From positions 992,001 to 1,056,000 of the forward strand of contig OZ242365.1 of assembly GCA_965208905.1 (NCBI GenBank): 64,000 bases of DNA. Reading direction: 5' to 3'. The stretch comes from Nitrosopumilaceae archaeon (GTDB lineage Archaea; Thermoproteota; Nitrososphaeria; Nitrososphaerales; Nitrosopumilaceae). This document shows positions 1 to 64,000 of the stretch, one piece after another (position 1 is the stretch's first letter; every line of letters starts with the position of its first letter). Below the pieces are notes generated by a model, which ran no database searches, was not told the origin of the DNA, and saw nothing but the letters and a program-made list of their open reading frames with translations. The translations under genes and the position numbers were made by a program.

Positions 1-1
1 G

Positions 2-1246
2 CCTCCAGAAACCCAACCACTTACAACGGACATATTGGAAATGTGGGCCTTGACATCAATTGCACAATATACGTCACGCCCAAACGTCAGTTATTGGTTA
101 CGTGGGAAGGACGACATCAACCCGTCGGAGACACAAATAGCATGGCGAGACGATGTGGAGTACTTGGCCAGAGTTGAACCCGAGCGAATACAGGATCTTT
201 TAGAGTTGTATAGAATTTTACCACATGAAACTGCGCGGGAACATTCCAATACAGTATATGAATTATTAAAAAACCTAACGGACAAAATTGCTATGGCAAT
301 AATAATCAAGTCGAATGGAAAATGTCTGGTGGAAAAAATCCAAGACATTGAGGAGGACGACATAAAGTTTTCAACCATTATACTACCTTGCCGTGTGGGT
401 GGGCTAGATTCAAACGGATTTGTGACCAACACGGGCAGAAAAGTATCTGATGTTGCAGATGATAAGACATATCAAAAAAGAGTTCGAATAATAGTCGTAC
501 ATCATGCGGACGGCTCTGCCCGTGTCATTAAAAATATTTCTGGTGCTAAAATAGACGATGACTTGACTGAGTGGCAAAAAAAGAATTCAGGAATGCACAT
601 TTTAGAACGTATTCCGATAAGCGATCCCGAGGACGAAGGGGAATCTTGTGAAATTCAATATTGGATAAAAAAACCAGAACTACAAATAGCAAAATCTAAC
701 AAAGAGCAAACATTACAGGAACACCACGAAAAAACGGAGAAAGTTTGTAAAAAAATTCTTAAAACGTTATCATTACCAGAACCAATAAAAGAAGCTATAA
801 TGCTGGCAACAAGGTTTCATGATATTGGCAAATCCAGGAATTATTGGCAGAGTTGCATGCATGTTAGTGAAGACAAGCGCCCGTTAGCAAAAACCAATTT
901 TAAAACAGTTCCACTAAATATGTATGGGTTTAGACATGAATTTGCATCAGTTATTGATTGTATGGATCACAAGAAAATACCAGAGCATAATGAAATAGAT
1001 CTCATATTACATCTGATAGCGGCGCACCATGGGTGGGCAAGGCCATGCTTTTTACCAGAAGTATTAAATCATGAGGGCGGCCCTCAAAACAATATTTCAG
1101 AAAGAGGTAAAGATGTCTTTGTGGATGTAATGAGACGCTATCATAAATTACAAAAAAGATTTGGCATATGGGGGTTAGCATATTTAGAAGGCTTGATGCG
1201 CGGTTCGGATTGGCAGGCATCAGACCTTAGCGGTGAAAGTACATGA
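2..1246 (+). CDS. cas3: Type I-G (I-U) Cas3, C-terminal part with C-terminal HD nuclease domain (5' truncated by window edge)
   Basis: Frame open from base 2. HD motifs QTLQEH, FHDIGK, FRHEFAS, HLIAAHHGWARP and WGLAYLEGLMRGSDW lie at the C-terminus, the arrangement typical of I-G Cas3; followed by csb genes. Confidence 0.9.
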   Translation, partial: PPETQPLTTDILEMWALTSIAQYTSRPNVSYWLRGKDDINPSETQIAWRDDVEYLARVEPERIQDLLELYRILPHETAREHSNTVYELLKNLTDKIAMAIIIKSNGKCLVEKIQDIEEDDIKFSTIILPCRVGGLDSNGFVTNTGRKVSDVADDKTYQKRVRIIVVHHADGSARVIKNISGAKIDDDLTEWQKKNSGMHILERIPISDPEDEGESCEIQYWIKKPELQIAKSNKEQTLQEHHEKTEKVCKKILKTLSLPEPIKEAIMLATRFHDIGKSRNYWQSCMHVSEDKRPLAKTNFKTVPLNMYGFRHEFASVIDCMDHKKIPEHNEIDLILHLIAAHHGWARPCFLPEVLNHEGGPQNNISERGKDVFVDVMRRYHKLQKRFGIWGLAYLEGLMRGSDWQASDLSGEST

Positions 1247-1974
1247 AAAGCCAATCTGTAAAAATCGATCAAAAAAACCCTGGACATTTTTTTACATGCT
1301 GTGGAATTCTGTATTGTGCAGATAGGATGTTCAAGGAGGCATACGGACATTTTAAAGAGGAACAGTTCGTTCTAAGTGCAGAATGTTACGAAAAACCCCT
1401 AAACGGCATATTACGAAACTTTCAACAATGCCAGTCTGAGACCATAATAGAACCTGATGGTGATAATTCTGACGCGCCACTATGCTTGAAAAGCATTCCA
1501 ACTAGGCTTGACTTTTACAGTCATTTTGACAATAGACCCAAGATCAAGCTATTTGCAGGACAAGAAAAAATCATGGACATTATAATGCGTTGGTTTACCT
1601 ATATAAAAAAATGGGACGGTAGGAACATAATCACACTACAAGATCTGGAAGAGATGAACGTGTCATCTGGGTTTGACACACACACATCGTGGAATTCACT
1701 AGACGTTGGCTTTTCGCTTAATCAACAAAAGATGCAACGACGTTCATATCCGCTGGTAGAATTTTTTGCGCATGTTGGGGCTCAGACATATAGTTGGAGT
1801 AAAAATGGGAATACATTCCAATACCAGATGTGGAACACTCCGCTTCCACTTGCGGTTGCAAGAGCAGTTGGAGCTGGTGCGATAAAGATGTCTAATACAA
1901 AATGTTTTCAATTTAAAGCAGAAAAATCAGGTCAGAAACAAGTTTTAAATAGTTCATACGAAGTGAGTGGATAG
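1243..1974 (+). CDS. csb3: Type I-G large-subunit-like protein (Csb3/Cas8g, short form)
   Basis: N-terminal NPGHFFTCCG motif, LDVGFS..YPLVEFFAHVG and W..PLP motifs; lies between cas3 and csb1 with overlapping start/stop. Confidence 0.7.
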   Translation: MKSQSVKIDQKNPGHFFTCCGILYCADRMFKEAYGHFKEEQFVLSAECYEKPLNGILRNFQQCQSETIIEPDGDNSDAPLCLKSIPTRLDFYSHFDNRPKIKLFAGQEKIMDIIMRWFTYIKKWDGRNIITLQDLEEMNVSSGFDTHTSWNSLDVGFSLNQQKMQRRSYPLVEFFAHVGAQTYSWSKNGNTFQYQMWNTPLPLAVARAVGAGAIKMSNTKCFQFKAEKSGQKQVLNSSYEVSG

Positions 1975-3016
1975 CATGGTTACTGATAAGGATATTAATG
2001 CATGGATAGACGGTAATGCTTCAGCCCTTGTTTTGCGAGAATATCTCAAACCAGTGGAGGGGGATCAGACGCCATTTTTTCCTCCTACATTTGCAGGAAC
2101 AGGTCAGGACGGAAGCGATTATTGCATAGACACTATGCGTGACGGAACTATGGTATGTTTGGTTGACACAGTAGGATCTCAGGCAAATCGGATGGAACCC
2201 GTATTTACACAGCAGCCATACGATGCACTCATTCCACAAATTACAATAAAGGCCCATAACGAAACAATAAATCTATGTGAGGTGGGGCACAGAGTTGCTG
2301 ATGCATTCTTGAAGAATTCTTCAATAAGCGATCTAATTGACAGTGCTTTAAATGCTCTGAAAAAAGAAAAGGATGCAACTAAATTGGCCAAGGTGGCACC
2401 CACTTCATTGGTCTTTGGAGTATGGGATTCTCGGAATACTCAGGTGAAAATGCCAAGAATTATCTCATCAGTGATAAGAGCTTATGACGTTGATGTTCTA
2501 AGTAGATCAGCGCAATACTTCCCTCCTGTAAATTATAGAGAAGAAAATATACTTGGCGAGAGCAAGGATAAGAAAGAAACCAATGCGCGTTCTGAACTTG
2601 GCTACAACGAGATCCCATCAACAAACACACACGGTGGAATAATTTCACATGGCCCCATACAAAGAGACACTGTTGTAAATTTTGCGGCGTTACGAAAGAT
2701 CAGGGCATCTGATGAAATCCAAACCAAGACATTGCAGGCATACATCCTAGGCCTCACACTTGTTGCCGCATTATCTATCCGGGAGTGGAATCTCAGGCAA
2801 GGTTGCTTGTTGACAATAGATCCGGACAGAGAAAAGCCCACTTGGAATTTAGTGTACCCTAACGGTGATCGAAATAAGGTCGATTTGAGCCAAAAAACCG
2901 TTCTCAAATATGCACAAGATGTTGCTAACAGATTCGGTATCGGTGAAAACAAAAAGGCCTCATTTGAGACAGAAAAGGCAAGTAAAGCTATAAAGGAAAA
3001 GATAAAAAAGAAATAA
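1967..3016 (+). CDS. csb1: Type I-G Cas7 backbone (Csb1)
   Basis: Motifs FFPPTF, DTVGSQANRME, HRVADA, PTSLVFGVWDS and LRQGCLL. Confidence 0.92.
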   Translation: MDSMVTDKDINAWIDGNASALVLREYLKPVEGDQTPFFPPTFAGTGQDGSDYCIDTMRDGTMVCLVDTVGSQANRMEPVFTQQPYDALIPQITIKAHNETINLCEVGHRVADAFLKNSSISDLIDSALNALKKEKDATKLAKVAPTSLVFGVWDSRNTQVKMPRIISSVIRAYDVDVLSRSAQYFPPVNYREENILGESKDKKETNARSELGYNEIPSTNTHGGIISHGPIQRDTVVNFAALRKIRASDEIQTKTLQAYILGLTLVAALSIREWNLRQGCLLTIDPDREKPTWNLVYPNGDRNKVDLSQKTVLKYAQDVANRFGIGENKKASFETEKASKAIKEKIKKK

Positions 3017-3025
3017 TAACTGCAA

Positions 3026-5086
3026 ATGTTGCGACAAGACACATTCAAACATCAGAACAAGTCGCCACATCTGGTTTTACGGGTTCGTTTTTTATTAAAC
3101 AGATATCATGGGAGTGAATATCCTCCATCCCCACGCAGGCTATTCTTAGCATTTGTATCTGCACTATACCAAAGTACATACCTGCGCATAAACGAAGACG
3201 CTGGAGAAGAAGCACTACATTTTCTAGAAAAACTACAACCGCCAACAATTCATGCGCCGTATCACCGCGGTTGTAAATACACCATATTTGTACCAAATAA
3301 CGACATGGACGTCATAAGTAAAAATTATGCTAGGGGGAAAGGATCGAATTATGATCCGAAGAAACTTACTTCGGGCAAAAAAATGAATCCGCACATAGTT
3401 GACATGATACAGTATTCTTGGAAGATTGGAAATGATAGCAGGAGTGAAAAATACGTACGTGTGTTGTCTCAACTGGCGCAGGAGATACCAGTGTTAGGCC
3501 TAGGCATAGATCCAGTATCTGTACACGGTGATATTGTAGATGGCACACCCTATCTGCAAAATGTAGAACAATATGTGGCAGATGAAAATACGGGTGAAAT
3601 GAGAATACAAGTTCCACAGCCCGGGCTTTTAGAAGATGCCAAGAGACATCACCATGAGTTTTTGAACAGAATTGATGGAGATCTGTTTCGTAAACCAGCA
3701 CCCATAACGAAATATCGTGAACAGAGATACAGTAAGCACAAGCAGCTTACAAAGATAATCGTTTTTAAGGTAACAAACAGTGATGCCAAGCTACGCCTCA
3801 TACCAAACAATAACCTGCCCACCCTTATCAAAAAATTCAGAGATAAAATGGGCTTAAAAGACAGTCAATCGATTAAAACTGTCGCGCTTCCAAGCATAGG
3901 GAGCAAGTACGCAGATGCAAGAGTACGCAGAATTGCAATCATTATGCCCCCCAATAATACTGGAGCTGGTGATGACTTGCATCGTAGACTTCGTATACAA
4001 AAACTTCATGTCGGTGGGGAGAATTACGATATAGAACCAATTCAAGACACGGATGGCGTTTATAGATTTTATGACCGGCCATCTAAATTATGGCGTACTG
4101 TTACGCCAGTAGATTTGAAACTCCCAAAACATTTCACGCGGCAAGATGTCACGCAAAATATCTTAGATCTCCTGCGTGTTGAAAACATTAGTGAACATGT
4201 GACCTTTATAAATTTCAGAAAAGAGCCGTATTGGAACGGACTTGCAAAGTCGTACAGTGACACTTCACTACATGTTGAGTTGGAATTTAAGATGCGTGTC
4301 AAAGGACCTTTTCTCATAGGGCAAAACCAGCATTTAGGGAACGGATTGTTTGCGCCATCAAATATGCCGAAGGTGGCATATTTTACGATCCTTGGAGAAA
4401 AACCCCGAATAGAAAAGACCATGCACGTAGCTACCCTGATGCGCAAATCAGTCATGTCCAGGATTGGAAAGGCGTTTGGCGATGAAGCAATTCCGTCATA
4501 CATATCCGGTCATGATGGCCATGGCAGAGCCTTGCGTGACAATCATAAACAGGCGTTTTGGCTACCAGTAGACACTGATCATGACGGGTTTATTGACAAC
4601 ATAGCCGTATTTGTGAAAGATGGGTTTGATAAAAGCATACAAAATTCGTTCTACGGAATAAGAGAGTTGAACAACGGTAATGACTTAAAACTTGATGTGT
4701 CTTTTAGAGGGTTTTACAGCAGAGAAGATATTGAAAAGAAGTGTGATTTGTTCAGTAAACAAAATAGCTGGAGATCAGGTACTCCGTATTTTATGCCATG
4801 GCACGAAAAGAAAAAATTTGGAAGAAATGAACAGATTGAGAAAGAGTGCAAGATGCGCGGTTTTGATTATGTTGGTGCTGGAGATTACATCATTAATCTT
4901 AACAAAAAACCAATTCAAATCAATAGGTTTTATAGCAGACATAACAAATTAAAGCCCATTAACCATCTTGGAAGCGCGTTAAAGATACACTTCAGCAATC
5001 CAACCAGAGGGCCCATATCCTTAGGGTTTGGTGCTCATTTTGGACTAGGAATGTTCATTCCCGACAATAACTTGGCCAGATCATAA
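3026..5086 (+). CDS. csb2: Type I-G Csb2 (Cas5-Cas6 fusion), long form with two Cas6-like modules
   Basis: N-terminal YHGSEYPPSPRRLF and FVPNND; two G-rich loops, GPFLIGQNQHLGNGLF and GPISLGFGAHFGLGMF. Confidence 0.88.
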   Translation: MLRQDTFKHQNKSPHLVLRVRFLLNRYHGSEYPPSPRRLFLAFVSALYQSTYLRINEDAGEEALHFLEKLQPPTIHAPYHRGCKYTIFVPNNDMDVISKNYARGKGSNYDPKKLTSGKKMNPHIVDMIQYSWKIGNDSRSEKYVRVLSQLAQEIPVLGLGIDPVSVHGDIVDGTPYLQNVEQYVADENTGEMRIQVPQPGLLEDAKRHHHEFLNRIDGDLFRKPAPITKYREQRYSKHKQLTKIIVFKVTNSDAKLRLIPNNNLPTLIKKFRDKMGLKDSQSIKTVALPSIGSKYADARVRRIAIIMPPNNTGAGDDLHRRLRIQKLHVGGENYDIEPIQDTDGVYRFYDRPSKLWRTVTPVDLKLPKHFTRQDVTQNILDLLRVENISEHVTFINFRKEPYWNGLAKSYSDTSLHVELEFKMRVKGPFLIGQNQHLGNGLFAPSNMPKVAYFTILGEKPRIEKTMHVATLMRKSVMSRIGKAFGDEAIPSYISGHDGHGRALRDNHKQAFWLPVDTDHDGFIDNIAVFVKDGFDKSIQNSFYGIRELNNGNDLKLDVSFRGFYSREDIEKKCDLFSKQNSWRSGTPYFMPWHEKKKFGRNEQIEKECKMRGFDYVGAGDYIINLNKKPIQINRFYSRHNKLKPINHLGSALKIHFSNPTRGPISLGFGAHFGLGMFIPDNNLARS

Positions 5087-5345
5087 GATAACTGCCGACT
5101 TTACAAAAAGGGTTACGTACTACCATAACATCTCTGCGACTATCCTGCCTCTGGGCCGCCTCCTTGGCATTCCCTATCAGCAAGAAAACTGCCGAGATGC
5201 TCCTTTATCGCATAGATCCTGGCAAGAGTCCAAAATACTTGAATCAACAATGATGAATCCACACCGGGATGCCACTTTATCAAATAGTCCTAGCAAGAAG
5301 CGATATGAGCTGTATTGGATATCCAAAAAGTTACACCTAGCTAAT

Positions 5346-5367
5346 AAATTTAGCCTAGGCTAAATTT
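5346..5367. promoter_or_regulatory. Perfect 22-bp palindrome AAATTTAGCCTAGGCTAAATTT abutting a TATA-like box; putative DtxR/MntR-family metal-regulator operator
   Basis: Palindrome seen directly, followed by TTTTATATA and 30 bp upstream of the multicopper oxidase-ZIP operon. The regulator family is inferred from resemblance to DtxR-type boxes. Confidence 0.6.
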
Positions 5368-5396
5368 TATATACCCATACACCACACACAGAATCA

Positions 5397-6410
5397 TTGA
5401 ATATATCCCGCACCCATCTGATGGCCGCATCCATAGGAGTGTCGTTTGTCATATTTGCCCTTCTTATAACGCCACATAGTTCTACTGCAGTAACTGAGCA
5501 AACATTTGTTACTCATTCAGGCGCCGTAATAAGTACCACCGGCGAGGTACTAGACCCACTATACACAGAAGCGACATTTGAGTTTGACCCAGACAAGTTC
5601 TTGCGCAACTTTGAGTATGGCCGCGTAACCATACAGCCGGATGGCACCACCCTACGCGAATACACTATAATAGCTCAGGATGACCAGATACAAGAGATAT
5701 CGCCCGGCGTATTCTATAACGTGTGGACCTATAATGGGACTGTACCTGGCCCAACCATACGTGCTACCGAGGGCGATACAGTACGAATACACTTTATCAA
5801 TCAGGGCTCAAAACAACACACCATGCACTTTCACGGCATACATCCTGCAGAGATGGATGGCGTCTTTGAGATTGTAGGTCCCAACGGTGGGCAGTTCACA
5901 TACGAGTTTGAGGCCGGACCCGTCGGAGTCCACCCGTACCACTGCCATGTTATGCCCCTTGAAGAGCATATAATACATGGACTGTATGGTGTCTTTATTG
6001 TAGACCCTATACAAGGCAGGCCAGCTGCAGATGAGATGGTCATGGTACTGAACGGCTTTGATACTGACTTTGATGGCGAGAACAACTTTTATGCTGCAAA
6101 TACCATCCCCTTCTATTACCAACATCACCCAATACAGATATCACTAAATCAACTAATACGAATATACGCAGTAAACATGGTGGAGTTTGATCCCATAAAC
6201 AACTTTCACCTACACGGAAACCTATACCACTACTACCCCACAGGTACTGATACTGTTCCATCCACATACACAGACATGATCACGCTATCCCAGACTGAGC
6301 GTGGGATACTAGAATTCTACTACTCCTATCCGGGCCAGTATGTATTTCACGCACACAAAGTAGAGTTCTCTGAGAAGGGCTGGGTTGGAACATTTCTGGT
6401 CTTAGATTGA
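5397..6410 (+). CDS. Two-domain multicopper oxidase (NirK-like/MCO family)
   Basis: Copper motifs HTMHFHG, YHCHVMPLEEHIIHGLYG, NFHLHGN and FHAH; N-terminal signal/TM segment. Confidence 0.88.
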   Translation: MNISRTHLMAASIGVSFVIFALLITPHSSTAVTEQTFVTHSGAVISTTGEVLDPLYTEATFEFDPDKFLRNFEYGRVTIQPDGTTLREYTIIAQDDQIQEISPGVFYNVWTYNGTVPGPTIRATEGDTVRIHFINQGSKQHTMHFHGIHPAEMDGVFEIVGPNGGQFTYEFEAGPVGVHPYHCHVMPLEEHIIHGLYGVFIVDPIQGRPAADEMVMVLNGFDTDFDGENNFYAANTIPFYYQHHPIQISLNQLIRIYAVNMVEFDPINNFHLHGNLYHYYPTGTDTVPSTYTDMITLSQTERGILEFYYSYPGQYVFHAHKVEFSEKGWVGTFLVLD

Positions 6411-7540
6411 GCCCTAAAACACTGGCAGGCGCCATCATACCATTCATACTGATTACCATACTTGTCATATACATAACAGGCCCCGGCTCAGACTATATCA
6501 TAATAGGTACACCACTACCTGAAGTGACACTAGAACGTATAGATTTTGTAGAGAATGAAATACAAGTTACCATACGAAATACAGGCCCAATACCCGTACA
6601 GGTAGTCCAAGCAGACGTAAATGACAGAATACAACCATCTGCTATAGAACCTGATGGAAGTTTAGAACGGTTCGAGACAGCATTGGTTCGCATACCATTC
6701 TTCTGGAATGAAGCCGAACCATACAATCTAGGCATAACCATACATGATGGTACGCGCTTTGAGAGGGAAGTAGCTGCTGCCTCGCCAGCCGTCACACCCG
6801 ACATTCAGACAACGACAAAATTTGCACTGGCAGGCGTATACATAGGTGTAATACCTGTATTCATAGGACTATTGTGGCTGCCCTTCATACGAAAATTAGA
6901 CTCTAAAAAATTGGGATTTTTTCTGGCCATCACAGTGGGCCTCTTGATATTTTTGGGAATTGATGCCATACAAGAGGCCCTTGAGGTATCAAAAGAATCT
7001 CTGGCAGGCTCCATCAACGGACCATTACTGATACTGGTTGCAGCATCGGGCGCATTTCTTGTATTGCAGTATATATCCGGACGATTCTCATCACATCGCA
7101 CAAAGATAACGGCAGCCATTCTAGTCTCCATCGGTATAGGTTTACACAACTTTGGTGAAGGGTTGGCGTTGGGGGCCGCGCTAAATTTAGGCTCGGTCGC
7201 ATTCTCTGCATCTTTGATGGTCGGCTTTGCCATACACAACACCACCGAAGGAGTGGCCATAGCCTCACCACTATCCAGACAAAAGAACATACTGCCAAAA
7301 TTAATCATATTAGGCATGGTGGCAGGCGCTCCAGCCATACTTGGCACATGGGCCGGCGGCTTTGCATACTCGCCCATTTTTATAGTAGCATTTTTGGCGG
7401 CGGGGGCTGGCGCAATATTTCAGGTTGCAATCGCAATATCTCAATGGATGTTAAAAGATAACACATATCACTCATATCAGATATGTGGAGGCATATTCTT
7501 GGGTATGATAATCATGTATGCAACTGGTATACTGGCATAG
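6407..7540 (+). CDS. ZIP-family divalent metal transporter
   Basis: GIGLHNFGEGLA and HNTTEG signature helices; multiple TM segments. Confidence 0.88.
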   Translation: MSPKTLAGAIIPFILITILVIYITGPGSDYIIIGTPLPEVTLERIDFVENEIQVTIRNTGPIPVQVVQADVNDRIQPSAIEPDGSLERFETALVRIPFFWNEAEPYNLGITIHDGTRFEREVAAASPAVTPDIQTTTKFALAGVYIGVIPVFIGLLWLPFIRKLDSKKLGFFLAITVGLLIFLGIDAIQEALEVSKESLAGSINGPLLILVAASGAFLVLQYISGRFSSHRTKITAAILVSIGIGLHNFGEGLALGAALNLGSVAFSASLMVGFAIHNTTEGVAIASPLSRQKNILPKLIILGMVAGAPAILGTWAGGFAYSPIFIVAFLAAGAGAIFQVAIAISQWMLKDNTYHSYQICGGIFLGMIIMYATGILA

Positions 7541-8124
7541 GTTCCTCCCGCAAGGACGGGTGTTGGTTGATGTGTGTTGGATAATGTTAAATACGTAATT
7601 AAACCGTACTGTATAGTGGCATCAGTAAAAAATAGCAGGGCAGTAACACGTCCATACGCAAAAAATTTGGGCATGCAACACGTGTTTGAGCATGGCAGAA
7701 GGATGGGAAGTTTGGACGCAGCTTACGTCGCAGATTACATTCTGCCATGATGCGAAAGGCATCGGATTTAATTTATGAAAAGTCCCAATTTTTGGGAGTG
7801 GAGGCACTACATATGCGTCCACACAACACATCCAAGTTGTGTGCTGCATGCAGAACCATATTAACTGGAACTTATCATAAAAAAGACTGCACCCACTGCC
7901 GTACAGTTGGCGTAGATCGTGACGTCAACGCAGTGGAGAACATACGGCGAACAAGCGCCGTATCCCGATATGGTTCGTAAGGTTTCGGCCAGTCTGGGCG
8001 AAGTCCGTCGTGGTGTGGATGTAATACTCGATCCCACACCACTCATACAGGGTTGCTGGAGCAACTGGGCCGACAGACTATCCCGCGTGGTGATGTGACA
8101 TCACCCGACTTTGCGGGAGGAACC
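7540..8124 (+). mobile_element. Non-autonomous IS6-like TIR element carrying a deleted tnpB
   Basis: Perfect 14-bp TIR GGTTCCTCCCGCAA (7540-7553 / 8111-8124); 8-bp TSD CTGGCATA (7532-7539 / 8125-8132). Confidence 0.9.
7690..7980 (+). pseudogene. tnpB: TnpB C-terminal remnant (Zn ribbon + RuvC-III)
   Basis: KFGRSLRRRLHSAMMRKASDLIYEKSQFLGV...HNTSKLCAAC...CTHC...DRDVNAVENI; N-terminus absent. Confidence 0.8.
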
Positions 8125-8175
8125 CTGGCATAGAATCATGTTTTAATTATATCATATAATCACGTATAGTATAAC

Positions 8176-8973
8176 ATGATAGATACTACCACCAAATTAA
8201 ATGATCATACAGTAAGATATCTGGATTCAAACTCAAACAAACAACCTGTTATACTACTACATGGCCTTGGTGGCTGCTCTGACAAATGGAAGTCTGTCAT
8301 AGATATACTATCTGCATCGTATCGTGTAATCGCACCAGACATCATAGGATATGGCCAAAGTGACAAACCTGTCGTAAACTACACTCCCACATACATGGTA
8401 TCGTTTGTAAAAAAGTTCATTACAGCAATAGATATTGAAAATCCACACATAGTGGGCGCCTCTCTAGGTGGGCAGGTGGCAGTACAATTTGCCGCCCGAT
8501 ATAAACAGTACATGTCAAAATTAGTATTGGTATCTCCTGCCGGCATAATGAAGCGCTCAACTCCTGCCTTGGATCAATATATTATGGCTGCATTATATCC
8601 CCGCGAAAGCAGTGTATCTCACGCCCTGCAACTTATGGAGGGTAGTGAAAGACCGCCATCTCAAACACTCATTCGACTATTCATGACTAACATGAAGCGT
8701 CCCAATGCAAAGATGGCTTTTATGTCTTCACTACTCTGCTTTAAAAATTCCAATACAATACACAGACACCTAAAGAAGGTAACGACTTCCACCTTGCTGG
8801 TATGGGGGGACGATGATCCTATAATCCCAGTATCATATGCTGGCAAGTTTACATCCGTACTACCAAACTGTACATTTACAACAATCCCTAATTGCGGCCA
8901 CACACCCTACGTTCAATATCCAGAACACTTCTGCAAGATACTCTCTGACTTTTTTGCCACACAAAAACACTAA
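8176..8973 (+). CDS. Alpha/beta hydrolase
   Basis: LLHGLGG, GASLGG nucleophile elbow, WGDDD and CGHTP. Confidence 0.9.
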   Translation: MIDTTTKLNDHTVRYLDSNSNKQPVILLHGLGGCSDKWKSVIDILSASYRVIAPDIIGYGQSDKPVVNYTPTYMVSFVKKFITAIDIENPHIVGASLGGQVAVQFAARYKQYMSKLVLVSPAGIMKRSTPALDQYIMAALYPRESSVSHALQLMEGSERPPSQTLIRLFMTNMKRPNAKMAFMSSLLCFKNSNTIHRHLKKVTTSTLLVWGDDDPIIPVSYAGKFTSVLPNCTFTTIPNCGHTPYVQYPEHFCKILSDFFATQKH

Positions 8974-9000
8974 TTTGGCCACATTACAACATCTAAACAC

Positions 9001-10251
9001 TTGACACTTCCTAGAGGTATGAAGGACATACCATACATAGAGACTCAAAATATACGATATATACAATCAAAGTTTGAGGTACTCGCCGAATCATACGGTT
9101 ATGACACAATACATCCCTCACCACTAGAGTTGCTATCCACACTAGAGACAAAGTCCGGCGAGGCCATCAAAGATGAGATATACGAGTTCCAAGACAAGGG
9201 CGGTCGACACGTGGGATTGAGATTCGATCTTACCATGGGCATAACAAGATGCATAACTACTGATCGCTCTGCATCATTACCATCAAAGATATCTAGTTTT
9301 GGAGGTGTCTTCAGATATGATGAACCCCAAAAGAATCGTTATAGATACTTTCATCAGTGGGATATTGAAGTGTACGGAAGACCTCACATATATCAGGATA
9401 TCGAAGTAATAGAGTTTACAGCGCGCTTCTTTGAGTCACTACCACTACAGGTAACCATACATATGAGCCATCGTGAACTTGTCGAGTCTCATATATGCCA
9501 TACCTTTGGCGCTACACCACATAGTGATGTTATACCCGATATGCTGCGCGCCTTAGACAAGATGCAAAAGAGATCCCGCACCGATATAGTGGCGGAGTTT
9601 GCCAAATATGATGAATCCAAACTAAACTGTATACTTGATATGGCATCCCTACACGGTACACCTGAACAGGTTGAACCAGAACTACCATCTCATATTGTAC
9701 ACCATCCAAAATGGCTACATCTCAAAGATGTAGTATCATCATTATACAATATAGGTATACACAACATACAGATAGACTTTGGTATAGTTCGAGGATTAGA
9801 CTACTATACTGGCATGGTCTTTGAGGTGTTTGGCAGTAATGATACGGCCCTGGCAGGTGGTGGAAGATATGACTCTCTACCTGGTGCCTTTGGCCGTACA
9901 GATATGGGTGCGGCAGGCGTAGCCGGTGGCGTTGAGCGCATAATATCCGAGTTGAATCGTAATGTACAAAATACATACGATGTGGCCGTAATCTATACTC
10001 CTGATACATACGATGTGGCCTCCAAACTGGCCTCTACACTACGACAGAAAGAGATGCGTGTCCGCTTTGATGTATCTGCCCGTTCGCTTAAAAAGCAACT
10101 ATCTATATCCTCACAGGACTGCCGCTATGGTATTATCATCGGCCCCTCCGAAGTCAAGGATAACACCGTAATACTGCGAGACATGAAACTACGAACACAG
10201 CATACAATACCATACGCTGAGGGAATTATCTACCTTACTGAACATACGTAA
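9001..10251 (+). CDS. hisS: Histidine--tRNA ligase (last codons supplied by inserted element)
   Basis: LPRGMKD, LRFDLT, FRYDEPQKNRYRYFHQ, VRGLDYYTG and GGGRYD. Confidence 0.95.
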   Translation: MTLPRGMKDIPYIETQNIRYIQSKFEVLAESYGYDTIHPSPLELLSTLETKSGEAIKDEIYEFQDKGGRHVGLRFDLTMGITRCITTDRSASLPSKISSFGGVFRYDEPQKNRYRYFHQWDIEVYGRPHIYQDIEVIEFTARFFESLPLQVTIHMSHRELVESHICHTFGATPHSDVIPDMLRALDKMQKRSRTDIVAEFAKYDESKLNCILDMASLHGTPEQVEPELPSHIVHHPKWLHLKDVVSSLYNIGIHNIQIDFGIVRGLDYYTGMVFEVFGSNDTALAGGGRYDSLPGAFGRTDMGAAGVAGGVERIISELNRNVQNTYDVAVIYTPDTYDVASKLASTLRQKEMRVRFDVSARSLKKQLSISSQDCRYGIIIGPSEVKDNTVILRDMKLRTQHTIPYAEGIIYLTEHT

Positions 10252-11658
10252 CATACGCGTACATTCCCAGGTGCTTCATGACGCTTGATGTTTTGGGTCG
10301 ATTGCACGCTTGATTCTCACGCCGCCGTCTGGCGTCCGGAACTGCACAAACAGGTGGCTTCCGGGTCCGGCCCATTTCACGCCTTTCGAGGGCCATTCCT
10401 TCCCCCGCGGGAACCTTCATACCGGTCCCCCGTTGAATTATATTCACCGACGCATTGCCGTCGGCGTTTGCTACATGCCCACATCCTATACACTTGAACA
10501 TCTCCCCATTTCGGTTCTCCTTGTTTGTGTAGCCGCACACACTGCACTCCTGACTCGTGCGTTTTGGATTCACTTCTACTACACGGATGCCCAGCCGCTC
10601 TGCGATAATGCGTATCTTTCGCAGTATTGCATAATGCCGAATGAACCGCATACCGCGATTCATACCCTTCTTGTGCCTGCCACCGCGCCTGCTCATGGCC
10701 TCAAGGTTGAGCTGCTCGACATATATTACATCCACGCCCTCGCATATCTTCTTGGCTAGAAGCCACTCCGCATACTCGCGGTCGTTCGCATTACCCTGAT
10801 TGTACTTTTCTCGTTTATGTTTAATTTTACACGTCGAGTTGGAGTGTTTGTTGCGGTGTGAGATGGTACGGCGCGTCTCATCATTCCATGTACGGTTCGT
10901 GCGGAATGCGGTTGCCGTGTCGTACGATATTATACACGAAGTGTTGTGGTCGAATTTGCACACGACGGTCGGATTTGTTATCCCTCTGTCTATGCCGGCA
11001 ACAACACCGGTCTTGGCGCGCCGTTCGGGTGTAGGTACGTCATATGTTATGTGCAACCGGTAGATATGGTCACACGACTTGACGTGCCCCCACGACTTTG
11101 GTGTTACACATACCAAACGGAAAGACCTTGAGCCATACAGCCAGTTGTGTGGGAATTGGTATGGCTGCTCCGCAGGCAACTCAACAACACCAAGGCCCGG
11201 CAATGACGCATGCTTGTTGTCCACATATACAGGCCGCACATCACATGATACTGCCTGTGTATTGTCAAGCTTTTTGGAGCGAAAACTCAGCTCGCCATTG
11301 CCGTACTTGTTCGAGACATCCGCAGCAGTGCGGGCTTGGTTGATGGCCGTATTTTGATATATACGCTCTACTGTTTGCAGCCACTGCACGGAACGCCTCA
11401 CCTTGGTGAACTCCTTGGAGAGGTCATATGTGGTGAGTGTGGGGTCGGCCAACAACCTCTCTACGGCCCAGTTGTACACGAACCGCTGCGAGTTCCGTAT
11501 TTTGGATATGTGACGCGTCTGAGAGCGTGTCAGGTCTATGCGGAAGCCATGTGATCTATACATACCGCTCTATACACTATAGTACTTTAAAAACCTAACT
11601 CATGAGATGGGTTTACAAGTTTGACTGTTTTTAGGTTACAGTTATAGGGATAAGTCCC
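10221..11658 (-). mobile_element. IS1595-like TIR element carrying only tnpB (element E1)
   Basis: Ends GGGAATTATC / GGGACTTATC (9/10; 14/20 extended); exact 8-bp TSD TACGCTGA (10213-10220 / 11659-11666). Confidence 0.88.
10235..11563 (-). CDS. tnpB: TnpB/Cas12f-like RNA-guided nuclease
   Basis: QRFVYNWA, RuvC-I GIDRG, RuvC-II YVEQL, TSQECSVC..CIGC Zn finger and RuvC-III NADGNAS. Confidence 0.9.
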   Translation of the reverse strand: MYRSHGFRIDLTRSQTRHISKIRNSQRFVYNWAVERLLADPTLTTYDLSKEFTKVRRSVQWLQTVERIYQNTAINQARTAADVSNKYGNGELSFRSKKLDNTQAVSCDVRPVYVDNKHASLPGLGVVELPAEQPYQFPHNWLYGSRSFRLVCVTPKSWGHVKSCDHIYRLHITYDVPTPERRAKTGVVAGIDRGITNPTVVCKFDHNTSCIISYDTATAFRTNRTWNDETRRTISHRNKHSNSTCKIKHKREKYNQGNANDREYAEWLLAKKICEGVDVIYVEQLNLEAMSRRGGRHKKGMNRGMRFIRHYAILRKIRIIAERLGIRVVEVNPKRTSQECSVCGYTNKENRNGEMFKCIGCGHVANADGNASVNIIQRGTGMKVPAGEGMALERREMGRTRKPPVCAVPDARRRRENQACNRPKTSSVMKHLGMYAYVTYVQ

Positions 11659-11680
11659 TACGCTGATATCGATAAACATA

Positions 11681-12340
11681 TTAGCCTATAAAGGCGCGAG
11701 TCAGCATCATTATCTCTGGACCGGTGGTCTGCCCGCCCACAACAACTGCCTTGTTGTTTGCTAGTATGCCCGAGGATACATAGGGCACGCCATTATTTAT
11801 GGTGGATGGCTCTACTCTGGTATGTAGTATCTCAGATATACGTTGTATCTCATGTTCATCGGCCAATGGATGTACCACAGTACCGGTATCATTGGTCTTT
11901 GTGAGTGACCCACACTGCTCCATGCCAGCTACTTTCATACGTATAACCTCTACATCCAAAGCATCCTGTATCATTTTGCAGTCTGCATTGCTCAACAATG
12001 GCGAGACTATGGCCCCTCGACTGTTTGCGCATATGAGATTTCCTAAAGCTGTATACTGCGCGTCTATTACATGTACATCTGCCACACCTGATAGCGCCTC
12101 ATACTCTGACACTAAAGCCGTCTTTGGCAATAGTATTGTGGACTTTACATGCACTGACATTGCCCCAGATAATCTAGTGCCGCATACGGATACTGCGTGC
12201 CATGGCACATGTAGTGCATCGGCTAGATTTTGCGCCTTTAATGGTGTAAATCCACTGGGTACTAACAGGTAACTGTCACATACTGACGCATACAGACCAA
12301 TATTGGGCCCACCATATACATTGCCATGTGTTATATCCAT
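11681..12340 (-). CDS. eif6: Translation initiation factor 6 (aIF6)
   Basis: PNIGLY, ALGNLICANSRGA, TINNGVPYVSSG and TTGPE. Confidence 0.9.
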   Translation of the reverse strand: MDITHGNVYGGPNIGLYASVCDSYLLVPSGFTPLKAQNLADALHVPWHAVSVCGTRLSGAMSVHVKSTILLPKTALVSEYEALSGVADVHVIDAQYTALGNLICANSRGAIVSPLLSNADCKMIQDALDVEVIRMKVAGMEQCGSLTKTNDTGTVVHPLADEHEIQRISEILHTRVEPSTINNGVPYVSSGILANNKAVVVGGQTTGPEIMMLTRAFIG

Positions 12341-12415
12341 TATACACCAAGATAGTGTTTGACATTAATTCGTTTTTATTACAATTTAGCCCCAACTAAT
12401 TTTACTTAGATTTAA

Positions 12416-12970
<555 letters not shown>

Positions 12971-13031
12971 ATACATTTTATTTTCCCTTTTTGTCCTAAC
13001 AATTTTATCTTGTACATCATTGTATTATACT

Positions 13032-13118
13032 GCAGAGGTCGCCTAGCCCGGTAGGGCGCGGGCCTTGAGAGCCTGTGTCAGCAATGACGCGGGGGTTCGA
13101 ATCCCCCTCTCTGCGCCA
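13032..13118 (+). tRNA. tRNA-Ser (anticodon TGA)
   Basis: Acceptor GCAGAGG/TCTCTGC, anticodon arm CGGGC-CTTGAGA-GCCTG, long variable arm, GTTCGAATC T-loop and encoded CCA. Confidence 0.93.
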
Positions 13119-13419
13119 CTATTATAATAATATGCAGATTTAGTAAACTATACAAGATATACTGTGACTAGGCATGAAAGACTCAATAGTTTGTGAAGGC
13201 CAGTCACATAGTCAGCAGTCTTTGGTAACTATATCATACCGTATATGGAGGCATCGCAACAGTGTGGAATGTCTACACATTTGATAGTTCCCTTGAACCT
13301 GTATATGATCCTCACAAATAGGCAATCGTCATAACATTTAACAAATAATACGCCGTAATAGCTTACGTACTGTTTACAATGCATAACATATATATACAAT
13401 CCCCAAGTTTAATTCTCCA

Positions 13420-14820
13420 ATGATTAAAGTTATATACGGAATAACTATAATAGCGGCGACTTTGTTAGTAGGCGGAATACCAAATTTGGCCACTGCCCAG
13501 GAACAGATACAGGTACAAGCATCCTTCTTTCCATATGCTGAATTTACTAGGAATGTAGTTGGTGATACTGCAACTGTATCACAGTTTCTACCAGTAGGTG
13601 CGGGACCACACGATTGGGAACCAAGCATACGTCAGGTACAGACACTGAGTAGTGCCGATATCATAGTGTATAACGGTCTAGGTGTAGATATGTTTATGGA
13701 TAGGCTGATCGAATCAGGAGATTTGGGTGACACACATATTATAAAAGCTACTGAGGGTTTGACTCTTCTTACCACAGGCGTCTCTGATGCAATAGCTTTC
13801 ATACTAGAGGAGCATGAACATGGTCACTATGACGATGATGAGGCAATAGATGCAATGCATGATGTTATAGATGATTATAATATTCGTGGCATATTACAGG
13901 AGTACCGTGCAGGAGATCTGTCCACGACAGAGGCACTAGGTGAAATTACTACTATATTGCGTGGCGCAGAACACGGTCATGACCATGACCATGACGACCA
14001 CGATGACCACATGACGACCACCGACGATCATGACGACCACCACGATGAACACGATGAACACGATGAACACGATGAACACGATGAACACGATGAACACGAT
14101 GAACACGATGAACACCACGACGAACACGGCGATGACGCTGAGATTGTCCACGAAGTTCATGAAATACTAGAAGAGGCTGAAGAGGGACACCTCACCAACG
14201 CTGAGGCACTTGAGGAGATAGAGCATCTCTTAGATGACCACGCCCACGACGACCATGATGACCACGGTGATGAGCATGCTCATGATCATGGAATATACGA
14301 CCCACATGTCTGGCTAGACCCAGTATTGGCTCAACACCAAGTGGAGACCATACGAGACGGTCTTGTCGATGCAGATCCAGATAACGCTGCTGCCTACATG
14401 GCAAATGCAGAATCTTATCTACATGAACTTGAAGACCTACATGATCAGTATGTTTCCACACTGGCAGATTGCAGGCATGACACCATTGTGACATTCCACT
14501 CGGCATTTGCCTATTTGGTGGAGCGATACGATCTGAAGGTCGAGTCTCTGACTGGACTTGATGGTGCTGACGCTATAAGTACTGCTGATCTAATCGAGCT
14601 TGCTGACTTCATTAATGATAACAACATCGATTACATTCTTACTGAGTTTGGTGTAGACCAACGTAACTTTGAGGTAATAGCCGAAGAGACCAATACTACA
14701 GTACTGACACTTAGCCCAGTAGAGGGTATTTCACAAGAAGACGTTGATTCAGGCGCTACCTACATCAGTAAAATGATGGAAAACCTCGGTGTGCTAAAGA
14801 CAGCACTAGACTGCAACTAG
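13420..14820 (+). CDS. ZnuA-like metal ABC substrate-binding protein with very long His/Asp/Glu-rich insertion
   Basis: GPHDWEPS, DPHVWLDP and TFHSAFAY; ~170-aa His-rich loop. Confidence 0.88.
   Translation: MIKVIYGITIIAATLLVGGIPNLATAQEQIQVQASFFPYAEFTRNVVGDTATVSQFLPVGAGPHDWEPSIRQVQTLSSADIIVYNGLGVDMFMDRLIESGDLGDTHIIKATEGLTLLTTGVSDAIAFILEEHEHGHYDDDEAIDAMHDVIDDYNIRGILQEYRAGDLSTTEALGEITTILRGAEHGHDHDHDDHDDHMTTTDDHDDHHDEHDEHDEHDEHDEHDEHDEHDEHHDEHGDDAEIVHEVHEILEEAEEGHLTNAEALEEIEHLLDDHAHDDHDDHGDEHAHDHGIYDPHVWLDPVLAQHQVETIRDGLVDADPDNAAAYMANAESYLHELEDLHDQYVSTLADCRHDTIVTFHSAFAYLVERYDLKVESLTGLDGADAISTADLIELADFINDNNIDYILTEFGVDQRNFEVIAEETNTTVLTLSPVEGISQEDVDSGATYISKMMENLGVLKTALDCN
14041..14112 (+). repeat. 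Coding tandem repeat (CACGATGAA)x8 = (HDE)8
   Basis: Eight perfect 9-bp units counted directly. Confidence 0.95.
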
Positions 14821-14866
14821 ATACAATACTAAGTGATTTTTTATTTTTATTTGCCTCTTATACAGA

Positions 14867-15052
14867 TGCGTGTACCCCAAAATCATGCCGCGCCCTATTC
14901 ATTGATATCGACCTCCATCCAGTCTGGATTCAACTCCCTTGTGTTTTCAGTTGCCTGTTTGTGATAAAATCCATCAATGACATTTAGTAGATGTCAATGT
15001 CCAATAAGAAGTGTATCCTCCTTTCATTGTAGAACTCAACATAGTCATCAAG
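14867..15052 (-). pseudogene. IS481-family 3' remnant with terminal repeat
   Basis: Minus strand reads DDYVEFYNERRIHFLLDID...PDWMEVDINE*, matching the C-termini of the other IS481 transposases here; the end resembles the TIR at 50830-50855. Confidence 0.7.
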
Positions 15053-15053
15053 T

Positions 15054-15227
15054 ATGACCAAATGGACCGCAGGCGCAACCGAGTTTAAGGCATCGATCAT
15101 ACACAACGTACGTCGCGGTACCAGTTATTCGTATATTCCAAAGCCCATGCTTGACAAGCTTGGCAACTCTGCAGGGTTGCGGTTCATCATACGAAGCAAC
15201 GAGATCCTATTCATCATGCTGGTTTAG
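15054..15227 (+). CDS. Small AbrB-like protein (57 aa, below ORF-track cutoff)
   Basis: MTKWTAGATEFKASIIHNVRRGTSYSYIPKPMLDKLGNSAGLRFII; the IPKP..LG pattern resembles AbrB/SpoVT-like small proteins. Confidence 0.5.
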   Translation: MTKWTAGATEFKASIIHNVRRGTSYSYIPKPMLDKLGNSAGLRFIIRSNEILFIMLV

Positions 15228-15313
15228 TTCCGAATAGTCTGGATATATGTACAATCGCCATCAACTGTATCTTCTAGAGCATCAAATTTATCAAGCATAT
15301 TTTCATATTACAT

Positions 15314-15631
15314 ATGGTGGCAGACAAGTGGACTATAATGATAGTATCTGCAGGTATTATAGTTGGTATATCGGTATTAATAATCATGTTTAATCAGGCA
15401 CCAACACTACAAATTTCGCCATCCCAACAGGGTGGCTTTCCATACTGTCTGCGCACATTACAGTGCGCCAACGTTCCAGAGTTTGATCAGATACCATACG
15501 AACAATTACTCATCATATCCAAAAACTATAACCAGTGCTTTGAGGACTTTAAAATCGAACAGACCTGCATCGTGCAGGTATCTCAGGATATAGAGAGGTT
15601 CCACGAGATGGGTTTTGTAACACTACGCTAA
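15314..15631 (+). CDS. Hypothetical membrane-anchored protein
   Basis: 105-aa ORF with N-terminal TM helix and four Cys. Confidence 0.55.
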   Translation: MVADKWTIMIVSAGIIVGISVLIIMFNQAPTLQISPSQQGGFPYCLRTLQCANVPEFDQIPYEQLLIISKNYNQCFEDFKIEQTCIVQVSQDIERFHEMGFVTLR

Positions 15632-16266
15632 AAATCTGGTCTGTAATACCTTTTAGACTCACTCAGAAATAGTTTAATCTCATTCTCATACCAGACATCA
15701 TTCTTGTACTCAAATCCGCCACTATACGCATCATGTATGCCTTGTATATCTTCACTACCTACTCCAGCACGCTCCAACCCTATGCGGTTTATCTTGGTAA
15801 ATGCGCCCCTGTTGATGAGCGCAAAGGGCGGCACGTCTTTGACAATAGGACATCCCATGCCAATCATTGCATAACTGCCAATTCTGCAGTATGGGTGTAT
15901 ATCTGCTCCCTGTCCTATGTTTGCATGTCTATGTATGCATACATGCCCGCCCAATGTCACCCGAGTCGATATTATCACATTATCTTGTACTATACAATCA
16001 TGTTCAATATTACTATGCGCCATGATATAGCACCATGACCCAATTTTAGTCAATTCTCCAGTGGGTCCATGTATAGTGATATACTCACGCATTATGTTGT
16101 TGTCACCTATTATGATGCGGCCATTGGACTTGTCATATGCGGCATGCTGCGGACCTGTACCTATCGTACAATACGGACCTATCTTGTTGTTACTACCTAT
16201 GGTGGTATCTCCGCGTATAATTACAGTCTCATCAATCTCTGTCTTTTTGCCTATCTGTATGCTCAT
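15628..16266 (-). CDS. LpxA-like left-handed beta-helix acyltransferase
   Basis: Hexapeptide repeats with PQH, REYITIHG, MAHSNIEHDC, KDVPPF and INRIGLERAG; start placed at MSIQIG. Confidence 0.8.
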   Translation of the reverse strand: MSIQIGKKTEIDETVIIRGDTTIGSNNKIGPYCTIGTGPQHAAYDKSNGRIIIGDNNIMREYITIHGPTGELTKIGSWCYIMAHSNIEHDCIVQDNVIISTRVTLGGHVCIHRHANIGQGADIHPYCRIGSYAMIGMGCPIVKDVPPFALINRGAFTKINRIGLERAGVGSEDIQGIHDAYSGGFEYKNDVWYENEIKLFLSESKRYYRPDF

Positions 16267-16318
16267 GTGTCTAGTGTATATGGAATTGTTTATATATAGT
16301 ATGTTCCAATTATTACCA

Positions 16319-16759
16319 ATGAGTGGTACAAATAACCCATATGATCCGATGGATATGTACAAGAAGTGGCTTGAGCAGAACCGTCAGCTACAAGACAACT
16401 TCCAGCAAGGATTCGATCGTGTCACACAGCAGATGAGTGATATACAAAAGATGTCCGAGGCCTGGAGCCGTATAGGCGAGCAGATGGACACCATGACAAA
16501 GCAGGCAACATACCCCAGTAATGCTATATCATCCCAATTTGTCGATATGATGAAATCATACACAATGCCTTGGCAGCAACATGGCTTTTCATCGATTCCA
16601 AGTATGTTGACAGGCTGGGCGGCGTTCAAGACCAGCATTGGCAGCAATGGACGCATATCCATCCCCGAAGCAGAACGTAGCGCACTAGGACTTAAAGAAG
16701 GTGATCTGGTGCAGGTTATCGTACTTCCCGTATCAAAGAAAAAGGAGGTGAAAGAATGA
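16319..16759 (+). CDS. AbrB-domain PHA regulator (PhaR-like)
   Basis: C-terminal SIGSNGRISIPEAERSALGLKEGDLVQV AbrB motif; adjacent to phasin-like gene and phaC/E. Confidence 0.7.
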   Translation: MSGTNNPYDPMDMYKKWLEQNRQLQDNFQQGFDRVTQQMSDIQKMSEAWSRIGEQMDTMTKQATYPSNAISSQFVDMMKSYTMPWQQHGFSSIPSMLTGWAAFKTSIGSNGRISIPEAERSALGLKEGDLVQVIVLPVSKKKEVKE

Positions 16760-17178
16760 AGAATGATCAATCACAGGATAAAACAAAGGATGTATTTGCT
16801 GCATATCAGGATATGGTAGATAAGGTGTTCAACAACATCAACCAGACAGTACCAAAGTATCACCAATCCATAACTGATGCTCAACAGGAGGTATTCAAGA
16901 CACTAGAAGGAAACATCACATCAGCAATCAAATTGCAGAAGGAGGTGTCTACCAAAAATGGACTACCCGCAACAGTCCCGGATACTAACTTGCGCTTTAT
17001 GAAGGACTCTGTAGAGTCTTATATCAAACTGGCCAACATTGGCAACCAGATGGTGCTAGCTACAATAGCTACTGCACAGCAGGGTGTCAAGACCGGCAAC
17101 GAAAACGCTAAAGCCATAAACGACTTGAGTCAAAACGTAGCACGTTCTTGGATGACAGCATTTGCCATCCCAAACTAG
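16756..17178 (+). CDS. Putative phasin (PhaP-like)
   Basis: 140-aa amphipathic helical protein inside the PHA cluster; assignment by context. Confidence 0.55.
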   Translation: MKNDQSQDKTKDVFAAYQDMVDKVFNNINQTVPKYHQSITDAQQEVFKTLEGNITSAIKLQKEVSTKNGLPATVPDTNLRFMKDSVESYIKLANIGNQMVLATIATAQQGVKTGNENAKAINDLSQNVARSWMTAFAIPN

Positions 17179-18242
17179 TCTGATTTTTTAGACAACCAAC
17201 TGCCCAATTCGGGCAATACCATTTTTTGCGACAGACTACTGGCAATCATGCCCACATGGCCTGTTGGGTATAATCGCAATGTCTTCTCTTTACTGGATAC
17301 GGCATAGTGTAATGGCATACTGCACTCTGGTGAGACGAGGTGGTCTCCCACAGCGACCTGTGTGAATATGGGCATTCTTATCTTGCGCAGGTTGACTTTT
17401 TGATCTGCGACAACCATCTTGTTTTGAATCAACAAGTTCTCTTGGTATATGTTTTTAATCCACTCTCTGAACAGTTCGCCAGGTATGGGTGGTGTGTCAC
17501 TGAGCCACTTCTCAACCCGTAGAAAGTTGTCGACAAATCTCTCATTGTCTATATTTTTAAAAAAGTTGATGTACTTTTCGATTCCCTGCTCGAATGGCTT
17601 TAGAACTGAAAAACAGTAATACATAAACTCTGGGGGCATATTGCCAACCGTGTCTACCAGCTTGTCCACCTCCACATGCTTTGAGAGATTACTGATTACA
17701 GTGGTGTCCTTCCAGCCATCAATGACCGGCGCCGTTGCAATATAGTTTCTCACCTTTTTGGGGTGCAGTGCGGAGTATACTGTGGATATAGTTCCTCCAG
17801 TACAATACCCCTGAAGCGTTACACTATCTGTTGATGTTATATCAAGTACATGCTCTACACATGAATCCAAATATACATTGACATAGTCATCAAAGTTCAG
17901 ATACTTGTCTATGTCTGTGGGCGTGCCCCAGTCTACCATGTATACATCGTATCCCTGTTCCATTAGGTTTCGCACCCAGCTCTTTGTGGGATGTATGTCT
18001 AGTATGTAGTATCGATTTATTAAGGCATATGCGATTAGTATGGGAGTTTTGTGTGTAACTTTTTGATCACTTTTATAATGCAGTAGTCGCACCTTGTCTA
18101 TACTGTGTATTGTGTCATGCGGCGTTATCTCCAAGTCTATCTCGTCGGGAGCTTTGACTAGATTGGGCGCCCGGGCCATGTTGGAGCTGAACTTTAACAA
18201 TTCTTCGATAACTTTGGAGTCTACCTCCAATGCATCCTTCAT
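17175..18242 (-). CDS. phaC: Class III PHA synthase subunit PhaC
   Basis: YALINRYYILD, DWG, GYCTGG lipase box, DHLV and GHVG. Confidence 0.92.
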   Translation of the reverse strand: MKDALEVDSKVIEELLKFSSNMARAPNLVKAPDEIDLEITPHDTIHSIDKVRLLHYKSDQKVTHKTPILIAYALINRYYILDIHPTKSWVRNLMEQGYDVYMVDWGTPTDIDKYLNFDDYVNVYLDSCVEHVLDITSTDSVTLQGYCTGGTISTVYSALHPKKVRNYIATAPVIDGWKDTTVISNLSKHVEVDKLVDTVGNMPPEFMYYCFSVLKPFEQGIEKYINFFKNIDNERFVDNFLRVEKWLSDTPPIPGELFREWIKNIYQENLLIQNKMVVADQKVNLRKIRMPIFTQVAVGDHLVSPECSMPLHYAVSSKEKTLRLYPTGHVGMIASSLSQKMVLPELGSWLSKKSD

Positions 18243-18799
18243 CTCTTTCTCCTCCTATTTGATGACTCTAGCTTGGCCACCCTACGGCGTAATTCGTGCA
18301 ACTCTTTGTATATCTCATCCAACTCTTGACGGTTGGGTAGATTGGCCGACTTTAATATAATTCCTGTAATGCTGTTCCAGTGATTTGCCAGTTCCAACTC
18401 TTGAGAGACCATCTTGCCGTAGTTGGCACCAAAAGACTTTGAGTCAAACAGTTCGGTAAAGTCATTGTCGAATATGTCAATCCATACCCGTTTATAGGCC
18501 TCAAAGTGTTCGGGATCCTGGGGCAGATCTGGTACCTTGAGATTTACCTTCTTTTGCGCCTCGGCCCATGTGTCTGATAACTGCTTGTAGTATTCAATCA
18601 GATATTGATTGAACCCTTCAATCTTTTGATTTATCTCGATTAACTCGGCTGCTATCTTTTTGTTGTTGGCCACCATGGTTCTCATGGGCCCCACCGATGA
18701 GAGCGCCTGTGGTTTGCTGGACATAAGGTATAGTAAATCCGTCCAAAATAATGAGAGGTGTTTGTAGTAGTCCTTTGTATCTCCTATCTCTGGTATCAT
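18239..18799 (-). CDS. phaE: PHA synthase subunit PhaE
   Basis: NLPNRQELDEIYKELHELRRRV PhaE box; upstream of and overlapping phaC. Confidence 0.85.
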   Translation of the reverse strand: MIPEIGDTKDYYKHLSLFWTDLLYLMSSKPQALSSVGPMRTMVANNKKIAAELIEINQKIEGFNQYLIEYYKQLSDTWAEAQKKVNLKVPDLPQDPEHFEAYKRVWIDIFDNDFTELFDSKSFGANYGKMVSQELELANHWNSITGIILKSANLPNRQELDEIYKELHELRRRVAKLESSNRRRKR

Positions 18800-18842
18800 G
18801 CTTGTATGTTACCCTCTACTAACTTTAAATTATTGTGCAAAA

Positions 18843-19778
18843 TCATGTAGATTTTGCATCATCATTGTTCTTTATCATCTCGCGAAGACCTGCGCACCTA
18901 TTTCGTATGGTGACCTCGGTTACGCCCGAAGCGTTGGATATCTCTTTTTGTGACTTTTGCTCGTCGGTCTCTATACATGCTAGATACAAGGCTGCAGCAG
19001 CTATTCCCATTGGATCTTTACCTGCTACTAGACCTATCTCTTTTGCCTGGTTTAGTATTACAACCGCCCGCCTCTTGGTCTTCTCTTTAAGACCCGCCTC
19101 ACTGGCTATTCTGGACACTCCCTTGACTGGGTCTACCACCGGCATCTGCAACTCCAACTCTCTATATATCAGTCTGTAGCAGCGCGCCACATCCTTTCGC
19201 CGAATGTTTATACTCTCTGATATGTCATCTAGTGTTCTTGGAGTCTCTGTATTTCTACATGATGCATAAAGGCATGCCGCCACCAAACCTTGTATGGACC
19301 TACCCCGGACCAACTTTTTTTCCATGGCCTTGCGATATATGTAGGCCGCCTTCTCTATTACCGCATCTGTAAGCCCCATCTTGCCTTTGAGCTTGTCCAT
19401 CTCGTTTAATGCCTGTCTTAGATTACGATCTGCTGATGATGCCGCCTGGGTTCTACTATCCCAGGTGCGTAACCTCTCTATGGAACTCTTCATGTTGGCA
19501 GAGAGTGGCTTTCCTGCCGAATCCTTGTTACTGGCATCTATTATGGTTGATAGCCCCATGTCGTGCATTGTGATGGACGTTCCCGCACCTGCCCGGGCTC
19601 GACTTCCCTGATCATTGGAGAACGAGCGCCATTCGGCACCCATATCTTCCACCTTGTCTGTCATCACCCTTCCGCAGTTACTACAAAAGAGTTCTCCGGT
19701 CGAGTCATCAGTAACTATCTTTCCCTTTACGCAGTACTTACAACGTGAATCAACTGTTGTATCACTCACATATGACAA
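18843..19778 (-). CDS. tfb: Transcription initiation factor IIB
   Basis: N-terminal Zn ribbon, EWRSF and two cyclin repeats ending VTEVTIRNR. Confidence 0.95.
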   Translation of the reverse strand: MSYVSDTTVDSRCKYCVKGKIVTDDSTGELFCSNCGRVMTDKVEDMGAEWRSFSNDQGSRARAGAGTSITMHDMGLSTIIDASNKDSAGKPLSANMKSSIERLRTWDSRTQAASSADRNLRQALNEMDKLKGKMGLTDAVIEKAAYIYRKAMEKKLVRGRSIQGLVAACLYASCRNTETPRTLDDISESINIRRKDVARCYRLIYRELELQMPVVDPVKGVSRIASEAGLKEKTKRRAVVILNQAKEIGLVAGKDPMGIAAAALYLACIETDEQKSQKEISNASGVTEVTIRNRCAGLREMIKNNDDAKST

Positions 19779-19855
19779 AATACAAAGCCCGTTTTTATAG
19801 TTTTATATATTAAAAAGGTGAAAAGTTTAAGCATTATTGCGTCTATACAATATTA

Positions 19856-20125
19856 ATGTCTAATATAGCAGAACAGCGACAGCGGTTACAGAATCTACTT
19901 GTAAAGTTGAATAATTTGGGCCCGATCCCAGACGATATAGACCAGTTTACAATAAACGCCAATAATATACGAAAGAATGACTATCTTGTACAATATAACC
20001 AGATACAATCTGAAATTATAGACACGTATGGGTTGTATGTTGAGTTTTTAGAGGATAATACCACCTCACTGCTTAAACTTCACGGAAAGATGCTTGATAT
20101 AATCAAAGTTCAGACGGCCAGATAA
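19856..20125 (+). CDS. Hypothetical coiled-coil protein
   Basis: 89-aa ORF divergent from tfb. Confidence 0.55.
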   Translation: MSNIAEQRQRLQNLLVKLNNLGPIPDDIDQFTINANNIRKNDYLVQYNQIQSEIIDTYGLYVEFLEDNTTSLLKLHGKMLDIIKVQTAR

Positions 20126-20127
20126 TG

Positions 20128-20850
20128 TCATGATATGATGACCCGTTTTATATTATCCTCCATCTGAACGAGGAGGGCGCCATCTTTATCTATGTCTATA
20201 GCTAAGCCTTGAATATCTCCATAGTGTACCATGTTGCCTATGGTGGAGCACTCTTCTTTGTATGTCCTTTGTATGTCTCTATACTGATTCATATGGTGTC
20301 GGTTCAGCTCCTTGAGAAATTCCAACAGTATCTCATATGCGGATGCATCTGTTGTATGATTTGACACTGTATCTATACCTGGCATATCTTTTGTTTCTAT
20401 ACTTACATTTACTCCGACACCTATGACTGCCCATTGTATGACATCTGATATGGCAGTATCGATAACTATTCCTGCCACCTTGCCGTCAATCATTATGTCG
20501 TTGGGCCACTTTATGCTTACGGCAGATGTATACCTGCAGAGCACACTGTACAGTGATACGGCCGATGTCATCATTAGTGTTCCAGCTTTGTGTGCTGGTA
20601 TACCTGGGCGTATCAACACTGAAAAAGTCAGCGAGCCTGGTGGTGATAGCCAGACTCGACCGTGGCGACCCCTCCCGGACAGCTGACTGCGTGTCAACCA
20701 TATGGTTCCATCTGATGCTGAATCTGCTATCTTTATTAGTGCATCTTGAGTGGATTGTATGGTATCACTGAATATGATATTACTGCCAAATATGTTAGAG
20801 TCCTTCTGTAATGCAACTCGTAAATAATCTATCTGCTCTTGTTTGATCAA
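20128..20850 (-). CDS. birA: Biotin--protein ligase
   Basis: QLSGRGRHGRVW, IKWPND and GKVAG. Confidence 0.92.
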   Translation of the reverse strand: MIKQEQIDYLRVALQKDSNIFGSNIIFSDTIQSTQDALIKIADSASDGTIWLTRSQLSGRGRHGRVWLSPPGSLTFSVLIRPGIPAHKAGTLMMTSAVSLYSVLCRYTSAVSIKWPNDIMIDGKVAGIVIDTAISDVIQWAVIGVGVNVSIETKDMPGIDTVSNHTTDASAYEILLEFLKELNRHHMNQYRDIQRTYKEECSTIGNMVHYGDIQGLAIDIDKDGALLVQMEDNIKRVIIS

Positions 20851-21389
20851 AAGCCAAAGTCAAAGTCGCCGCCACCAAAGCCGTTGTCGACTCCCACATC
20901 TCCCATGTCACTGCCCGCATCACCGCCAGCATCGCCGGTGTCAAAGCCTTCTGGAATGCTCTCGGCCGGTACATAATCGGTCATAGTGGCTCCCATCATA
21001 CTGAACATCATACTGAACATCATGATATCCATTATGCCAAAGAACATCATCATGGGCAGAAATGAACGGTTCCCATCCATCATATCTTGTAGACCCTTCT
21101 TGTCTTTTGTCTGGTAGAGTTGTTGCATGCGTCCCCACTTTTCGCGTGCTTCATAGAGGCGGTTGTCCAACTCGTTGGAACCCTTGTCGGTAATCAGTAT
21201 TTCTATCTTTTTACCCAACCAACTCTTCTTTGTTACCACCATTATGTGGCCTAGTTTTTCAAGTCGTGAGAGTATGCCTTCAAGCTCGTCCGGTTTGATA
21301 TTTGTCGCCCTCTGTATCTTGTTAAAGTTCTTCTTACCTTGCCTTATGGCTCCTAGAACTATTACCTCGGTTGGTTCTGTATCCATCAA
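20847..21389 (-). CDS. Winged-helix protein with Met/Gly-rich C-terminus
   Basis: MarR-like N-terminal wHTH (LITDKG). Confidence 0.6.
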   Translation of the reverse strand: MMDTEPTEVIVLGAIRQGKKNFNKIQRATNIKPDELEGILSRLEKLGHIMVVTKKSWLGKKIEILITDKGSNELDNRLYEAREKWGRMQQLYQTKDKKGLQDMMDGNRSFLPMMMFFGIMDIMMFSMMFSMMGATMTDYVPAESIPEGFDTGDAGGDAGSDMGDVGVDNGFGGGDFDFGF

Positions 21390-21636
21390 TACACCATATT
21401 TTGTCCTATCTTAAAAATTTTTTTCGCAACTTACTGTTGTGCATGTCTTGTACATTCTGCTGCGTATACACACAAGACGCACAATCATTAGATGTATAGT
21501 TGCACACTACAAAATTACATAGGTGATTATGCAGAAGCCTAATGACGGCAAACACCGGCTTGCATTATCCGACCATCGGATTCAATGACGCATGTCTGTT
21601 CGGATCAATCCGGCCATCCCTTCCTCCAACCCCTTC

Positions 21637-23098
21637 GGAGCTTATGCGATCAAACCAAAGTACTTTACTTTAAATATTCGTAATTGCCCATATAGGTATG
21701 TCCACAATAACACGCACAATACATGTGGCGCACAACAACGGGCAACTCCTGGGAGGTCTTCTGCACTACATACTCGCCGCGTCCAACGGTACCGCCAAGG
21801 CACTCCGTAGGGGCGTGCGGGGCAAGGAACTGAGGCGCAGGGCGGTACACCACACACGTGTGTATCAAACACGCTTTGCCGACTACATTGTATTGGATGT
21901 ATTTGGAAGTCACAAGGCATGGCGTACAAAGCAATTGACGGATAAACATGCCCGCGCGCCGCACTTTCGTAATCCGGTGGCGCAGACCGACATATTTGAG
22001 TTGGCATTTGATGATACATCAAAACGGTGGAACGGCACGCCGTCAATCCATGTAGCAGTATATGGAACGGGTCGGCAGAATAGGTCGTGGATGGTATTTC
22101 CGGTACCGCCATATGTCGTAAATGAGCTTGGCAGGCCAAACAGGACACCCAAAACCGTATCCATAAACAGGGATGAGATATTCATCACGTATCGGGAAAA
22201 TGTGCAGGATAGTAAAGCCGTAATGTGGGCAGGTGTGGATATGAATGCAAAGAACAACGCGTATTCATTCACTGATGGTACGGTAACTATTGTGGGCAAC
22301 CGAAATGGGAGTGAGTACAACAGGGCGTGTAGCAGGATATTGAAGGTGAGGCGGCGGAACGATGACCGCATCATGACAAAGTATACGGGAAAGGCATGGA
22401 AAACATACGGGAACCGCATACGCAATGATGTACATGTGGAGGCCAAAAGGTTGGCCAATGCGCGGTGTGTCGTAGGGTTTGAGACGCTGAACATCCACAA
22501 TCTGTACAACAAAAATGGTAAAATGTCGCCATATGTCCGCGGCAAGACGAAAGCGACGCTGAATACCGGCCAGAGGCAGGCTGCCCTCAAGAACGCGGCA
22601 GAGTCCGCGGGGCTACCAAGTGTGGGCGTTGAGCCGCGCAACACGTCTGCCAAATGCCACAAGTGTGGCGGAAGACTGGCGTTTCACAGTAAACGGAGCG
22701 GCGAGGTGCCGCTGCGCAACATGCGCTGCGGGGGTGTGTGCAGGGCAATGCGGGAGAGGGATGCCAACGCCAGCACCAACATATTATTGCTTACAATACG
22801 GAAATTAATGGGTGATTCTGTCGTTTCGACTGGAACCATCACGACGTCCGAGCTGCTGCAACTACTCAAAGTGGTGGTTGCCAATCGCACAGTCCCGCAT
22901 CGTAAGAAATTAATCGACATCATGCGGCTCTTAGAGGGTCGTAGCGCAAACACCTTGTGGTGTTTGTCGGGGGCGCACAAACCAAAACACCGTAATTACG
23001 TCGACGGTGACTCCATGGGTGTATTTGGGGTGGGCGATGCCGGCCGGAACGGTCCGGGGCCGCCCAATGCTGCCAAGTTGTGATTATGCATAATCTCT
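21637..23098 (+). mobile_element. TIR-type tnpB element E2 (same family as E5; ends degenerate)
   Basis: Left end GGAGCTTATGCGATCAAACCA aligns with the E5 end AGAGTTTATGCGTAATCGAATCA; right end ATTATGCATAATCTCT; no clear TSD. Confidence 0.65.
21698..23083 (+). CDS. tnpB: TnpB-like RNA-guided nuclease
   Basis: RuvC-I GVDMN, RuvC-II GFETL, NTSAKCHKC..CGGVC and RuvC-III RERDANAS; full-length paralogue of 36511-37914. Confidence 0.85.
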   Translation: MSTITRTIHVAHNNGQLLGGLLHYILAASNGTAKALRRGVRGKELRRRAVHHTRVYQTRFADYIVLDVFGSHKAWRTKQLTDKHARAPHFRNPVAQTDIFELAFDDTSKRWNGTPSIHVAVYGTGRQNRSWMVFPVPPYVVNELGRPNRTPKTVSINRDEIFITYRENVQDSKAVMWAGVDMNAKNNAYSFTDGTVTIVGNRNGSEYNRACSRILKVRRRNDDRIMTKYTGKAWKTYGNRIRNDVHVEAKRLANARCVVGFETLNIHNLYNKNGKMSPYVRGKTKATLNTGQRQAALKNAAESAGLPSVGVEPRNTSAKCHKCGGRLAFHSKRSGEVPLRNMRCGGVCRAMRERDANASTNILLLTIRKLMGDSVVSTGTITTSELLQLLKVVVANRTVPHRKKLIDIMRLLEGRSANTLWCLSGAHKPKHRNYVDGDSMGVFGVGDAGRNGPGPPNAAKL

Positions 23099-23128
23099 AA
23101 TAAATATGGTAAGAGTCTTGTTGCCATA

Positions 23129-24034
23129 ATGAAGTCTATGGAGGCATATATCAAAGATCTAAAACAACAGTATGTAGAGATTGGAGATTTTACAGCGCCG
23201 CCACCGCTATCAGATACACAGATGGCAGATGCGATATTCACAGGTAGTGGAGACTCGTTGGCGGCGGCCATGTTGGCCGAAGCGTTATCAAATTATACAG
23301 CCAAAGCAGTAGACCCTTTGGAGATACTATACAATCCACAGATTGTACAAAACAAGAGATTGTATGTAATATCCGTATCTGGCAGAACAATAACCAACAT
23401 ACGACTGGCTCAAAGATATACAAGTAATCACATTACTGCCATAACCACCAATACTGGTAGCGAGCTGGCATTACTGGCAGACGACATAATTGAGTTAAAG
23501 TTTCCCAGCTCAGACATACTGACTGCAGGCAGCATCAGTTTTTTGAATAGTGCTCTTGTGTGCATGTCTTTGGTGCGTCCCATAATTTTAGATGATGCAG
23601 TAAATATAATGAACCAGGCCAAAAGAGATGCAGGTACAATACACCAGAGGGGACGTACATTCTTTGTAGGCAATCAGTATACGTTTCCAGTAGCCATGTA
23701 TGCGGCTGCCAAAAGTTATGAAATACGTGGCAGATACGCAAACTACTCCCGGGCAGAACAGTTCGCCCACATGGAGTTGTTCTCGATAAAAAGCAGTGAC
23801 ACAGTCATACTATTTGATGAACTAAATTCCCGTACACGCTCTTTAGCAGAGTCATTAGAGTCTGAGGGAGTACAATGTGTAGTGACAAACCCCAATCTTT
23901 CAGAGCATGTAGAGTCCATACTGTATCATGTGTCTTATGCGCAGCATCTGCCGCTAAACGATATAGAGCAGGACGAGGTATACTTTATGAGGGAAGATAC
24001 ACTCAGAGGCATCAGTGATGAGGCCATCTATTGA
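23129..24034 (+). CDS. SIS-domain sugar isomerase-like protein
   Basis: TGSGDS and ISVSGRT; two SIS domains. Confidence 0.8.
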   Translation: MKSMEAYIKDLKQQYVEIGDFTAPPPLSDTQMADAIFTGSGDSLAAAMLAEALSNYTAKAVDPLEILYNPQIVQNKRLYVISVSGRTITNIRLAQRYTSNHITAITTNTGSELALLADDIIELKFPSSDILTAGSISFLNSALVCMSLVRPIILDDAVNIMNQAKRDAGTIHQRGRTFFVGNQYTFPVAMYAAAKSYEIRGRYANYSRAEQFAHMELFSIKSSDTVILFDELNSRTRSLAESLESEGVQCVVTNPNLSEHVESILYHVSYAQHLPLNDIEQDEVYFMREDTLRGISDEAIY

Positions 24035-24393
24035 TTGTGAGGAAGTTTATTCAACGCATCAGTAACACTTGATAGGCACCATCGAATATCATCCGCATCC
24101 TGATCAGATATATTATTATCCCATCTCTCCAGTGTGATACGGACGGCCTCTGCCAAGCCACTTAAAAGTCGCCAATATGGATGGTGTTCAGCCACAGTAT
24201 ACGTCATCTCTTCAATGTGGCGCAGACCATATATGGCCTCTTTCAATGAGGAGACATCAGTACCATATATGGTAAATATGTCAGCGTCCGCATATTTAGA
24301 GGACCTAACAGTCGCGCAAGATCTGTCCAGCTGTTCTTTTACACGTACGCATGTATCATCAAAGTTATTCAATGTATAATGTGATGTGTACAT
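24028..24393 (-). CDS. Hypothetical protein
   Basis: 121-aa ORF convergent on the SIS gene. Confidence 0.55.
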   Translation of the reverse strand: MYTSHYTLNNFDDTCVRVKEQLDRSCATVRSSKYADADIFTIYGTDVSSLKEAIYGLRHIEEMTYTVAEHHPYWRLLSGLAEAVRITLERWDNNISDQDADDIRWCLSSVTDALNKLPHNQ

Positions 24394-24599
24394 CTAGGAG
24401 TATATTTTGTTTGCAGTACAAATCAAAGTCCACTACAACAGACATAGTCACCCTAAACGATACAAAGGCTGTGATACAAAATTATAATGAATTTGTATAT
24501 TATGATCGCTCATCTGTTGAGTGTTGGGGGTAAGTGAAGCCCCGCACCAAGCAGGTATAGTCGAAAAAGATCTGTATTGGTAGATCCCTCCATACCTCC

Positions 24600-25180
24600 A
24601 TGGCGTGTAGCGAGATGCAAAAACAAAAAGAATCCGGCCCCCTGTTGCTCCTGCTGGCATTGTTTGTCGATATGGCGGCTACAGCCGAGCTGTTCAGGAC
24701 GGTCCGGTGGGCCAACGGCCTGTTCTGCCCGCGTTGCGGCGGGGTTGATATCGTCTGGTACTGCCGATACCATGGATACGTCCGGAGGCACACATGCAAG
24801 GGCTGCCGCCGGACCTTCAACTACAAGACCGGAACTATTCTTCACTACCGGCATGTCCGGATGGGAGACTGGATGCTAGCGGTCTGAATGTTCCTGTGCG
24901 GGCAGCCCAACGGGATATCGCTAAACTACATTGCAACTTCGATAGGCCGCGCCTACGGGGCCGTCTGCCAGATGTACCGCGACATCATGCGGAAGGTGGG
25001 CGAGCTGCCGGAGGGCAAGCTGTCCGGGACGGGAGAGACCGATGAGGGATACACCAGGGCCGACTCCAAGGGGGTGTCACTGGGCAGCAACGGCGAGAAC
25101 CGGACTGTTCCCAGCCGCCGCCGGCTGCCCCGCGGTCCGGGGAGGGGCACCTTCGAGAAGAACACGCCGATGGTTACCAT
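24600..25180 (+). pseudogene. IS1595-family transposase pseudogene
   Basis: RW..G..CPRC..CKGCRRTF Zn ribbon, in-frame TGA at 24885-24887, ETDEGY (first DDE Asp); truncated after KNTPMV. Confidence 0.85.
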
Positions 25181-25454
25181 CTTGACAGTAACCAGAGTAT
25201 ACGCTTTAAGTCTTCGATTTTATAGTCTGCCAGATAGTCTGACCCCTGCTTTACCTGTATAGCCTTTGGCATGGGGGTTCAGGGGGAGGATCTAAACGTT
25301 TCGGTTTATTCTAAAAACTTGGGATACCATATCAAACGGCTCAGTGTATGTAAACGATCCTAATTCAACAAATTTTTATCCGAATCCTTTTTCAAATCAC
25401 TACACACACTGCCTATCACTACCTTTAAATGTGTATTTTAAGCAGTGTAATAGC

Positions 25455-26729
25455 GTGACTGCTAACGATCCATTTGAGAGTGCTACAAAGGAGCTCAATG
25501 ATGCTTGTGATATATTGGGAATTGATGACTCTGGCGTAAGAGAGTATTTGGCTACACCCAACAGGGTGATGCGAGTAAAGGTACCGGTTGTAATGGATGA
25601 TGGTAAACTGCGAGTATTTACTGGGTTTAGGAGTCAACACAACAATGACCGTGGACCATACAAAGGTGGTATTCGCTTTTTAGATCCCCAAGGCGGCATA
25701 CAGTACATAGAACGTGAAGTGATGGCGCTGTCTGCATGGATGACTTGGAAGACTGCTTTGGTTGACGTTCCTCTAGGTGGAGGCAAGGGAGCTGTCTATG
25801 TCAACCCAAAGACTGAAAATCTCAGTAGCGGGGAACTTGCGAGAATGACCCGTAGATTTGCATTTGAGATATCTGAGATATTGGGTCCGAACAAAGACAT
25901 TCCCGCACCTGATGTCTATACCACCGGAAATGAGATGGCTGAGATCATGGATGTGTATGGAAAGCTCAACAACAAGACACATCAACCCGGAGTGATAACT
26001 GGAAAACCGATAAACATGGGCGGCTCGCAGGCGCGCAACGTCGCCACTGGTCTGGGCACTGCGTACTGTGTACGTCGGGCAGCCAAAAAGACCGGCATGA
26101 GTCTAAAGGGATCCAGTGTGGTACTACAAGGCTTTGGAAACGCATCCACCTTTGCAGGCGAGTATCTTGAAGAGATGGGCTGCGTAGTGAAAGGTGCCTC
26201 AGACACAAAGGGCAGCATACTGATTGCCGATGGTGCAAAGATGTCTGACTTGGAAAGGCACAAAAATGAGACGGGTACTGTAGTTGGGTTCCCAAATAGT
26301 GAAAAAGTAGAGACTGCACAACTATTGACTGCTGACTGCGATGTCTTGATTCCCGGGGCCCTTGAAAACCAGATTACCACTGATATAGCTGAAGATATCA
26401 AATGCAAAATTATAGGCGAGGCTGCTAACGGCCCCACTCTACCTGATGCCGACCCAATATTGTTCGAGAAGGGCGTTCAGGTTATACCCGACATACTCGC
26501 AAATGCCGGTGGAGTCACAGTATCATACTATGAGTGGGTTCAAAACAACATGGGGTATTATTGGTCATTTGATGAGGTGGCCTCTAAGATGGAAGCACAC
26601 CTTATTCGTGGATTCGATGACTCATATGACATCTCTTTAGACAAGAAGGTAGACATGCGACGTGCTACAATGTCTGTCGCTGTCAAAAGAGTCTATGATG
26701 CCTTTATGACAAGAGGCATTTGGCCTTAG
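25455..26729 (+). CDS. gdhA: Glutamate dehydrogenase
   Basis: GPYKGGIRF, GGGKG, DIPAPD, GFGN and PDILANAGGV; GTG start chosen. Confidence 0.95.
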   Translation: MTANDPFESATKELNDACDILGIDDSGVREYLATPNRVMRVKVPVVMDDGKLRVFTGFRSQHNNDRGPYKGGIRFLDPQGGIQYIEREVMALSAWMTWKTALVDVPLGGGKGAVYVNPKTENLSSGELARMTRRFAFEISEILGPNKDIPAPDVYTTGNEMAEIMDVYGKLNNKTHQPGVITGKPINMGGSQARNVATGLGTAYCVRRAAKKTGMSLKGSSVVLQGFGNASTFAGEYLEEMGCVVKGASDTKGSILIADGAKMSDLERHKNETGTVVGFPNSEKVETAQLLTADCDVLIPGALENQITTDIAEDIKCKIIGEAANGPTLPDADPILFEKGVQVIPDILANAGGVTVSYYEWVQNNMGYYWSFDEVASKMEAHLIRGFDDSYDISLDKKVDMRRATMSVAVKRVYDAFMTRGIWP

Positions 26730-26801
26730 ATGCATATGATCATCTGACGTAAACTACATTAGTACAATATATGGTATATTGGGAGTTGTTTATGATGCAA
26801 C

Positions 26802-28516
26802 GGGTGTGTCCCACAGGTAAATATCCAAAAACAGTGAATGGTGTATGCCAATAACGGGAATCAAATATTAAATAGTAAAACATAGTATAGTACTCTATAA
26901 AAAGACGATGTGGTGACACCGTAGCAGTATCAATGCCACACGGCAAGGTGTACAATCCTGCAAAATTCCGTGAACTAACAGGGTCTCGCAGACCACCCAA
27001 ATACGACCCAGATGATATACTGGCATCCGCTTTACAATATGCAGTACACAAGACCGGCCTGGGGTATCATCTGTGGTCTGAGTTCATCAGGGATTTTCCA
27101 AAAGTGCGGGAAGCGTATAGTGGTGGAGAATTAAAAGAGTATGATGCCGGGGTTAAGAAGATATACAGATTGCTCAAGCACCGTGATAATAAATACATGG
27201 CGCAGTTCGCGTTAACTATGAAAGATGAGTGTGAGGCTAAAGTGCGTGCATACTGTATAAGACGTGCGCAAGACCCCAACGCGCGGCGGCCAAAATGCAC
27301 CAACCCAATACTGCGGCAGAATGCTGGGTCTTGTAGGATATATGGTCAAGGTTTTCGATGTAGGTTATCTGACGCACCGAATAAACCACTACATTCATCA
27401 CCATACGTGGTACTGCGATTTCCAATAATCCCACATAAACATACCATGGAGGTACAACTCACGCCCTACATGGTGGAAAAACTAGCTACTGCCGTAAGTG
27501 TGGGGGCCGTTACCGTGACAGATAAGACCATATCTATAGCATATGAGCCGCAACCCATCACACCAGTACAACCCAAAGGTATCACAGGTATGGATGTCAA
27601 CAAAGTACAGCATGTTACGGCTGACACTAACGGGAGTGTAGAGCGTGTTCCAAATATGGCGCTTGAAGCCGCTCAGACACGACGGCAGAAACTCGCGAAT
27701 TTAGGAGTAACTGGCGGCAAACCGAAGAGTAAACAATCCCAAAAACCAAAGAAGCGTACTCTGCCAAAGCACGTCAAACACGTAGGCCGTAGGCCGAAGA
27801 ATAAAAAGCGTCATGATGAACGTGTGAGTCGTTGTGAACGCGCCCACATAAACACCAGATACAACAATCAAAAGAAGGACTGGTTGTTCAAATTAATGCA
27901 TGGGTTGGCTTCCCTGGGCTTTGTGTTGGCGTTGGAGGAGCCAACCATCGACAGGATGATGAAAAAGAGTAACAAGAATATGTCAAACGAGACGCGCGAC
28001 TTGTTGAAGATGGGGCTGAGTCAGGGTATAATATGGGCGGTGGCTAAAAGCGTATACGGAAAGCATGGTCTTCCCGTGATTGGTGTTGTTGCCAAAGGTA
28101 CTAGTTCTACATGTCCCACATGTAATGGAAAGTTATGGGAGCCAGAGTACGGCATGAAAATATGGAAAAAGTGGAGGCGTATTAAGGGGTGTGGGGTTTG
28201 TTTATATCATATCGACAGGGATGATGTCGCAGCCATCAATATTGTACGGCGCGGCATCCTCAAGTATTGTAAACCGGCAGCCGATTCTAATCGGTGGGTG
28301 GCCGGGGATTGGGAGCAGTTGGTCCAACCATTATTGGACCATACGGTCTTGTGGTTTCCGCAGGACCGTGAAGGGCGGCATCCTAAAGGGGAGGTGATGA
28401 ACTCAATGAGTGATGATTTACCATCCCTGGACGACCACCTGGATGTATCCAATTGTGCTGCTGGTGTAGCGCTGCCGGAGGAGACTCCGGTGGCTTTATA
28501 CTAGTGGGACACACCC
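26802..28516 (+). mobile_element. TIR element carrying only tnpB (element E3), 9-bp TSD
   Basis: Perfect 13-bp TIR GGGTGTGTCCCAC (26802-26814 / 28504-28516); exact TSD TGATGCAAC (26793-26801 / 28517-28525). Confidence 0.92.
26933..28504 (+). CDS. tnpB: Large (523 aa) TnpB-like nuclease
   Basis: RuvC-I GMDVN, RuvC-II LALEEP, TSSTCPTC..CGVC and RuvC-III DRDDVAA; basic insertion after RuvC-I. Confidence 0.85.
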   Translation: MPHGKVYNPAKFRELTGSRRPPKYDPDDILASALQYAVHKTGLGYHLWSEFIRDFPKVREAYSGGELKEYDAGVKKIYRLLKHRDNKYMAQFALTMKDECEAKVRAYCIRRAQDPNARRPKCTNPILRQNAGSCRIYGQGFRCRLSDAPNKPLHSSPYVVLRFPIIPHKHTMEVQLTPYMVEKLATAVSVGAVTVTDKTISIAYEPQPITPVQPKGITGMDVNKVQHVTADTNGSVERVPNMALEAAQTRRQKLANLGVTGGKPKSKQSQKPKKRTLPKHVKHVGRRPKNKKRHDERVSRCERAHINTRYNNQKKDWLFKLMHGLASLGFVLALEEPTIDRMMKKSNKNMSNETRDLLKMGLSQGIIWAVAKSVYGKHGLPVIGVVAKGTSSTCPTCNGKLWEPEYGMKIWKKWRRIKGCGVCLYHIDRDDVAAINIVRRGILKYCKPAADSNRWVAGDWEQLVQPLLDHTVLWFPQDREGRHPKGEVMNSMSDDLPSLDDHLDVSNCAAGVALPEETPVALY

Positions 28517-28585
28517 TGATGCAACTCTGACTATTAAAGGCCCCCGCATTGGGTGTTTGTTATGATATGATATGATATGGTACAT

Positions 28586-29125
28586 CTAGGCGAGACCCTC
28601 ATCTTTGAGCTCTTTGGACTCGGCTAGAACTTGGTTGTATCTCTGCTCTTTGTATCTTTTTAGTGCTTCACGTATGTGACTAAACTCGTTTCCCAGAATC
28701 ATGGCTGCATATATACCTGCACTCTTTGCCTTGTTTACGCCCATCGTCCCCACCGGCGAACCTGACGGCATCTCAGATATGGATAACAAAGCATCTAGGC
28801 CACCAAAAGCTGAGAACCTGCCGCCAGGACCCTTGTCTGCATATACCAGTATGGGAACACCTATCACCGGTATTGTGGTGAACGATGATATCATACCTGG
28901 CAGATGCGCTGCCCCACCAGCCCCTGCTATTATTACACGAAGCCCCAACTCCTCTGCGTGTTTGGCGTACTCCTGTAGTCGAGTTGGTGTGCGGTGCGCC
29001 GAGACTATCTGGTCTTCATGTGGTATATCAAATGAGTCGAGCACTTCGGCAGCCTCTCGCATAATCCGACGATCCGATGAGGACCCCATTATGATTCCTA
29101 CCAATGCTGTGTTATTGTTAGCCAT
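28586..29125 (-). CDS. purE: N5-CAIR mutase
   Basis: IIMGSSSD, SAHRTP and AGAGGAAHLPG. Confidence 0.95.
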   Translation of the reverse strand: MANNNTALVGIIMGSSSDRRIMREAAEVLDSFDIPHEDQIVSAHRTPTRLQEYAKHAEELGLRVIIAGAGGAAHLPGMISSFTTIPVIGVPILVYADKGPGGRFSAFGGLDALLSISEMPSGSPVGTMGVNKAKSAGIYAAMILGNEFSHIREALKRYKEQRYNQVLAESKELKDEGLA

Positions 29126-29209
29126 TATACCGACATACAAACTGATACGTATTAACCATGCTGTCCAAAATCAGTATATATTTTTAGAGTTGAGTTTTTT
29201 TGTTGTACT

Positions 29210-30352
29210 ATGAGTAAGGTATTGGGAGTTATAGGCGGGGGTCAACTAGGCATGATGCTCACGCAGGCAAGCTCTCGCATGAGTGATATATCCAAAGTAA
29301 TAGTACTAGACCCCACAGAGGGTTGCCCTGCAGCGCAAGTTGGCGCAGAACAGATACAGGCTTCATTTGATGATGCTACCGCCATAAAAAAACTAGCCTC
29401 ACTATCTGATGTCATAACATACGAGATAGAGTCTGGTGACAGCTACGTTTTAGAGTCTCTACAGGATGTTGCGGAGATAAACCCATCACCGCAGACCCTG
29501 CGCATAATACAAGACAAATATACACAGAAAGAGTTCTTGTCTCAAAATAACATACCTGCCCCGGACTTTGCCATGATATCATCATACGATGATATAGTAT
29601 CTGCTGCCTCAAAGTTTGGTTATCCTATACTCTTAAAGGCCCGAAGAGGCGGATATGATGGCCGGGGAAACTACAAAGTAGACTCTATACGCGACATACA
29701 AAGAGCTCTAGACTATTTTGGTGATACACCATTAATGGCAGAAGAGTTTGTGCCATATGTGATGGAGATATCCGTTATAATATCTCGAAACATATCTGGG
29801 CAAATTGAACACTATCCCGCCGTTGAGAACATTCATGAACACAACATACTGCGCCAGACCATATCGCCTGCCCGCATATCGCCAAGTCTGGCAGATAAAG
29901 CTGCTGATATAGCAATGAAGACTGTAAATGTACTTCAGGGAGCCGGAGTATTTGGGATAGAGATGTTCTTACTACCTGATGACACAATACTGATAAATGA
30001 GATCGCCCCCCGGGTCCACAACTCTGGCCATCACACAATGCATTCTGCAGCGACCTCCCAGTTTGAGCAGCATATACGTGCCGTATCGGGCATGGATTTG
30101 GGCAGTACCAAACTACATGGGCCTGCCGTTATGTATAACATACTGGGCCCACCAAACTTTACTGGCGAGTATATGTCCCCACAAATATCACATGATGCAT
30201 CGCATCTTGTCATGTATGGCAAAAAGATATCAAAACCCCTTCGAAAACTAGGCCACATCAACATACACGACAACAAAGAGTACACCGTATCACAACTGTT
30301 GGATATACTAGAGTCCATAAAACCACAGGCTGCTATCTCACCAATCTATTAA
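29210..30352 (+). CDS. purK: N5-CAIR synthetase
   Basis: GGGQLGMM, GGYDGRGN, NEIAPRVHNSGH and RKLGH. Confidence 0.95.
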   Translation: MSKVLGVIGGGQLGMMLTQASSRMSDISKVIVLDPTEGCPAAQVGAEQIQASFDDATAIKKLASLSDVITYEIESGDSYVLESLQDVAEINPSPQTLRIIQDKYTQKEFLSQNNIPAPDFAMISSYDDIVSAASKFGYPILLKARRGGYDGRGNYKVDSIRDIQRALDYFGDTPLMAEEFVPYVMEISVIISRNISGQIEHYPAVENIHEHNILRQTISPARISPSLADKAADIAMKTVNVLQGAGVFGIEMFLLPDDTILINEIAPRVHNSGHHTMHSAATSQFEQHIRAVSGMDLGSTKLHGPAVMYNILGPPNFTGEYMSPQISHDASHLVMYGKKISKPLRKLGHINIHDNKEYTVSQLLDILESIKPQAAISPIY

Positions 30353-30531
30353 TCAAACGATACACCACATAATCTCTCTTGTATTATGCGAATATTAGTG
30401 CCAGCCGACACATTTAGGCCAATACTTGATGTGTGATGCCACACAGTCTACAGTATGGGATTACTGCTCGCCAAGGACACTATACGCAGATGTGATGATT
30501 TATTAGTGAATTACCAACCAATTAAACTACA

Positions 30532-30918
30532 ATGGCTATTGTTGCAGGGTTTGTTATGGCATCTGTGGGGTTGGCCATGCTCATAATATATGGCGCCGAT
30601 GTGGCAGTTGGGGGTGGCGGCGCCGGTGATGGATTTCTCCCACTAGATGGAATGACAAGAGGCATAGGATTTGGTATGCCTCCCATAATACTTGCATTTG
30701 TGGCCTTCTTTATCACTCGTCAAGAAGCGTCTATACCTTTGGGCGTCATACTATTGGCGATTGGAATTTTGGTAATTGTAGGCGGTGCTCATACGGTGGC
30801 AAACGTTGATGCTGAATCTGCGGCTCGAGCCATGGGTGAGGGTGGCTCGCTTATCGGCGTAGGTGCTGTCATTGCAGTTCTGGGCGGAATAAAGATCAAA
30901 AAATCCACCTCTCTATAG
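30532..30918 (+). CDS. Hypothetical membrane protein (4 TM)
   Basis: Four hydrophobic segments. Confidence 0.65.
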   Translation: MAIVAGFVMASVGLAMLIIYGADVAVGGGGAGDGFLPLDGMTRGIGFGMPPIILAFVAFFITRQEASIPLGVILLAIGILVIVGGAHTVANVDAESAARAMGEGGSLIGVGAVIAVLGGIKIKKSTSL

Positions 30919-31039
30919 ATATGCCTACATGCGCAAAATGTCATAGTGTGGTACAAAAAGTATATGATTGTGATCACACAAAATACGCAGGTTACTGCAA
31001 GGAGTGTTATATGGAGCTACACTATACTCTCACAGAACC

Positions 31040-31558
31040 ATGAACTGGTTTGAGTCACTCATACAACCAATCTTGTCTACAATAGCCGAGAACGTCTATC
31101 CTGGTGTCTTCATCGCGGCATTTTTAGAGACTATACTGCCCCCAATACCCAGCGAGATAGTATTCCCTCTGGCCGGATACAGCATACTTACAGCTCAGAT
31201 GGCTTGGCCTCACATAATAGGTGTGGGGGTGGCTGGCGGAAGTGGAGCTACTTTGGGTGCGTATATAATATTTCTAGTCGCAAAGAAGGTGGGACGACTA
31301 GGACTACTAAAATACATGAACCGCATACGGCTTACTGAGTCAAAACTACTCCGGGCAGAGAGATGGTTTGCCAAATATGGCGACAAATCAGTTCTGATTG
31401 GACGATGCATTCCCGCAGTCCGTGAGTTGGTATCCATACCTGCTGGCATACTCAACATGAATAGTGTAAAGTTTTTGCTGTATACATTTGCTGGCTCATG
31501 CGCTTGGAGTACGGGCCTTACTGCCGTCGGTTACTACTTTGGCGTCGCTACACTCTAA
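31040..31558 (+). CDS. DedA-family membrane protein
   Basis: PPIPSEIV and GRCIPAVRELVSIPAG. Confidence 0.9.
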   Translation: MNWFESLIQPILSTIAENVYPGVFIAAFLETILPPIPSEIVFPLAGYSILTAQMAWPHIIGVGVAGGSGATLGAYIIFLVAKKVGRLGLLKYMNRIRLTESKLLRAERWFAKYGDKSVLIGRCIPAVRELVSIPAGILNMNSVKFLLYTFAGSCAWSTGLTAVGYYFGVATL

Positions 31559-32185
31559 TTCATTACAAGCATATCATTCTGTATTATACCCATGATGGGC
31601 ACATCCATCATACCCTCTAGACTTTTTTGTAGTACATCTATACTGTACCCATCATGGTGCATCTTGTTTAATATTATACCATCTAACTGCACATTCCTGA
31701 ATCTGCATACATGTACACTCATTATGCAATGATTGACTGCGCCTATCTTGTTGTCTGAGACTATGATGGCCGGCAGTCCCATGTCTCGGGCAAGATCCAT
31801 CATATAATAGTCGTGTAGTATGGGCACCATGCAACCACCCATGCCCTCGACCACCATCGCATCGAATCTGGACTCTAATGCTCTGTACTGTTGTATTATA
31901 TTCTGCGGGTCTGGCGAAGCATAACCCATCACACATCTGGTGTATGGCGATGCTTCCATCTCTTGATGATCTGGATTTATACTTGAATCTGGTATTACAC
32001 CTGCAGCTTTGGCAAGTATGTGGGCATCTTCAGATTTGGCACCGGTCTTGACGGACTTGCCTGCTGAATACGGCTTCATCACCCCCACACTCATACCTGA
32101 CTCTCTCAGATGCCTTATGATGCGTACTGCTGCATACGTCTTACCTATACCCGTATCTGTTCCCAATATGAAGACCGATCTCATA
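31555..32185 (-). CDS. bioD: Dethiobiotin synthase
   Basis: FILGTDTGIGKT, MKP, VVEGMGG and GAVNH; real start downstream of the ORF-track start. Confidence 0.9.
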
Positions 32186-32214
32186 CTACACATCACTGTA
32201 TGATGTTCTATATA

Positions 32215-33686
32215 GGGAATTATATACAAAAGTACACAGCCTCGGCTGTACACTCATGCCTTTTCTGACGGCTCTTCTGTATTGAATGGAGCATAGAAGG
32301 TGTTGGTTTGTAGCCCTCCTTATGCCCCGGCTGTCTTAGGACGACGTTCCCCGCCGCCCTATACAGGATATTCCAGGCGGCATTGACATCCGCGTGAAAC
32401 ACTCTGGTACAATTAGTGCAAATGAATTTGTCGCGTGTGACACGCGACTTAGCATCCACCGTACCACACACATGGCACGTCTGGCTCGTGTATTTGGCAG
32501 ATGCCCCCAACAGCGGTATGTTGTGTATCTCACACCACTGCGCAAGCTTGCGCAGGAACTCCCCGACACGGTTCTCCCGCATTGAACGGTTCATGGAGCG
32601 TTTGTAATTCCCACCATGCGTGGTCATGTCCTTTACGGAGAGCGACTCGACCACGACTGCGTCCACACCATTAGTTATCTGCGCAATCGTCTGATTTATG
32701 GTGTTCGCAGCTATGTTGTTGGCCTTCCTGTATAGCCGCTTTATTTGGTCATTCAATATATGCCACTTCCGGCCATGCCGTGTCTTGTGGTCACGCAAAC
32801 TCTTTAGCGCGTCAATCTCCCGCAGGATTGCTCTATGGCGGGTGTTGTGTATTGTAACGTTGCCATTTGTGTCGACAGTGACGGCGAGATGCTTGCCGCC
32901 CACATCAACACCCCGCATTACACCAGTATTGCGGTGCGACTCTACCGGTTCATGTATGGCAATATACAGCTCAAACATGTGGTCTGACGGCTTTGTATGC
33001 TTGTCCACCCGTTTGGTGACATCAACTATCTTGAATGAGCGCATGCCCCATGATGTATTGATGGGCTTGGCGGTCTCTACAATACCATATCCGGGGATAT
33101 GTATGGTGTGCCCACCTTTTCGTACAGGCGGTGTAACGGAACAAAGTATGATGCGGCCGTCTTTGCGGCGGTACGGCGCGTGGTCTGAGCTGTCATCTAT
33201 AACCCTTCTACATGCGACGGAGGCATCCTGTATGGCGCCCCTACCAAACGATGTGGGGCACTCGCGCAGCCATGTATGTTTGGCGCGCCACCCCGTAAGC
33301 TGTTTGTGCATGCCGTACTTTAATGCCCTCTTTGACGACCCAAAATCATATGTATGGTAGTCATAGTTCAGCGTACCGGACGTAACACCCTTCAACGTGT
33401 TCGGTAGTTTGAAGGGCTGTAGTATGTCCACTACCACCCTCTCCATGTATTCGCCGCCAAACAAATACTCTGATACGGCGCGGTTGTACACATATCTTGA
33501 CGCATGATTCGTGCGGTGCGCCCACTCTGCAAACAACACATCCATTCGTAGCGGTACCTTGACTATCCGTATCATAATGTATAATACGGTATGTTGGTAT
33601 TTAAGAGGAGTTGCTGTATGGACGCGTTCCGTGGTTCAGGTATTAACTCTCAGAATCGAGGTTGTGTACTTTTGTATATGATTCCC
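32215..33686 (-). mobile_element. IS1595-like TIR element carrying only tnpB (element E4)
   Basis: 30-bp TIR GGGAAT(T/C)ATATACAAAAGTACACA(G/A)CCTCG, 28/30 identical (32215-32244 / 33657-33686); no TSD retained. Confidence 0.9.
32220..33575 (-). CDS. tnpB: TnpB/Cas12f-like RNA-guided nuclease
   Basis: SRYVYNRA, RuvC-I GVDVG, RuvC-II VVESL, TSQTCHVC..CTNC and RuvC-III HADVNAA. Confidence 0.92.
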   Translation of the reverse strand: MIRIVKVPLRMDVLFAEWAHRTNHASRYVYNRAVSEYLFGGEYMERVVVDILQPFKLPNTLKGVTSGTLNYDYHTYDFGSSKRALKYGMHKQLTGWRAKHTWLRECPTSFGRGAIQDASVACRRVIDDSSDHAPYRRKDGRIILCSVTPPVRKGGHTIHIPGYGIVETAKPINTSWGMRSFKIVDVTKRVDKHTKPSDHMFELYIAIHEPVESHRNTGVMRGVDVGGKHLAVTVDTNGNVTIHNTRHRAILREIDALKSLRDHKTRHGRKWHILNDQIKRLYRKANNIAANTINQTIAQITNGVDAVVVESLSVKDMTTHGGNYKRSMNRSMRENRVGEFLRKLAQWCEIHNIPLLGASAKYTSQTCHVCGTVDAKSRVTRDKFICTNCTRVFHADVNAAWNILYRAAGNVVLRQPGHKEGYKPTPSMLHSIQKSRQKRHECTAEAVYFCI

Positions 33687-33782
33687 TTAATTTACGGTAA
33701 GCGCCGATAATTACACAGCTCAATAACCATACAAGCCTATTTTGATTGACCCGGATGTAAAGTTCGGAGGTCGGGGTGGCAG

Positions 33783-35204
33783 TTATCCTACGGTCCACTT
33801 GCTGGCTCCCTCATCACCGATGTGTACGCCGAGTATCCCATCTGGGCCTACGGCTATCACCGCGTATACTGTATCATCAACCCGCAGGATGTCTATGCCA
33901 AGCGCCATGTACCCTACGAGGCGCCCGACAACCTCAAGGTCCGACTCCCCCTCGTACAACCCTATATGGCCCTGTGTGTATCCCACATGGTATATGACAT
34001 CATCTATCTCTACCACCTCATGTATCACGTTGACACGCTTCACATTGTCCAGGTCTTCCCACGTTCTGGCGGGGTTCCTATCTAGGTGAATCAAATACGT
34101 CTGTATGCCATCAAAGGATGCGTCCACTAGGATGTATGTGCTGTCATCCTTGTGCGCCACCCCGTGTATGTGTTTGACACCCAGCAGATTAAAGTTGTCG
34201 GAGAGTGCTCCGGACCTTCGTATGTCATAAGGATCAGATACATCATACTGCTGTATGAGCCCCTTTGATACAGTTATCACGAGTGGCTTGCCGTCAACAT
34301 CAATTAGAACGGAATCTAGCACAGAGTTGTAGTGCGCAGTACCCGCCAGGGTGATGTTGGATGGGTCTGACAGGTCTGGCACACGAAATCCATTTGGGTA
34401 CATCTGAACGACATAAGGCTGTCCGTTCAGGGACCAGATGTCCACAGATGGCTCATCATACGAGTCCATCAGTTCCGGCTGATCCGAATCAGACATATCC
34501 AGAACATGTAGCCCGTCATCACCGGTGGATGCCACCACATATTCAGTACCGTTGATGCCCACCACCACTATATCATGAACGTGGTATCCCTGCAGGTGGA
34601 ACGACACCTCAAGTCTATTGCCACCGATATTATCAAAATTGGTTATACCCAAACGGGGGACAGTATATCCCAAGCTGTCAAAGGTCCTGTCGGGTGTCGG
34701 ATTTGCCGTGCCGTACATGAGATGACCCTCGTGGGAGCTGTGCCCCATTCCGAGCACATGGCCAAGTTCATGCGCCATCACGTACCTGATTATATCCGGG
34801 TTCGTGAGGCTGGCGCCATACACATCCGGCTCTGGTGAATCAAAGTCTATCCCGATTCGATGCCCCAGGGAACTGTCATGGTATTCCACCCCCCAAGCGT
34901 ACTCTGAATCAATCCACTCTATTAAAACATCGTGTCGGTCATCATGGCTTGGCGTGGCTATGATTCCGGGATTCACCTCAGTCCACGCGCTTATCCCGTC
35001 ACGGATGGCCTCCTTTATACTCTCCCAGTAGTCTTCGGCATAATCTGGGTACCTGTCCTGTAGCTCAGTGAATATGTCCGGGTGTATCCTGTATGTGATG
35101 ACCTGCGCATCAGCTGACTGTATGCCGTATGGGGCTGCCACCATGACTGCCACTACTGTTGCCATGCTTACCAAAGTTAGACTCTTGTCTGTCATATCCA
35201 CCAC
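33783..35204 (-). CDS. Secreted matrixin-type zinc metalloprotease with C-terminal LVIVD-like repeats
   Basis: Signal peptide; HELGHVLGMGHS..LMY metzincin motif; repeated GLHVLDMSD..P / YDVSDP units. Confidence 0.8.
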   Translation of the reverse strand: MVDMTDKSLTLVSMATVVAVMVAAPYGIQSADAQVITYRIHPDIFTELQDRYPDYAEDYWESIKEAIRDGISAWTEVNPGIIATPSHDDRHDVLIEWIDSEYAWGVEYHDSSLGHRIGIDFDSPEPDVYGASLTNPDIIRYVMAHELGHVLGMGHSSHEGHLMYGTANPTPDRTFDSLGYTVPRLGITNFDNIGGNRLEVSFHLQGYHVHDIVVVGINGTEYVVASTGDDGLHVLDMSDSDQPELMDSYDEPSVDIWSLNGQPYVVQMYPNGFRVPDLSDPSNITLAGTAHYNSVLDSVLIDVDGKPLVITVSKGLIQQYDVSDPYDIRRSGALSDNFNLLGVKHIHGVAHKDDSTYILVDASFDGIQTYLIHLDRNPARTWEDLDNVKRVNVIHEVVEIDDVIYHVGYTQGHIGLYEGESDLEVVGRLVGYMALGIDILRVDDTVYAVIAVGPDGILGVHIGDEGASKWTVG

Positions 35205-35756
35205 GCATCTATCTTGGACCCTACTTGCAGCAAGTGGTATGTGCTAATATGTTGGGGGGTTTGATGTGTTGCTGTCATGAGAATATTATATCCGGCACTT
35301 GGCTGAAAAGACTTGACACATTCGTCCATGTTTGGAATATATAGTCTCTATCCATATATTATTGTCTTCGTGATTGGTATGGATGGATGTCCTACTAACA
35401 AATAGTACTGCGGCAGCTAGATATACAATGGGGTGAGCCACTCTACAAGCGACTTGGTGAGCCTATATCATTACTGCTCAGGATGGCAGACAGTGGTTCT
35501 ACTCGGTTCGCTGGACACCTCACCGTTCACATATACAAGATGAGTGAGGTGTATCCATCTAGGGAGTTCCAGATGTTAAACTACAGGGCCAAGATAGGTG
35601 GCCTGCGAAGCGTCAAGCATGGACTAAAGTCGAAGGTGTGGTGTCTGTGAAGGCGCGCATCATTCGACTTTGGGATGATGCATAAGATGTCGTATCAATC
35701 GTGTTTGTGACAGAACCTAACAGGCTATATTAGCTCTAATCTGAGGTTTACACATA

Positions 35757-36416
35757 ATGAAGCTATACATCATGTTAGCCGTGGCCATCGCCGTTGCCAG
35801 TGCGCTCATAGTGTATACTGTATCCACACAGAATGATGTTTCTCCGGACATTCACACAATCTCACTTGTATCTACAATTGTGGATAACGCCTCTCCTGCG
35901 ATAGGTGGCCCTGACGCTCCCATAACACTCGTGGAGTTTGGAGACTATCAGTGCCACTTCTGTCACCAATTCTTTGTAAACACCAAAGACCGCATAATCA
36001 CAGACTATGTTGACACTGGTAAAGTGCGTATGATCTTTAAAGATTTTACCATAATTGGACCTGACTCCATACGTGCCGCTGAAGGTTCATGGTGCGCTCA
36101 GGAACAGAATCTATATTGGGAGTATCATGACATATTGTATCATAACTGGGATGGCGAGAACACTGGCTGGGCATCTGAAGCAAACCTCCACAGACTTGCC
36201 GCCGAGGTGGGCCTTGATGTGAATACATGGTCTGAGTGTCTGAACTCTGGTAGGTACTCTGATGTAATCTCATCTAGTAGTGATGATGCGCGTGAACTGG
36301 GTATTACAGGAACACCATCCTTCTTTGCAATACTGCAGAACCAGACGATTGTAAATATACACGGTGCGCAACCATACGAGCAGTTCGCCCAAGTATTCGA
36401 CTCCATGCTGCAGTAG
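35757..36416 (+). CDS. DsbA-family thioredoxin-fold protein
   Basis: EFGDYQCHFC, GITGTPSF and GAQPY. Confidence 0.9.
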   Translation: MKLYIMLAVAIAVASALIVYTVSTQNDVSPDIHTISLVSTIVDNASPAIGGPDAPITLVEFGDYQCHFCHQFFVNTKDRIITDYVDTGKVRMIFKDFTIIGPDSIRAAEGSWCAQEQNLYWEYHDILYHNWDGENTGWASEANLHRLAAEVGLDVNTWSECLNSGRYSDVISSSSDDARELGITGTPSFFAILQNQTIVNIHGAQPYEQFAQVFDSMLQ

Positions 36417-36505
36417 ACTCAGAGACTGTATGTCACATTATGTATGATATCTGATGTAAGCCACACTGCCATCACACATACTCTCTGTCATACTATGAAT
36501 GCGTT

Positions 36506-37980
36506 AGAGTTTATGCGTAATTGCACAACTTGGCAGCATTGGGTGGTCCCGGCCCGTTCTGGCCGGCACCGCCCACCCCGGTACAGCCCATCGGCTCACC
36601 GCCGACGGAATTCTGGCGTTCCGGTTTGTGCGCCCCCGACAAATGCCATTCGGCATCTGCACTACGACTCTCTAACAGCCGCATGATGTTAAGAAGTGTA
36701 ATTCTCCGACCATGCGTGAGTGTGCGGTCGGCGGCCGCCTCTTTCAGCAGCCGTGTTATGTGGTATAGTGTGGTGTTTGATGATATAGTGGTATTACACA
36801 TCAGAGCCAAAATGGTACGAAATAGTATGTTGGCACCCGCGTTGGCATCCCGTTCCCTAATTGTACGACATGTATAGCACCACATGTCGCGGGTCGGTAT
36901 TTTACCGGTATTGGTCCCAATATGTTTTAGATCTCCGCCACATTTGAGACATTTCGCGGACGTATTTCGTGGTTCGATGCTTATATGCGGCAGACCCTCG
37001 GACTCGGCTGCGTTTTTGAGTGCATTCTGTCTCTGGCCCGTATTCAGTGTGGATTTTGTTTTGCCACGGATAAATGGTGATATTGTATAGTTTTTGGTGT
37101 ACAGTCGGTGTATGCTCAATGTTTCATGCCCTATGCCGTATCCGGCATTGGCCATCTTCCGGGCTTCCACACATACATCATTATGGATGCGGTTTTTGTA
37201 CACACTCCATGCCCTGTTTGTGTATTTTGTCATAATGCGGTTATCGTTACGCCGCTTCACCTTTAGCATCTTGCTGTGTGCCTTGTTGTATTCACGTGCA
37301 TTGCGGTTGGGCCGCATAACTACAGTGCCATCAGCGAATGCATAGGTGTTGTTTTTGGCATTCATATCCACACCGGCCCAGGATATGGGCTCGCTATACG
37401 GAACGTCTTCCTTGTATGTAATGTATATCTCATTATATCTTAGTAGTACAGTCTTTGGTATTCTACCAGGCTTGGTAAGCTCATCCACTACATATGGTGG
37501 TACAGGGAAGGCCAGCCATGGCTTATCTGGACGGCCCCTACCGTATATTGGTACATGTATTGATGGTGTGCCATTCCATCGTTTTGATGTATCATCAAAT
37601 GCCAGCTCGAACCTGTCAGTCTGCGCCACAGGGTTGTGGTAGTGTGGGGCACGTACATGCACATTAACCAACTGATTCGTACGCCATGCCTTGTAGTTTC
37701 CATGCACGCTTTGTATTATATAGTCGGCGAAGCGTGAGTGGTATACGCCAGTACGGTGCACCGCCATACGATATAGTTTCTTGCCGCGCACACCCTTGCG
37801 TAATACCTTCGCAGCATGGTTGGACGCAGCCCCCACATAATGTAACAAACCACCCAAAAGATGTCCACTGTCATGTGTTACATGGATGGTGCGCATTATT
37901 GTGCCCATACACATGATGTATAGCTTATGGTATTTATATATACGGTACTGTACATCATGATTCGATTACGCATAAACTCT
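36506..37980 (-). mobile_element. TIR element carrying only tnpB (element E5), 3-bp TSD
   Basis: Perfect 16-bp TIR AGAGTTTATGCGTAAT (36506-36521 / 37965-37980); TSD GTT (36503-36505 / 37981-37983). Confidence 0.9.
36511..37914 (-). CDS. tnpB: TnpB-like RNA-guided nuclease
   Basis: GVDMN, IGHETL, NTSAKCLKC..CYTC and RERDANAG. Confidence 0.87.
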   Translation of the reverse strand: MCMGTIMRTIHVTHDSGHLLGGLLHYVGAASNHAAKVLRKGVRGKKLYRMAVHRTGVYHSRFADYIIQSVHGNYKAWRTNQLVNVHVRAPHYHNPVAQTDRFELAFDDTSKRWNGTPSIHVPIYGRGRPDKPWLAFPVPPYVVDELTKPGRIPKTVLLRYNEIYITYKEDVPYSEPISWAGVDMNAKNNTYAFADGTVVMRPNRNAREYNKAHSKMLKVKRRNDNRIMTKYTNRAWSVYKNRIHNDVCVEARKMANAGYGIGHETLSIHRLYTKNYTISPFIRGKTKSTLNTGQRQNALKNAAESEGLPHISIEPRNTSAKCLKCGGDLKHIGTNTGKIPTRDMWCYTCRTIRERDANAGANILFRTILALMCNTTISSNTTLYHITRLLKEAAADRTLTHGRRITLLNIMRLLESRSADAEWHLSGAHKPERQNSVGGEPMGCTGVGGAGQNGPGPPNAAKLCNYA

Positions 37981-38265
37981 GTTGTATATGACATTCTGGT
38001 ATGTGCTCCTCGCAGTCTGCATGTTGCATGCGGCAAGTCTAGTGGCTGCTTGACGGCTCAGCTATACGCGAACCATTGGGAGTCGTGTATCCTACCTGTA
38101 TGTCGCACCCACATGTGAGCCGTCCTACTGGTATATCGTATAGTATGACATCCATCTCTTTAAAATGACTGTTCGTACAGTGGGCTGCACGCGTGTTTAT
38201 TCAGGTATGTAATTCCCCATTATACCCATAAAAACCATATATGTAGGCATTATAATGTCATGTAG

Positions 38266-39648
38266 ATGGCTGCTGGAATTGATGACATATCGGTCTACAT
38301 ACCAAAACTATACGTGGATACTGAAGACTTTGCTCAAGCTCGAGATGTCAATATAGACAAGATGCGCAAGGGCTTGGGCATATACCAGATGGCCATAGCT
38401 GACAACAACCAAGATCCTGCATGCCTGGCGGCTAATGCGACTTACAAAATTATGAAACGCAATGACATACATCCAAAAGATGTGGGCCGGCTCTACATAT
38501 CTACTGAATCCTCATTTGATGAATCCAAAGCCATGAACGCGTATGTGGTGGGAATGCTTGAGCAAGTGTATGGGCCTGGTACATTTGGGCACTGCGGAGG
38601 TGTCGAGACAAAGTTTGCATGTGTGAGCGGCTCTTATGCACTATATGACAATCTGAACTGGATAAGGGCCGGGGAGGCCGACTCCCAGTATGCACTAGTT
38701 GTAGTCTCTGATATTGCAAAGTATGATTTAGGTTCTAGTGGTGAGATGACACAGGGCGCCGGAGCCGTTGCGATGCTCTTGAGTGATGACCCGCATCTAC
38801 TCACCTTTGATCCCAAGGTGACTGCCACATCCATAAGTGATGAATATGACTTTTACCGTCCTTTCGGCAAGGATACCCCCATAGTCCACGGCCAATACTC
38901 CAATCTACTATACCTGCTGCAAGTCCGAAAAGCCTTGGATCTCTACAAGAAGAAGGTACTATCAACCAAACTCATAACGCCGGGCCCTGATGAATCCATA
39001 CTGGATTATATCGACTATTTGAACATGCATCTTCCGTACAGCGCCATGGGACGTAAGGCTTTGGCGTATCTGCTGCGACATGAATGGAGGCATCTCCCTC
39101 GCTGGAAGTCATTGATAGAGAAGATTGGCATGGCCGAACCTGTGGCACAGCATCCTGGTACCATCGAGACCATACTTGCCAATCCTGAGTTTATAAAAGA
39201 TGATAGCAAGTTTAACAGACTACTCATGGAGACTGATGAATTCATTGACATATATGAAAAGAAGCTGTCTAGCTCACTCATTGCATCAAAGATGATTGGC
39301 AACCTCTATACCGCCTCATTATATCTGGGACTTAGAAGTAGTCTGGAATATGAGCATCGCAAAGGTGTAGACCTGGCAGGCAAAAGAGTTGGCTTTGGCT
39401 CATACGGTAGCGGAAGTAGCGCCATGGTGTTTAGTGGCGTAATCACCGAAGAGTATGCTGATGTTGTCTCAAAGATGAATTTAGACTCTGAGATGAAGAA
39501 CCGGCGCCGTTTGACGTTGGACGAATATGAACTACTACACCGTGGGCAGATGCCTCTCACTGAATCCATACTGTCCGGCGATGGTGAATTCATACTTACC
39601 GATGTGAATAAATCAAACAGTGAGCGACAGTATGTCTTCAAATCATGA
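38266..39648 (+). CDS. Hydroxymethylglutaryl-CoA synthase
   Basis: TESSFDESK, KFACVSG, GEMTQGAGA, HLPY, GNLYTASL and SYGSG. Confidence 0.92.
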   Translation: MAAGIDDISVYIPKLYVDTEDFAQARDVNIDKMRKGLGIYQMAIADNNQDPACLAANATYKIMKRNDIHPKDVGRLYISTESSFDESKAMNAYVVGMLEQVYGPGTFGHCGGVETKFACVSGSYALYDNLNWIRAGEADSQYALVVVSDIAKYDLGSSGEMTQGAGAVAMLLSDDPHLLTFDPKVTATSISDEYDFYRPFGKDTPIVHGQYSNLLYLLQVRKALDLYKKKVLSTKLITPGPDESILDYIDYLNMHLPYSAMGRKALAYLLRHEWRHLPRWKSLIEKIGMAEPVAQHPGTIETILANPEFIKDDSKFNRLLMETDEFIDIYEKKLSSSLIASKMIGNLYTASLYLGLRSSLEYEHRKGVDLAGKRVGFGSYGSGSSAMVFSGVITEEYADVVSKMNLDSEMKNRRRLTLDEYELLHRGQMPLTESILSGDGEFILTDVNKSNSERQYVFKS

Positions 39649-40160
39649 GCGACAACCCTCTCAAAGATATACTCTTTGAGCGTTTGAATACCCACAATGC
39701 AGAACGACTAATATCTACACATAACTATGCAGAATTAATAAAATATGTCATACCATATATGATGGACAAAACCCATAATGTCGTACCATACGAAGAGTCG
39801 GCAGTTGCAATATCCACAGGCATACTGCACTATATACTGACCGTCTCTGCCACGCCCAGCCAAAGACAGGTTACCTACAAAGATGTAGATGTTGATATAG
39901 TGCTGCCCGACATCCGACAACTAAACAGAGACCCTTCCTTGGCTGTTATAATACAGATATGCCCCAACTGTGATGTGGCAAGACATAGACTACACAATAC
40001 GACCACCATACAACCCATACAGAAGAACATCTGGCTGTTGACCCCCTACGACTGTTACTATCACATATTTGATGGCTCGCCATCCTTCTCTGACCTATTA
40101 TACGATATGATAAAATTCTCGCGCACCCATAATCAAAACAAACTAGGGCTATTAGGATAA
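39645..40160 (+). CDS. Hypothetical protein
   Basis: 171-aa ORF translationally coupled between HMG-CoA synthase and bioA. Confidence 0.65.
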   Translation: MSDNPLKDILFERLNTHNAERLISTHNYAELIKYVIPYMMDKTHNVVPYEESAVAISTGILHYILTVSATPSQRQVTYKDVDVDIVLPDIRQLNRDPSLAVIIQICPNCDVARHRLHNTTTIQPIQKNIWLLTPYDCYYHIFDGSPSFSDLLYDMIKFSRTHNQNKLGLLG

Positions 40161-41410
40161 TGTCTTTTGTGTGGCACCCCAATACACAGATGTCTGAGTG
40201 GAAGGAGTTTGATCATATCGTCAGCGGCGATGGCATGTGGCTACAAGACTCTACAGGACATCGTATGCTAGATGCCGTATCTTCAATGTGGTGCAACGTT
40301 TGGGGACACTCTGAGACCGAACTGATAGATGCACTGTACAATCAGGCCTGTATGATACCCCACGCATCACTCTTCAACATTACACATACCCCTGCAGAGT
40401 CTTTGGCCGGGCACCTGATACAGATATGTCCTAACATGAGACATGTCTTTTATACAGATGATGGCTCGACTGCCATGGAGGCCGCATTCAAGATGGCTGT
40501 ACAATACTGGCAGAATCAGAAATCCCCCAAAAACATGCTGGCAAGTCTTTCGAATGGATATCATGGTGACACAATAGGCGCAATGTCGGTGGGATACTCG
40601 GATACTTTCTTTGGAGCATATCGCCATATGACTCCTAGATGTATACGCATTCCTACACCAAATCATGGCGTGACCAATTGGAGCGATACGTTGGATCATT
40701 TATCTGAGACTTTGGAGTCGAACAAAAACATTGCTGCTGTAGTCATGGAGAGTGGTGCGCAGACTGCCGGTGGCGTAGTGATATATCCTGAGGCATTTCA
40801 GACTGCCGTATCTCAGATATGTCACAAAAACGATACACTACTTGTGGTGGATGAAGTGGCCACCGGTCTGGGTCGTCTATCTCACATGGCCGAGTACGCT
40901 GCGCAACAATCCAATCCGGATATCGCCGTATACAGCAAGATGCTCACTGCCGGCTATATGCCTCTGGCCGCCACACTTGCAACTGACAAAATATATGATG
41001 CCTTCTTGGGGGACTACTCTGACCATTTACATCTCTTTCATGGTCATACATTCTCTGGTAACCCCTTGGGTGCTGCTGTGGCCAACCGAAATTTAGAGTT
41101 GTATGCAGAACGCCAACTGATACAACACGTGCAACAGTTATCTCGCATATTTGCTGATGGGCTAGATGTAATGTCTGATACCAAAGGAGTACTTGATGTG
41201 CGGTACAAAGGATTACTGGCAGGCATAGACATTGATATAAACTGCGATGTCTCCTCTGCCAATTATACGATATATCAGATTGGTCGTAAAAATGGTGTAT
41301 ACCTGCGAACATTGGGGAACACAATACTTGTGGTGCCACCCTTGGCCATTTCACCCGAGGAACTATCACAGATTCTCACTGGCGTCTCGGACACCATCCT
41401 CGCCCTCTGA
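40160..41410 (+). CDS. bioA: DAPA aminotransferase
   Basis: WHPNTQM, SSMWCNVWGH, YHGDT, DEVATGLGR and HGHTFSGNP. Confidence 0.93.
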   Translation: MSFVWHPNTQMSEWKEFDHIVSGDGMWLQDSTGHRMLDAVSSMWCNVWGHSETELIDALYNQACMIPHASLFNITHTPAESLAGHLIQICPNMRHVFYTDDGSTAMEAAFKMAVQYWQNQKSPKNMLASLSNGYHGDTIGAMSVGYSDTFFGAYRHMTPRCIRIPTPNHGVTNWSDTLDHLSETLESNKNIAAVVMESGAQTAGGVVIYPEAFQTAVSQICHKNDTLLVVDEVATGLGRLSHMAEYAAQQSNPDIAVYSKMLTAGYMPLAATLATDKIYDAFLGDYSDHLHLFHGHTFSGNPLGAAVANRNLELYAERQLIQHVQQLSRIFADGLDVMSDTKGVLDVRYKGLLAGIDIDINCDVSSANYTIYQIGRKNGVYLRTLGNTILVVPPLAISPEELSQILTGVSDTILAL

Positions 41411-41593
41411 GAGGGCACGCCTTCTTCTATACCAGATGGCTATGCCGCCAGCGATCATCGCACTAAACAATATGATCCCTGCCATCTGTAGCTCAAAGTT
41501 GTATAGCATGTTACATTCTATATTCATTCAAAATATAAAAGACATATTCTACAATTTGAAAAAGTAATAAGTAACAAAGTTATTTCATACATA

Positions 41594-42517
41594 ATGATAA
41601 CAGTTCTAGCTGGCGGTACTGGTTCAGTAAAGATCGTACGAGGATTAGCATCTGTAGAGTCTGATGTAAACGTCATTACCAACGTGGGAGATAACTACTG
41701 GCTATATGGACTGTATGTCTGTCCAGATATTGACACCATAATATATGGCCTATCTGATCGATTGGATTTGGACAAGGGCTGGGGCGTAAAGAAGGACACC
41801 TTCAACTTCCTGCATCAGATGGAGGTCTTTGGGGAAGAGACTTGGTTCCGCATAGGTGATAGGGACGCGGCCACTCATCTAATACGTACCAACAAACTAA
41901 AGAATGGTGAGAATCTCAGTAACATAACAAAATGGATGTGTGAGAGGTTTGCAGTGGGTCCAAACATAATACCTGTATCCGACAACAGCATAGAGACGCG
42001 AATTACGACTAGTAAGGGAGATTTGCACCTTCAAGAGTATTGGGTAAAGTATAGAGGACGTGAAGAGGTTACAGGCATACAGTACGTGGGAGCCGAAAAA
42101 GCCCGCGCCAACCCTGAAGCCATACAATCCATACAAAACTCTGATGTTATTATAATATCACCGGGAAATCCTCTCACATCCATAGGACCTATGCTGCAAA
42201 TCAAGGGAATTAAAAAAGAACTCTCACGTAAAAAAGATCGTGTAATAGCCATCAGCCCCCTTATTGGTGATGAGTCTATAACTGGCCCGGCCGCCAAGTA
42301 CATGCGAGCCGCTGGTATAGAGTCCAACGCATACGGTCTGGCAAAGATGTACTCGGATGTATGCTCGACCATAATAATTGATAGTAAGGATCGAAATCTC
42401 ACCAAAAAGATACAATCTTTGGACTATAAAGTACTAGATACTAAGATCACTATGAAGACAAAAAATGCCGAGGAGAAATTGGCATCATTTGTACTAAAGA
42501 ATGCCAGATCAATTTGA
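41594..42517 (+). CDS. cofD: 2-phospho-L-lactate transferase
   Basis: LAGGTGSVK, CPDIDT, WFRIGDRD and PGNPLTSIGP. Confidence 0.93.
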   Translation: MITVLAGGTGSVKIVRGLASVESDVNVITNVGDNYWLYGLYVCPDIDTIIYGLSDRLDLDKGWGVKKDTFNFLHQMEVFGEETWFRIGDRDAATHLIRTNKLKNGENLSNITKWMCERFAVGPNIIPVSDNSIETRITTSKGDLHLQEYWVKYRGREEVTGIQYVGAEKARANPEAIQSIQNSDVIIISPGNPLTSIGPMLQIKGIKKELSRKKDRVIAISPLIGDESITGPAAKYMRAAGIESNAYGLAKMYSDVCSTIIIDSKDRNLTKKIQSLDYKVLDTKITMKTKNAEEKLASFVLKNARSI

Positions 42518-43140
42518 GACTATCTGTAATTATTCCTGTCAAGCAGTACAATACGGCAAAGACAAGACTGGATGTATCTGATGAGCAACGCGCAGAGTTG
42601 TGCCATCTGATGCTACATGAGACATTACTGACGCTGAACAGATCAGCTGATATACACGAGATAGTGGTGGTGACCGGTGAGGCCAGAGCTAAAAGACTAT
42701 CTGAAGCCATGGGTGCCACCACACTATACGATGATGATTCAGGAGTAAATCAGGCCGTACACACCGCCGATACATACCTAAGTAAGAGGCAGGCGACAAT
42801 GTCACTGGTCATTCCTCTAGACATGCCTCTGATGGAACCATCTGACATATCATTTCTCTTAAAATTTTTTACGCCCCCTGCATGCATTCTGGTTGTACCA
42901 TCCATACGGTATGATGGCACAAATGCATTACTGCGATGCCCCCCTGATGTAATGGGCACTAGTTATGATGACAACAGCTATAGAAATCACATGGCCATGG
43001 CGCGCCGTGCAGTTACAAACAATGGCCTTGTACATGTACCTAGAATGATGCATGATGTGGATACTCTCATGGACTTGAAGTATGTACTACAGCGGGCCAG
43101 ACCTGATCTCAAACAACGCATCAACGATATCTTGAGATGA
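42514..43140 (+). CDS. cofC: 2-phospho-L-lactate guanylyltransferase
   Basis: IPVK..AKTRL, DGTNAL and DVDT..DL. Confidence 0.92.
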   Translation: MRLSVIIPVKQYNTAKTRLDVSDEQRAELCHLMLHETLLTLNRSADIHEIVVVTGEARAKRLSEAMGATTLYDDDSGVNQAVHTADTYLSKRQATMSLVIPLDMPLMEPSDISFLLKFFTPPACILVVPSIRYDGTNALLRCPPDVMGTSYDDNSYRNHMAMARRAVTNNGLVHVPRMMHDVDTLMDLKYVLQRARPDLKQRINDILR

Positions 43141-44092
43141 AGTTGGTGCGCTGCTCTATCATCATTAGTATGGTCAGCGCACCAGTTACAACTATTATAA
43201 TCTGTATGGTGCCAAAGAATGGTTGCTCAAAAGCCTCCGTTATGCCCCAGTCACCCACATGCGCCACAAAGTGACCATATGAGTATATGAAATAGTTTGT
43301 GGCCCAATGTATCAACAGCGCGCAGACAAAACCATACCTGTAGTAGACGTATCCTAGTATTATGCCAGCTATTGTGGCCTGTGCCAGCTTTGCAACGCCC
43401 CAGGAGTCATCTTGTATAATATGTGATACGCCAAATATGACACCTGTAATTACAACTATGATTATGGCCCTCTGCGCCTTATCATGTATGTGGAGATGGC
43501 GCGCCGGATGCCACAACGACTGTGCTATAAATTTGATGGAGACTCTGTGAGTATATGCGGCAAAGAGGGGTACTCCCACCAATATGACGCGATACAGAAT
43601 CTCTTCGGTGATGGGAGATGCCGTAATGAGATAGAACTGTACCAGATGGTTTCCAATATCTGGTGGTGTTATGGCTAATCCTGCATACCCTTGTAGCATA
43701 TCAATTACTGTTGATACCAGCACCAGTACGGCAAACCATGAAAGTGCATGAATCATATAATTGGCTGTATGTGTAATTCCAAACACTCTCTCTTTTAAGG
43801 ATGTCAAGATATCCCGGTCAGGGCCTAACAGGGCTACTGCAAAGAAGGCGACGTATATCGACCATAACAGAATAAAGAGATCTCCTAATTCTATAAATGA
43901 TGGCAGTACACTGTACGATTCAGCTCCAAATAATGCAATGTGTGATGCTGGTACCTGAAAAGTAATATTCTGGCCTATATTGCCGTCGAATACCACATAC
44001 GCTCCTAGAGGAAATGATACTGCCATCATGCCCAGTATTGTGGATATTAGTGCTGAGTGTGGTATGCCGAACGGTACACGTCTTCTCTCCAA
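43121..44092 (-). CDS. CPBP/Abi-family intramembrane glutamic endopeptidase
   Basis: PITEEILYR, FGVSH and HWATN. Confidence 0.85.
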   Translation of the reverse strand: MERRRVPFGIPHSALISTILGMMAVSFPLGAYVVFDGNIGQNITFQVPASHIALFGAESYSVLPSFIELGDLFILLWSIYVAFFAVALLGPDRDILTSLKERVFGITHTANYMIHALSWFAVLVLVSTVIDMLQGYAGLAITPPDIGNHLVQFYLITASPITEEILYRVILVGVPLFAAYTHRVSIKFIAQSLWHPARHLHIHDKAQRAIIIVVITGVIFGVSHIIQDDSWGVAKLAQATIAGIILGYVYYRYGFVCALLIHWATNYFIYSYGHFVAHVGDWGITEAFEQPFFGTIQIIIVVTGALTILMMIEQRTNFISRYR

Positions 44093-44096
44093 CTCT

Positions 44097-44405
44097 CTAA
44101 TGCAGCTCTATACTGCCATCTGGAAAGCCAAGGCCTATTAATGTCTCTTTTATGGTCTCTCGATGATCTCCTTGTAGAAATATGTAGCCATCCTTGGCAG
44201 TACCGCCACAGGCATACTTGCTTTTGAGTCCCTTTGCTACACTATCAACATTATTGGTCTTTGGGTCTATACCTTCAATCATTGTGCCCTTCTTCTTGAA
44301 ACGTCTAGTTTCTAGTCGAATTATGATTTTAGCCCCATCTCGAGCTAACTCTACACACGCACAAAGATCCTCGGGTAAGCCACACGTGTTGCAAATAACT
44401 GCCAT
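44097..44405 (-). CDS. Translation initiation factor aIF1 (SUI1 family)
   Basis: CGLPEDLCAC, LKSKYACGGT and LQGDH. Confidence 0.93.
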   Translation of the reverse strand: MAVICNTCGLPEDLCACVELARDGAKIIIRLETRRFKKKGTMIEGIDPKTNNVDSVAKGLKSKYACGGTAKDGYIFLQGDHRETIKETLIGLGFPDGSIELH

Positions 44406-44460
44406 TGATTCAATACACGTAGGCTTAACATGTTATTAAGCCTTAGGGAGATGGCGGGAT

Positions 44461-45506
44461 TGTCTATTGTGCGGAAATTAGTTCGCCCTAACTTTAGACT
44501 GCCAACCAAAGAATATTTTAGTCTATATAGATCACGCAAACCCATGAGAGTCAATCTGACACAGAAGCAGATAGATTATATCATTCGACAATGCAGGAAA
44601 GGTAGTAGTACATCACACATTGCTACAGAGATGAAGATTAGCCAGAGACGCGTACAACAACTCTGGGCAATGTATCGTGCAACGGGCAAGATTCCCACAC
44701 TACAAATGCCAGGCAGACCCAAGATTCCTCCCACCGAGGAGCAAACCAACGTCGTACTAGCAGCACATCGTATAATGCCAGCAGGCGTCACAAGGATCAC
44801 CAAGTACTTAAATCACAAGGGCATACAAATAAGTGAAAAAACGGTATACACAATCATGAAAGAAAACAATATGGTCACTCCATCTGCAGCAAAATCGCGC
44901 AGGCGTAAATGGATACGCTATGAGCGCAGATACTCCAATGCGATGTGGCATACGGACTGGCATGCGATGAAAGATCCACGTTTTCAAGGCTACCAATTAA
45001 TCACATATCTTGATGATGCGTCAAGATGTGTGGTTGGAGCCATGATATTCAAGGGGGCCACATCCGAGAACGCGGTAACAGTCCTGCAAAATAGCATTGT
45101 TGAGTTTGGAACCCCGGCCACCATACTCTCCGACAACGGATCGTGCTTTGTGGGTGTGAGAAGAAAGATTCCTGCAAAATCATGGACCCCCACTATATTT
45201 GAGGCAGAGCTGCTTGACCGGGGTATTGAGTTGATCAACACCCGCCCCTACCACCCACAAACAAACGGCAAGCTTGAACGGTTCCACCGCACCTTGGAAG
45301 AAGAACTATGTCATTTTGGCAGCCTAGCGGAGTTTGTCGCGTACTACAACGAGGTGCGACTGCACTGGTCTTTAGACATAAACAATGGCGAGACCCCGCT
45401 ACAGGCATTTCACAACAAAAAAGTACCAGATGATGTCAGGAAGAGTGACTTAGAATGGATGGAGAGGGACACCGATGACTAGGCGAAATAATTTCGACAT
45501 AATACA
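44461..45506 (+). mobile_element. IS481-family element, apparently intact
   Basis: TGT...ACA imperfect TIRs; 13-bp TSD GAGATGGCGGGAT (44448-44460 / 45507-45519). Confidence 0.9.
44544..45482 (+). CDS. IS481-family DDE transposase
   Basis: WHTDW, LDDASR, LSDNG and HPQTNGKLERFH. Confidence 0.92.
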   Translation: MRVNLTQKQIDYIIRQCRKGSSTSHIATEMKISQRRVQQLWAMYRATGKIPTLQMPGRPKIPPTEEQTNVVLAAHRIMPAGVTRITKYLNHKGIQISEKTVYTIMKENNMVTPSAAKSRRRKWIRYERRYSNAMWHTDWHAMKDPRFQGYQLITYLDDASRCVVGAMIFKGATSENAVTVLQNSIVEFGTPATILSDNGSCFVGVRRKIPAKSWTPTIFEAELLDRGIELINTRPYHPQTNGKLERFHRTLEEELCHFGSLAEFVAYYNEVRLHWSLDINNGETPLQAFHNKKVPDDVRKSDLEWMERDTDD

Positions 45507-45514
45507 GAGATGGC

Positions 45515-45854
45515 GGGATTGTTGCGTAATTCGATCCTGGCACCACTGAAGCCCAACCAATAGATTTTTTGATCGTTGATCCCTTACACTCGACAATGAA
45601 TAGATGACCGGACTATTGGAAATACTACCATCTGCATTATACTGGACAACCGCCGCCGGTTCGGCAAGATCCGGACCATCACCTGAAACATCAAGGTGCT
45701 GAACCGACTCAAGTGTGCTCGGATACGTGAGATGGATATGCCATCCTACGGCATGGTGTCATGTGCGTGACCGTACAAGTTAGTATGTTCCACCAATGAA
45801 ACCACGGCGGGGCACATGCGAAAACAAGATCAGATGGAGTTACGCAACAACCCC
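45515..45854. mobile_element. MITE/IS remnant with IS903-like TIRs
   Basis: TIR GGGATTGTTGCGTAATTC / GGGGTTGTTGCGTAACTC (16/18); internal IKVLNRLK..MPS resembles a transposase C-terminus; no TSD. Confidence 0.65.
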
Positions 45855-45877
45855 AACCTTGCGGTGAAGTTTTTATA

Positions 45878-46750
45878 TTGAGGCGTGTCCGTTTTGCTAA
45901 AATGGCTACTATGTACAAATCACACGGCAATCTTAACTCGTATCGAATTTATCTACGGCCAATGGCCAAGTGCAGATATGGTAACAGTACTTTAAAGAGT
46001 CTTAAACCACATCAAAAAAATGTGCTAAATATACTGCACATATTATTTATGTACGGTAGTGAAACCACATGGGCCATGGCCAAGACTAAGATGGGCAATA
46101 TCGAGAACATACGTACACAGGAAAAAGTCTTTAGACGCCTCATAGTAGGGAGGATGGACAGAAAGAAATACTCAGACGGTCTAGTGAATAACGGTTTGGT
46201 AGTAGCAGAAAAAGATCCCATAAAACCATACATGAAATACCGGCTGTCACTACACGGCATACTGTATAGTATTGATGCTCTTGACCCATTGCAGAAGTCC
46301 ATAGACCACATGACAACAAAGTATGTGCACATACTGCCGAAGGTGTTTGGAAAATGGGAAATGCTCAAGAGAATCCTGGGCGAGGATGTGTACAGTTTGA
46401 GAATACTCGCAAGTGGACTGTTTCTGAACAACATATATCTGGCAAATATGAGCGCCCCAGTTTATGAACTCATGTTGTTTCTTCACATAAAATACAAAGG
46501 CAGTTTTGAGATCATGTATGAGCATGATTTGGCTGAACAGATCTCGTATTGGTTCTACACGTTTTTGATGTACAAAGATATTGACAAGCTAAAAGCGATA
46601 TTGACCAATGACGACGACATTCGTGACTGGTACATAAAATTCATCCAGCAGGCAAAGTTGTATTATGATAATAGATTGCTTGCCATGAAAAACGTCAGTA
46701 ATACACTTGACATCAATATTCCAGATGTTGAGGTAAGTGAAAGTAAGTAA
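45878..46750 (+). CDS. Conserved hypothetical protein (possible winged helix)
   Basis: 290-aa ORF with YRLSLHGILY wing-like motif; start uncertain. Confidence 0.65.
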   Translation: MRRVRFAKMATMYKSHGNLNSYRIYLRPMAKCRYGNSTLKSLKPHQKNVLNILHILFMYGSETTWAMAKTKMGNIENIRTQEKVFRRLIVGRMDRKKYSDGLVNNGLVVAEKDPIKPYMKYRLSLHGILYSIDALDPLQKSIDHMTTKYVHILPKVFGKWEMLKRILGEDVYSLRILASGLFLNNIYLANMSAPVYELMLFLHIKYKGSFEIMYEHDLAEQISYWFYTFLMYKDIDKLKAILTNDDDIRDWYIKFIQQAKLYYDNRLLAMKNVSNTLDINIPDVEVSESK

Positions 46751-46824
46751 CTGTTAGGATTCTGACTTGCGCAATCGTTAGAGTCGAACCGGTAGTAGGA
46801 CACAAAAATTATTCTAGGCGGCAT

Positions 46825-47169
46825 TCAGATTAGTATCTTGTCCAGATCACTGAGGCCTATCGGCTTTATCAACAGTCCGGCTAGCGACTGTGACTTGGCG
46901 GCCTTGTATTTCTCATTGTCGAGGGAGTAGCCCGACATGAAGTATATCTTGGCATCTGCATATCGCTGTTTGAGACGGTTAAACACCTCGTACCCATCCA
47001 TGCCTGGCATATTTATATCCAACAACACGATGTCTGGCTCAAACTCCTCATACGTCGTCACAGACTCACGGCCATCTGTGACAGGGTTCACAGTATGCCC
47101 CTTCATAATAAGCATGAGATGCAAAGACTCTAAATAATCCAAGTCGTCATCTATTACAAGTATCTTCAT
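46825..47169 (-). CDS. Single-domain response regulator
   Basis: ILVIDDD, LLDINMPGMDG and KP. Confidence 0.93.
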   Translation of the reverse strand: MKILVIDDDLDYLESLHLMLIMKGHTVNPVTDGRESVTTYEEFEPDIVLLDINMPGMDGYEVFNRLKQRYADAKIYFMSGYSLDNEKYKAAKSQSLAGLLIKPIGLSDLDKILI

Positions 47170-47203
47170 TTTGGAACCTCGTCATACTTCATTGCATACT
47201 CAC

Positions 47204-48520
47204 CTAAACTCTGCGTACTACTCCCCCGGTATCTGTTGAGCTAAACGTCTGTGTTTTTGGAATGTATATGGAGAACAGCACTAATCCATTCTGATTCGAC
47301 GTCGTTATGCTCCCTTTGTGTAGTTTTACTATGTTCTTGCAGTATGTAAGTCCTAGCCCAGTACCATCTTTCTTGGTTGTAAACAACGGATCAAACATAT
47401 GTGGAAGAACATGTGAGGGTATGCTTGGACCTGAGTTCGCAAACTCCAGTATGACAGTGCCGTTCTTGTTACCAGTCTCAACATCTTCGTCACGAATACG
47501 GACGACTATGCGCCCTTGATTGTGTCCTATGGCCTGGACAGCATTACTCAACAGGTTGTAGAATACAAATTCCATCTTTTTGTTATCGCACTCTACGTTT
47601 ATGTTCTGATCGTCGTCGGGTATGTGTAGGTCGATATTCTTGGGCAGTGTTAACATATCCACTGCGTTGTGCAATATTTCCAACAACATAACTGAGTGCA
47701 GGTTGAGTGGGGTGTTGTTTACAAAGGTCAAGATGCTTTCGATCTGGTGCGATATACGCTTGATTGACCGCTCCATTCTTGCCGTCTCTTTGTTGAGTGG
47801 TGTGTCTAGATTAGATTTTTTGATCAATTCAACTGAATTGAGCAACGACCCAAGTGGGTTCCGTATGTTGTGTGCCATGGTGGCCGAAAATTTACCAAGA
47901 ACCTCAAATCGCTCCATTTGTACAGTCTTGTCTACATATGATCGAGTGATGCGCCGTACTAGAAATGTAATGAACGTCAACACTGTAATGTTAGCGATAC
48001 CAAGAAGTATCAGAAGTAATGAATTATGTGTAGTAATATCATTAAGGTGGGTACTAAGTTGTTCGTTCATGTTGTTTGCTATTTCAATTATCTTATTACC
48101 TAGTGTGTGTACCGACTCTACGTTATCATAAGTGAGGCCATTCTTTGAATTGATCATCTCTGTCAGCACAGTTGTGTATTGATCTACTACAACCCCCATC
48201 TCGTCCAACTCCGAATGCAGTCCCTGCGGCAGAGGTAGAATATCGTTCCCCCCCATAATGCTGCTATAGAGAAGTTCGGTGTTATGCTCTAACTCTTCAA
48301 TGGCAGTCTCAACATTCATGTGCATCTCACTTTCGTGAAATAGTGTACGGTACATCTCAAGCTGTACAGTGCTGGCTAGTAGCCGGTTCTTTCCTGTAAC
48401 GTCGATCAGTTTCCCATAAGAGGAATGTTGTAACTCGATGTGTGCTACAACAAGGAAGCTCGAGATGACCAAAATGGCTTGGACAAATATGAGTGATAGA
48501 ATCTTATGCAAAGCATTCAT
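47204..48520 (-). CDS. Membrane sensor histidine kinase
   Basis: Two TMs, AHNIRNPL H-box, NLLSNA, FTTK and GTGLGL. Confidence 0.92.
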   Translation of the reverse strand: MNALHKILSLIFVQAILVISSFLVVAHIELQHSSYGKLIDVTGKNRLLASTVQLEMYRTLFHESEMHMNVETAIEELEHNTELLYSSIMGGNDILPLPQGLHSELDEMGVVVDQYTTVLTEMINSKNGLTYDNVESVHTLGNKIIEIANNMNEQLSTHLNDITTHNSLLLILLGIANITVLTFITFLVRRITRSYVDKTVQMERFEVLGKFSATMAHNIRNPLGSLLNSVELIKKSNLDTPLNKETARMERSIKRISHQIESILTFVNNTPLNLHSVMLLEILHNAVDMLTLPKNIDLHIPDDDQNINVECDNKKMEFVFYNLLSNAVQAIGHNQGRIVVRIRDEDVETGNKNGTVILEFANSGPSIPSHVLPHMFDPLFTTKKDGTGLGLTYCKNIVKLHKGSITTSNQNGLVLFSIYIPKTQTFSSTDTGGVVRRV

Positions 48521-48590
48521 ACGTGCGCGTCAACCCCACCTTACTGAGTGCATGTACTCACATATACACTTTTAAATTGTATTGTATGGA

Positions 48591-48670
48591 GAGTTAGTGT
48601 CGTAACTCCTCCTGAACCAGCAAAAATTGGGCAAATTTTACGCCTAGAATTTAGGTTATGACACTAACTC
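48591..48670. mobile_element. 80-bp MITE
   Basis: TIR GAGTTAGTGTC(G/A)TAAC; 8-bp TSD TGTATGGA (48583-48590 / 48671-48678). Confidence 0.85.
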
Positions 48671-49571
48671 TGTATGGAAATCATGTCGCCTAGGCTTAGC
48701 TAAGAGAAGGTCACAGGAATACAACAAGCTATATAGATCAGGAGAATCGACGAAGACTGTGCTGACGGACAAGTCCATACACTACATCATCCGACAACTA
48801 GAGAATGGTAGAGATATTATGGTGGTGGCAGAGGAGATGAAAGTGTCACAACAGCACATCTAGCGGCTGTGGGCCGAATATTTCAAGACTAGAACGATAC
48901 ACATTCAGGGCCGAGTGGACGGCCCAAGGGCGCCGAACCCTCTAATACCTAGGCAAAAATGGTGCTGGACACGCACCGTCACTGGCCAGACGGAGTGCAG
49001 TTGACCGTAAAGAGGCTCCGGAGGACCGGATATAATATAGGTACACTAGAGTATATCGTATATTGAAGTCCAACGATATGGTCACCTCCTCCCCGGCAAA
49101 GTCAAGGCAGCGGAAATGAGTGCGGTATGAACGCCTCTACTCAAATGCCATGTGGCATGCCGCCTGGCATGCCGCCTGGCATGTCATGAAGGATCCTCGA
49201 ATGAAAGGAATGAACCTGATCACATATCTGTATGACGCTTCGCGGTGCGTCACCGGAGCTGCCCTCTTCAGGGAGGCCAACTCGAAGAATGCAGTGATGA
49301 TGCTGAGGCAGGCCATCAGCAGGTTCGGCGTACCGGCAACCATCCTATCTGACAACGGTTCCTGTTTTGTAGGTGCAAGAGGTCGCAAAAAGCCGAAGAA
49401 TTCTTGGATGCCGACATTGTTCGAGAACGAGCTGCCGTCCCTCAATATAAGCCTGATCAACTCAAAACCATGCCGCCCGCAGACCAACGGAAAACTGGAA
49501 CGATTCCACAGGGGTATTGAAGACGAGATATGGCGCTATGGCTGCCTGGACGACTACATCGAATAATACAA

Positions 49572-50681
49572 TAGTTGGGAGCATAAATAATCCTACACTC
49601 TATTAGAAATACATAAATGATCAAAATTACTAACTAATTATATGAATAACCAAACTAATGCCCAAAAAATAAAGGCTGCCCTAAAACAGACTAAGAGTGC
49701 GACACAGCACGCCCGTATCGTAGCCGTAAACATGGTGCGCATTAAAGGATATACCATCTCTGCGGCAGCGGATGTGCTTGGTGTCGATCGTAGCACCATA
49801 TATGATTGGCTTAATGCCTACGACCACAAAGGCCTGGATGGCCTCGCCGATGGTGCGAGGCCTGGCCGTCCATCTTTCGTACCGCGCCACACATTAGAGA
49901 ACATAATTAACGGTGTCAAGCGATTTACCGCCTACGGATTTGTTAAACTGGCTGAGAAAAAGACCGGCATAAAATACAGCGAATCACAAGCGCGCCGTAT
50001 CCTTAGGTCTCTTGGCTTCACTATACGGAAGACTCCCCGGATATCCGACCGAATTCCACCAAGGAAAGATCTCGAAATCTGGCAGAAAGACACCAAAAAG
50101 GAGGCAGAAATGTTTGAAAAGGACGGTTTTACACTCGTGATGGTAGACGAAAGCCACCAAAATTTAAGTATGTTTGGCAGCGGCGCAGTCTATACACGCG
50201 GTGATGCCATACCGGTACAAACGCCACTCGGCAACCAGCGCCAGACCATATACGGTGGCATCACGCTAGATGGGCAGACATGCTATATGGCCGCTAGCAA
50301 GGCCAACGACAGGTCCTTTATCAGATATTTGAACAAGACGAAAAAACGGTTCGGCAAGGTTGCCGTAATACTGGATAATGCTGCATATCACAACTCTAGC
50401 CGCGTAAAGCGATACTTGAAAAAGAATAGTGATTTCATCAAACTAATATTTCTGCCGCCGTACTCACCATTTCTGAATCCGGCCGAATGGCTGTGGCTCA
50501 ACGGCAAGGCAAGGATACGGCGGACTTTCAAGCGACCTGCCAAGAGATATTTCCGGAGGAAAATCATGCGGATATACGAGTCGCTGGAAATAAAGTTTGA
50601 TCCGCGCAGCATTCTGTTCAGAAATTTAGACAAAATCCTACCGGTGTAAAACTGGTGTCGGGTTATTTATGCACCTAACTA
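49572..50681 (+). mobile_element. IS630-family element
   Basis: TIR TAGTT(G/A)G(GA/GT)GCATAAATAA with terminal TA; encloses the transposase. Confidence 0.88.
49642..50649 (+). CDS. IS630-family transposase
   Basis: HTH, VDES, LDNAAYH and LPPYSPFLNPAEWLW. Confidence 0.93.
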   Translation: MNNQTNAQKIKAALKQTKSATQHARIVAVNMVRIKGYTISAAADVLGVDRSTIYDWLNAYDHKGLDGLADGARPGRPSFVPRHTLENIINGVKRFTAYGFVKLAEKKTGIKYSESQARRILRSLGFTIRKTPRISDRIPPRKDLEIWQKDTKKEAEMFEKDGFTLVMVDESHQNLSMFGSGAVYTRGDAIPVQTPLGNQRQTIYGGITLDGQTCYMAASKANDRSFIRYLNKTKKRFGKVAVILDNAAYHNSSRVKRYLKKNSDFIKLIFLPPYSPFLNPAEWLWLNGKARIRRTFKRPAKRYFRRKIMRIYESLEIKFDPRSILFRNLDKILPV

Positions 50682-50855
50682 AATACCGCCAGACTGCACT
50701 GGGCGCTGGACATAGACAACTATGAAACATCCATGATGGTGTTCTGCAACAAGACGACCATTAACTAGACACGGAAGCAGAATTCCAAGTGGATGGAGGC
50801 GGACATCAATGAGTGACAGCTACGACGTAGCGCGACATGATTTCTATACAATACA

Positions 50856-51555
50856 TGTACCTGAGCATATACATAAATTATTATGCTTGAAAAAATCATC
50901 TTCCGATATTATCACTGGTCAGAAGGGGATAAATGATTACCCTCATGGTGCTCTCATGACCGGCTCCCAAATAGTCATTAACTACTTAAACCGTCCGAGC
51001 TAACCTCACCGTCCGCCTCGTGATATATATATTTCAACACTCTCTTAAGAAGGTACATCCTCAGTAACCGTTTAACCTCCCCACAAATGAGTTCCTCCCG
51101 CAAGGCTGGATGGCGGCCCGAGACGAATCACGATGCCGCTAGACGCCCACTACATCCAATATGTGACAGAAGAAGGATGTTGATGGGATGGTACGCAACG
51201 GAATGCCCTGCGTTTGGACATGGTGAATTCACCCGTTGGTGTAGAAGAACCCGTTTTATGGTCCTTATAAGGGGGTTAAACGGTTACCATACTCAGCCCC
51301 TCTTGGTTTTCAGGTGTGATGTCTGACTGAATTTCGTTGTTCTACGCCTACAAAAGGAGAGGGTTGGGCATGTACCTTAAGTAGTGTCTCTTTTTTTGCC
51401 TACTTATCACCGCCGTTACACATGCTTGCATGCATGTTTAGTACTCACCCTAATTGATATTTGATATTTGTTATCCTGTTGCGGTATGCCTTTGCAGTCA
51501 TTTTACGGTTCTAGTGAATTCGTACTGATTTAATAATTCCCTCCTATCTTGGTCT
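50856..51555. repeat. Left arm of ~370-bp inverted repeat flanking IS481 element (interrupted by insertion 51050-51378)
   Basis: Near-identical reverse complement of 55453-55820. Confidence 0.9.
51050..51378. mobile_element. Nested MITE-like insertion
   Basis: Absent from the other repeat arm; ends AAGGTACAT/ATGTACCTT with AAG duplication; inner IR GTAACCGTTTAACC (51064 / 51288) and an IS6-like end GTTCCTCCCGCAAGG at 51091. Confidence 0.7.
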
Positions 51556-51629
51556 TGTTGTAGTATATGAAAATTATGGGAATTATATAGTTTGTAACAA
51601 ACGAATATAAGGCAGAATCCCCCCCCCGT

Positions 51630-52994
51630 ATGGCAGGCATTAAGAATAGAACCATATTCACAGGGGATAATCTAGAGATATTACGTGGCTTTCCAGACGA
51701 ATTTGTAGATTTGATATATCTAGACCCACCGTTTAACTCCAAACATAACTATGCCGCTCCAATAGGTTCAAAGGCAGCCGGGGCCGCATTCAAGGATACG
51801 TGGAATCTAAGTGATATTGACTTGGCATGGTGGGGCGAGATCCAATGTACGAGTCCAACTGTATACAAGGTGCTTGAGATGGCCCGTGCAACGGCGGGAA
51901 AGTCAGCAATGTCGTATTTGATTTACATGGCAATACGCATATTGGAGTTACATAGAGTTTGCAAATCAACAGGTTCATGTTATATTCACTGTGATTCGAC
52001 TATGTCCCACTATTTGAAGATGGTACTTGATGCAATATTTGGCATTAAGAATTTTCGCAATGAGATACTCTGGAAACGGTTTAGTGCGCATAATGATGGC
52101 CGAAGGTATGGCAAGGTAACTGATACTCTATTATTCTATGCTAAGACATGTACACATACATGGAATAGAGTTTATACTCCATACTCAGATGAATATATAC
52201 AATCAAGTTACCGCGATGAGGATGAACTGGGCCGTTACACGCATAGAGCCTTAACAGCAGAAGGGCTATCGGGGGGAGGGTATGAGTATGAATTTCATGG
52301 ACATCATCGTATTTGGAAGAGATCTTTGGAATCCATGCAGCGATTAGAAAGTGAAGGAAAAATACACTTTCCGAAAAAGAGTGGAGGTGTGCCTAGATAC
52401 AAGATATATCTTAAAGATGCTCTAGGCATACCTTTACAAAATATTTGGACAGACATACCCATTGTAGGCGGTAATGAAAAACTACATTACCCAACTCAAA
52501 AACCCCTCGCCCTACTGGAACGTATTATCAAAGCATCAAGTAATGAGGGGGATATTGTATTGGATCCATTTTGTGGATGTGCTACAGCTTTGAGCGCGGC
52601 AGAGAAGTTAGATCGGCAATGGATAGGTATAGACATATCTACAAAAGCGTATGATTTGCTCAAAGACCGTCTTGTCAGAGAGGCGGGCCTTGACAAGTAC
52701 ACTAAAGGGGCGGGTATACTAATACACCGCACCGACATTCCAATACGCAAGGGCAGGCGGTCTAAAGACATCAAAGACACTCTATACGGTAAACAGAGGG
52801 GGCGGTGCAATCTCTGCCCTCACTGGTTTGAGTACAGACAAATGGACGTGGATCATATCATACCCAAGTCCAAGGGTGGGGCAAATGATGATGCAAACTT
52901 ACAGTTGTTATGCAACAACTGTAACAAGATCAAGGGTAATCGCACTATGGCAGAGGCAAGGGCAATACTCAAAGAAAGAGGGCTTATCGAGTAA
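51630..52994 (+). CDS. N6/N4 DNA methyltransferase fused to C-terminal HNH endonuclease
   Basis: IYLDPPF, YPTQKP and VLDPFCGCAT; CNLC..DHIIPKSKGG..NLQLLCNNCN. Confidence 0.9.
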   Translation: MAGIKNRTIFTGDNLEILRGFPDEFVDLIYLDPPFNSKHNYAAPIGSKAAGAAFKDTWNLSDIDLAWWGEIQCTSPTVYKVLEMARATAGKSAMSYLIYMAIRILELHRVCKSTGSCYIHCDSTMSHYLKMVLDAIFGIKNFRNEILWKRFSAHNDGRRYGKVTDTLLFYAKTCTHTWNRVYTPYSDEYIQSSYRDEDELGRYTHRALTAEGLSGGGYEYEFHGHHRIWKRSLESMQRLESEGKIHFPKKSGGVPRYKIYLKDALGIPLQNIWTDIPIVGGNEKLHYPTQKPLALLERIIKASSNEGDIVLDPFCGCATALSAAEKLDRQWIGIDISTKAYDLLKDRLVREAGLDKYTKGAGILIHRTDIPIRKGRRSKDIKDTLYGKQRGRCNLCPHWFEYRQMDVDHIIPKSKGGANDDANLQLLCNNCNKIKGNRTMAEARAILKERGLIE

Positions 52995-53251
52995 TGGGGT
53001 TAAGGGAGTTGGGGGTATTAATTGGCTTAATTGTTGTAATGGTCATAGTGGCTATTTTAACTGCACTATGTGAATTTATGTCATCACAATCAAATTTAGA
53101 AGGTCTGTGGGCCGAGACTCATGAACGAAATTTATCAATTATCTGTTTTGTTGCTAACATGTTTAAGAATGACACAGCGGTGGAACAATCGCAAAATATT
53201 ATCACCATACAAAGGTATGATAACACACAAACCCACAATCAGTCTTGCTAA
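52994..53251 (+). CDS. Small hypothetical membrane protein (passenger)
   Basis: Start coupled to the MTase stop; N-terminal TM; overlaps an opposite-strand ORF. Confidence 0.35.
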   Translation: MGLRELGVLIGLIVVMVIVAILTALCEFMSSQSNLEGLWAETHERNLSIICFVANMFKNDTAVEQSQNIITIQRYDNTQTHNQSC

Positions 53252-53414
53252 ATCATCTTGCCACCACTCTATTTGTGACGGCCCGCCAATCTGAACTCCC
53301 AAGATAGGAATTGTTAGGAATAAACCTAAGGCCAATCCAAAAAATATTACTGGTTTGCGTATGGATGTTGATCCCATAATTAAGTTAAAGTTAAAGATCA
53401 AATAAGTGTTACTG

Positions 53415-54359
53415 TTATGCAATCAACGCTTCATAAGTAAGCCTCTTTCCCATCATACCTCTAACTAGACTTACCATCATGTCTATTGTGTCTAGATTCC
53501 GAATGTTTAGCCGTCCTGCAAACTCGTTAACATACCTGTGTAGATGCTTTGCCGATATGTGATGAAACGTGCCGTAATAGCCACGCTTTAACAAAGCCCA
53601 GAAAGACTCTATGCCGTTGGTATGCGCCATGCCGTTTACATATTGACTAACGGAATGGTTAACCGTTTCATGATTAGGTAGGTTTTGGTATGCCCTACTC
53701 TCGTCCGTATAATGGGTTGCTCCCGTCTTGGTGTTTTGTTCAATAAATTTACCAAGACGGGCAGCGGTTGTATCCGGTACGGGTTCGGCTCTGATGTTAC
53801 CTGTCTTTCTATCTTTGATTCCAACCACGGCGGTTTTGTTGGCGCCGCCTTGACTGTGTGGGGTTTTCTTGTCTGCATGCTTGTTGGATTCCTTGCCTCC
53901 GAAATATGCCTCGTCAATTTCGACTGGGCCTTCCATCTTGTCTGTACCTGCCAGTGTATGCCATGATTCACGTAACCTTTGTACCATGAACCATGCCGAC
54001 TTTTGGGTTATGCCCAAATCCCTATGCAGTTTCATTGAACTAATACCCTTAACGTTGGTCATGAACTGATATGTTGCAATGGCCCATTGTTGATATGTCA
54101 TATGGGATTGTTCCATGATTGTTCCTACCTTGACACTAAACCGCTTGTGGCAATTCCCCACACCTGCACAGTAATACGGCATCTTTTTGTACTTTGTTTT
54201 TTTGATGTTGGTATTACCACAAAACGGGCAGCATGGCTTATCGTCCCAAATTGTACGTTCAAACCACTTTTCGGCGGCATCATCATCAGGAAATATCTTG
54301 AATAGTTTTGCAAGCGTTATTCCTTCACGGTGACTTTTACCGGGTGCTTGTTGGCTCAT
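53415..54359 (-). CDS. IS1595-family DDE transposase, intact
   Basis: CPFC Zn ribbon, VEIDEAY, YTDE, TVNHS and HTNGIESFW..LKR. Confidence 0.93.
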   Translation of the reverse strand: MSQQAPGKSHREGITLAKLFKIFPDDDAAEKWFERTIWDDKPCCPFCGNTNIKKTKYKKMPYYCAGVGNCHKRFSVKVGTIMEQSHMTYQQWAIATYQFMTNVKGISSMKLHRDLGITQKSAWFMVQRLRESWHTLAGTDKMEGPVEIDEAYFGGKESNKHADKKTPHSQGGANKTAVVGIKDRKTGNIRAEPVPDTTAARLGKFIEQNTKTGATHYTDESRAYQNLPNHETVNHSVSQYVNGMAHTNGIESFWALLKRGYYGTFHHISAKHLHRYVNEFAGRLNIRNLDTIDMMVSLVRGMMGKRLTYEALIA

Positions 54360-54427
54360 AGTATACCTTAGAAACATGGATTATATAAAGATTGTTACAA
54401 AGTATATAATTCCCAAAATTATGTCCG

Positions 54428-55368
54428 CTAGTCATTTGACTTCGCCTCCATCCAGTTGGGGCCCTTTGCCTTGGTCTTCTCGGCCGCTTTCTTGGCCGAG
54501 AACGCCTTGAGCGAAGTCTCGTAGTTGGCTATGTCCAGCGAAAAGTGGAGTCGCCTCTTGTTGTAATGCTGGATATACTCGGGCAGGCTCTCGTAGTGAC
54601 CTATCTCTTCCTCGATGGTTCTGTGGAACCGCTCAAGCTTCCCGTTCATCTGGGGGTGGCATGGTCTTGAGTTCATCAACTCGATACCCCTACCCAAGAG
54701 CTCCTCCTCGAACGCGGTGGACTTCCAGGATCCTTTGGGGTTGCCCTTGCGCATGCCCACAAAGCAAGATCTATTGTCCGACAGGATGGTAGCCGGCGTT
54801 CCGAACCGCCTAATTGTTTACTGGAGCGCCACCACGGCGTTCTCCGAGGTAGCCTAAGTGAACCGGCTCGCCCCGGTCACGCATCTTGAGGCATCGTCCA
54901 GGAATGTGATGAGACAAAGCCCACTCATACGCGAACTCTTCATGACGTGCCAGTTGGTGTACCACATGGAGTTGGAGTGCTTACGCTCGTATCGCACCCA
55001 CTTATGCTTTCGTGACTTTGCTTCGGATGGTGCGACTCGCTCACTCTCCTTCATAATCAGGATACTCGCTGGTAGATTATATTATGACCCGCTCTGCGCA
55101 GGCTTATTGCCGTGCGTACCACGCCTACCTCCTCCAACTGGTAGGCGTCCAGTACCAACTGTACCTCATCCGGCGACGGCGATAGCAGGGCGGGCCTGCC
55201 CGGAGTGCGCGGAATAGGCGCGGATCCGGTCTTGCGGAACTTGGCGTACGGCCTCCGAATGTGCCTTGATGTCACTCCGAGCTCGGCGGCCACCACAGAA
55301 GATCTCCTGCCTTTCTCAAGTTGGTTTATGGCGTACCGGATGGACTTTGCCGTAAGACGCTTTGCCAT
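54428..55368 (-). pseudogene. IS481-family transposase pseudogene
   Basis: Three fragments (55057-55368, 54854-55054, 54428-54760) homologous to 44544-45482. Confidence 0.88.
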
Positions 55369-55452
55369 ATTTTTTCTTGATCGATACAGCGTATAATGCT
55401 CCTTTATGGTGCGCTTGATCTTAGTCGGACCTAATTTCCGTACAATAGAACA

Positions 55453-55820
55453 AGGTCAGGATAGGGGAGAATTATTAAATCAGTACGAATTCACTAGAAC
55501 CGTAAAATGACTGCAAAGGCATACCGCAACAGGATAACAAATATCAAATATCAATTAGGGTGAGTACTAAACATGCATGCAAGCGTGTGTAACGGAGGTA
55601 ATTAATGGGCAAAAAAGAGACACTACTTTTTAAGAGAGTGTTGGAATATATAGATCACGAGGCAAACGGTGAGGTTAGCTCGGACGGTTTAAGTCGTTAA
55701 TGACTATTTGGGAGCCGGTCATGAGAGCACCATGAGTGTAATCATTTATCCCCTTCTGACCAGTGATAATATTGGAAAATGATTTTTTCAAGCATAATAA
55801 TTTATGTATATGCTCAGGTA
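55453..55820. repeat. Right arm of long inverted repeat
   Basis: Reverse complement of 50858-51049 plus 51379-51555. Confidence 0.9.
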
Positions 55821-56609
55821 GGTTCCTCCTGCAAGGACTAGTGGTGATCTAAATGACTTAGATTCGGACCAAAATTCGCCTCAAACCGGACATGCGCAGG
55901 TCGTCATAATTCATTTTTGGCCGGTTTTTACCAAGTCCCACTCAGATGGGGCATATGCGGAGGCAAAAATCCATACTGTATCATGGTGTCGGGCATTCGC
56001 GGTACATTACGCAGCGGATACGGCGTTCTGTATGAGCGTCAGCCACTTGTCTGTACCCTGTATGTCTATGCCGGCAGAGCCCCACTTGTCCCCCACGCAC
56101 GGCGGCTTAATGGTCTTGGCATACTCGTCTGCCACACTGGAATAGTGCTCCAGGGTTCTGGTTATGCTGTCCACGTGTACCTCCACTCCCAGATGTTTGA
56201 GCGTCACCTGAATGTTGGGCACCATCTGGGTTGCGGCAGCATATACCAGTCAGAAATGTAATCCGTGTGGCTACACCCACAAGGACAACCGGGATGGTAG
56301 AAAATTCTTGTGTAAACGGCGTGGCCATACACGTCATGCTGACTGTAATGCGGGCGCCAACATAGAGGATGCGGGACTAAAAAAGTTGGGTCCAGAGGCC
56401 ATGCATGGTCAACTAAACTTACGAAACTTGTCGGACCATGCCGGCAACACCCATGTTAAGGAGTATCTGGGCGTGAGGGTTCTTGCATCAACTCCCCTGA
56501 GAAACGTCAAGCACAGACTGGGAAACGAGATGCTCTACGCACCGTCGCTCTCTGGCGTGACGTGTAATGTATTGTAGATGCGGGAACCCCCGTGTTTGCA
56601 GTAGAAACC
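55821..56609. mobile_element. Deleted IS6-type element containing a transposase relic (-) and a tnpB relic (+)
   Basis: TIR GGTTCCTCCTGCAA / GGTTTCTACTGCAA. IS6-like LGVEVHVDSITR..GDKW and GIDIQGTDKWLTLIQNA at 56007-56225; TnpB YTSQKCNPCG..HADCNAGANI at 56225-56577. Confidence 0.8.
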
Positions 56610-56714
56610 CGTACAATCTCTGTATAATCAGAGAATTCTACAAAATGATTAAACCAAAAAGTTGAAAAGTTTTGAGTTTATACCATATTACCGTAAATAT
56701 TATACAATATGTAA

Positions 56715-57029
56715 ATGATGTTTAGACTGCTAAACCATAGAATATCACAACTTCAGAGAAACCTGCAACCTGACATACTTGAGTACTGGCATACACAAAT
56801 CATACATGATGCCCAAGATATGGCTCCTCCCTGGCTGCAGGACAAGATATCTGTAAAGCAGGACCCTTATCTTCCCATGAAGTTTAATCTGAACATATCA
56901 AAGCGTGCAATATCATATTATATGATGGCTTTAAACCAAAACCTACCACAAATGCCACTATCTACACAACTATACTTTCTAAAGGTGACCGAGTGCCTAA
57001 ATGATGAGATAGACCAGCAACTAGTCTAA
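56715..57029 (+). CDS. Hypothetical protein
   Basis: 104-aa ORF convergent with ileS. Confidence 0.6.
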   Translation: MMFRLLNHRISQLQRNLQPDILEYWHTQIIHDAQDMAPPWLQDKISVKQDPYLPMKFNLNISKRAISYYMMALNQNLPQMPLSTQLYFLKVTECLNDEIDQQLV

Positions 57030-57031
57030 CG

Positions 57032-60000
57032 CTATCCTATACCTATGCGCAGGCCTTGTCCGTCTATGTCTATATCCTTGTATTTTAATTTGGATGATGA
57101 TGTAAATGTCACTACTCTAACTCGTACTATGGCTGACAAGTCAAACTGTCCAGACTCTACCAAACCAATAGATGTATCATCAAGGCCTATCACTGAGGCC
57201 TCATCAAGTATGTCGGTGGGATTATACCCTGCCTCTTTGCGGAGATTCTGTATCTGTCGGGCTACATCCCGAAGGCGCCAGCGAGATACTGTGGCATCAT
57301 CACTCTTTGTGGATACAAAGACGATGTGCCCGTCTTTTGTGGCAGATTGGTAGCCTTCTGCCGGCTCATATCCTATTATAAAGTCAGAAACATCTAATGA
57401 TATCTCCTTATCATCCATCGAAAATGTGTAGTGCCCCCTCTTTAACGACTCTACTATTGTGTCCGGGCTGGTCTGGCTAAACTCTCTACTTAGACGCGGC
57501 ATATCGCCCTTCAAGCGAGGCCCTAACTTCTTTCTGTCTAGTGACACTGTGGGGACCACTGGCATCTTTATCTGGCGCATCTGTATGTATCCCTCTAAAC
57601 CATCTACTATGTCTCTATGTTCTATTGGGCGTAGCACCTCTACATTCATTCTCTCTTTGAGATATGCCTGTAGCGTATCTACCGACTCTTTGTTGGCCGG
57701 TACTACGACTAGCGCTTCACGAAGGGGCCAACGTCTCTTTAGTTTTGCACGGGCACGCGCGGCTGCAGTTGCCGTAAGTATGGACTTCATGGAGTCAAAA
57801 GCATCCTCTATATCTTTATTGATCATTTCATGATTTATGGTGGGCCACTCTTGCAGCAGTATGGAATCCGAACCACCAAATGCCTCCCTGTACAGGTATT
57901 CACTAAAGAACGGACAGAAGGGGTGTATCATGATGTCTAGAGTCTTGAGACATCTGCCTATGACTGCGTAGATTGCCTCCCGCCTACGTCTCTGGGATGC
58001 GTCATCCTCCCAAAGCTGGCCTCGGACACTGGGTATATACGATTGACTTAGAGAGTTTATCATGAATTCTTCGATGGATTTTGCCGCCTCATGAAATCTA
58101 CACTGATCTATCTTTTCAGTTACCACACGTATGGTGTGTTGCAGCTTGGACAGTATCCATATATCTGGATGGTCCAACAGAGACTCATCCTTGGCCCACT
58201 GCACATCATGTGTTGCATCATAACTGTCATACTCGCTGTTCTGTATATAATACAGGTGTAGATTGTACAGGGTACTGAGTATCTGGTATGGTCTGGATGT
58301 CATCTCTGATGGTGAAAAATTTAATGGCTCCACAGGACTGGCCTTCCACATAAAGTAGAGCCGGACCAAGTCCACAGGATTCTCTTTTAATAGATCTTTT
58401 GCTGGTATCACATTGCCCAAACTCTTACTCATCTTGCCGCCCCGCTCATCTAGAACGTGCCCTTGGAACAAGAACGATTTATACGGTGATGTGCCGTTTA
58501 ATATGACGTTCTCGACTAATAGTGTATACGCCCACCCCCTTGTCTGGTCTATCCCTTCAGTGAAGAATGGTGCTGGTATGTCTCTATTATATTCATCATT
58601 GTTTAGTGATGCAAATGGCGCCGCACCACTGTTGTGCCATGTATCTAGCACGTACTGTTCTCGGACTGTATTGTAACTGTTACATCTCTTACATCGTGTG
58701 CGTATCTTGTCAATCCATGGACGGTGCAGCTCAAAATTACTTCCATCCGGAAGCGATTCGGCATTCTGTATTATGTCGTCTTTGGTGTAGTACCATGTCT
58801 TTGCTGAGCAGTCATTACAGTGCCAGACCGGCATAGGGCAACCCCAATACCTCTCTCTGGATATGCACCATGGATGCTCCTCACCTACGATGCTCAAAAA
58901 TCTATTCTTTGGGGCGTCAAAAAAGTATCTTACATGCTGGGCTGCATGTAGTGTTTTGGAGTCTAGCCGGTCTAACTTATAAAACCAGCCACGACGGGCC
59001 AACCACACTATGGGGTGCTTTGATCTCCAACAGAGTGGATACTTGTGGTTAATTTTGCCAATCTTGACTAGCGACTTTACATCTTTTAGATCCGACACTA
59101 TGATATCATCTGCATCCCGTACAAAGAGTGTACTGTATGCCCCCGCCTCGGATGTAAATCTGACACGCTCATCTATGGGACAGAATATCTCTATGTTGCG
59201 ACGATGAGCTATCTGTATATCATCCTCACCATTGGCAGGCGCCAAGTGTACAAGACCCGTCCCAGCATCCACATCTACAAACGATTCGGCTACTGCTATA
59301 TGGTATGTACCTCTGGATATGAGATTATCAAGTTCGGGGATCTTGTGTAGCAGTGGATGTATGTAGCGCTTACCCTCAAATACAGAGCCTGGCACTACTT
59401 TGACTATATCGTATCCTGTTATGTTTATCTCCTCCATGAATGTTTCTAATCGTCGCTGCGCAATCACCCACTCTTCATCATATCTGTGTATGTGCACTAT
59501 ACAGTACATCTCATCTGGGTGAAGTCCCACCATAGCATCGGTTACCAAGGTAAATGGCATAGTCGTCCACACGACTAGATGTATATCTTCATCGACTAGC
59601 TTTACCTTATAGTATAAGGAGGGGTCTGTCACTGTATCGTATCCTTGGTTTACTTCGGCATGACTCAATGAGGTCTGGCAGCCGGGACAGTATCCTATCA
59701 CTGTGTGGTCGTCCTCTAGTATGCCTGATTCGTGAGCTTTCTTTAGTACCTGCCACTCCCGCTCTATGTATTCATCTGTATACGTCCAGTAGGATTTACT
59801 ATGATCCATACCCATTCCCATGAGATCGTCTACCTCCTCCCACTCTGCATTATATCTGGATACGATAGCCTTGCACTGTTCTACCAATCTCTCTACGCCT
59901 ATGCTGCCCTCGATGGCACTCTTGTCACCAGCAACCCCTAACTCCTTCTCTGCCTGCAACTCCACTGGCAACCCCTGAGTGTCCCAACCTCCGTAAAAGA

Positions 60001-60226
60001 GTACCTTTTTGCCCGTAAGCGTTGTATATCTATACCATAAATCCTTGATTATTCGTCCCCGCAGGTGGCCTGCGTGGGGACTGCCGTTCAACGTTGGCGG
60101 ACCCTCAATGAAACGGACTGTATCTCGGTCAGACTCGCTTAGCACACATTGAGTCTTTGGAATGTCTGCGTATATGCGACCCATCTTTTGTACATCTTTG
60201 GGATCAAATTTTACCGGAATTGTCAT
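57032..60226 (-). CDS. ileS: Isoleucine--tRNA ligase
   Basis: EGPP..NG.PHAGH, GWDTQGLPVE, WTTMPFTL, EGIDQTRGW and KMSKS. Confidence 0.96.
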   Translation of the reverse strand: MTIPVKFDPKDVQKMGRIYADIPKTQCVLSESDRDTVRFIEGPPTLNGSPHAGHLRGRIIKDLWYRYTTLTGKKVLFYGGWDTQGLPVELQAEKELGVAGDKSAIEGSIGVERLVEQCKAIVSRYNAEWEEVDDLMGMGMDHSKSYWTYTDEYIEREWQVLKKAHESGILEDDHTVIGYCPGCQTSLSHAEVNQGYDTVTDPSLYYKVKLVDEDIHLVVWTTMPFTLVTDAMVGLHPDEMYCIVHIHRYDEEWVIAQRRLETFMEEINITGYDIVKVVPGSVFEGKRYIHPLLHKIPELDNLISRGTYHIAVAESFVDVDAGTGLVHLAPANGEDDIQIAHRRNIEIFCPIDERVRFTSEAGAYSTLFVRDADDIIVSDLKDVKSLVKIGKINHKYPLCWRSKHPIVWLARRGWFYKLDRLDSKTLHAAQHVRYFFDAPKNRFLSIVGEEHPWCISRERYWGCPMPVWHCNDCSAKTWYYTKDDIIQNAESLPDGSNFELHRPWIDKIRTRCKRCNSYNTVREQYVLDTWHNSGAAPFASLNNDEYNRDIPAPFFTEGIDQTRGWAYTLLVENVILNGTSPYKSFLFQGHVLDERGGKMSKSLGNVIPAKDLLKENPVDLVRLYFMWKASPVEPLNFSPSEMTSRPYQILSTLYNLHLYYIQNSEYDSYDATHDVQWAKDESLLDHPDIWILSKLQHTIRVVTEKIDQCRFHEAAKSIEEFMINSLSQSYIPSVRGQLWEDDASQRRRREAIYAVIGRCLKTLDIMIHPFCPFFSEYLYREAFGGSDSILLQEWPTINHEMINKDIEDAFDSMKSILTATAAARARAKLKRRWPLREALVVVPANKESVDTLQAYLKERMNVEVLRPIEHRDIVDGLEGYIQMRQIKMPVVPTVSLDRKKLGPRLKGDMPRLSREFSQTSPDTIVESLKRGHYTFSMDDKEISLDVSDFIIGYEPAEGYQSATKDGHIVFVSTKSDDATVSRWRLRDVARQIQNLRKEAGYNPTDILDEASVIGLDDTSIGLVESGQFDLSAIVRVRVVTFTSSSKLKYKDIDIDGQGLRIGIG

Positions 60227-60570
60227 GTATAGAACCCAAATAATCACTGTTATAAAGGATATATATTGTGCCTATGAAGTACAACCAAAACTATTATATG
60301 CCCACTTGATGTGACGGAACAGTCAGCAGCATTATCTCTGCGCCGCACTTATGCCTTTTGGCCACCCCGTATCCCTATATGGCCATGTTCCCAGGTGGGT
60401 CACCTGTAGGAGGCAGAGCGCGTGCCGGCTAGGGCAATCAGATTTACCACTCTCAGGCCGGTAGGCAGACTGCATCCGGGCCGACCCTGATTATGCCATC
60501 CAGATCATCCGAATATATGGAACCGGTGTAGAACAGGAAGATTAAATTGTCAGCGAAGCCCAGCATGATC

Positions 60571-60960
60571 ATGGCTGGTGACCAACCTTCACTTGTGAGT
60601 CTGATATCAGACATTCTGGAGGTGCCCGACGTACTGTTCGTGGTGAAGAGCGGTGCGGCCGTCGCCGAGATACGTGGCGATTCTCTAGATGTCTCCTACA
60701 AGAACAACTGGATCACTGTGGGCGACAACAATGGACCTGCTCATATGCACATAAACATGACCGGCGTCTCGTCGGTACGGTTCGTCCAAGAAGAGAAGCC
60801 AACGCGCACCAGCTACAGCGTGCAGCTCACGGACGACTCGGGCGAGCGCATACTGGCGGCATTCTTCACGAAGATGTATGATTCGGAGATGAAACTCCGA
60901 CCGGACAGGGTGGGTACATACGAATTACTGGAGAAAGAATGGGGCAATAAGATGAGTTAA
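60571..60960 (+). CDS. ChuX/HutX-like heme-binding family protein
   Basis: AVAEI, HMHIN..VRFV..SYSVQL.D..GERIL..F pattern. Confidence 0.6.
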   Translation: MAGDQPSLVSLISDILEVPDVLFVVKSGAAVAEIRGDSLDVSYKNNWITVGDNNGPAHMHINMTGVSSVRFVQEEKPTRTSYSVQLTDDSGERILAAFFTKMYDSEMKLRPDRVGTYELLEKEWGNKMS

Positions 60961-60985
60961 AAAAAAGAAATCATGTACACAAAAT

Positions 60986-61120
60986 GGTTCTTCCCGCAAG
61001 GATGGGTGATTGATCTAAATAATCCAGATCTGGACCGCAATTCGACCCAGACCGGGCATGCGCGGGCCGCCAGAGGAGACTCCGAGGGCCTTATGCTAGT
61101 GGGCACCCCCGACTGTTTTT
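60986..61120 (+). mobile_element. IS6-like element left-end remnant
   Basis: GGTTCTTCCCGCAAGG followed by ~85 bp homologous to 55821-55905. Confidence 0.7.
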
Positions 61121-61123
61121 GTC

Positions 61124-62293
61124 TTATATGATGCTCTGCACACTACCTACATCCAACAGATACCCGATATATCCACACTCTGGACAACCACGGCTCCAAT
61201 AACTCTCATCAGCATTGGGGTCATCTAGTGTAGAAAATCCACATTTGACACAATTCAAAGATGTACCTACTATGTCATAATAGTCGACTTTGATTCCCAC
61301 GCCTTCAAAAGAGTATGGCCATGATATGTATGCGTGTTCTACGGCATGCCGCTCACTGATACGTCTCTTCCCATCAGAACACTTGATATTATTCATATGT
61401 ATCTTATCTATGATGGGAGGCGCCAATACATTGAACTCTTCACGACTACATATCATCGCACTTAAATTCTTCACCAACCATCCGTACGGTCGATCATCAA
61501 CGCGCTTCAATAAACCATGACTCTCCAATAATGATATGATCTTTGCTACATTATGTGCATCTCGGTCTGGATCATCAGACATTGGATCAGCCAACACATT
61601 TGGGAGGTCCACTGCCTCTACAGACTCTCGTAGAAATCTAACCACCTTGTCGGCACCATGTAGACCACAATCTGTGCCTCCTAATGGTAGTCGGGTTACA
61701 TATATCTGGAATTTGTCATCATGTCTATGTGTAAATGTTATTGTGGATGCGCAGTCTGTACATTCCAAGGTTATCATATCGTTTTGTATCTGACAGTAGC
61801 CGGTCTCATGCTGACAAGGTATTTTATTCCACATCTTTGCAAAGTCTTTCATTGGAGTATGCTGATATATGTCGTGATCATTGTCAATCATAAGTAACTC
61901 ATTCATCAATAACATAAGCATAGTTTGATCCCGCAGTGGTGCCTCGCCCTCAGGGTCGGCACCATCCTCGGGCATTACTAGTTGAAATTTTTTGGTACCA
62001 ATAAACTCCCGAACATCAGATGTGAGGCTGTATCCTACAAACTGCCCATCTATGGTTAGCTCAAATGTTTTGGGATATCCAAACTTTAGTATAAACTGCA
62101 TACTTGTACCACACTTTGTGCATGTTAGATTGGCACATAATCCATACGCGGATATTAAGGGTTCATTATGATCGCACACCCCATCCTGCCAGATCTCCTC
62201 TAATCTGTACCTGTCTATTAGGTTGACCTGTCTTCGCTTATCCAAACTCTGTCGCCCTCTCCGTTTACGTTTTCGTGCCATCACACATGACAC
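61124..62293 (-). CDS. Hypothetical Cys-rich protein with internal repeats
   Basis: 389-aa ORF with several CxxC pairs. Confidence 0.65.
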   Translation of the reverse strand: MSCVMARKRKRRGRQSLDKRRQVNLIDRYRLEEIWQDGVCDHNEPLISAYGLCANLTCTKCGTSMQFILKFGYPKTFELTIDGQFVGYSLTSDVREFIGTKKFQLVMPEDGADPEGEAPLRDQTMLMLLMNELLMIDNDHDIYQHTPMKDFAKMWNKIPCQHETGYCQIQNDMITLECTDCASTITFTHRHDDKFQIYVTRLPLGGTDCGLHGADKVVRFLRESVEAVDLPNVLADPMSDDPDRDAHNVAKIISLLESHGLLKRVDDRPYGWLVKNLSAMICSREEFNVLAPPIIDKIHMNNIKCSDGKRRISERHAVEHAYISWPYSFEGVGIKVDYYDIVGTSLNCVKCGFSTLDDPNADESYWSRGCPECGYIGYLLDVGSVQSII

Positions 62294-62937
62294 TTCATGA
62301 TGATATTTAAGGCAAAAGTATGGGGAGGGGGAGGCGTATATACTCCGGTCTATTCATAAGGGGCAGATTTGGATAGAACGGTTTAAAGCTGATAGCAAAT
62401 TTGGATAATTTAATGGGGGATTCCATACTGCTCAGAAAGGAATTAAGAAAAATATATCGCAAAATCGATCTTTTAAAAAAAAGAGAATGCGGAACTTAGA
62501 TCTCAAGTAATTCAATTGAAAGGGGAAAAGGTATCAATGACAGACCAATACGAATCAGAGATTGAATATTATGCCATTACAGCGTAACATGCGCTACAAG
62601 TTAATGGTCGGTACGGGCATGCATATGTTGTTCAGTTTTGGTGATCTATACGTACCTCCCAAAAGCGCGGCATTACACCATGAAAAGGCATAGTGGAATT
62701 ATCCAAAAATCCAGACTGGGACATATTTGGGGAGTCTGCTAGACCTGAGGCAGGATCTGCGGTCTAATTTAGCCTTGCTCCACGTTTTCAGTTGTAACAA
62801 CAAAAATAACCACACATTTTGTGGCAGCAATATCAAATGTTGTATAATGTGGGAACAAAATATGTGAATATTTAGGCGATGCAGTCCCACCACACATCTG
62901 GCATACTTATTAAATTCTGCACCTATACGGTATTATA

Positions 62938-63285
62938 ATGAGTGTTATGTGTGATACTCCTGACCGTCTGGACATAATAAAACCTGATCTGGACAAGATA
63001 GTGACCAAAATTGTGGATAATCATGACCCTATACGCATTATACTATTTGGCTCATACGCACGGGGCACAACTGGCAAGCATAGCGATATAGACCTATTGG
63101 TTGTAATGGATAGCGGAAAAAAGGAGGGAGCCGGAGCCCGAATCATAAACACACTGGCTTTTGTGTCCGACATACCGCAGGATGTAGTTGTGACCACGCC
63201 CGATGATATAGAACGAATTGGTGATGATACCGGCTACGTCATATATTATGCACTCAAGGACGGGATAATGCTGTATGAGCGTTAA
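62938..63285 (+). CDS. MNT nucleotidyltransferase antitoxin
   Basis: LFGSYARG..SDIDLLVV. Confidence 0.9.
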   Translation: MSVMCDTPDRLDIIKPDLDKIVTKIVDNHDPIRIILFGSYARGTTGKHSDIDLLVVMDSGKKEGAGARIINTLAFVSDIPQDVVVTTPDDIERIGDDTGYVIYYALKDGIMLYER

Positions 63286-63646
63286 CTCAGCGCGGGAGTG
63301 GATGGCACGTGCGCGAAACGATCTCAACACTGCCATATCATGCGCAAATTTGGATCCGCAGCTATCCTGCTATCTGTCACAGCAGTGTATAGAAAAGTCA
63401 CTAAAGTCCACATACATATATCGAAACGTAGATGTGCCCCACACTCATAACCTGAAGGAATTACACGGTGCCGTGCCCGATGGCTGGTCTGTATCAAACA
63501 TAAAACAATACGATTTTGGAATAATTTCAGCGTGGGTCATTACCGGACGATATCCGTCCGGCGCAACACTCACCAAAAAAGATGCCAAGTATGGTATTGA
63601 TGCGGCACAAGCCATACACGAATCCGTAAAAACAGACATGAAATAA
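63275..63646 (+). CDS. HEPN-domain protein (toxin partner)
   Basis: QQCIEKSLKS, PHTHNL and RYP; overlaps the MNT stop. Confidence 0.88.
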   Translation: MSVNSAREWMARARNDLNTAISCANLDPQLSCYLSQQCIEKSLKSTYIYRNVDVPHTHNLKELHGAVPDGWSVSNIKQYDFGIISAWVITGRYPSGATLTKKDAKYGIDAAQAIHESVKTDMK

Positions 63647-63863
63647 CACGAATCATCCTAAAGCCTAATCAGTATGTAACCTATGTGCGTAGAAGATAAC
63701 CTACTGTATAATACGCCTTAATCTGGTACGTATTCGACTCTACTTTTTCAGGTATGAATCAGTAGAACAACATCATTGCTTACATCTAAAAATGACGGCG
63801 GGGTTGAATATGCACCTACCATTCATGCTAGGATTTTTATCCGTGCATCTTTTCCAGTATGAT

Positions 63864-64000
63864 GTGAGCAAGATAAAGGACGCAACTCTAGCAGAAGAAG
63901 GACGGGCATCATATCAGTGGGCACGCCAACACATGAAGATTCTTGATAGTACCATATCCAAACTACAACAGTCTGGACCTCTAAACGGCACCACTGTGGC
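63864..64000 (+). CDS. ahcY: Adenosylhomocysteinase, 5' part (truncated by window edge)
   Basis: MSKIKDATLAEEGRASYQWARQHMKIL...GPLNG matches the AhcY N-terminus. Confidence 0.8.
   Translation, partial: MSKIKDATLAEEGRASYQWARQHMKILDSTISKLQQSGPLNGTTV

Follow-up and report, generated by a model that had tools for sequence, protein, structure and literature searches.

TnpB nucleases as sole genes of putatively trans-mobilised transposons with four types of DDE-family ends in a Nitrosopumilaceae archaeon

Introduction

TnpB proteins, the OMEGA RNA-guided nucleases, cleave DNA in a TAM-dependent way with an omega RNA that is encoded across the tnpB 3' end and the right end of the element. They are marked by a split RuvC domain with a D-E-D triad and by a zinc-finger TNB domain, and are thought to benefit IS605 and IS607 elements by repairing their scarless excisions. 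IS607 elements move by a serine-recombinase TnpA and have neither terminal inverted repeats (TIRs) nor target-site duplications (TSDs). The IS200/IS605 family is likewise described as free of TIRs and TSDs, with hairpin ends and a Y1 transposase, and a solo tnpB in an element of 1.4-1.7 kb is characteristic of its IS1341 group (PMC13565253).

TnpB is also found outside these families. Altae-Tran et al. (2023, PNAS, PMC10691335) described six DDE-associated TnpB branches (DDE-1 to DDE-6) with inverted terminal repeats, together with solo TnpBs that have the same ends and are moved in trans by transposases, and concluded that TnpB function is transferable between transposons; their main text names IS630 only. 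A 2026 review (PMC13565253) gives ISL2, IS630 and IS1031 as DDE partners of TnpB and raises the question why TnpB would help cut-and-paste or replicative DDE transposons. The general principle has thus been published since 2023, and novelty was the weak point of the original prediction for the DNA studied here, namely a multi-family DDE/TnpB system. Fanzors are TnpB homologues of eukaryotes and their viruses; in those of insect viruses, the guide-RNA scaffold has its end made up of TIR and TSD (Yoon et al., 10.1101/2023.08.09.552727).

Here we analyse a stretch of 64,000 nt from a Nitrosopumilaceae archaeon (GCA_965208905.1 OZ242365.1:992001-1056000; the window) and the rest of its genome, using for comparison 10 genomes of the genus (counts of Y1 and resolvase), the sister species G005, and the genomes G008 and G006.

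Results

TnpB elements and TnpB proteins

The window contains five full-length TnpB elements (E1-E5), three relics and one transposase-bearing element; F1 and F3 denote TnpB families.

7540..8124, + strand: M1, relic, a 585-bp internal-deletion derivative of a ~1.6-kb GGTTCC-type F1 TnpB element
10221..11658, - strand: E1, TnpB element with IS1595-type ends; tnpB 10235-11563, stop codon 14 nt from the outer end
21521..23098, + strand: E2, AGAG-type TnpB element (DDE_Tnp_4-type ends); tnpB 21698-23083
26802..28516, + strand: E3, TnpB element with IS5-type ends (GGGTGTGTCCCAC); tnpB 26933-28504
32215..33686, - strand: E4, TnpB element with IS1595-type ends, TIR GGGAATTATATACAAAAGTACAC; tnpB 32220-33575, stop codon 5 nt from the outer end
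35408..35623, strand unassigned: short TnpB relic, 40-43% identical to residues ~108-186 of F3
36506..37980, - strand: E5, AGAG-type TnpB element; tnpB 36511-37914, stop codon 5 nt from the end
51578..54414, - strand: autonomous IS1595-family element; transposase 53415-54377 (-)
55821..56609, + strand: relic with GGTTCC-type ends; IS6-like transposase fragment 56079-56249 (-) and 3' part of an F3 tnpB from ~56212

Five full-length TnpB ORFs with an intact D/E/D triad and zinc finger had been predicted, and all five exist: each matched PF07282 (Cas12f1-like TNB) above cut-off, two also matched OrfB_IS605, and D192, E283, D368 and C340/C343/C358/C361 (E1 numbering) are invariant in their alignment. 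The motifs are also kept in the alignment to the solved TnpB 8iaz, and the size of the proteins (442-523 aa) is ordinary for TnpB. The three predicted relics were recovered by tblastn. Genome-wide, 74 TnpB matches exceeded the cut-off, falling into 8 families. Most copies are 78-92% identical, so that most of the activity is old, and dN/dS between copies is 0.14-0.29 (6 families), which means that TnpB stayed functional in the lineages that went on transposing.

The stop codon of tnpB lies 5-15 nt from the downstream end of the element, inside or near the TIR, so that the end repeat serves at the same time as the final stretch of coding sequence; the ORF ends 5 nt from the terminus in 15/18 related elements. 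No transposase was found in cis in any TnpB element copy. Neither a Y1 TnpA nor a serine recombinase was detected in the genome, in line with the original prediction of tnpB genes that lack both. Across the 10 genus genomes Y1 was absent from all (the control search was positive in 6/14 reference genomes), and a serine recombinase/resolvase was present in one. Membership of IS607 was ruled out on the resolvase counts (0 in this genome, 1/10 in the genus).

Element ends, target-site duplications and empty sites

The claim that the elements are bounded by TIRs with TSDs of 8, 8, 9 and 3 bp held for E1, M1, E3 and E5, with corrections for E2 and E4. E1 has a weak TIR (14/20 by eye) and an 8-bp TSD, TACGCTGA, at 10213-10220 and 11659-11666. 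The IS6-like TIRs of M1 (26 nt, 88% complementary) are flanked by the 8-bp TSD CTGGCATA; positions 1-172 and 154-585 of this relic match ~14 full copies, and a TNB fragment remains at 7765-7944. E3 has a 26-nt TIR (81% complementary) with the 9-bp TSD TGATGCAAC, and E5 a perfect TIR (16/16 nt, 100%) with the 3-bp TSD GTT. The left TIR of E2 is degenerate and no TSD was seen; in comparison with G005, this element lies at the breakpoint of an inversion. E4, whose true ends are 32215 and 33686, has a 31-nt TIR (94% complementary), and its window copy lacks a TSD (3 mismatches in 8) because, compared with the sister species, its right flank has been rearranged.

Genome-wide copies of the same types gave perfect TSDs in 11/17 E4-type and 12/21 GGTTCC-type cases (0/17 and 0/21 in a control with the flank displaced by 20 bp), in 4/4 E1-type (8 bp) and 2/2 E3-type cases, and in 5/7 AGAG-type cases, one of these seven being a second way of pairing one and the same end. 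Perfect 8-bp TSDs were also present at 5/7 E4-like and 10/12 E1-like loci in other species of the genus. As a search string, GGGAATTAT alone showed no excess over chance (18 matches, 18.1 expected), whereas GGTTCCTCCCGCAA was far above it (5 matches, 0.24 expected).

Precise empty sites were found in the sister species G005 for three of the five elements (E1, E3 and E5; for E1 also in G008), with a single TSD copy and no TIR; the G005 pieces overlap by 9 bp for E3 and 3 bp for E5. In multi-copy families the TIRs coincide with the copy boundaries genome-wide, and the remaining genomic copies of each tnpB keep identical TIR-defined borders. Like the empty sites, this result speaks for the original prediction. 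TIR pairs without tnpB were seen only as deletion derivatives. Membership of the IS200/IS605 family (IS1341) is ruled out by the TIRs, the TSDs, the empty sites and the lack of Y1 in the genus.

Matching transposase-bearing elements

For every one of the four end types, the genus contains a transposase-bearing element whose termini and TSD length agree, a matching that rests on 13-19 nt of common termini plus TSD length. These elements belong to IS1595, IS6-like, IS5 (DUF772/DDE_Tnp_1) and DDE_Tnp_4 types, so that the search for autonomous partners agreed with the original prediction. The IS1595 elements of this genome (4/4) carry GGGAATTAT.. TIRs flanked by 8-bp TSDs, and the E4/E1-type termini and 8-bp TSD are those of elements encoding DDE_Tnp_IS1595. 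The window element at 51578-54414 has the TIR GGGAATTATATA(G/C)TTTGTAACAA and the TSD AAAATTAT (8 bp, at 51570-51577 and 54415-54422), and carries an N6/N4 methylase-HNH gene as cargo (51630-52994, +). It shares GGGAATTATATAC with the IS1595-ended TnpB elements and with IS1595 copy C, and is a candidate trans-acting partner of the E4/E1-type elements. An IS1595 copy of G005 (L037) has 19/22 terminal nt in common with E4 (by eye).

The IS6-like partner (L097:3944-5394) matched DDE_Tnp_IS240 at 3.6e-08; elements of this kind with GGTTCC TIRs have a perfect 8-bp TSD in 6/10 copies with found ends, and in this genome the partner is present only as a pseudogene copy. For the 9-bp and 3-bp types, partners turned up in other species only: an IS5 element (L103:301-1542, DUF772+DDE_Tnp_1) with the TIR GGCTGTGTCCCAC and a perfect 9-bp TSD in 3/9 copies, and a DDE_Tnp_4 element (L100:301-2291) with the TIR AGACCTTATGCGTAAT and the TSD ATT, which we take to correspond possibly to the ISL2/IS1031 type. 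IS1595 and IS6-like elements also carry unrelated cargo, such as the methylase-HNH gene and R-M genes.

On the TnpB tree (built without an outgroup and with long-branch warnings), end types came out polyphyletic, and several end types are associated with one TnpB family. This supports the prediction that TnpB was repeatedly captured by different DDE families, the modules having been combined with different end types on several occasions.

A one-sided motif upstream of tnpB

A conserved motif lies directly 5' of the TSD, only on the upstream side of tnpB, which is the position expected of a TAM. In comparisons with small controls (5 IS1595 and 6 IS6-like elements, bases counted by eye), E4-like elements have G at -1 in 16/17 upstream flanks, compared with 3/17 on the other side (Fisher p=1e-5) and 3/10 sides of autonomous IS1595 elements (p=9e-4), and GGTTCC-type elements have T at -2 in 14/14 upstream flanks against 5/14 (p=6e-4) and 6/12 (p=0.004). 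Families F1 and F3 have the same ends and a different base at -1 (Fisher p=0.003). For the AGAG type, the C at -1 that forms part of the motif also occurs at autonomous elements, and no upstream motif was seen in the E1-like family. The candidate TAMs read ATNG, WTA(C), TTG or TAC.

Conservation of the E4-type element is highest in its last ~270 nt. RNAalifold predicted stems, with double changes in 12/48 pairs (no significance test), and no known guide-RNA family in Rfam was matched.

Discussion

We propose, with a probability of about 0.8, that these elements are non-autonomous DNA transposons with DDE-family ends (IS1595, IS6-like and two IS5-type) that carry a catalytically intact TnpB as their sole gene, presumably along with a guide RNA, and are probably moved in trans. 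The predicted mobilisation of the cassettes in trans is supported by the termini and TSD lengths that they share with transposase-bearing elements. As in the DDE-associated TnpBs of Altae-Tran et al. (PMC10691335), TnpB lies between inverted terminal repeats common to DDE-transposase elements, the ends are near-identical to those of transposase-bearing elements and the 3' end of tnpB is near the transposon end. In contrast to that paper's main text, the transposase is never in cis and the partners are of IS1595, IS6-like and two IS5-type kinds; going beyond that main text, the present analysis documents TSDs and empty sites, the absence of Y1 throughout the genus and a motif next to the TSD. 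Compared with MITE or cargo derivatives of IS1595, IS6 and IS5, the terminal nucleotides and TSD lengths are held in common with transposase-bearing copies in the genus; unlike in these insertion sequences, a TnpB module stands in place of the transposase. The proposed description as a prokaryotic Fanzor-like system stands as far as the way of working is concerned, as Fanzors also reside as sole genes in non-autonomous elements with TIRs and TSDs after independent captures by different transposons. It does not stand as membership: the host is archaeal, the flanking genes being archaeal housekeeping genes such as eIF-6, HisRS and HMG-CoA synthase, the TnpBs are of ordinary size and autonomous partners can be identified.

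A different origin, in which pre-existing MITEs received tnpB by a classical IS200/IS605 (IS1341-type) insertion and the TIRs and TSDs stem from the older host element, would fit the resemblance to the IS1341 group (a single tnpB per element of 1.4-1.7 kb, the 3' end of the gene lying at the right end) and the existence of MITE-sized derivatives with the same ends, such as M1. It is already contradicted, however, by the empty alleles, which lack the TIRs as well as the element and thus argue that tnpB was not inserted into pre-existing MITEs, and by the TIR-to-TIR borders of all full copies; with the stop codon inside the TIR or within 15 nt of it and Y1 in 0/10 genus genomes, we give it next to no credence. 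It is also very improbable that the elements are autonomous, with TnpB or an unrecognised host or element factor making the staggered cuts and the likeness to DDE ends reflecting convergence or common ancestry. The 74 TnpB copies do outnumber the few intact partner transposases in the genome, and an orientation-specific insertion motif is not easily explained by a symmetric TIR-binding transposase, but each end type has precisely the TSD length of its matching DDE elements (8, 8, 9 and 3 bp), a single TnpB family is found with several end types, and TnpB is described as dispensable for transposition (PMC13565253).

Somewhat less remote, although still unlikely, is that DDE transposases mobilise the elements while TnpB passively rides along or has been domesticated, for example as a regulator or toxin, and contributes nothing to retention or spread. 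Frequent exaptation of TnpB has been reported (Altae-Tran et al., 2023, PMC10691335), the E1-like family has no TAM-like motif and the partner families carry unrelated cargo. A passenger would hardly be expected to keep triad and zinc finger intact in 5/5 proteins, to show such low dN/dS among paralogous copies in six families, to end at a fixed distance of 5 nt from the terminus or to be associated with a motif that is both one-sided and family-specific.

In our model of non-autonomous transposons, the DDE transposases of matching elements would mobilise the TnpB elements in trans, the end repeat would presumably double as the 3' end of the guide-RNA scaffold, and the guide would be read from the TSD and flank. 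TnpB, if it cleaves as predicted, would cut element-free alleles at the TAM followed by TSD and flank, and repair from the occupied copy would restore or spread the element. Such a cut-and-repair role would explain both the purifying selection on tnpB and the one-sided motif 5' of the TSD. It is tempting to speculate that this motif is the TAM, that the guide consists of the TSD and downstream flank, and that unoccupied alleles are cut so that only correctly oriented, TAM-adjacent insertions persist, a tentative reading on which we would not wager at even odds. A bolder version would have TnpB bias the site and orientation of integration by the DDE transposase. If true, the genus, in which every TnpB is on DDE-type ends, with up to 74 per genome, purifying selection and repeated swaps of end type, would be a natural prokaryotic model for RNA-guided homing coupled to TSD-forming DDE transposition with four transposase families, and a living analogue of the step leading from TnpB to Fanzor. 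The genus also offers four natural experiments in parallel, in each of which the partner transposase is identifiable, the TSD defined and a TAM predicted, along with compact archaeal TnpBs whose guide position is predictable.

IS6-family elements are described with GG tips, 8-bp repeats, cTGTt/caaa motifs in the inverted repeats and long-transposase clades of 1230-1460 bp, and as moving via cointegrates (PMC7986276), which would leave no excision for TnpB to repair and counts against our preferred explanation. The same holds for the old age of most of the activity, the restriction of the IS6-like partner to a pseudogene in this genome and of the 9-bp- and 3-bp-type partners to other species, the missing upstream motif of the E1-like family, the C at -1 of autonomous elements, the small controls for the motif and the empty Rfam search. 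GG tips and the 8-bp TSD are present at the GGTTCC ends, whereas the cTGTt motif is absent from GGTTCCTCCCGCAA; a variant in G006, GGTTCTTGTGCAAACG, is nearer to it. In favour of our explanation, a single TSD, TTAAACTC, encloses a TnpB element and the IS6-like pseudo-element, which lie 8 bp apart.

TnpB Genes of the Window

Five full-length TnpB genes with the RuvC D/E/D residues and a Zn finger had been predicted for the window, together with three relics, and both statements were borne out. A TNB domain lies above the Pfam cut-off in 5/5 of the ORFs, two of which also match OrfB_IS605, and residues D192, E283 and D368 as well as four Zn-finger cysteines are invariant in a five-way alignment of the TnpBs from elements E1 to E5. 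The E2–E5 proteins share just 18–30% identity with that of E1, and the E4 protein can be aligned to a solved TnpB over the catalytic and Zn-finger motifs. All three relics were located by tblastn using all genomic TnpBs as queries.

TnpB elements and relics of the window, with their terminal inverted repeats (TIRs)
10221..11658 (-): E1, GGGAATTAT ends (IS1595-type); TIR weak, 14/20 matching, counted by eye
21521..23098 (+): E2, AGAG ends (DDE_Tnp_4-type)
26802..28516 (+): E3, GGGTGT ends (IS5-type); TIR 26 nt, 81%
32215..33686 (-): E4, GGGAATTAT ends (IS1595-type); TIR 31 nt, 94%
36506..37980 (-): E5, AGAG ends (DDE_Tnp_4-type); TIR 16 nt, 100%
7540-8124: relic M1, deletion derivative, GGTTCC ends (IS6-like); TIR 26 nt, 88%
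35408-35623: TnpB relic
55821-56609: TnpB relic

The window belongs to a 2.21-Mb genome in a single contig, which holds 75 TNB matches (74 over the cut-off) in eight protein families plus one singleton at an identity of at least 60%. The elements had been noted at the outset to carry neither an HUH (Y1) nor a serine-recombinase TnpA, and neither type was detected in this genome. A search for Y1 transposases gave matches in 0/10 genomes of the genus but was positive in 6/14 control genomes, and a resolvase occurs a single time in the genus, in a genome other than the present one. Close relatives of the E4 TnpB, at E≤1e-20, are present in 8/9 further genomes from the genus, against 0/21 outside it, and elements of the F1 protein family, to which M1 belongs, are found in none of five other genomes at E≤1e-60.

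Element Ends and Target-Site Duplications

Since the 9-mer GGGAATTAT alone is no more frequent than expected by chance, we built the case on the pairing of ends, copy borders and target-site duplications (TSDs) rather than on motif counts. BLAST of each element against the genome revealed multi-copy families in which homology ends exactly at the repeats. In a scripted, genome-wide comparison of the bases just outside each TIR pair, perfect 8-bp TSDs flank 11/17 E4-type elements (one more has a single mismatch) and 4/4 E1-type elements; GGTTCC-type elements have a perfect TSD in 12/21 cases and two more with one mismatch. The E3-type gave a 9-bp TSD in 2/2 and the AGAG-type a 3-bp TSD in 5/7, although one of these seven pairs the same end in another way. 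In a control using flanks displaced by 20 bp, 0/17 E4-type and 0/21 GGTTCC-type elements matched perfectly. The E4 copy of the window is itself among those of its type that lack a perfect TSD.

Empty Sites in the Sister Species

One alternative is that tnpB arrived in pre-existing MITEs, whose TIRs would then remain at empty alleles. The flanks in the sister species (G005) are 92–98% identical to the window. The E1 site is empty there, reading ...ACCATACGCTGATATCGATAG... with a single TACGCTGA and the element absent, and is also empty in G008, another genome of the genus; in the sister species the overlap between the two flank matches is exactly 9 bases at the E3 site and 3 at the E5 site. All three empty sites are precise and a TIR is retained at 0/3, which removes the MITE scenario. 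Such direct proof by TSDs together with empty sites appears to be new.

The two other loci differ. At E4 the sister species has 95 bp in place of the element and 36 unmatched bases (33687-33722), so that the right flank has been rearranged, and E2 (21521-23098) coincides with an inversion breakpoint between the window and the sister species. TnpB elements thus mark sites of rearrangement.

Putative Partner DDE Transposons

Each TIR type could be matched to a transposase-bearing DDE element with the same TSD length, as the original prediction of mobilization in trans demands. For the IS1595-type, an element at window 51578-54414 encodes a transposase and a methylase-HNH cargo between TIRs GGGAATTATATA(G/C)TTTGTAACAA, with the TSD AAAATTAT. 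Of the genome's IS1595 elements of this type, 4/4 have GGGAATTAT.. ends and 8-bp TSDs; the first 13 nt of E4 are those of two of the genomic IS1595 elements, and 19/22 terminal nt are common to E4 and an IS1595 element of the sister species. IS1595-type elements ending in ..ATCG.. have GC-rich TSDs, as do E1-type elements, and those ending in ..ATATAC have AT-rich TSDs, as do E4-type elements. The cargo is a fused N6/N4 DNA methylase-HNH endonuclease gene, and a second copy of the element (genome 1770047-1772736) carries it as two ORFs.

The candidate GGTTCC partner, found in G009, measures 1451 bp, has the same TIRs and an 8-bp TSD, and encodes a 387-aa DDE_Tnp_IS240 (IS6-like) transposase; 6/10 copies with located ends have a perfect TSD. 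The present genome retains a frameshifted copy (926302-927837) and a fragment inside the window relic at 55821-56609. At genome 924780-927837, 8 bp separate a TnpB element from the IS6-like pseudo-element, and a single outer 8-bp TSD, TTAAACTC, encloses the two, as if both had moved as one compound unit. The GGGTGT partner is a 1242-bp DUF772+DDE_Tnp_1 (IS5) element of G006 (TIR GGCTGTGTCCCAC; perfect 9-bp TSD in 3/9 copies), and the AGAG partner a 1991-bp DDE_Tnp_4 element of G004 (TIR AGACCTTATGCGTAAT, TSD ATT). TSD length therefore tracks end type in TnpB elements and partners alike.

Several other candidate partners were rejected. The rve transposase within a GGTTCC-type element belongs to an independent IS of 1044 bp that has TIRs of its own and a 15-bp TSD (window 44463-45511, L001); about 15 copies are 99.7–100% identical, the 15-bp duplication being read from one copy inspected, and one copy disrupts a GGTTCC-type TnpB element. 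IS630-type genes in two E3-like elements of the sister species are insertions splitting tnpB, and 12 DDE_Tnp_IS240+SWIM paralogous ORFs of the present genome are without GGTTCC ends. IS1595 genes beside tnpB in G001 (L040) and G006 (L049), considered as composites, are separate elements abutting the TnpB-element end; their insertion within a few bases of it may reflect a preference for sites beside related ends. In G007 (L095), the 261-aa ORF of a GGTTCC-ended 893-bp element matches no Pfam family. Many contig ends of this fragmented assembly are located some 64 bp from the element, which is thus probably high-copy and recent.

Probable Repeated Capture of TnpB

The observation is confirmed, and its interpretation as DDE-mobilized, repeatedly captured TnpB cassettes is supported. 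In a maximum-likelihood tree of 30 TnpBs, unrooted, without an IS605-type outgroup and with long-branch warnings, IS6-like ends fall on two distant clades, AGAG ends on two and IS1595 ends on three, one of them sister to the F2 protein family. F2 itself (at least 60% identity; e.g., genome 768370, 377253, 2210129, 403381) is found with no fewer than four additional TIR types, GG(C/A)RCTGTCAAATC.., TG(G/A)GCTGGTAAC.., TGGGCTGTGACG.. and GGAACTGTCC.., with 8-bp TSDs where readable. This scatter of end types over the tree supports the repeated joining of TnpB clades to different DDE families and shows that ends have been exchanged among TnpB lineages, in a direction that the tree does not give.

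The principle is already in print. The study of Altae-Tran et al. 2023 (PMC10691335) links TnpB branches to DDE transposases, describes solo TnpBs with the same ends as 'mobilized by transposases in trans' and concludes that transposons can exchange TnpB function. A 2026 review (PMC13565253) names ISL2, IS630 and IS1031 as DDE partners and calls prokaryotic cases rare, and Yoon et al. (10.1101/2023.08.09.552727) provide a eukaryotic parallel. Among titles and abstract openings, covering few subscription journals, we found no account of the present system or of TnpB in Nitrosopumil*. The suggested novelty of a multi-family archaeal system is accordingly reduced to specifics: the partner families IS1595 and IS6-like, and an entire genus with TnpB solely on DDE-type ends, appear to be new.

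A One-Sided Motif next to the TSD

With all insertions oriented by tnpB, a motif was seen that abuts the 5' edge of the TSD upstream of the gene and has no counterpart on the other side, which likewise appears to be new. With bases taken by eye from printed flanks and small controls, E4-like elements have G at -1 upstream in 16/17 versus 3/17 on the other side (p=1e-5), and GGTTCC-type elements T at -2 in 14/14 versus 5/14 (p=6e-4); the E5-type has TAC in 4/5 and the E3-type TTTR in 2/2. The corresponding base is found at 3/10 sides of autonomous IS1595 elements and 6/12 sides of IS6-like ones, and the E1-like family has no upstream motif. F1 and F3, TnpB families with identical ends, differ at -1, with A in 8/8 versus 1/6 (p=0.003). 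Three more F3-like insertions from other species, the usable ones among 5/14 loci with ends located by an exact-seed TIR finder, have TT at -3/-2. With the TSD plus flank as guide and the empty allele as target, the TAM, the motif needed by TnpB beside its target, must sit at this position. We consider it possible, at somewhat below even odds, that the one-sided motif is the TAM. The TAMs predicted on this reading would be about ATNG for E4, WTA followed by C for F1, TTG/TTA for F3 and TAC for E5.

Functional Constraint and Putative Guide RNA

Among paralogous tnpB copies of six families dN/dS is 0.14–0.29, as expected if the lineages that went on spreading required intact TnpB. The stop codon lies 5–15 nt from the downstream end in 5/5 window elements and exactly 5 nt from it in 15/18 related IS1595-type TnpB elements, so that the end repeat doubles as coding sequence; the guide scaffold presumably has its 3' end in this repeat as well. 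The final ~270 nt are the most conserved portion of E4-type elements, and RNAalifold proposed stems at this right end with double changes in 12/48 pairs, which is no more than suggestive of a guide-RNA structure. Rfam at the gathering threshold returned a single tRNA and no guide-RNA family for the whole window. Two sponge metatranscriptome runs cover small shares of the stretch, with short contigs on E4-type sequence at 90–99% identity, one of which crosses the right end into the flank of another copy; such contigs reveal neither ends nor strand nor expression, DNA carry-over is possible, and they count neither for nor against a guide RNA.

Other Mobile Elements

A 1110-bp IS630-type element with a TA duplication (window 49572-50681) has been recently active, given that its five genomic copies are 100% identical; one copy splits an E4-type TnpB element (genome 1972621-1975198). 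Two small inverted-repeat elements, at window 45515-45854 and 48590-48671, have arms GGGATTGTTGCGTAATTCGATC and AGAGTTAGTGTCGTAAC similar to AGAG-type ends and may be MITEs of the AGAG-type DDE_Tnp_4 family.

Follow-up and report, generated by a model that had tools for sequence, protein, structure and literature searches.

The 64,000-nt window analysed here (contig OZ242365.1 of the Nitrosopumilaceae archaeon assembly GCA_965208905.1, positions 992,001 to 1,056,000) includes a 1715-bp transposon, copy A (window 26802–28516), which is probably a non-autonomous member of the IS5 family. Its sole cargo would be an intact TnpB and a 3'-encoded RNA scaffold; it would be moved in trans by an IS5-type DDE enzyme, with a putative guide and TAM that would support homing. 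The evidence consists of the anatomy of the element, an empty orthologous site, ends shared with IS5-family elements, conserved catalytic residues, a covarying RNA and a bias toward TTTR beside the insertions. The arrangement itself, TnpB and guide RNA alone with a conventional transposase elsewhere, has already been described, and is unusually clean here; the new point is the TTTR found 5' of the left duplication in all five insertions of one sub-clade.

The initial annotation of this stretch had described a 9-bp target-site duplication, perfect 13-bp terminal inverted repeats, a lone 523-aa ORF and a stop codon overlapping the repeat, all of which were confirmed on re-reading the sequence. 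The left duplication, TGATGCAAC (26793–26801), is followed by the left inverted repeat, GGGTGTGTCCCAC (26802–26814, + strand), and by an untranslated stretch (26815–26932, + strand) with a possible archaeal promoter, in which a putative A/T-rich TATA-like box (26896–26903) lies some 37 nt upstream of the ATG. The tnpB ORF (26933–28504, + strand) was assigned from its reading frame together with profile, alignment and model evidence; its TAG stop (28502–28504) overlaps by one base the right inverted repeat (28504–28516, − strand), which is the exact reverse complement of GGGTGTGTCCCAC. The right copy of TGATGCAAC occupies 28517–28525. On the other side, a TTTA in the target DNA (26789–26792, + strand) abuts the left duplication at its 5' end.

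Within the window there are no exact copies of the 13-mer besides the two arms. With up to three mismatches, the whole 2.21-Mb genome (G000) holds 276 forward and 220 reverse matches; arm pairs 60–8000 bp apart whose 9-bp flanks agree with at most two mismatches number only two genome-wide, copies A and B, so the combination of repeat and duplication is not a chance arrangement. Copy B (genome 877423–879145) is 87% identical to copy A and is flanked by a perfect 9-bp duplication of its own, GTGTTGCAG; its ORF is disrupted by one TAG and one frame break. There are in addition eight solo right-end fragments of the family in this genome. A 45-nt fragment of this kind, consisting of the terminal hairpin and inverted repeat and 83% identical to the element family, lies in the window at 61066–61110 (+ strand; genome 1053066–1053110). 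At genome position 1951078 a left end (GGATGTGTCCCACAG) stands alone, with neither a duplication nor a clear right end.

Across 17 TnpB-bearing copies from six genomes of the genus, the 9-bp duplication is perfect in ten and has one mismatch in three. It is ambiguous in two (L042, with a one-base offset, and L064, with two mismatches and an interruption) and absent from one (L044), and one copy (L043) is without its left end. In another genome of the genus, G005, the orthologous site is empty, with flanks 93–94% identical, and reads ...GTTGTTTA TGATGCAAC TCTGAT.... An empty site not reading as a single TGATGCAAC had been proposed beforehand as the observation that would count against the insertion; since the 9-mer is single there, the duplication is confirmed and the insertion withstands that check. 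Beyond the genus survey, a scan of genome contigs returned one locus only, in a Nitrosopumilaceae MAG and 73% identical, and when metagenome contigs were scanned with the family alignment, 404 pattern matches came up, none of them confirmed.

To judge by its sequence, the 523-aa protein is a TnpB with intact catalytic residues, and by family an RNA-guided nuclease, although of a divergent clade. It matches Pfam PF07282 at 34.9 bits (cut-off 26.3), and the NCBIfam model guided_TnpB (NF040570) over its C-terminal half only, at 40.8 bits (E = 1.6e-10), below the cut-off of 100. All 24 homologues compared have the RuvC residues D221, E335 and D428/D430 unchanged, along with a C4 zinc finger (C394/C397/C420/C423), the TNB domain lying between RuvC-II and RuvC-III. 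E335 and a DRDD motif align with the VED and DRDE motifs of 9yyg, a solved TnpB-like nuclease. The structural comparison with TnpB and Cas12f that the initial annotation had suggested was made with an AF2 model of mediocre quality (pLDDT 62.9, pTM 0.43), for which Foldseek found 42 PDB chains at E <= 1e-3; among the matches listed all are Cas12, TnpB or Fanzor, with AsCas12f 8j3r (6e-10) and ISDra2 TnpB 8h1j (8e-8) among the top matches and Fanzor2 9b0l at 7e-8. The TnpB identification was thus borne out by profile, invariant D-E-D and C4 residues and predicted fold, and the reported K/R-rich insertion after RuvC-I is also present (residues ~260–294), conserved in the family and predicted to be disordered. 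The N-terminal region, which had been called atypical, is not clearly so: the model has a helical REC-like block followed by beta-strands, comparable to TnpB and Cas12f.

The last ~230 nt of the element are predicted, from fold energy and covariation, to form an RNA structure resembling an omegaRNA scaffold (28291–28516, + strand). This segment overlaps the final ~70 tnpB codons and runs to the end of the right inverted repeat, the 6 nt at its 3' end being unpaired. Its fold energy is −118 kcal/mol (z = −6.95), and the consensus structure, drawn from seven sequences of three sub-clades that overlap coding sequence, contains 83 pairs; compensatory changes support 14 of these, versus 0–2 in slid controls. 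The helices are retained in copy A. A search of Rfam matched no omegaRNA family; a sub-threshold hit to TeloSII_ncR30 on the opposite strand (27.2 bits vs. 86) was taken as chance. RNA libraries yielded only short contigs, which are not counted as evidence of expression because DNA carry-over is possible and the uncovered parts say nothing: a contig of 165 nt maps to 27218–27375, and two contigs derive from a diverged related copy; in one library a 247-nt contig of a related copy spans 28290–28516 and 14 nt beyond.

As to what moves the element, the initial annotation had postulated a trans-acting transposase of IS256/Mutator-like type encoded outside the window. The first part of this stands and the second does not, the same ends being carried by IS5-family elements. 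These were found in another member of the genus, G006, which has three IS5-family elements of 1242–1254 bp with the same ends (perfect 9-bp duplications in two of three), and also ORF-less miniature elements of 315 bp (perfect 9-bp duplications in two of two). At two loci in that genome, L060 and L066, the ends are identical over the first ~20 nt and are flanked by 9-bp duplications; the end sequence common to the IS5-family and miniature elements is GG(G/C)TGTGTCCC(A/G)CAG. The end pattern GGNTGTGTCCCRCAG is found 18 times in G006, six times in G005 and three times in G000, and its reversed control has no matches across 121 genomes.

The intact G006 transposase (327 aa; L066:2597–3580) has a Y(2)R(3)E(6)K motif and matches DDE_Tnp_1 (6.7e-10), DUF772 and NCBIfam IS5 models, the best of these being transpos_IS5_2 (59.6 bits vs. 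a cut-off of 140, with a frameshifted copy as query); distant plasmid relatives are annotated “IS5 family transposase.” Judged from these matches, the enzyme family encoded by elements with the shared ends and 9-bp duplication is that of the IS5-family DDE transposases. In G000 the cognate gene is reduced to a remnant of 38–39 aa (74–76% identical), and the next-best matches there are IS5 genes only 22% identical and with other ends. The genome-wide search for the inverted repeat that had been suggested earlier found no autonomous partner with these ends in the window or in G000; the IS5-family elements with these ends are those of G006. No intact cognate transposase was found in G000 or G005, and mobilization is therefore not observed in this lineage; the evidence from shared ends stems from G006, where the TnpB copies and copy A have only ~64% DNA identity. 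Because the IS5-family and miniature elements of G006 share its ends and 9-bp duplications, and the G000 transposase is a remnant, copy A is interpreted as an IS5-type element that is non-autonomous, carries TnpB as its cargo and depends on transposition in trans.

Under this interpretation, an IS5-type DDE transposase supplied in trans would bind the 13-bp inverted repeats and make staggered cuts 9 bp apart, giving rise to the 9-bp duplication. We infer that transcription of the RNA continues past the right repeat into the flanking DNA; the guide would therefore start with the duplicated 9 bp (28517–28525, its predicted first 9 nt by position) and run on into the right flank, where, by analogy with TnpB omegaRNAs, 28526–28536 (+ strand) would complete a putative guide of ~20 nt. 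Guide and TTTR before the left duplication would together specify the unoccupied site, with TGATGCAACTCTGACT... as the target for TnpB and its RNA. Cleavage by TnpB of a site that is empty or cleanly restored could then allow recombination to copy the element back, a homing logic like that of IS200/IS605, joined here to a duplication-generating transposon. Since G000 keeps only the 39-aa transposase remnant, copy A is probably stranded at present. A related possibility, that it is a stranded relic whose TnpB is kept for a host function or for none, with mobility and homing in the past, overlaps with this explanation and differs only as to present activity. Besides the transposase remnant, the disrupted ORF of copy B and the eight solo fragments, which suggest family decay, speak for it; in copy A, however, the reading frame is still open and neither catalytic residues nor RNA helices have been lost, and a cluster 99% identical is on record from a 2.13-Mb contig, so that a relic seems possible but doubtful.

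For the IS5-type element with a TnpB cargo, the sequence just outside the duplication is of particular interest. In the G000/G005 sub-clade, TTTR lies directly 5' of the left duplication in five of five insertions. Its genome frequency is 0.011, and the observed conservation was reached by none of 20000 random sets; at the copy A locus, the empty site of G005 likewise has the TTTA. This is where a TAM would be expected if the guide begins with the duplicated 9 bp, making TTTR a candidate TAM. It could instead reflect a target preference of the DDE transposase, or an A/T-rich intergenic context, with TnpB and its RNA irrelevant to where copies are found. The insertions number only five; position −9 is A throughout, and bases +8 to +11 past the right duplication resemble RTGA, both of which could indicate a wider target-site preference; and the G006/G001 sub-clade has no clear motif at this position (CTGC, TGTG, TTGG, TTGG, GTGC). 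The motif is one-sided, however, with no mirrored YAAA after the right duplication, and the TnpB-less insertion sequences and miniature elements of G006 with the same ends are without TTTR (aca, ggt, atc, tat, ggc). Two TnpB families of G000, of 487 and 406 aa, have the same ends and yet differ at −1 (A in 8/8 copies of the former; G in 4/6 and A in 1/6 of the latter). An origin in target preference or base composition is therefore unlikely.

Much less probable is that TnpB is itself the transposase and the element autonomous, its RuvC nuclease making the staggered cuts. Its ORF is the only one in the element, G000 has no intact cognate transposase, and this genome, some 15% of which is repeats, has dozens of solo-TnpB elements with DDE-type ends, many of them bearing inverted repeats and duplications. 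The same ends and 9-bp duplication, however, occur on the TnpB-less DDE elements and the ORF-less 315-bp elements, in G000 other TnpB families have their ends and 8-bp duplications in common with IS1595-family elements, and strand transfer is not a known activity of any TnpB. Most improbable of all is the IS256/Mutator-like partner proposed from the GG..TGT ends and 9-bp duplication: IS256 and Mutator elements do have duplications of 8–9 bp, but in addition to the IS5-family elements with identical ends, there are no matches to Transposase_mut (PF00872) or MULE (PF10551) in the whole 99.6%-complete genome, these profiles being found in 6/14 and 4/14 genomes, respectively, as positive controls.

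The IS5-type TnpB element can be compared with several known systems. With the IS5 family and its miniature derivatives it shares inverted repeats starting with GG, a DDE_Tnp_1 enzyme with the Y(2)R(3)E(6)K motif and the existence of trans-moved non-autonomous forms; duplications of 9 bp are characteristic of the IS903 group (ISfinder). It is unlike the usual IS5 derivatives in that a large cargo, TnpB and RNA, replaces the transposase. The Fanzor elements of eukaryotes and giant viruses, reportedly described by Bao and Jurka in 2013, are also TnpB-type nucleases within DDE transposons with inverted repeats and duplications, and the predicted fold matches Fanzor2 9b0l. According to passages of one review (PMC13565253), Fanzors have a short fixed 5' duplication within the TAM and a 3' duplication within the RNA scaffold, whereas the present element, in an archaeal host, has a variable 9-bp duplication that would open the guide, and its candidate TAM is external to that duplication. 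Similarly to the IS1341 group of IS200/IS605 (solo tnpB), copy A has a single tnpB, a predicted omegaRNA-like 3' structure and a candidate TAM 5' of its left end. IS200/IS605 elements, as characterized in the same passages, have subterminal hairpins and a Y1 TnpA and lack inverted repeats and duplications; copy A does not fit this family, having perfect 13-bp inverted repeats and a 9-bp duplication, the latter confirmed by the empty site.

Passages of Altae-Tran et al. (2023, PNAS; PMC10691335) describe TnpBs, DDE-associated or solo, that have inverted repeats and are mobilized in trans; six DDE-associated branches (DDE-1 to DDE-6) are distinguished there, and near-identity of solo TnpB ends to those of transposase-bearing elements is taken to imply mobilization in trans. 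Copy A resembles these systems, as presented there, in having TnpB within inverted terminal repeats, a 3' end <250 bp from the transposon end and ends matching transposase-bearing elements. The DDE partners named in the review passages (PMC13565253) are ISL2, IS630 and IS1031, unlike the IS5-family enzyme and 9-bp duplication seen here in one Nitrosopumilaceae genus. The same passages call the pairing of TnpB-type nucleases with DDE transposases rare in prokaryotes, a rarity to which G000 is a counter-example, and ask what advantage the nuclease gives the transposon; whether homing helps is debated there because DDE cut-and-paste excision itself already leaves a break. Literature searches on TnpB with IS1595, on Thaumarchaeota insertion sequences and on DDE/TAM/TSD found no description of the present arrangement, although the supplements of PMC10691335 may list the clade. 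Copy A is the clearest case: an empty site is available for it, a sister genome encodes a partner transposase, and its RNA covaries. The one-sided motif offers a handle on whether the nuclease shapes the sites at which DDE-moved elements survive. Also open to testing is the TnpB itself, a compact archaeal enzyme whose predicted TAM is T-rich and whose RNA scaffold is defined.

The other TnpB families of G000 have family-specific motifs at the position corresponding to TTTR, and solo TnpB is carried by three sets of ends: IS5-type with 9-bp duplications, IS1595-type with 8-bp duplications, and a third type, also with 8-bp duplications. A tentative generalization, for which the odds are somewhat short of even, is that non-autonomous DDE transposons in this lineage have repeatedly taken up TnpB and its guide RNA as their sole cargo, and that only copies landing directly 3' of a TAM persist, the variable duplication serving as guide seed with the TAM outside it. 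If so, TnpB homing would extend to duplication-generating cut-and-paste transposons of prokaryotes by a solution different from that of Fanzors, and this would explain how such elements multiply despite excision by the transposase. The window also contains an IS1595-type gene (53415–54377); a first scan for inverted repeats around it gave nothing convincing, and it belongs to an element at 51578–54414 with other ends.

The TnpB element of the window (copy A, 26802-28516) is bounded by 13-bp inverted repeats (GGGTGTGTCCCAC, 26802-26814, with a perfect reverse complement at 28504-28516), and these are flanked by a 9-bp duplication, TGATGCAAC, at 26793-26801 and 28517-28525. The interval is taken up by a single 523-aa ORF (26933-28504), whose TAG stop codon shares one base with the right repeat. 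All of this had been described in the initial annotation and was borne out by re-reading the window. When window 25800-29500 was used as query against 31 related genomes, the orthologous place was found in a congeneric genome, G005, which matches query bases 1-1002 at 93% and 2718-3364 at 94%, the two pieces overlapping by 9 subject bases. The aligned site reads ...GGGAGTTGTTTA TGATGCAAC TCTGAT..., with the 9-mer present once, as the initial annotation had said an empty site should read, and with no footprint of an element. Because the 9-mer is single there, the duplication is real and was made on insertion.

The genome itself (G000; a single contig of 2,214,775 bp, 99.6% complete, with the window at 992001-1056000) contains 276 forward and 220 reverse matches to the inverted repeat at up to three mismatches, but only two pairs of arms 60-8000 bp apart with agreeing 9-bp flanks, both of this TnpB element family. 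The second, copy B (genome 877423-879145, minus strand), is 87% identical to copy A and flanked by a perfect duplication of its own, GTGTTGCAG; a TAG and a frame break disrupt its tnpB. Eight more places retain the right end only, as 34-218 nt of the 3' end of the gene plus the repeat: genome 250376-250593, 285949-286122, 1802943-1803029, 1351318-1351400, 722319-722387, 638479-638543, and 461543-461575, and window 61066-61110. They consist of the terminal hairpin and inverted repeat, with the left end absent nearby, and may be either what deletions left behind or guide-RNA modules that stand alone. Left ends without a partner (GGATGTGTCCCACAG and variants) also occur, from genome 1951078 onward in G000 and at 746768, 864460, 1216879, and 350715 in G005 (loci L055-L058). 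Their downstream content is unrelated (in G000, two small HTH-like ORFs), and in neither genome was a duplication or a clear right end found; these left ends could belong to decayed copies or to other derivatives with cargo.

Proteins of this type (E ≤ 1e-40) were found in 7 of 401 Nitrosopumilaceae genomes, all in one genus: G000 and six of nine others, with none among the remaining 391. Named homologues from a protein search are labeled “Nitrosopumilaceae archaeon” or “Thaumarchaeota archaeon.” The ends read GG(G/C)TGTGTCCC(A/G)C in all of the TnpB-bearing copies. Seventeen copies were inspected (from G000 and its congeners G001, G005, G006, G007, and G009); the 9-bp duplication is perfect in 10, has one mismatch in three, is ambiguous in two and lacking in one, and the last has lost its left end. 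In two of the three G005 copies (L049 and L050), tnpB is interrupted by a ~1.62-kb insertion, at a different place in each; both are still flanked by perfect 9-bp duplications of their own.

The initial annotation was right that the element needs a partner transposase, but not about its family. An IS256/Mutator-like partner is not supported: Pfam Transposase_mut and MULE have no match in G000, while positive controls did match, and elements with the same ends in G006 encode an IS5-family protein. The end pattern GGNTGTGTCCCRCAG has 18 matches in G006, six in G005, three in G000, and one in each of two genomes of another genus; a reversed control has none in all 121 genomes. Among the G006 matches are three elements of 1242-1254 bp with ends GGCTGTGTCCCACAGACATA...GTGGGACACAGCC, two with perfect 9-bp duplications (TTAGTTCAC and GGACTGGCC), and two 315-bp miniature elements with the same ends, both perfectly duplicated. 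Over its first ~20 nt, the left end does not differ between these insertion sequences and the TnpB elements of G006. A 327-aa protein is encoded by the ~1.25-kb elements, one of which (L066) has it intact. It contains YHQRSIIEAVFGAIKK, a Y(2)R(3)E(6)K signature, and has matches to DDE_Tnp_1 and DUF772, as well as sub-threshold matches to NCBIfam IS5 models; on haloarchaeal plasmids, distantly related proteins carry the annotation “IS5 family transposase.” With shared ends, a shared duplication length and an IS5-type transposase, the element is best read as a non-autonomous IS5-family derivative, and copy A is probably an IS5-type carrier of TnpB. A 9-bp duplication combined with GG(C) ends may point to the IS903 group (ISfinder). 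Intact close copies of the transposase are found in G006, G015, and G126; G005 has only 30%-identical relatives with stop codons, and in G000 only residues 1-38/39 remain (genome 1126391-1126507, 74-76% identity).

The identification of the 523-aa protein as a TnpB was upheld. The Pfam Cas12f1-like TNB domain is above its cut-off (NCBIfam guided_TnpB is well under), and 24 aligned homologues, with 50-86% identity to the query, all have D221, E335, D428, D430, and the four cysteines of the zinc finger. A TnpB-like nuclease of solved structure, found by sequence search, aligns with the protein at E335 and the DRDD motif. An AF2 model of moderate quality (pLDDT 62.9), confident at residues ~30-260 and 296-440, matches AsCas12f, Fanzor2, ISDra2 TnpB, and ISFba1 TnpB; at E ≤ 1e-3 the structure search gave 42 chains, and the matches listed all belong to the Cas12/TnpB/Fanzor class. 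The K/R-rich insertion noted earlier is present at residues 260-294 and, like the tail from residue 443, is predicted to be disordered.

The last 247 nt of the element have a predicted folding energy of -118 kcal/mol, vs. -84.8 ± 4.8 when shuffled (z = -6.95; 0 of 200 shuffles as good). An alignment of seven copies from four genomes, which are not independent because only three sub-clades are represented, yields a consensus structure of 8 helices (83 pairs; 95.7% of cells paired). Two-sided changes occur at 14 pairs, vs. 0-2 with partners slid by 1-3 columns, and the observed covariation value was reached by none of 500 shuffles. A terminal hairpin of 24 pairs extends over the stop codon into the right repeat, of which it includes the first 7 nt, leaving the last 6 nt unpaired. 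The predicted disorder of the protein tail encoded here agrees with a constraint at the RNA level. No Rfam family matches the structure, and RNA libraries yielded only short contigs for the element family.

Read in the tnpB sense, the four bases 5' of the left duplication in the five insertions of the G000/G005 sub-clade are TTTA, TTTG, TTTA, TTTG, and TTTA; the duplications and the bases after the right duplication have no mirrored conservation. TTTR has a genome frequency of 0.011, and in 20000 random sets of five 24-mers the information in these four columns was never equaled. TTTR is already present in the G005 empty site and is absent next to the G006 elements that share the ends of the TnpB elements but do not carry the gene. 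In the G006/G001 sub-clade a motif at this position is not clear; the four bases are GCAG and GTAG in the copies from G007 and G009. If RNA were read through the right repeat, the guide would begin with the duplicated 9 bp, and TTTR, duplication, and right flank would together be exactly the unoccupied site; an occupied left junction would offer only 9 matching bases past the motif. IS200/IS605 elements have the same geometry of target-adjacent motif (TAM) and target, as in ISDra2, where TTGAT adjoins the 5' end (PMC13565253, a 2026 review); for Fanzors this review assigns the 5' duplication to the TAM and the 3' duplication to the scaffold. That TTTR is a TAM and that homing operates is a tentative reading, to which we would give slightly less than an even chance. 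An RTGA-like pattern 8-11 nt past the right duplication (ATTA, GTGA, ATGA, ATGA, and AATA, in the window at 28533-28536 and in four other insertions) and an A 9 nt before the left duplication (5/5) may be chance in so few sequences, or could mark the guide end or a wider target preference.

Altae-Tran et al. (2023; PMC10691335) describe six branches of DDE-associated TnpBs, each with inverted terminal repeats, and also solo TnpBs whose flanking ends are almost identical to those of systems with a transposase; the authors take these to be mobilized in trans. This kind of element is therefore already known, and the one in the window is a new, very clean example. PMC13565253 gives ISL2, IS630, and IS1031 as DDE partners, and considers the association rare in prokaryotes and its benefit doubtful. 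Neither a long, variable duplication with a TAM-like motif outside it nor a TnpB-DDE association in Nitrosopumilaceae was found in the literature, although the supplements of PMC10691335 may bear on both.

Repeats (≥300 bp, ≥75% identity) occupy ~334 kb (15%) of the 2.2-Mb genome, an unusually heavy load for Nitrosopumilaceae. They are mostly DDE families (IS630, several rve-type, IS6-like, IS1595, and IS5) and seven solo-TnpB families, most of the latter with inverted repeats and duplications at their borders. The 451-aa and 445-aa families have GGGAATTATATAC ends and an 8-bp duplication. A ~1.47-kb 451-aa element lies at window 32190-33696 (ORF 32220-33575, minus strand), with ~27-bp inverted repeats starting GGGAATTATATAC, and the genome has 12 or more others; G is at -1 in 12/12 copies with a clean duplication, which the window copy lacks. 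The same ends are common to IS1595-family elements, one of which (2837 bp, window 51578-54414; transposase ORF 53415-54377, minus strand) has inverted repeats starting GGGAATTATATA and an 8-bp duplication, AAAATTAT. Since its first 12 nt are those of the 451-aa and 445-aa elements, it is likely, judging from the ends, to mobilize them in trans.

The 487-aa (1.61-kb) and 406-aa (1.51-kb) elements (genome 60267-61884, 28035-29550, and 12 more) have GGTTCCTCCCGCAA ends, which resemble those of the IS6 family, and an 8-bp duplication; IS6-like transposases are encoded in the genome, and a 585-bp derivative of the group is at window 7540-8124. Despite the common ends, the base before the left duplication is A in 8/8 of the 487-aa copies (as part of TA) vs. 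G in 4/6 of the 406-aa copies, which have TT at -3/-2 in 6/6. The 435-aa family has hairpin-type ends without inverted repeats, and no duplication was seen. The 467-aa (window 36504-37989, ORF 36511-37914, minus strand) and 461-aa (window 21698-23083, plus strand) elements have AGAGTTTATGCGTAAT inverted repeats and apparent 3-bp duplications, AAC, AAT, and ACT in three copies.

Follow-up and report, generated by a model that had tools for sequence, protein, structure and literature searches.

Elements in the window

The window, a 64-kb stretch of archaeal DNA, contains the tnpB-only cassettes E1, E4 and E5, a solo IS1595-type terminus and an intact IS1595-family transposon that carries a cargo gene (Table 1).

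Table 1. Features of the window in order of position
Feature	Coordinates	Strand	Description
E1	10221..11658	-	tnpB-only cassette; tnpB 10235-11563
E4	32215..33686	-	1472-bp tnpB-only cassette; IS1595-type inverted ends; inverted repeats 28/30
Candidate guide-RNA (omega RNA) scaffold	32215..32454	-	3'-terminal 240 nt of E4, ending in the inverted repeat
tnpB of E4	32220..33575	-	451 aa; Pfam PF07282 and PF01385
E5	36506..37980	-	tnpB-only (tnpB 36511-37914); inverted ends AGAGTTTATGCGTAAT; 3-bp duplication GTT
Solo IS1595-type terminus	38205..38217	-	GGGAATTACATAC...; resembles right end of E1-type family
Intact IS1595-family transposon with cargo	51578..54414	.	2837 bp; inverted repeats 23/30
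IS1595 cargo gene	51630..52994	+	N6/N4 DNA methyltransferase-HNH nuclease fusion, 454 aa; Pfam PF01555 and PF01844
IS1595 transposase gene	53415..54377	-	320 aa; Pfam PF12762 (139.6 bits) and PF12760

In E4, 5 bp separate the tnpB stop codon from the end of the element. The E4 TnpB scores 120 bits against the NCBIfam guided_TnpB model (NF040570, cut-off 100), and its RuvC D/E/D residues (GVDVGG, VVVES, HADVNAAWN) and zinc-finger CxxC pairs align to PDB chain 8iaz_A. No target duplication surrounds E4, its flanks TCTATATA and TTAATTTA agreeing at 5/8 positions only. E1 has a degenerate far end (GGGACTTATCCC). The transposase of the intact transposon scores 173 bits against the NCBIfam model transpos_IS1595 (NF033547, cut-off 75), and the element as a whole combines the catalytic domain and N-terminal zinc ribbon of this family with inverted repeats and an 8-bp direct duplication.

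A relic at 38217 with the same start as E1 had been described in the first-pass annotation. This is indeed an E1-type end, but it stands alone and is not part of the neighbouring tnpB (36511-37914). That gene belongs to E5, which was rejected as an IS1595-type cassette and placed in a different class by its ends and its 3-bp duplication. The boundaries of E5 are given by a contig of run X7 that joins 36502 to 37981 with three shared letters, as expected of an empty site; this empty site gives other ends and rules out the GGGTATGTCCC repeat as an end of E5.

Termini, target duplications and empty sites

E4 starts on the plus strand at 32215 with GGGAATTATATACAAAAGTAC, and the right end of the intact IS1595 transposon, read on the minus strand from 54414, is GGGAATTATATACTTTGTAAC. 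The 13 terminal bases of the two are identical (13/13), just as the first-pass annotation had it and at the positions it gave. The left end of the transposon (51578) is GGGAATTATATAG. The sequence GGGAATTAT is common to the four intact IS1595 copies in this genome, and the terminal 10-13 bp are identical between these copies and the cassettes. We take the terminal pattern of the ISNwi1 group to be GGnnATTAT (ISfinder).

Within the 64-kb window the E4-type terminus has seven matches with at most two mismatches, against 2.69 expected, and 0 of 100 shuffles reached seven. A match with two mismatches, at 32600-32612, falls within the coding part of tnpB and was taken as chance. The first-pass annotation had also suggested surveying the IS1595 ends of the genome (2.2 Mb). 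The genome has 77 matches to the E4/IS1595 terminus at no more than one mismatch, where simple arithmetic predicts about three. In no resident IS1595 copy does the agreement extend past base 13 of the E4 repeat. The nearest IS1595 end found to the E4 repeat (21/23) is in another species, the relative G005.

The 8-bp target duplications earlier claimed for E1 (TACGCTGA, at 10213-10220 and 11659-11666) and for the IS1595 transposon (AAAATTAT, at 51570-51577 and 54415-54422) are both perfect, and perfect duplications flank four of four IS1595 copies in this genome as well as three miniature elements that lack tnpB. Among 17 two-ended units of the E4 family the duplication is 8/8 in 12, 7/8 in one, 6/8 in one and absent from three, these last being E4 itself and two further members; for seven two-ended E1-type units the corresponding numbers are five, one and one. 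The duplicated 8-mers are AT-rich at cassettes and IS1595 copies alike.

In the close relative G005, whose flanks are 89-98% identical, the element is absent at all eight sites tested. Five of these sites are cleanly empty and have the 8-mer once: those of E1, where a single TACGCTGA is present, of the E4-family copies 339644, 1760171 and 456071, and of one cassette of another end class. The other three, those of E4 and of copies 33496 and 239554, are not clean; at the E4 site, 95 nt replace E4 plus 36 nt. The cassettes have ends that match a resident autonomous element and the same duplication length, with empty-site support for E1 and three E4-family copies.

Mobilisation of the tnpB cassettes

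E4, E1 and their relatives are very probably IS1595-family passenger cassettes that are non-autonomous and are moved in trans by a resident IS1595 DDE transposase. Movement by IS1595 transposases is the most likely route because the cassettes have the same inverted ends and the same 8-bp duplication as the resident IS1595. Each cassette would consist of tnpB alone and a structured 3' RNA region, bounded by inverted repeats of IS1595 type. A DDE transposase of an IS1595 copy elsewhere in the genome would bind the common GGGAATTATA(TA) termini, and its staggered cut would insert the cassette and create the 8-bp duplication. We infer both the action in trans and which resident transposase is responsible. 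All of the comparative evidence, from termini, duplications and empty sites to the gene census and composite units in a sister species, supports the first-pass suggestion that an IS1595-type transposase mobilises the tnpB cassettes.

The IS1595 transposase domain is present in 10 of 10 genomes of the genus. This genome has four intact IS1595 copies, one with the transposase at 53415-54377, and about 74 tnpB loci (77 TNB-domain matches). Roughly two dozen of its tnpB cassettes are of IS1595 type, and they outnumber the autonomous copies by about 6:1. In the sister species G001, tnpB and an IS1595 transposase gene lie together within one 8-bp duplication (CCGGTATC), and a second composite copy, 79% identical, has its own 8-bp duplication (TACCGCGA). 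Of 17 tnpB loci examined in relatives (one in G001, seven in G006, six in G009 and three in G005), nine have the same end class and perfect 8-bp duplications (four in G006, five in G009).

The cassettes could in theory be ordinary IS200/IS605 elements of the IS1341 type, or IS607 elements, in which case a Y1 TnpA acting on single-stranded DNA, or a serine TnpA, would move them. They do encode TnpB, and tnpB-only elements in the literature are mostly of these kinds (PMC4810608, PMC13565253); a lone tnpB within about 1.4-1.5 kb and a structured 3' RNA are likewise reminiscent of the IS1341 group. However, IS200/IS605 elements have neither inverted repeats nor a target duplication, integrate immediately 3' to a target of 4-5 nt and depend on Y1 TnpA (PMC4810608, PMC13565253), and all of these traits are contradicted here. 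The cassettes carry inverted repeats of 23-30 bp, and empty sites confirm their 8-bp duplications; both features are absent from those families. Y1 TnpA (PF01797) gave no match in 10 genomes of the genus, with matches in control genomes, and the serine recombinase domain (PF00239) gave none in this genome (99.6% complete). The TnpBs passed the general TnpB model but failed the IS200/IS605-specific and IS607-specific ones. Single-strand or serine-enzyme movement is thus extremely unlikely, and a label of IS200/IS605 or IS1341 would be wrong for these cassettes because they probably spread as passengers of DDE transposons.

A different transposase that also makes 8-bp duplications might instead move the cassettes with IS1595-like ends, and could be the same enzyme that moves other tnpB families of this genome. 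These further, GGTTCC-ended families have ends starting GGTTCCTCCCGCAA and perfect duplications of 8 bp, and one of their cassettes has a clean empty site, but no partner transposase with GGTTCCTCCCGCAA ends was found in this genome by clustering repeated ORFs of at least 170 aa, running Pfam on 20 representatives and inspecting the termini of IS630 and of the three most frequent IS types. All of these termini differ from GGTTCCTCCCGCAA, and a 5-kb candidate partner in G009 proved to consist of ordinary tnpB cassettes. A second IS1595 clade of the genus has ends CGCTCAT.... Some tnpB cassettes would therefore seem to be moved by another enzyme, since the GGTTCCTCCCGCAA families duplicate 8 bp and have no matching transposase here. 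Extending such an enzyme to E4 and E1 would fit with one counterpoint to the IS1595 explanation, that the E4 repeat and the resident IS1595 ends agree over 13 bp only; the lack of a duplication at E4 and at two further members of its family also speaks against IS1595 movement. Such an extension fits poorly with the two G001 composites of tnpB and IS1595 transposase, each in a single duplication, with the terminal 10-13 bp that the four intact IS1595 copies all have in common with the cassettes, and with the AT-rich 8-mers duplicated by both groups, and we regard it as improbable.

Mobilisation by IS1595 would place the cassettes among known arrangements. DDE transposons that carry TnpB between inverted ends have been known since 2023, as have solo TnpBs with proposed movement in trans, and the cassettes are a variant of these. 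Altae-Tran et al. (2023, PNAS; PMC10691335), who distinguish six DDE branches, described tnpB within the inverted terminal repeats of DDE transposons, and solo tnpB units with ends like those of transposase-bearing units, for which they proposed movement in trans. In those branches, as here, the 3' end of tnpB lies near the transposon end. The main text of that paper names IS630, without IS1595, whereas the present cassettes are of IS1595 type; relative to the branches described there, the present case adds the lack of TnpA across the genus, empty sites at orthologous positions and a flank motif on one side only. A 2026 review lists ISL2, IS630 and IS1031 as TnpB-linked DDE families (PMC13565253).

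IS1595-family elements with passenger genes have been termed ‘transporter IS’ (Siguier, Gagnevin and Chandler 2009, via PMC3129680). These and their transposase-less derivatives are like the cassettes in having inverted repeats, an 8-bp duplication and a passenger gene, and the IS1595 of the window carries its own methyltransferase-HNH passenger. The cassettes differ from transporter IS in that the passenger is an RNA-guided nuclease, its RNA scaffold runs into the terminal repeat and cassettes are in about sixfold excess. Fanzor1 in eukaryotic DDE transposons (Bao and Jurka 2013, PMC3627910) is similar in that a TnpB homologue is a passenger between inverted repeats and target duplications; here, in contrast, the host is archaeal, the transposon family is another and the cassettes lack a transposase. 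At least the tnpB cassettes examined here appear to spread as DDE-transposon passengers in a genus where no canonical TnpA was found.

The flank motif and candidate guide RNA

What is new in these elements is a one-sided, family-specific motif at the insertion sites. It occurs only in the flank at the 5' side of tnpB, where it comprises the 4-5 nt directly preceding the 8-bp duplication, and reads A-T-n-G then T for the E4 type, ATTG for a 1.5-kb family and (T/A)TA then C for a 1.6-kb family. In the empty allele the motif lies at the TAM position for a guide read out of the 3' end through the duplication and on into the flank, and it looks like a candidate TAM footprint, although this is not proven. 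A TAM at this place would be separated from the element end by the 8-bp duplication, and pipelines that take the TAM to lie directly beside the left end would misread such elements.

TnpB may shape where DDE-moved cassettes persist, either because RNA-guided cutting of empty alleles fixes TAM-adjacent insertions alone or because TnpB helps to pick the target; we put this forward tentatively, from the pattern of flanking bases. Alternatively, the transposase or transposition complex could itself prefer targets in one orientation and so give rise to the motif, with no part for TnpB. Flanks of tnpB-less elements with the same ends lean slightly that way, having G at -9 in 5 of 14 against a base frequency of 0.23. 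Such a preference is less likely than not, however, given how families of the same end class differ: G occurs at -9 in 11 of 12 E4-type left ends and in 0 of 8 E1-type left ends, and two families that are both GGTTCC-ended have unlike motifs (ATTG versus TTA then C). A role for TnpB, if true, would be the first natural evidence of TnpB working for a DDE transposon. Little benefit from TnpB is expected for a cut-and-paste DDE transposon according to the 2026 review (PMC13565253), and the genus offers a natural system for asking what TnpB does for one.

The guide RNA for such activity may be provided by the candidate scaffold at the 3' end of E4. Its conserved helices are paired in 95.2% of cells, against 41-53% in slid controls, with nine pairs changed on both sides against 0-2, and its terminal hairpin is kept between species despite differing sequence. 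Rfam gave no match within 30000-56000. RNA cover of E4 is low in two metatranscriptome runs, which consist of contigs in which RNA ends are not readable. One RNA contig, possibly from DNA carry-over, spans the junction between flank and right end of another copy of the family.

Termini and duplications of the tnpB cassettes

The terminal 13 bp that the first-pass annotation reported as common to E4, a tnpB-only cassette, and the intact IS1595 transposon (see table) are identical at 13/13 bases when E4 is compared with the right end of the IS. The inverted repeats of E4 (GGGAATTATATACAAAAGTACACAGCCTCG / GGGAATCATATACAAAAGTACACAACCTCG) match at 28/30 bases, and those of the IS1595 element start GGGAATTATATA(G/C)TTTGTAACAA. 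The 8-bp duplications claimed for the second cassette, E1, and for IS1595 were likewise found, the latter (AAAATTAT) being perfect; the far end of E1 is degenerate. The terminus at 38217, previously read as a relic, is indeed of E1 type but is a solo end that does not belong to the adjacent tnpB element. With up to 2 mismatches, the terminus occurs 7 times in the window (2.69 expected), a number reached in none of 100 shuffles. A Pfam search with the small third ORF of the IS1595 element gave no match.

Coordinates of the elements and loci discussed
Feature	Position	Size	Remarks
E4	window 32215-33686	1472 bp	sole gene tnpB
tnpB of E4	window 32220-33575, minus strand	451 aa	Pfam PF07282 and PF01385
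IS1595 element	window 51578-54414	2837 bp	three ORFs
IS1595 transposase ORF		320 aa	PF12762 and PF12760; NF033547 173 bits, cut-off 75
IS1595 cargo gene	window 51630-52994		DNA methyltransferase fused to HNH nuclease
Relatives of cargo gene	genome 1771087-1772461, 1371232-1372671, 159986-161458
E1	window 10221-11658		duplication TACGCTGA on each side; clean empty site in G005
E4-family copies	genome 339644, 1760171, 456071		clean empty sites in G005
GGTTCC-ended cassette	28035		clean empty site in G005
GGTTCCTCCCGCAA-ended tnpB families	window 7540-8124, 55821-56609, 60986 onward		also genome-wide
E5	window 36506-37980		tnpB only
Cassettes with swapped flanks	genome 1455264-1456902, 2049469-2051107		identical length
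Young insertion sequences (examples)	genome 1401677-1402720, 843261-844316, 1074024-1075270; window 49571-50681

The same ends recur throughout the genome, a single contig of 2.21 Mb (45.6% G+C, 99.6% complete). The survey of IS1595 terminus variants suggested earlier yielded 77 occurrences of the 13-base terminus with up to 1 mismatch; no resident IS1595 copy has more than 13 bp in common with E4. Units were defined by pairing inward-facing termini, with four E1-type units that have a degenerate far end added. Duplications are perfect (8/8) in 12 of the 17 E4-family units with both ends present (7/8 in one, 6/8 in one, none in three), in 5 of the 7 E1-type units (7/8 and 6/8 in one each, none lacking a duplication), and in all four intact IS1595 copies and all three tnpB-less miniature elements. 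One further tnpB family with the ends of E4 and IS1595 also has a perfect duplication. In another family, two copies have swapped flanks. The duplicated 8-mers are AT-rich for the E4 family and for the IS1595 copies alike.

Neither this genome nor nine others of the genus matched the Y1 TnpA domain (PF01797), control genomes being positive, and the serine recombinase domain (PF00239) gave no match in this genome. The IS1595 transposase domain, on the other hand, is found in 10/10 genomes of the genus; its 11 matches here include 4 intact frames of 320-323 aa. Matches to the TNB domain of TnpB number 77, amounting to about 74 loci. The E4 and E1 TnpBs pass the general NCBI TnpB model and score far under the IS200/IS605-specific and IS607-specific models. 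E4 TnpB aligns to PDB chain 8iaz_A at its RuvC motifs (D, E, D) and at its zinc-finger cysteines.

Empty sites and composite units in related genomes

Eight insertion sites were compared with G005, a relative whose flanks are 89-98% identical, and the element is missing there in every case. Five are clean empty sites with a single 8-mer; the other three are E4 itself and the copies at 33496 and 239554. At E4, homology extends exactly to the right-end junction 32214/32215, beyond which E4 and a further 36 nt correspond to 95 nt in G005, and this accounts for the lack of a target duplication at E4. The copy at 33496 (genome 33400-35032, locus L037) lies within an extra 153-bp segment missing from G005; for the copy at 239554, the left flank has diverged. 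The extra segment is bounded by TA, possibly representing a small element from a different family. No close E4-family TnpB was found in G005, the best match being 30% identical; the insertions are therefore later than the lineage split. Contigs of two DNA runs end within the E4 repeats on both sides, so some E4-family copy is present at the E4 site in those strains also.

In other relatives tnpB and IS1595 are physically linked. G001 carries a 2562-bp unit in which a gene for an IS1595 transposase (328 aa; Pfam) accompanies tnpB (449 aa), with an E1-type end on one side, the far end of the IS on the other, and a perfect duplication, CCGGTATC, enclosing the whole. The unit occurs a second time, as a copy 79% identical to the first and with a separate duplication, TACCGCGA. 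An IS1595 in G006 is 6 bp away from a complete tnpB cassette, and a G005 IS1595 end matches the E4 repeat at 21/23 bases. Among 17 tnpB loci from relatives (G001 1, G006 7, G009 6, G005 3), nine have the same end class with perfect 8-bp duplications (G006 4, G009 5), one is a base off and one is of another end class; no repeat pair was detected by script in the remaining six.

The shared ends, 8-bp duplications, empty sites and G001 composite units support the earlier suggestion of mobilisation in trans. Judged from these sequence features, an IS1595 transposase supplied in trans would very probably bind the termini common to the cassettes and IS1595 and insert the cassettes by an 8-bp staggered cut.

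According to the literature, IS200/IS605 and IS607 elements lack both inverted repeats and duplications (PMC4810608, PMC13565253, PMC3119063). Six TnpB branches, all with inverted terminal repeats, have been tied to DDE transposases, and movement in trans was proposed for solo TnpBs with near-identical ends; the main text of that paper names IS630, and IS1595 is absent from it (Altae-Tran et al. 2023, PMC10691335). ISL2, IS630 and IS1031 are named in a 2026 review, which holds that TnpB should be of little use to a DDE transposon (PMC13565253). No paper on IS1595 together with TnpB was found, judged by title or abstract. The IS1595-type tnpB cassettes are a further, well-documented case of the known DDE-linked TnpB kind, to which they add a genus-wide loss of TnpA (10 genomes), orthologous empty sites and composite units.

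One-sided flank motif and candidate RNA

When flanks are read in the tnpB sense, the E4 type and two GGTTCC-ended tnpB families each have conserved bases directly 5' of the duplication, on the side of the tnpB 5' end; the opposite, right-end flank has no conserved motif. The E4 type has A at -12 (10/12), T at -11 (9/12), G at -9 (11/12) and T at -8 (10/12), with G at -9 at 5/20 right ends (binomial p = 8e-7, Fisher p = 6e-4). The 1.5-kb GGTTCC-ended family has T at -11 (8/9), T at -10 (8/9) and G at -9 (6/9), and the 1.6-kb family T at -10 (14/15), A at -9 (14/15) and C at -8 (11/15). In G006, whose TnpB is only 56% identical, G stands at -9 in four of five left flanks (GATG, ATAG, ATGG and CTGG; the exception is GCGA); one of the five, offset by a single base, was read manually.

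The motif is also present in the empty G005 alleles at two of three E4-family sites checked. At the third (genome 339644, L096; G005 L103) the empty allele has ATAT and the filled one ATAG before the 8-mer, a T for G at the most conserved motif position, which as a single case may be chance. In the empty allele the motif stands directly 5' of the sequence that would be matched by a hypothetical guide whose transcription passes through the right end and on over the duplication. This is the place of a TAM, which is the ground for proposing that TnpB might cut empty alleles, and hence that only TAM-adjacent insertions would spread; we offer this tentatively, as possible but on the doubtful side. 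The main rival explanation is that the motif reflects a preference of the transposition complex for targets in one orientation. Against such a preference, families with common ends differ in their flank motif: the E1-type families have none, with G at -9 in 0/8. For tnpB-less elements that share the ends, G stands at -9 on 5/14 flanks, although this sample is small.

At their 3' end the cassettes have a candidate guide-RNA scaffold. The final 240 nt were aligned for 12 cassettes of two clades (this genome 7, G006 5), and seven helices are supported, the structure being derived from the same alignment. Helix cells are paired in 95.2% of cases, compared with 41-53% with slid partners, and 9 pairs are changed on both sides, compared with 0-2 for the slid controls. 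Despite different sequence, both species retain a hairpin in which the inner part of the terminal repeat forms the 3' arm; from there to the element end about 11 bases are unpaired. This region doubles as coding sequence for the TnpB C-terminus; the candidate RNA has no match in Rfam.

Other mobile elements

The inverted ends of E5 are AGAGTTTATGCGTAAT and its duplication is 3 bp long (GTT), so that it belongs to a mobilisation class unlike that of E4 and E1. It is missing from the strain in DNA run X7, where a contig joins 36502 to 37981 with 3 letters shared. In the same run the tnpB element at 21698-23083 is without cover and segment 23099-24503 is joined in reverse orientation, which points to a strain rearrangement beside mobile elements (window 21520-25408).

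The GGTTCCTCCCGCAA-ended tnpB families have perfect 8-bp duplications and one clean empty site in G005. Their type of end occurs in 9/10 genus genomes searched, G000 counted, and no transposase with such ends was found in this genome. The two tnpB cassettes with swapped flanks are about 600 kb from each other; the 8-mer TAATTTCC is found on the left side of one and on the right side of its partner, which indicates that the two copies have undergone homologous recombination.

A second IS1595 copy has a cargo gene related to the methyltransferase-HNH gene, but disrupted, and tblastn located two more homologues elsewhere in the genome. Young insertion sequences are very abundant in the genome, among them a 1044-bp element (13 copies at least 99.7% identical and one at 94%), a 1056-bp element (7 copies), a 1247-bp element (13 copies) and IS630 (5 identical copies), and some of these young insertion sequences sit within tnpB cassettes.

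Follow-up and report, generated by a model that had tools for sequence, protein, structure and literature searches.

An association of TnpB with DDE transposases was reported by Altae-Tran et al. (2023, PNAS; PMC10691335), whose main text describes the DDE-transposase-associated branches DDE-1 to DDE-6 with inverted repeats, together with solo TnpBs that carry nearly identical ends and were read as 'mobilized by transposases in trans'. The same text put forward a 'modular guide adapter' encompassing the transposon ends. ISL2, IS630 and IS1031 are given as partners of TnpB in the main-text passages of a 2026 review (PMC13565253). An IS6/IS240-like partner was found named in none of the main-text passages that our comparison covered, and our literature searches returned no publication giving an IS6-type partner of TnpB, although one may be in print. 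Elements of the IS200/IS605 type are described in the corresponding passages as having neither inverted ends nor target duplications (PMC3627910, PMC13565253). With respect to the IS6/IS26 family, Harmer and Hall (2019; PMC6807381) argued in their main text that the archaeal 'IS6-like' members do not belong in it.

We analyzed a 64-kb stretch of DNA (the window) from an archaeal genome that consists of a single contig of 2.21 Mb and encodes archaeal AmoA. The feature under study is a relic of 789 bp at 55821–56609 (genome positions 1047821–1048609). Its left terminal inverted repeat (55821–55846, plus strand) has the core GGTTCCTCCTGCAA at 55821–55834 with 0 mismatches, and 23 of the left 26 bases are identical to the end of a transposase relic at genome position 926302. 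The right end, GGTTTCTACTGCAA at 56596–56609 on the minus strand, is an imperfect inverted copy of GGTTCCTCCTGCAA. Allowing up to two mismatches, the end motif occurred six times in the window (7540, 8111–8124, 51090, 55821, 56596–56609 and 60986), while 0.28 occurrences were expected by chance and none of 100 shuffles reached six. An earlier, sequence-only reading had described IS6-like inverted ends around 55821–56609 and further members of the same end family at 7540/8124, 51091 and 60986, and the motif search upheld both statements. The first of these further members is an internally deleted class A tnpB element of 585 bp (7540–8124, plus strand) flanked by the 8-bp duplication ctggcata. 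The second is a solo end of the same family (51090–51103, plus strand) within a 339-bp insert (51053–51391) in a copy of the neighboring rve-type IS, and the third (60986–61071, plus strand) is an isolated piece of 86 bp from the end of a transposase element, 73–75% identical to 55821–55906 as well as to the transposase relic's end at genome position 927837.

Alignment to intact homologues resolved the interval into two halves that meet at 56223/56224. The left half comprises an end piece of a DDE transposase element (55821–56077, minus strand) including the last 22 transposase codons (approximately 56007–56075) and a helix-turn-helix piece of the transposase gene (56078–56223, minus strand), which covers residues 172–219 of the intact protein and shares 75% identity with positions 702–846 of the reference, a side-by-side pair of elements described below. 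Between them, an internal deletion of 447 bp has eliminated the catalytic core, and across its joint, at 56075–56078, the match leaps from reference position 254 to 702. In an open frame of 72 aa (56007–56225, minus strand) the two transposase pieces are fused in frame, without the catalytic domain. The right half (56224–56609, plus strand) stems from a class B element, which carries tnpB alone, and corresponds to its final 386 bp, with TnpB residues 351–468, a guide-RNA-like scaffold and the right end. Within it, a conserved structured region resembling an omega-RNA scaffold (56400–56569, plus strand), decayed in this copy, terminates at the tnpB stop codon and is followed by a variant-specific final stretch of 40 nt (56570–56609, plus strand) that contains the right terminal inverted repeat. 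The two relics proposed by the sequence-only reading, a minus-strand transposase and the 3′ part of a plus-strand tnpB joined back-to-back at about 56225, were thus both recovered, as was the shared end family, and the link between DDE transposase and TnpB that it had drawn is real.

Against an intact 388-aa transposase from a sister genome, the 72-aa frame gave two separate alignment blocks. Residues 4–49 matched residues 172–219, i.e., the helix-turn-helix region as far as VGDKWG (E = 1e-23, 53% identity), and residues 50–71 matched the C-terminus (366–387; 77% identity, E = 4e-10). Approximately residues 220–365 are absent, including the region in which the intact protein matches a DDE domain (215–309). 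A search of 56007–56225 with the DDE_Tnp_IS240 profile, which had been suggested along with the original claim, gave no match, as the core is deleted, and no Pfam family was found in the 72-aa relic or in the fragments of the genomic transposase relic. The family assignment therefore depends on intact homologues. These reached the cut-off of Pfam DDE_Tnp_IS240 (27 bits) with 30.4 bits (L024) and 31.7 bits (L065), and their top-scoring NCBIfam family was transpos_IS6 (73.8 and 84.2 bits, respectively, below the equivalog cut-off of 125), so that the proposed IS6-type character of the transposase was supported. PF13610 is precomputed on many database homologues, often together with the SWIM family PF04434. 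The intact transposases (388–402 aa) possess an N-terminal CxC...CxH (SWIM) motif, a zinc ribbon, the helix-turn-helix region and the DDE domain.

Four intact transposase elements from sister genomes of the genus were examined, and all four contained one gene each, coding for 388–402 aa. Element L024 (1453 bp) harbors a single 388-aa gene between ends of the type GGTTCCTCCCGCAA and is flanked by the duplication cgccatcg; L029 (1482 bp), L065 (1631 bp) and L092 (1716 bp) likewise carry the transposase gene alone. Six further elements were decayed or non-intact (L025–L028, L066 and genome 926302–927837) and measured 1439–1628 bp, a length that leaves no room for a tnpB of 1.2–1.4 kb. The last of them, a copy of 1536 bp with five in-frame stops, is the sole long transposase-element copy in the genome under study, and the left 403 bp of the relic matched it in two collinear pieces. 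An intact transposase serving the ends of this type, termed v1 below, was not found in this genome. Thirteen intact transposase paralogues (30–36% identity) were considered as helpers. Those whose ends could be resolved have different ones (GGAACTGGTGCATC..., GGTTCTGGGAAATCA..., GGTTCTGTCAAGATAGCG...), so that a role at the v1 ends was established for none of the thirteen.

Compared with the main bacterial group of IS6/IS26, as characterized in the main text of Harmer and Hall (PMC6807381), these elements share the DDE_Tnp_IS240 domain, ends starting with GG and an 8-bp target duplication. One end variant even starts with GGTTCTGTTGCAAA, which equals the first 14 bases of the IS257 end as given in a passage on that element (PMC4856351). 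They differ in being longer (1.44–1.72 kb, as opposed to 0.79–0.88 kb, or 789–880 bp; PMC6807381), in the additional SWIM finger and zinc ribbon of the 388–402-aa transposase, whereas enzymes of the main bacterial group consist of H-HTH and DDE only, and in an NCBIfam IS6 score below the cut-off. The family ends are described as having G at position 7 after the initial GG (PMC6807381). GG starts all five end variants that we distinguished; the seventh base is T in GGTTCCT (v1) and GGTTCTT (v2), and G only in a number of copies (GGTTCTG).

The tnpB half was assigned with similar means. An open frame at 56212–56577 (plus strand) aligned with 75% identity (E = 2e-61) to residues 351–468 of an intact 477-aa TnpB encoded elsewhere in this genome and matched Pfam Cas12f1-like_TNB with 39.3 bits (cut-off 26.3). 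Read through, the relic of tnpB contains one TGA and one TAG, and one cysteine pair of the zinc finger is lost, the second CxxC reading CKRRG in the relic versus CKECG in the intact copy. At the nucleotide level, positions 404–789 of the relic were 77–86% identical to nine genomic copies. Eight full-length class B copies are present in this genome (1513–1519 bp), six of which encode a TnpB of 464–479 aa, with a stop codon about 42 bp from the right end of the element; an intact copy scored 145.5 bits against NCBIfam guided_TnpB (NF040570; cut-off 100) and matched solved TnpB structures. Class A comprises 12 copies of 1608–1644 bp, nine of them with a 517–527-aa protein containing the TnpB TNB domain, and its ends are near-perfect copies of the same repeat. 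A transposase gene was found inside none of the full-length tnpB elements of this genome (0/8 class B, 0/12 class A). Two class A copies with different duplications showed only five differences in 1616 bases, which indicates recent movement. Yet the genome's sole long v1 transposase copy is the one interrupted by five in-frame stops. Like members of the IS1341 group (IS200/IS605), the tnpB elements have a single guided_TnpB-type gene with a structured, RNA-like 3′ region. Unlike the Y1 TnpA-dependent IS200/IS605 elements, they are bounded by inverted ends of 14–25 bp and flanked by 8-bp duplications, and a gene for IS200-type TnpA (Y1_Tnp, PF01797) gave no match in this complete single-contig genome, while the same search was positive in 6 of 14 reference genomes.

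In class A, 8 of 12 elements were flanked by an exact 8-bp target duplication (8/8). Class B had four such elements out of eight, with 7/8 in two more, and the small derivatives had two out of four, with 7/8 in one more. This amounts to 14 of the 24 tnpB or small elements of this genome, and 112 shifted control comparisons yielded a maximum of 5/8. Among the transposase elements, 4 of 10 examined (L024, L029, L065 and L092) had an exact 8-bp duplication. The same ends also bound short elements whose filler sequences are unrelated (189 bp at genome position 1631396 and 163 bp in L026); they share just the 14–25-bp ends with class A or class B.

Comparison of the ends within the genus revealed that three of the five variants are common to a transposase element and a tnpB element. 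Variant v1 (GGTTCCTCCCGCAA) occurs in transposase elements L024–L029 and in the tnpB elements of this genome and L055, variant v2 (GGTTCTTGTGCAAA) in transposase elements L065 and L066 (genomes G006 and G001) and tnpB elements L037, L038 and L043, and variant v5 (GGTTCTCTTGCAAAC.GTGTTGA) in transposase elements L092 and L093 (G009) and tnpB elements L049 and L053. For v3 and v4, both from the sister genome G005, no cognate transposase was found. In sister genomes the same tnpB lineage resides between other GGTTC-type ends and is flanked there by duplications of 8 or 9 bp. Variant v1 as a motif is restricted to the genus, with 50 occurrences in this genome and 10–48 in eight of nine sister genomes, as opposed to 0–2 per genome in 51 genomes outside; a literature search for the motifs GGTTCCTCCCGCAA and GGTTCTTGTGCAAA returned nothing. 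Since the end variants are common to both element types, the tnpB cassettes are most likely non-autonomous passengers moved in trans by IS6/IS240-like transposases, an assignment drawn from sequence comparison. In agreement with the DDE-associated TnpBs described in the main text of Altae-Tran et al., the inverted repeats around tnpB are near-identical to those of the transposase element (here v1, v2 and v5), and the 3′ end of tnpB lies less than 250 bp from the element end, here about 42 bp (PMC10691335). In contrast to the partner named in that main text, IS630, the partner here is an IS6/IS240-like SWIM/zinc-ribbon transposase (PMC10691335). The cassettes also resemble MITEs and other non-autonomous derivatives in that only the terminal repeats are common with the autonomous element and that small derivatives of 163–585 bp coexist, but they hold an intact conserved gene and an RNA module instead of non-coding filler.

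The boundaries of the exchanged segments could be defined exactly. Between end variants, the tnpB module is conserved from a TATA-like promoter to the stop codon, and only about 25–45 nt to its left and about 40 nt to its right are swapped. Across the variants carrying this tnpB type (v1, v2, v3 and v5), the last ~170 nt before the tnpB stop are the best-conserved part of the element. The consensus fold of this region has 38 predicted pairs, five of them with compensatory changes; pair 90–107, for example, is AU in nine sequences, GC in five and UA in one. A search of 54000–57200 against Rfam did not yield any family at E up to 1. Judged from the modeled structure, the region before the stop most likely represents an omega-RNA scaffold, and we infer a guide-RNA role for the tnpB 3′ region. 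According to our own reading of alignment and fold, the AGAACC or GGAACC at the terminus offers a pairing partner for an invariant GGTTCT inside the element, although covariation is weak. The window copy alone shows C–A non-pairs at positions 89–108 and 92–105 as well as a 1-nt deletion. With two stem-breaking changes and this deletion in its scaffold, we regard the window relic as functionless and its state as ordinary decay.

As an alternative, the DDE enzyme might not move tnpB at all. Under such a scenario, small non-coding elements of this end family would have existed first, and tnpB would have entered them by RNA-guided homing. The guide would be the 40 variant-specific nt that follow the scaffold, and the duplications would date from the insertion of the empty small elements. 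The end of the conserved scaffold at the tnpB stop, followed by ~40 nt specific to each end variant, and the existence of the 189-bp and 163-bp elements are compatible with this idea. On the other hand, no empty small element joining the left and right arms of class B was found, the small ones sharing the ends only, and the pairing of GGTTCT with the terminus fits an adapter that includes the element end and a guide that lies outside the element, as outlined in the main text of Altae-Tran et al. (PMC10691335). We therefore consider homing very unlikely and adhere to transposition of the cassettes in trans.

Insight into the parent of the relic came from an arrangement elsewhere in the same genome. 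At 924780–927837 (3,058 bp), a class B element with tnpB on the minus strand is followed, after 8 bp, by the transposase relic on the plus strand. Both inner ends are complete, the spacer reads agcgttga, and ttaaactc is present on both outer sides. As neither order of separate insertion yields this pattern of duplications, the 3,058-bp pair moved as a unit. A second case of close spacing was found in L026. Here, the immediate neighbor of a transposase element is a 163-bp element flanked by the duplication tgtttttt, the right-hand duplicate of which constitutes the 8-bp spacer. End-adjacent insertion at a spacing of 8 bp is thus seen in two instances in the genus (924780–927837 and L026), and abutment arises via insertion into the 8 bp beside a resident end. 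Aligned to the reverse-complemented pair, the window relic matched in one order and orientation, positions 1–255 corresponding to 1–254 (67% identity), 258–403 to 702–846 and 404–789 to 2672–3058.

The sequence-only reading had assumed a different parent, namely one autonomous IS in which a single pair of ends encloses a divergent DDE transposase and tnpB (TIR-[transposase][tnpB]-TIR) and which later suffered internal deletions. Indeed, the two relics point away from each other and are enclosed by a single pair of ends, and DDE transposons with tnpB inside one end pair exist elsewhere, as reported in the main text of Altae-Tran et al. (PMC10691335). However, of the elements examined, 10 with the transposase and 20 full-length ones with tnpB from this genome, not one held both genes, and the sole intact two-gene arrangement (924780–927837) has two complete inner ends 8 bp apart and hence consists of two elements. 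The finding that full-length transposase copies, four of four intact and six decayed, never hold tnpB had been named beforehand as the outcome that would speak against a common parent. One candidate at first resembled an autonomous transposase-plus-tnpB element, namely L067 in G005 with 7.76 kb between v3 ends and an exact 8-bp duplication. Alignment showed that a 6.25-kb IS1595-type transposon, with ends of its own, sits 31 bp inside a tnpB element. The same applies to L068 and L069, tnpB elements that have taken up IS630, IS5 or IS66 elements. A single two-gene parent thus appears extremely improbable. Whereas some DDE-associated TnpBs share one end pair with the transposase gene, only abutted pairs with complete inner ends were encountered here. 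The fallback that the earlier reading had offered, a one-off nested insertion, did not hold either, since the same layout recurs at 924780–927837 and moved there as a unit; moreover, no transposase-like sequence was detected after 56609, so that nesting would require an extra, end-precise deletion.

We consider it probable that the interval represents a dead chimera in which two originally separate mobile elements, each with a single gene and both using the same terminal inverted repeats, have been fused. In the course of events that we propose, the first element would have been an IS6/IS240-like DDE transposon, 1.44–1.72 kb long in sister genomes, with one 388–402-aa transposase and 8-bp target duplications. 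The second would have been a 1.5-kb cassette comprising tnpB, its promoter and the guide-RNA-like scaffold between the same ends, without a transposase but likewise with 8-bp duplications, and presumably mobilized in trans by the enzyme of the first, as the ends and duplications suggest. The inner (left) ends of the two would have faced each other as in the pair at 924780–927837. One deletion would then have taken 447 bp of the DDE core, and another, of 1825 bp, the N-terminal half of the transposase together with the two inner ends and the initial 1127 bp of the tnpB element.

Whether the two elements had been neighbors before these deletions is a separate matter. The tnpB part of the relic is 86% identical to the copy at 418840, 83% to that at 973756 and 82% to the copy in the intact pair. 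Because tnpB is thus closer to other copies, while the transposase part is 67–75% like the other relic, the relic need not descend from the pair at 924780–927837 itself. For direct descent of the window relic from an abutted pair, we regard the case as finely balanced, with at best an even chance in its favor.

The surroundings of the relic have been rearranged. A target duplication was not found around it (ctcaggta versus cgtacaat, 2/8), which counts against arrival of the pair as one unit, as this would predict a duplication. Directly to the left, an rve-type IS (54392–55820) terminates where the relic begins. On the right, homology to a 97%-identical sister genome (G005) begins exactly at 56610, with unrelated DNA upstream, and the G005 DNA upstream of the position equivalent to 56610 has no syntenic match in this genome. 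An empty-site test ruled out that the right flank continues the neighboring IS copy. In another sample (X7), a 2827-nt contig bridges the locus from the left to the right flank of the window copy but reads 115 different letters instead of 56078–56612. Contigs of two further samples (X6 and X23) diverge from the window from 56077 onward, and the X23 continuation past this point, read by hand, encodes undeleted transposase residues. The X23 contig, 801 nt from an RNA library, covers 55626–56077 and is unlike the window beyond both ends, indicating that it stems from another copy; as an RNA library may hold DNA, it does not constitute evidence of transcription of the relic. Given the breaks in synteny, the abutting IS and the alternative allele, the locus is a rearrangement hot spot, or breakpoint.

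These circumstances lend some weight to a further explanation, according to which the parents never abutted and two independent insertions, some distance apart or else at different sites or replicons, were joined by deletion of the intervening DNA or by ectopic recombination between dispersed copies. The absence of a target duplication, the stop of G005 synteny exactly at 56609/56610, the IS adjoining the left end and the alternative allele in another sample would all be expected, and the two halves of the relic diverge unequally from the reference pair. Nevertheless, the order and orientation of the relic are exactly those of the intact pair, and with end-adjacent insertion at 8 bp seen twice in the genus, an abutted precursor requires just one deletion. 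We judge a junction between formerly distant insertions to be unlikely, if by no means far-fetched, and give somewhat better odds to an abutted precursor of two single-gene elements. Taking the intact pair and the relic together, it is conceivable that end-adjacent insertion repeatedly sets a tnpB cassette beside its helper DDE element, that the resulting pair can transpose as a two-gene unit and that the relic is a second, decayed instance. We put this forward tentatively, as a possibility against which the balance still tips.

TnpB within DDE-type ends that is moved in trans was already known in 2023; the new part is the IS6/IS240-like partner, although these archaeal TnpBs and their transposase type may already be listed among branches DDE-1 to DDE-5. 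A similar relationship is found in Fanzor1, a TnpB-type nuclease that travels as a passenger of DDE transposons; these, too, have inverted ends and carry target duplications (Bao and Jurka 2013; PMC3627910). Fanzor1 differs in being eukaryotic and in usually residing in the same element as the transposase, and we liken it to the cassettes on the basis of its description (PMC3627910).

With the present findings from an ammonia-oxidizing archaeon, an IS6/IS240-like SWIM/zinc-ribbon transposase joins the short list of DDE enzymes that lend their ends to TnpB cassettes. The case stands out for its clarity, with three matched end variants of helper and passenger, exact module boundaries and one pair that moved as a unit. 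It raises the question of how far the TnpB guide RNA tolerates an exchanged end-proximal adapter, and also what an element moved by a DDE enzyme gains from TnpB. If such a pair indeed behaves as a two-gene unit, it would represent a natural intermediate toward autonomous transposons combining a DDE transposase with TnpB, comparable to the IS630-linked TnpBs and the Fanzor-bearing transposons of eukaryotes.

The right edge of the relic (window 55821-56609), in which decayed pieces of a DDE transposase on the minus strand and a tnpB tail on the plus strand lie between IS6-like inverted ends, coincides exactly with a break in homology to the 97%-identical sister genome G005, which begins to match at 56610, the first base past the relic. 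Upstream of this 56609/56610 boundary the G005 DNA was unrelated, and a search for its syntenic match in this genome returned none. In X7, a sequencing run of another sample, a contig of 2827 nt linked window 56077 to 56613 via 115 different letters; a shorter, different allele therefore occurs at the same site elsewhere. Beside the relic lies an rve-type (IS481/IS3-like) insertion sequence with a frameshifted transposase (54392-55820). An inverted, internally deleted copy of it is found at 50692-51600, preceded by the C-terminal remnant of another copy, and is interrupted by 339 bp of inserted sequence bearing a solo GGTTCC-family end.

Other repeats of the window were associated with reading frames. 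A run of 9-bp repeats at 13964-14293 (ACGATGAAC and variants, 15 in-register copies) falls within a 466-aa frame (13420-14820). Long inverted-repeat arms (21904-23082 and 36524-37702; complementarity 72-91%) overlap two frames, one of 461 aa and one of 467 aa; these two are probably paralogs encoded on opposite strands.

Outside the window (genome coordinates refer to the whole contig), a 485-bp element at genome 646148-646632 has ends of the same family as the relic and N-terminal transposase remnants (residues 6-108). This element is the third relic in this genome of a helper element, that is, an IS6/IS240-like DDE transposase element sharing its ends with tnpB elements. Two tnpB-only elements of class A, at 329442-331057 and 891631-893246, differ by 5 mismatches in 1616 bases and are flanked by different target duplications (8-bp or 9-bp). 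Near-identical copies with dissimilar duplications thus indicate recent movement. No intact transposase matching their ends was found in this genome.

The sister genomes revealed insertions into and next to resident elements. At L067 (G005:C1:1746500-1754700, 285-8044), a tnpB element harbors a 6.25-kb IS1595-family transposon nested 31 bp inside it, with its own inverted ends, passenger genes and an IS66 nested within; the outer tnpB element is still flanked by the 8-bp duplication cgaagagc. At the transposase-element locus L026 of G006 (960-2569), a 163-bp element flanked on both sides by tgtttttt sits in the 8 bp beside the end of the resident transposase element, so that the abutted ends lie 8 bp apart. 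The same spacing recurs at genome 926293/926302, between the inner ends of a class B tnpB element and a transposase relic (924780-927837). These arrangements suggest that the flank of resident ends is a preferred insertion target.
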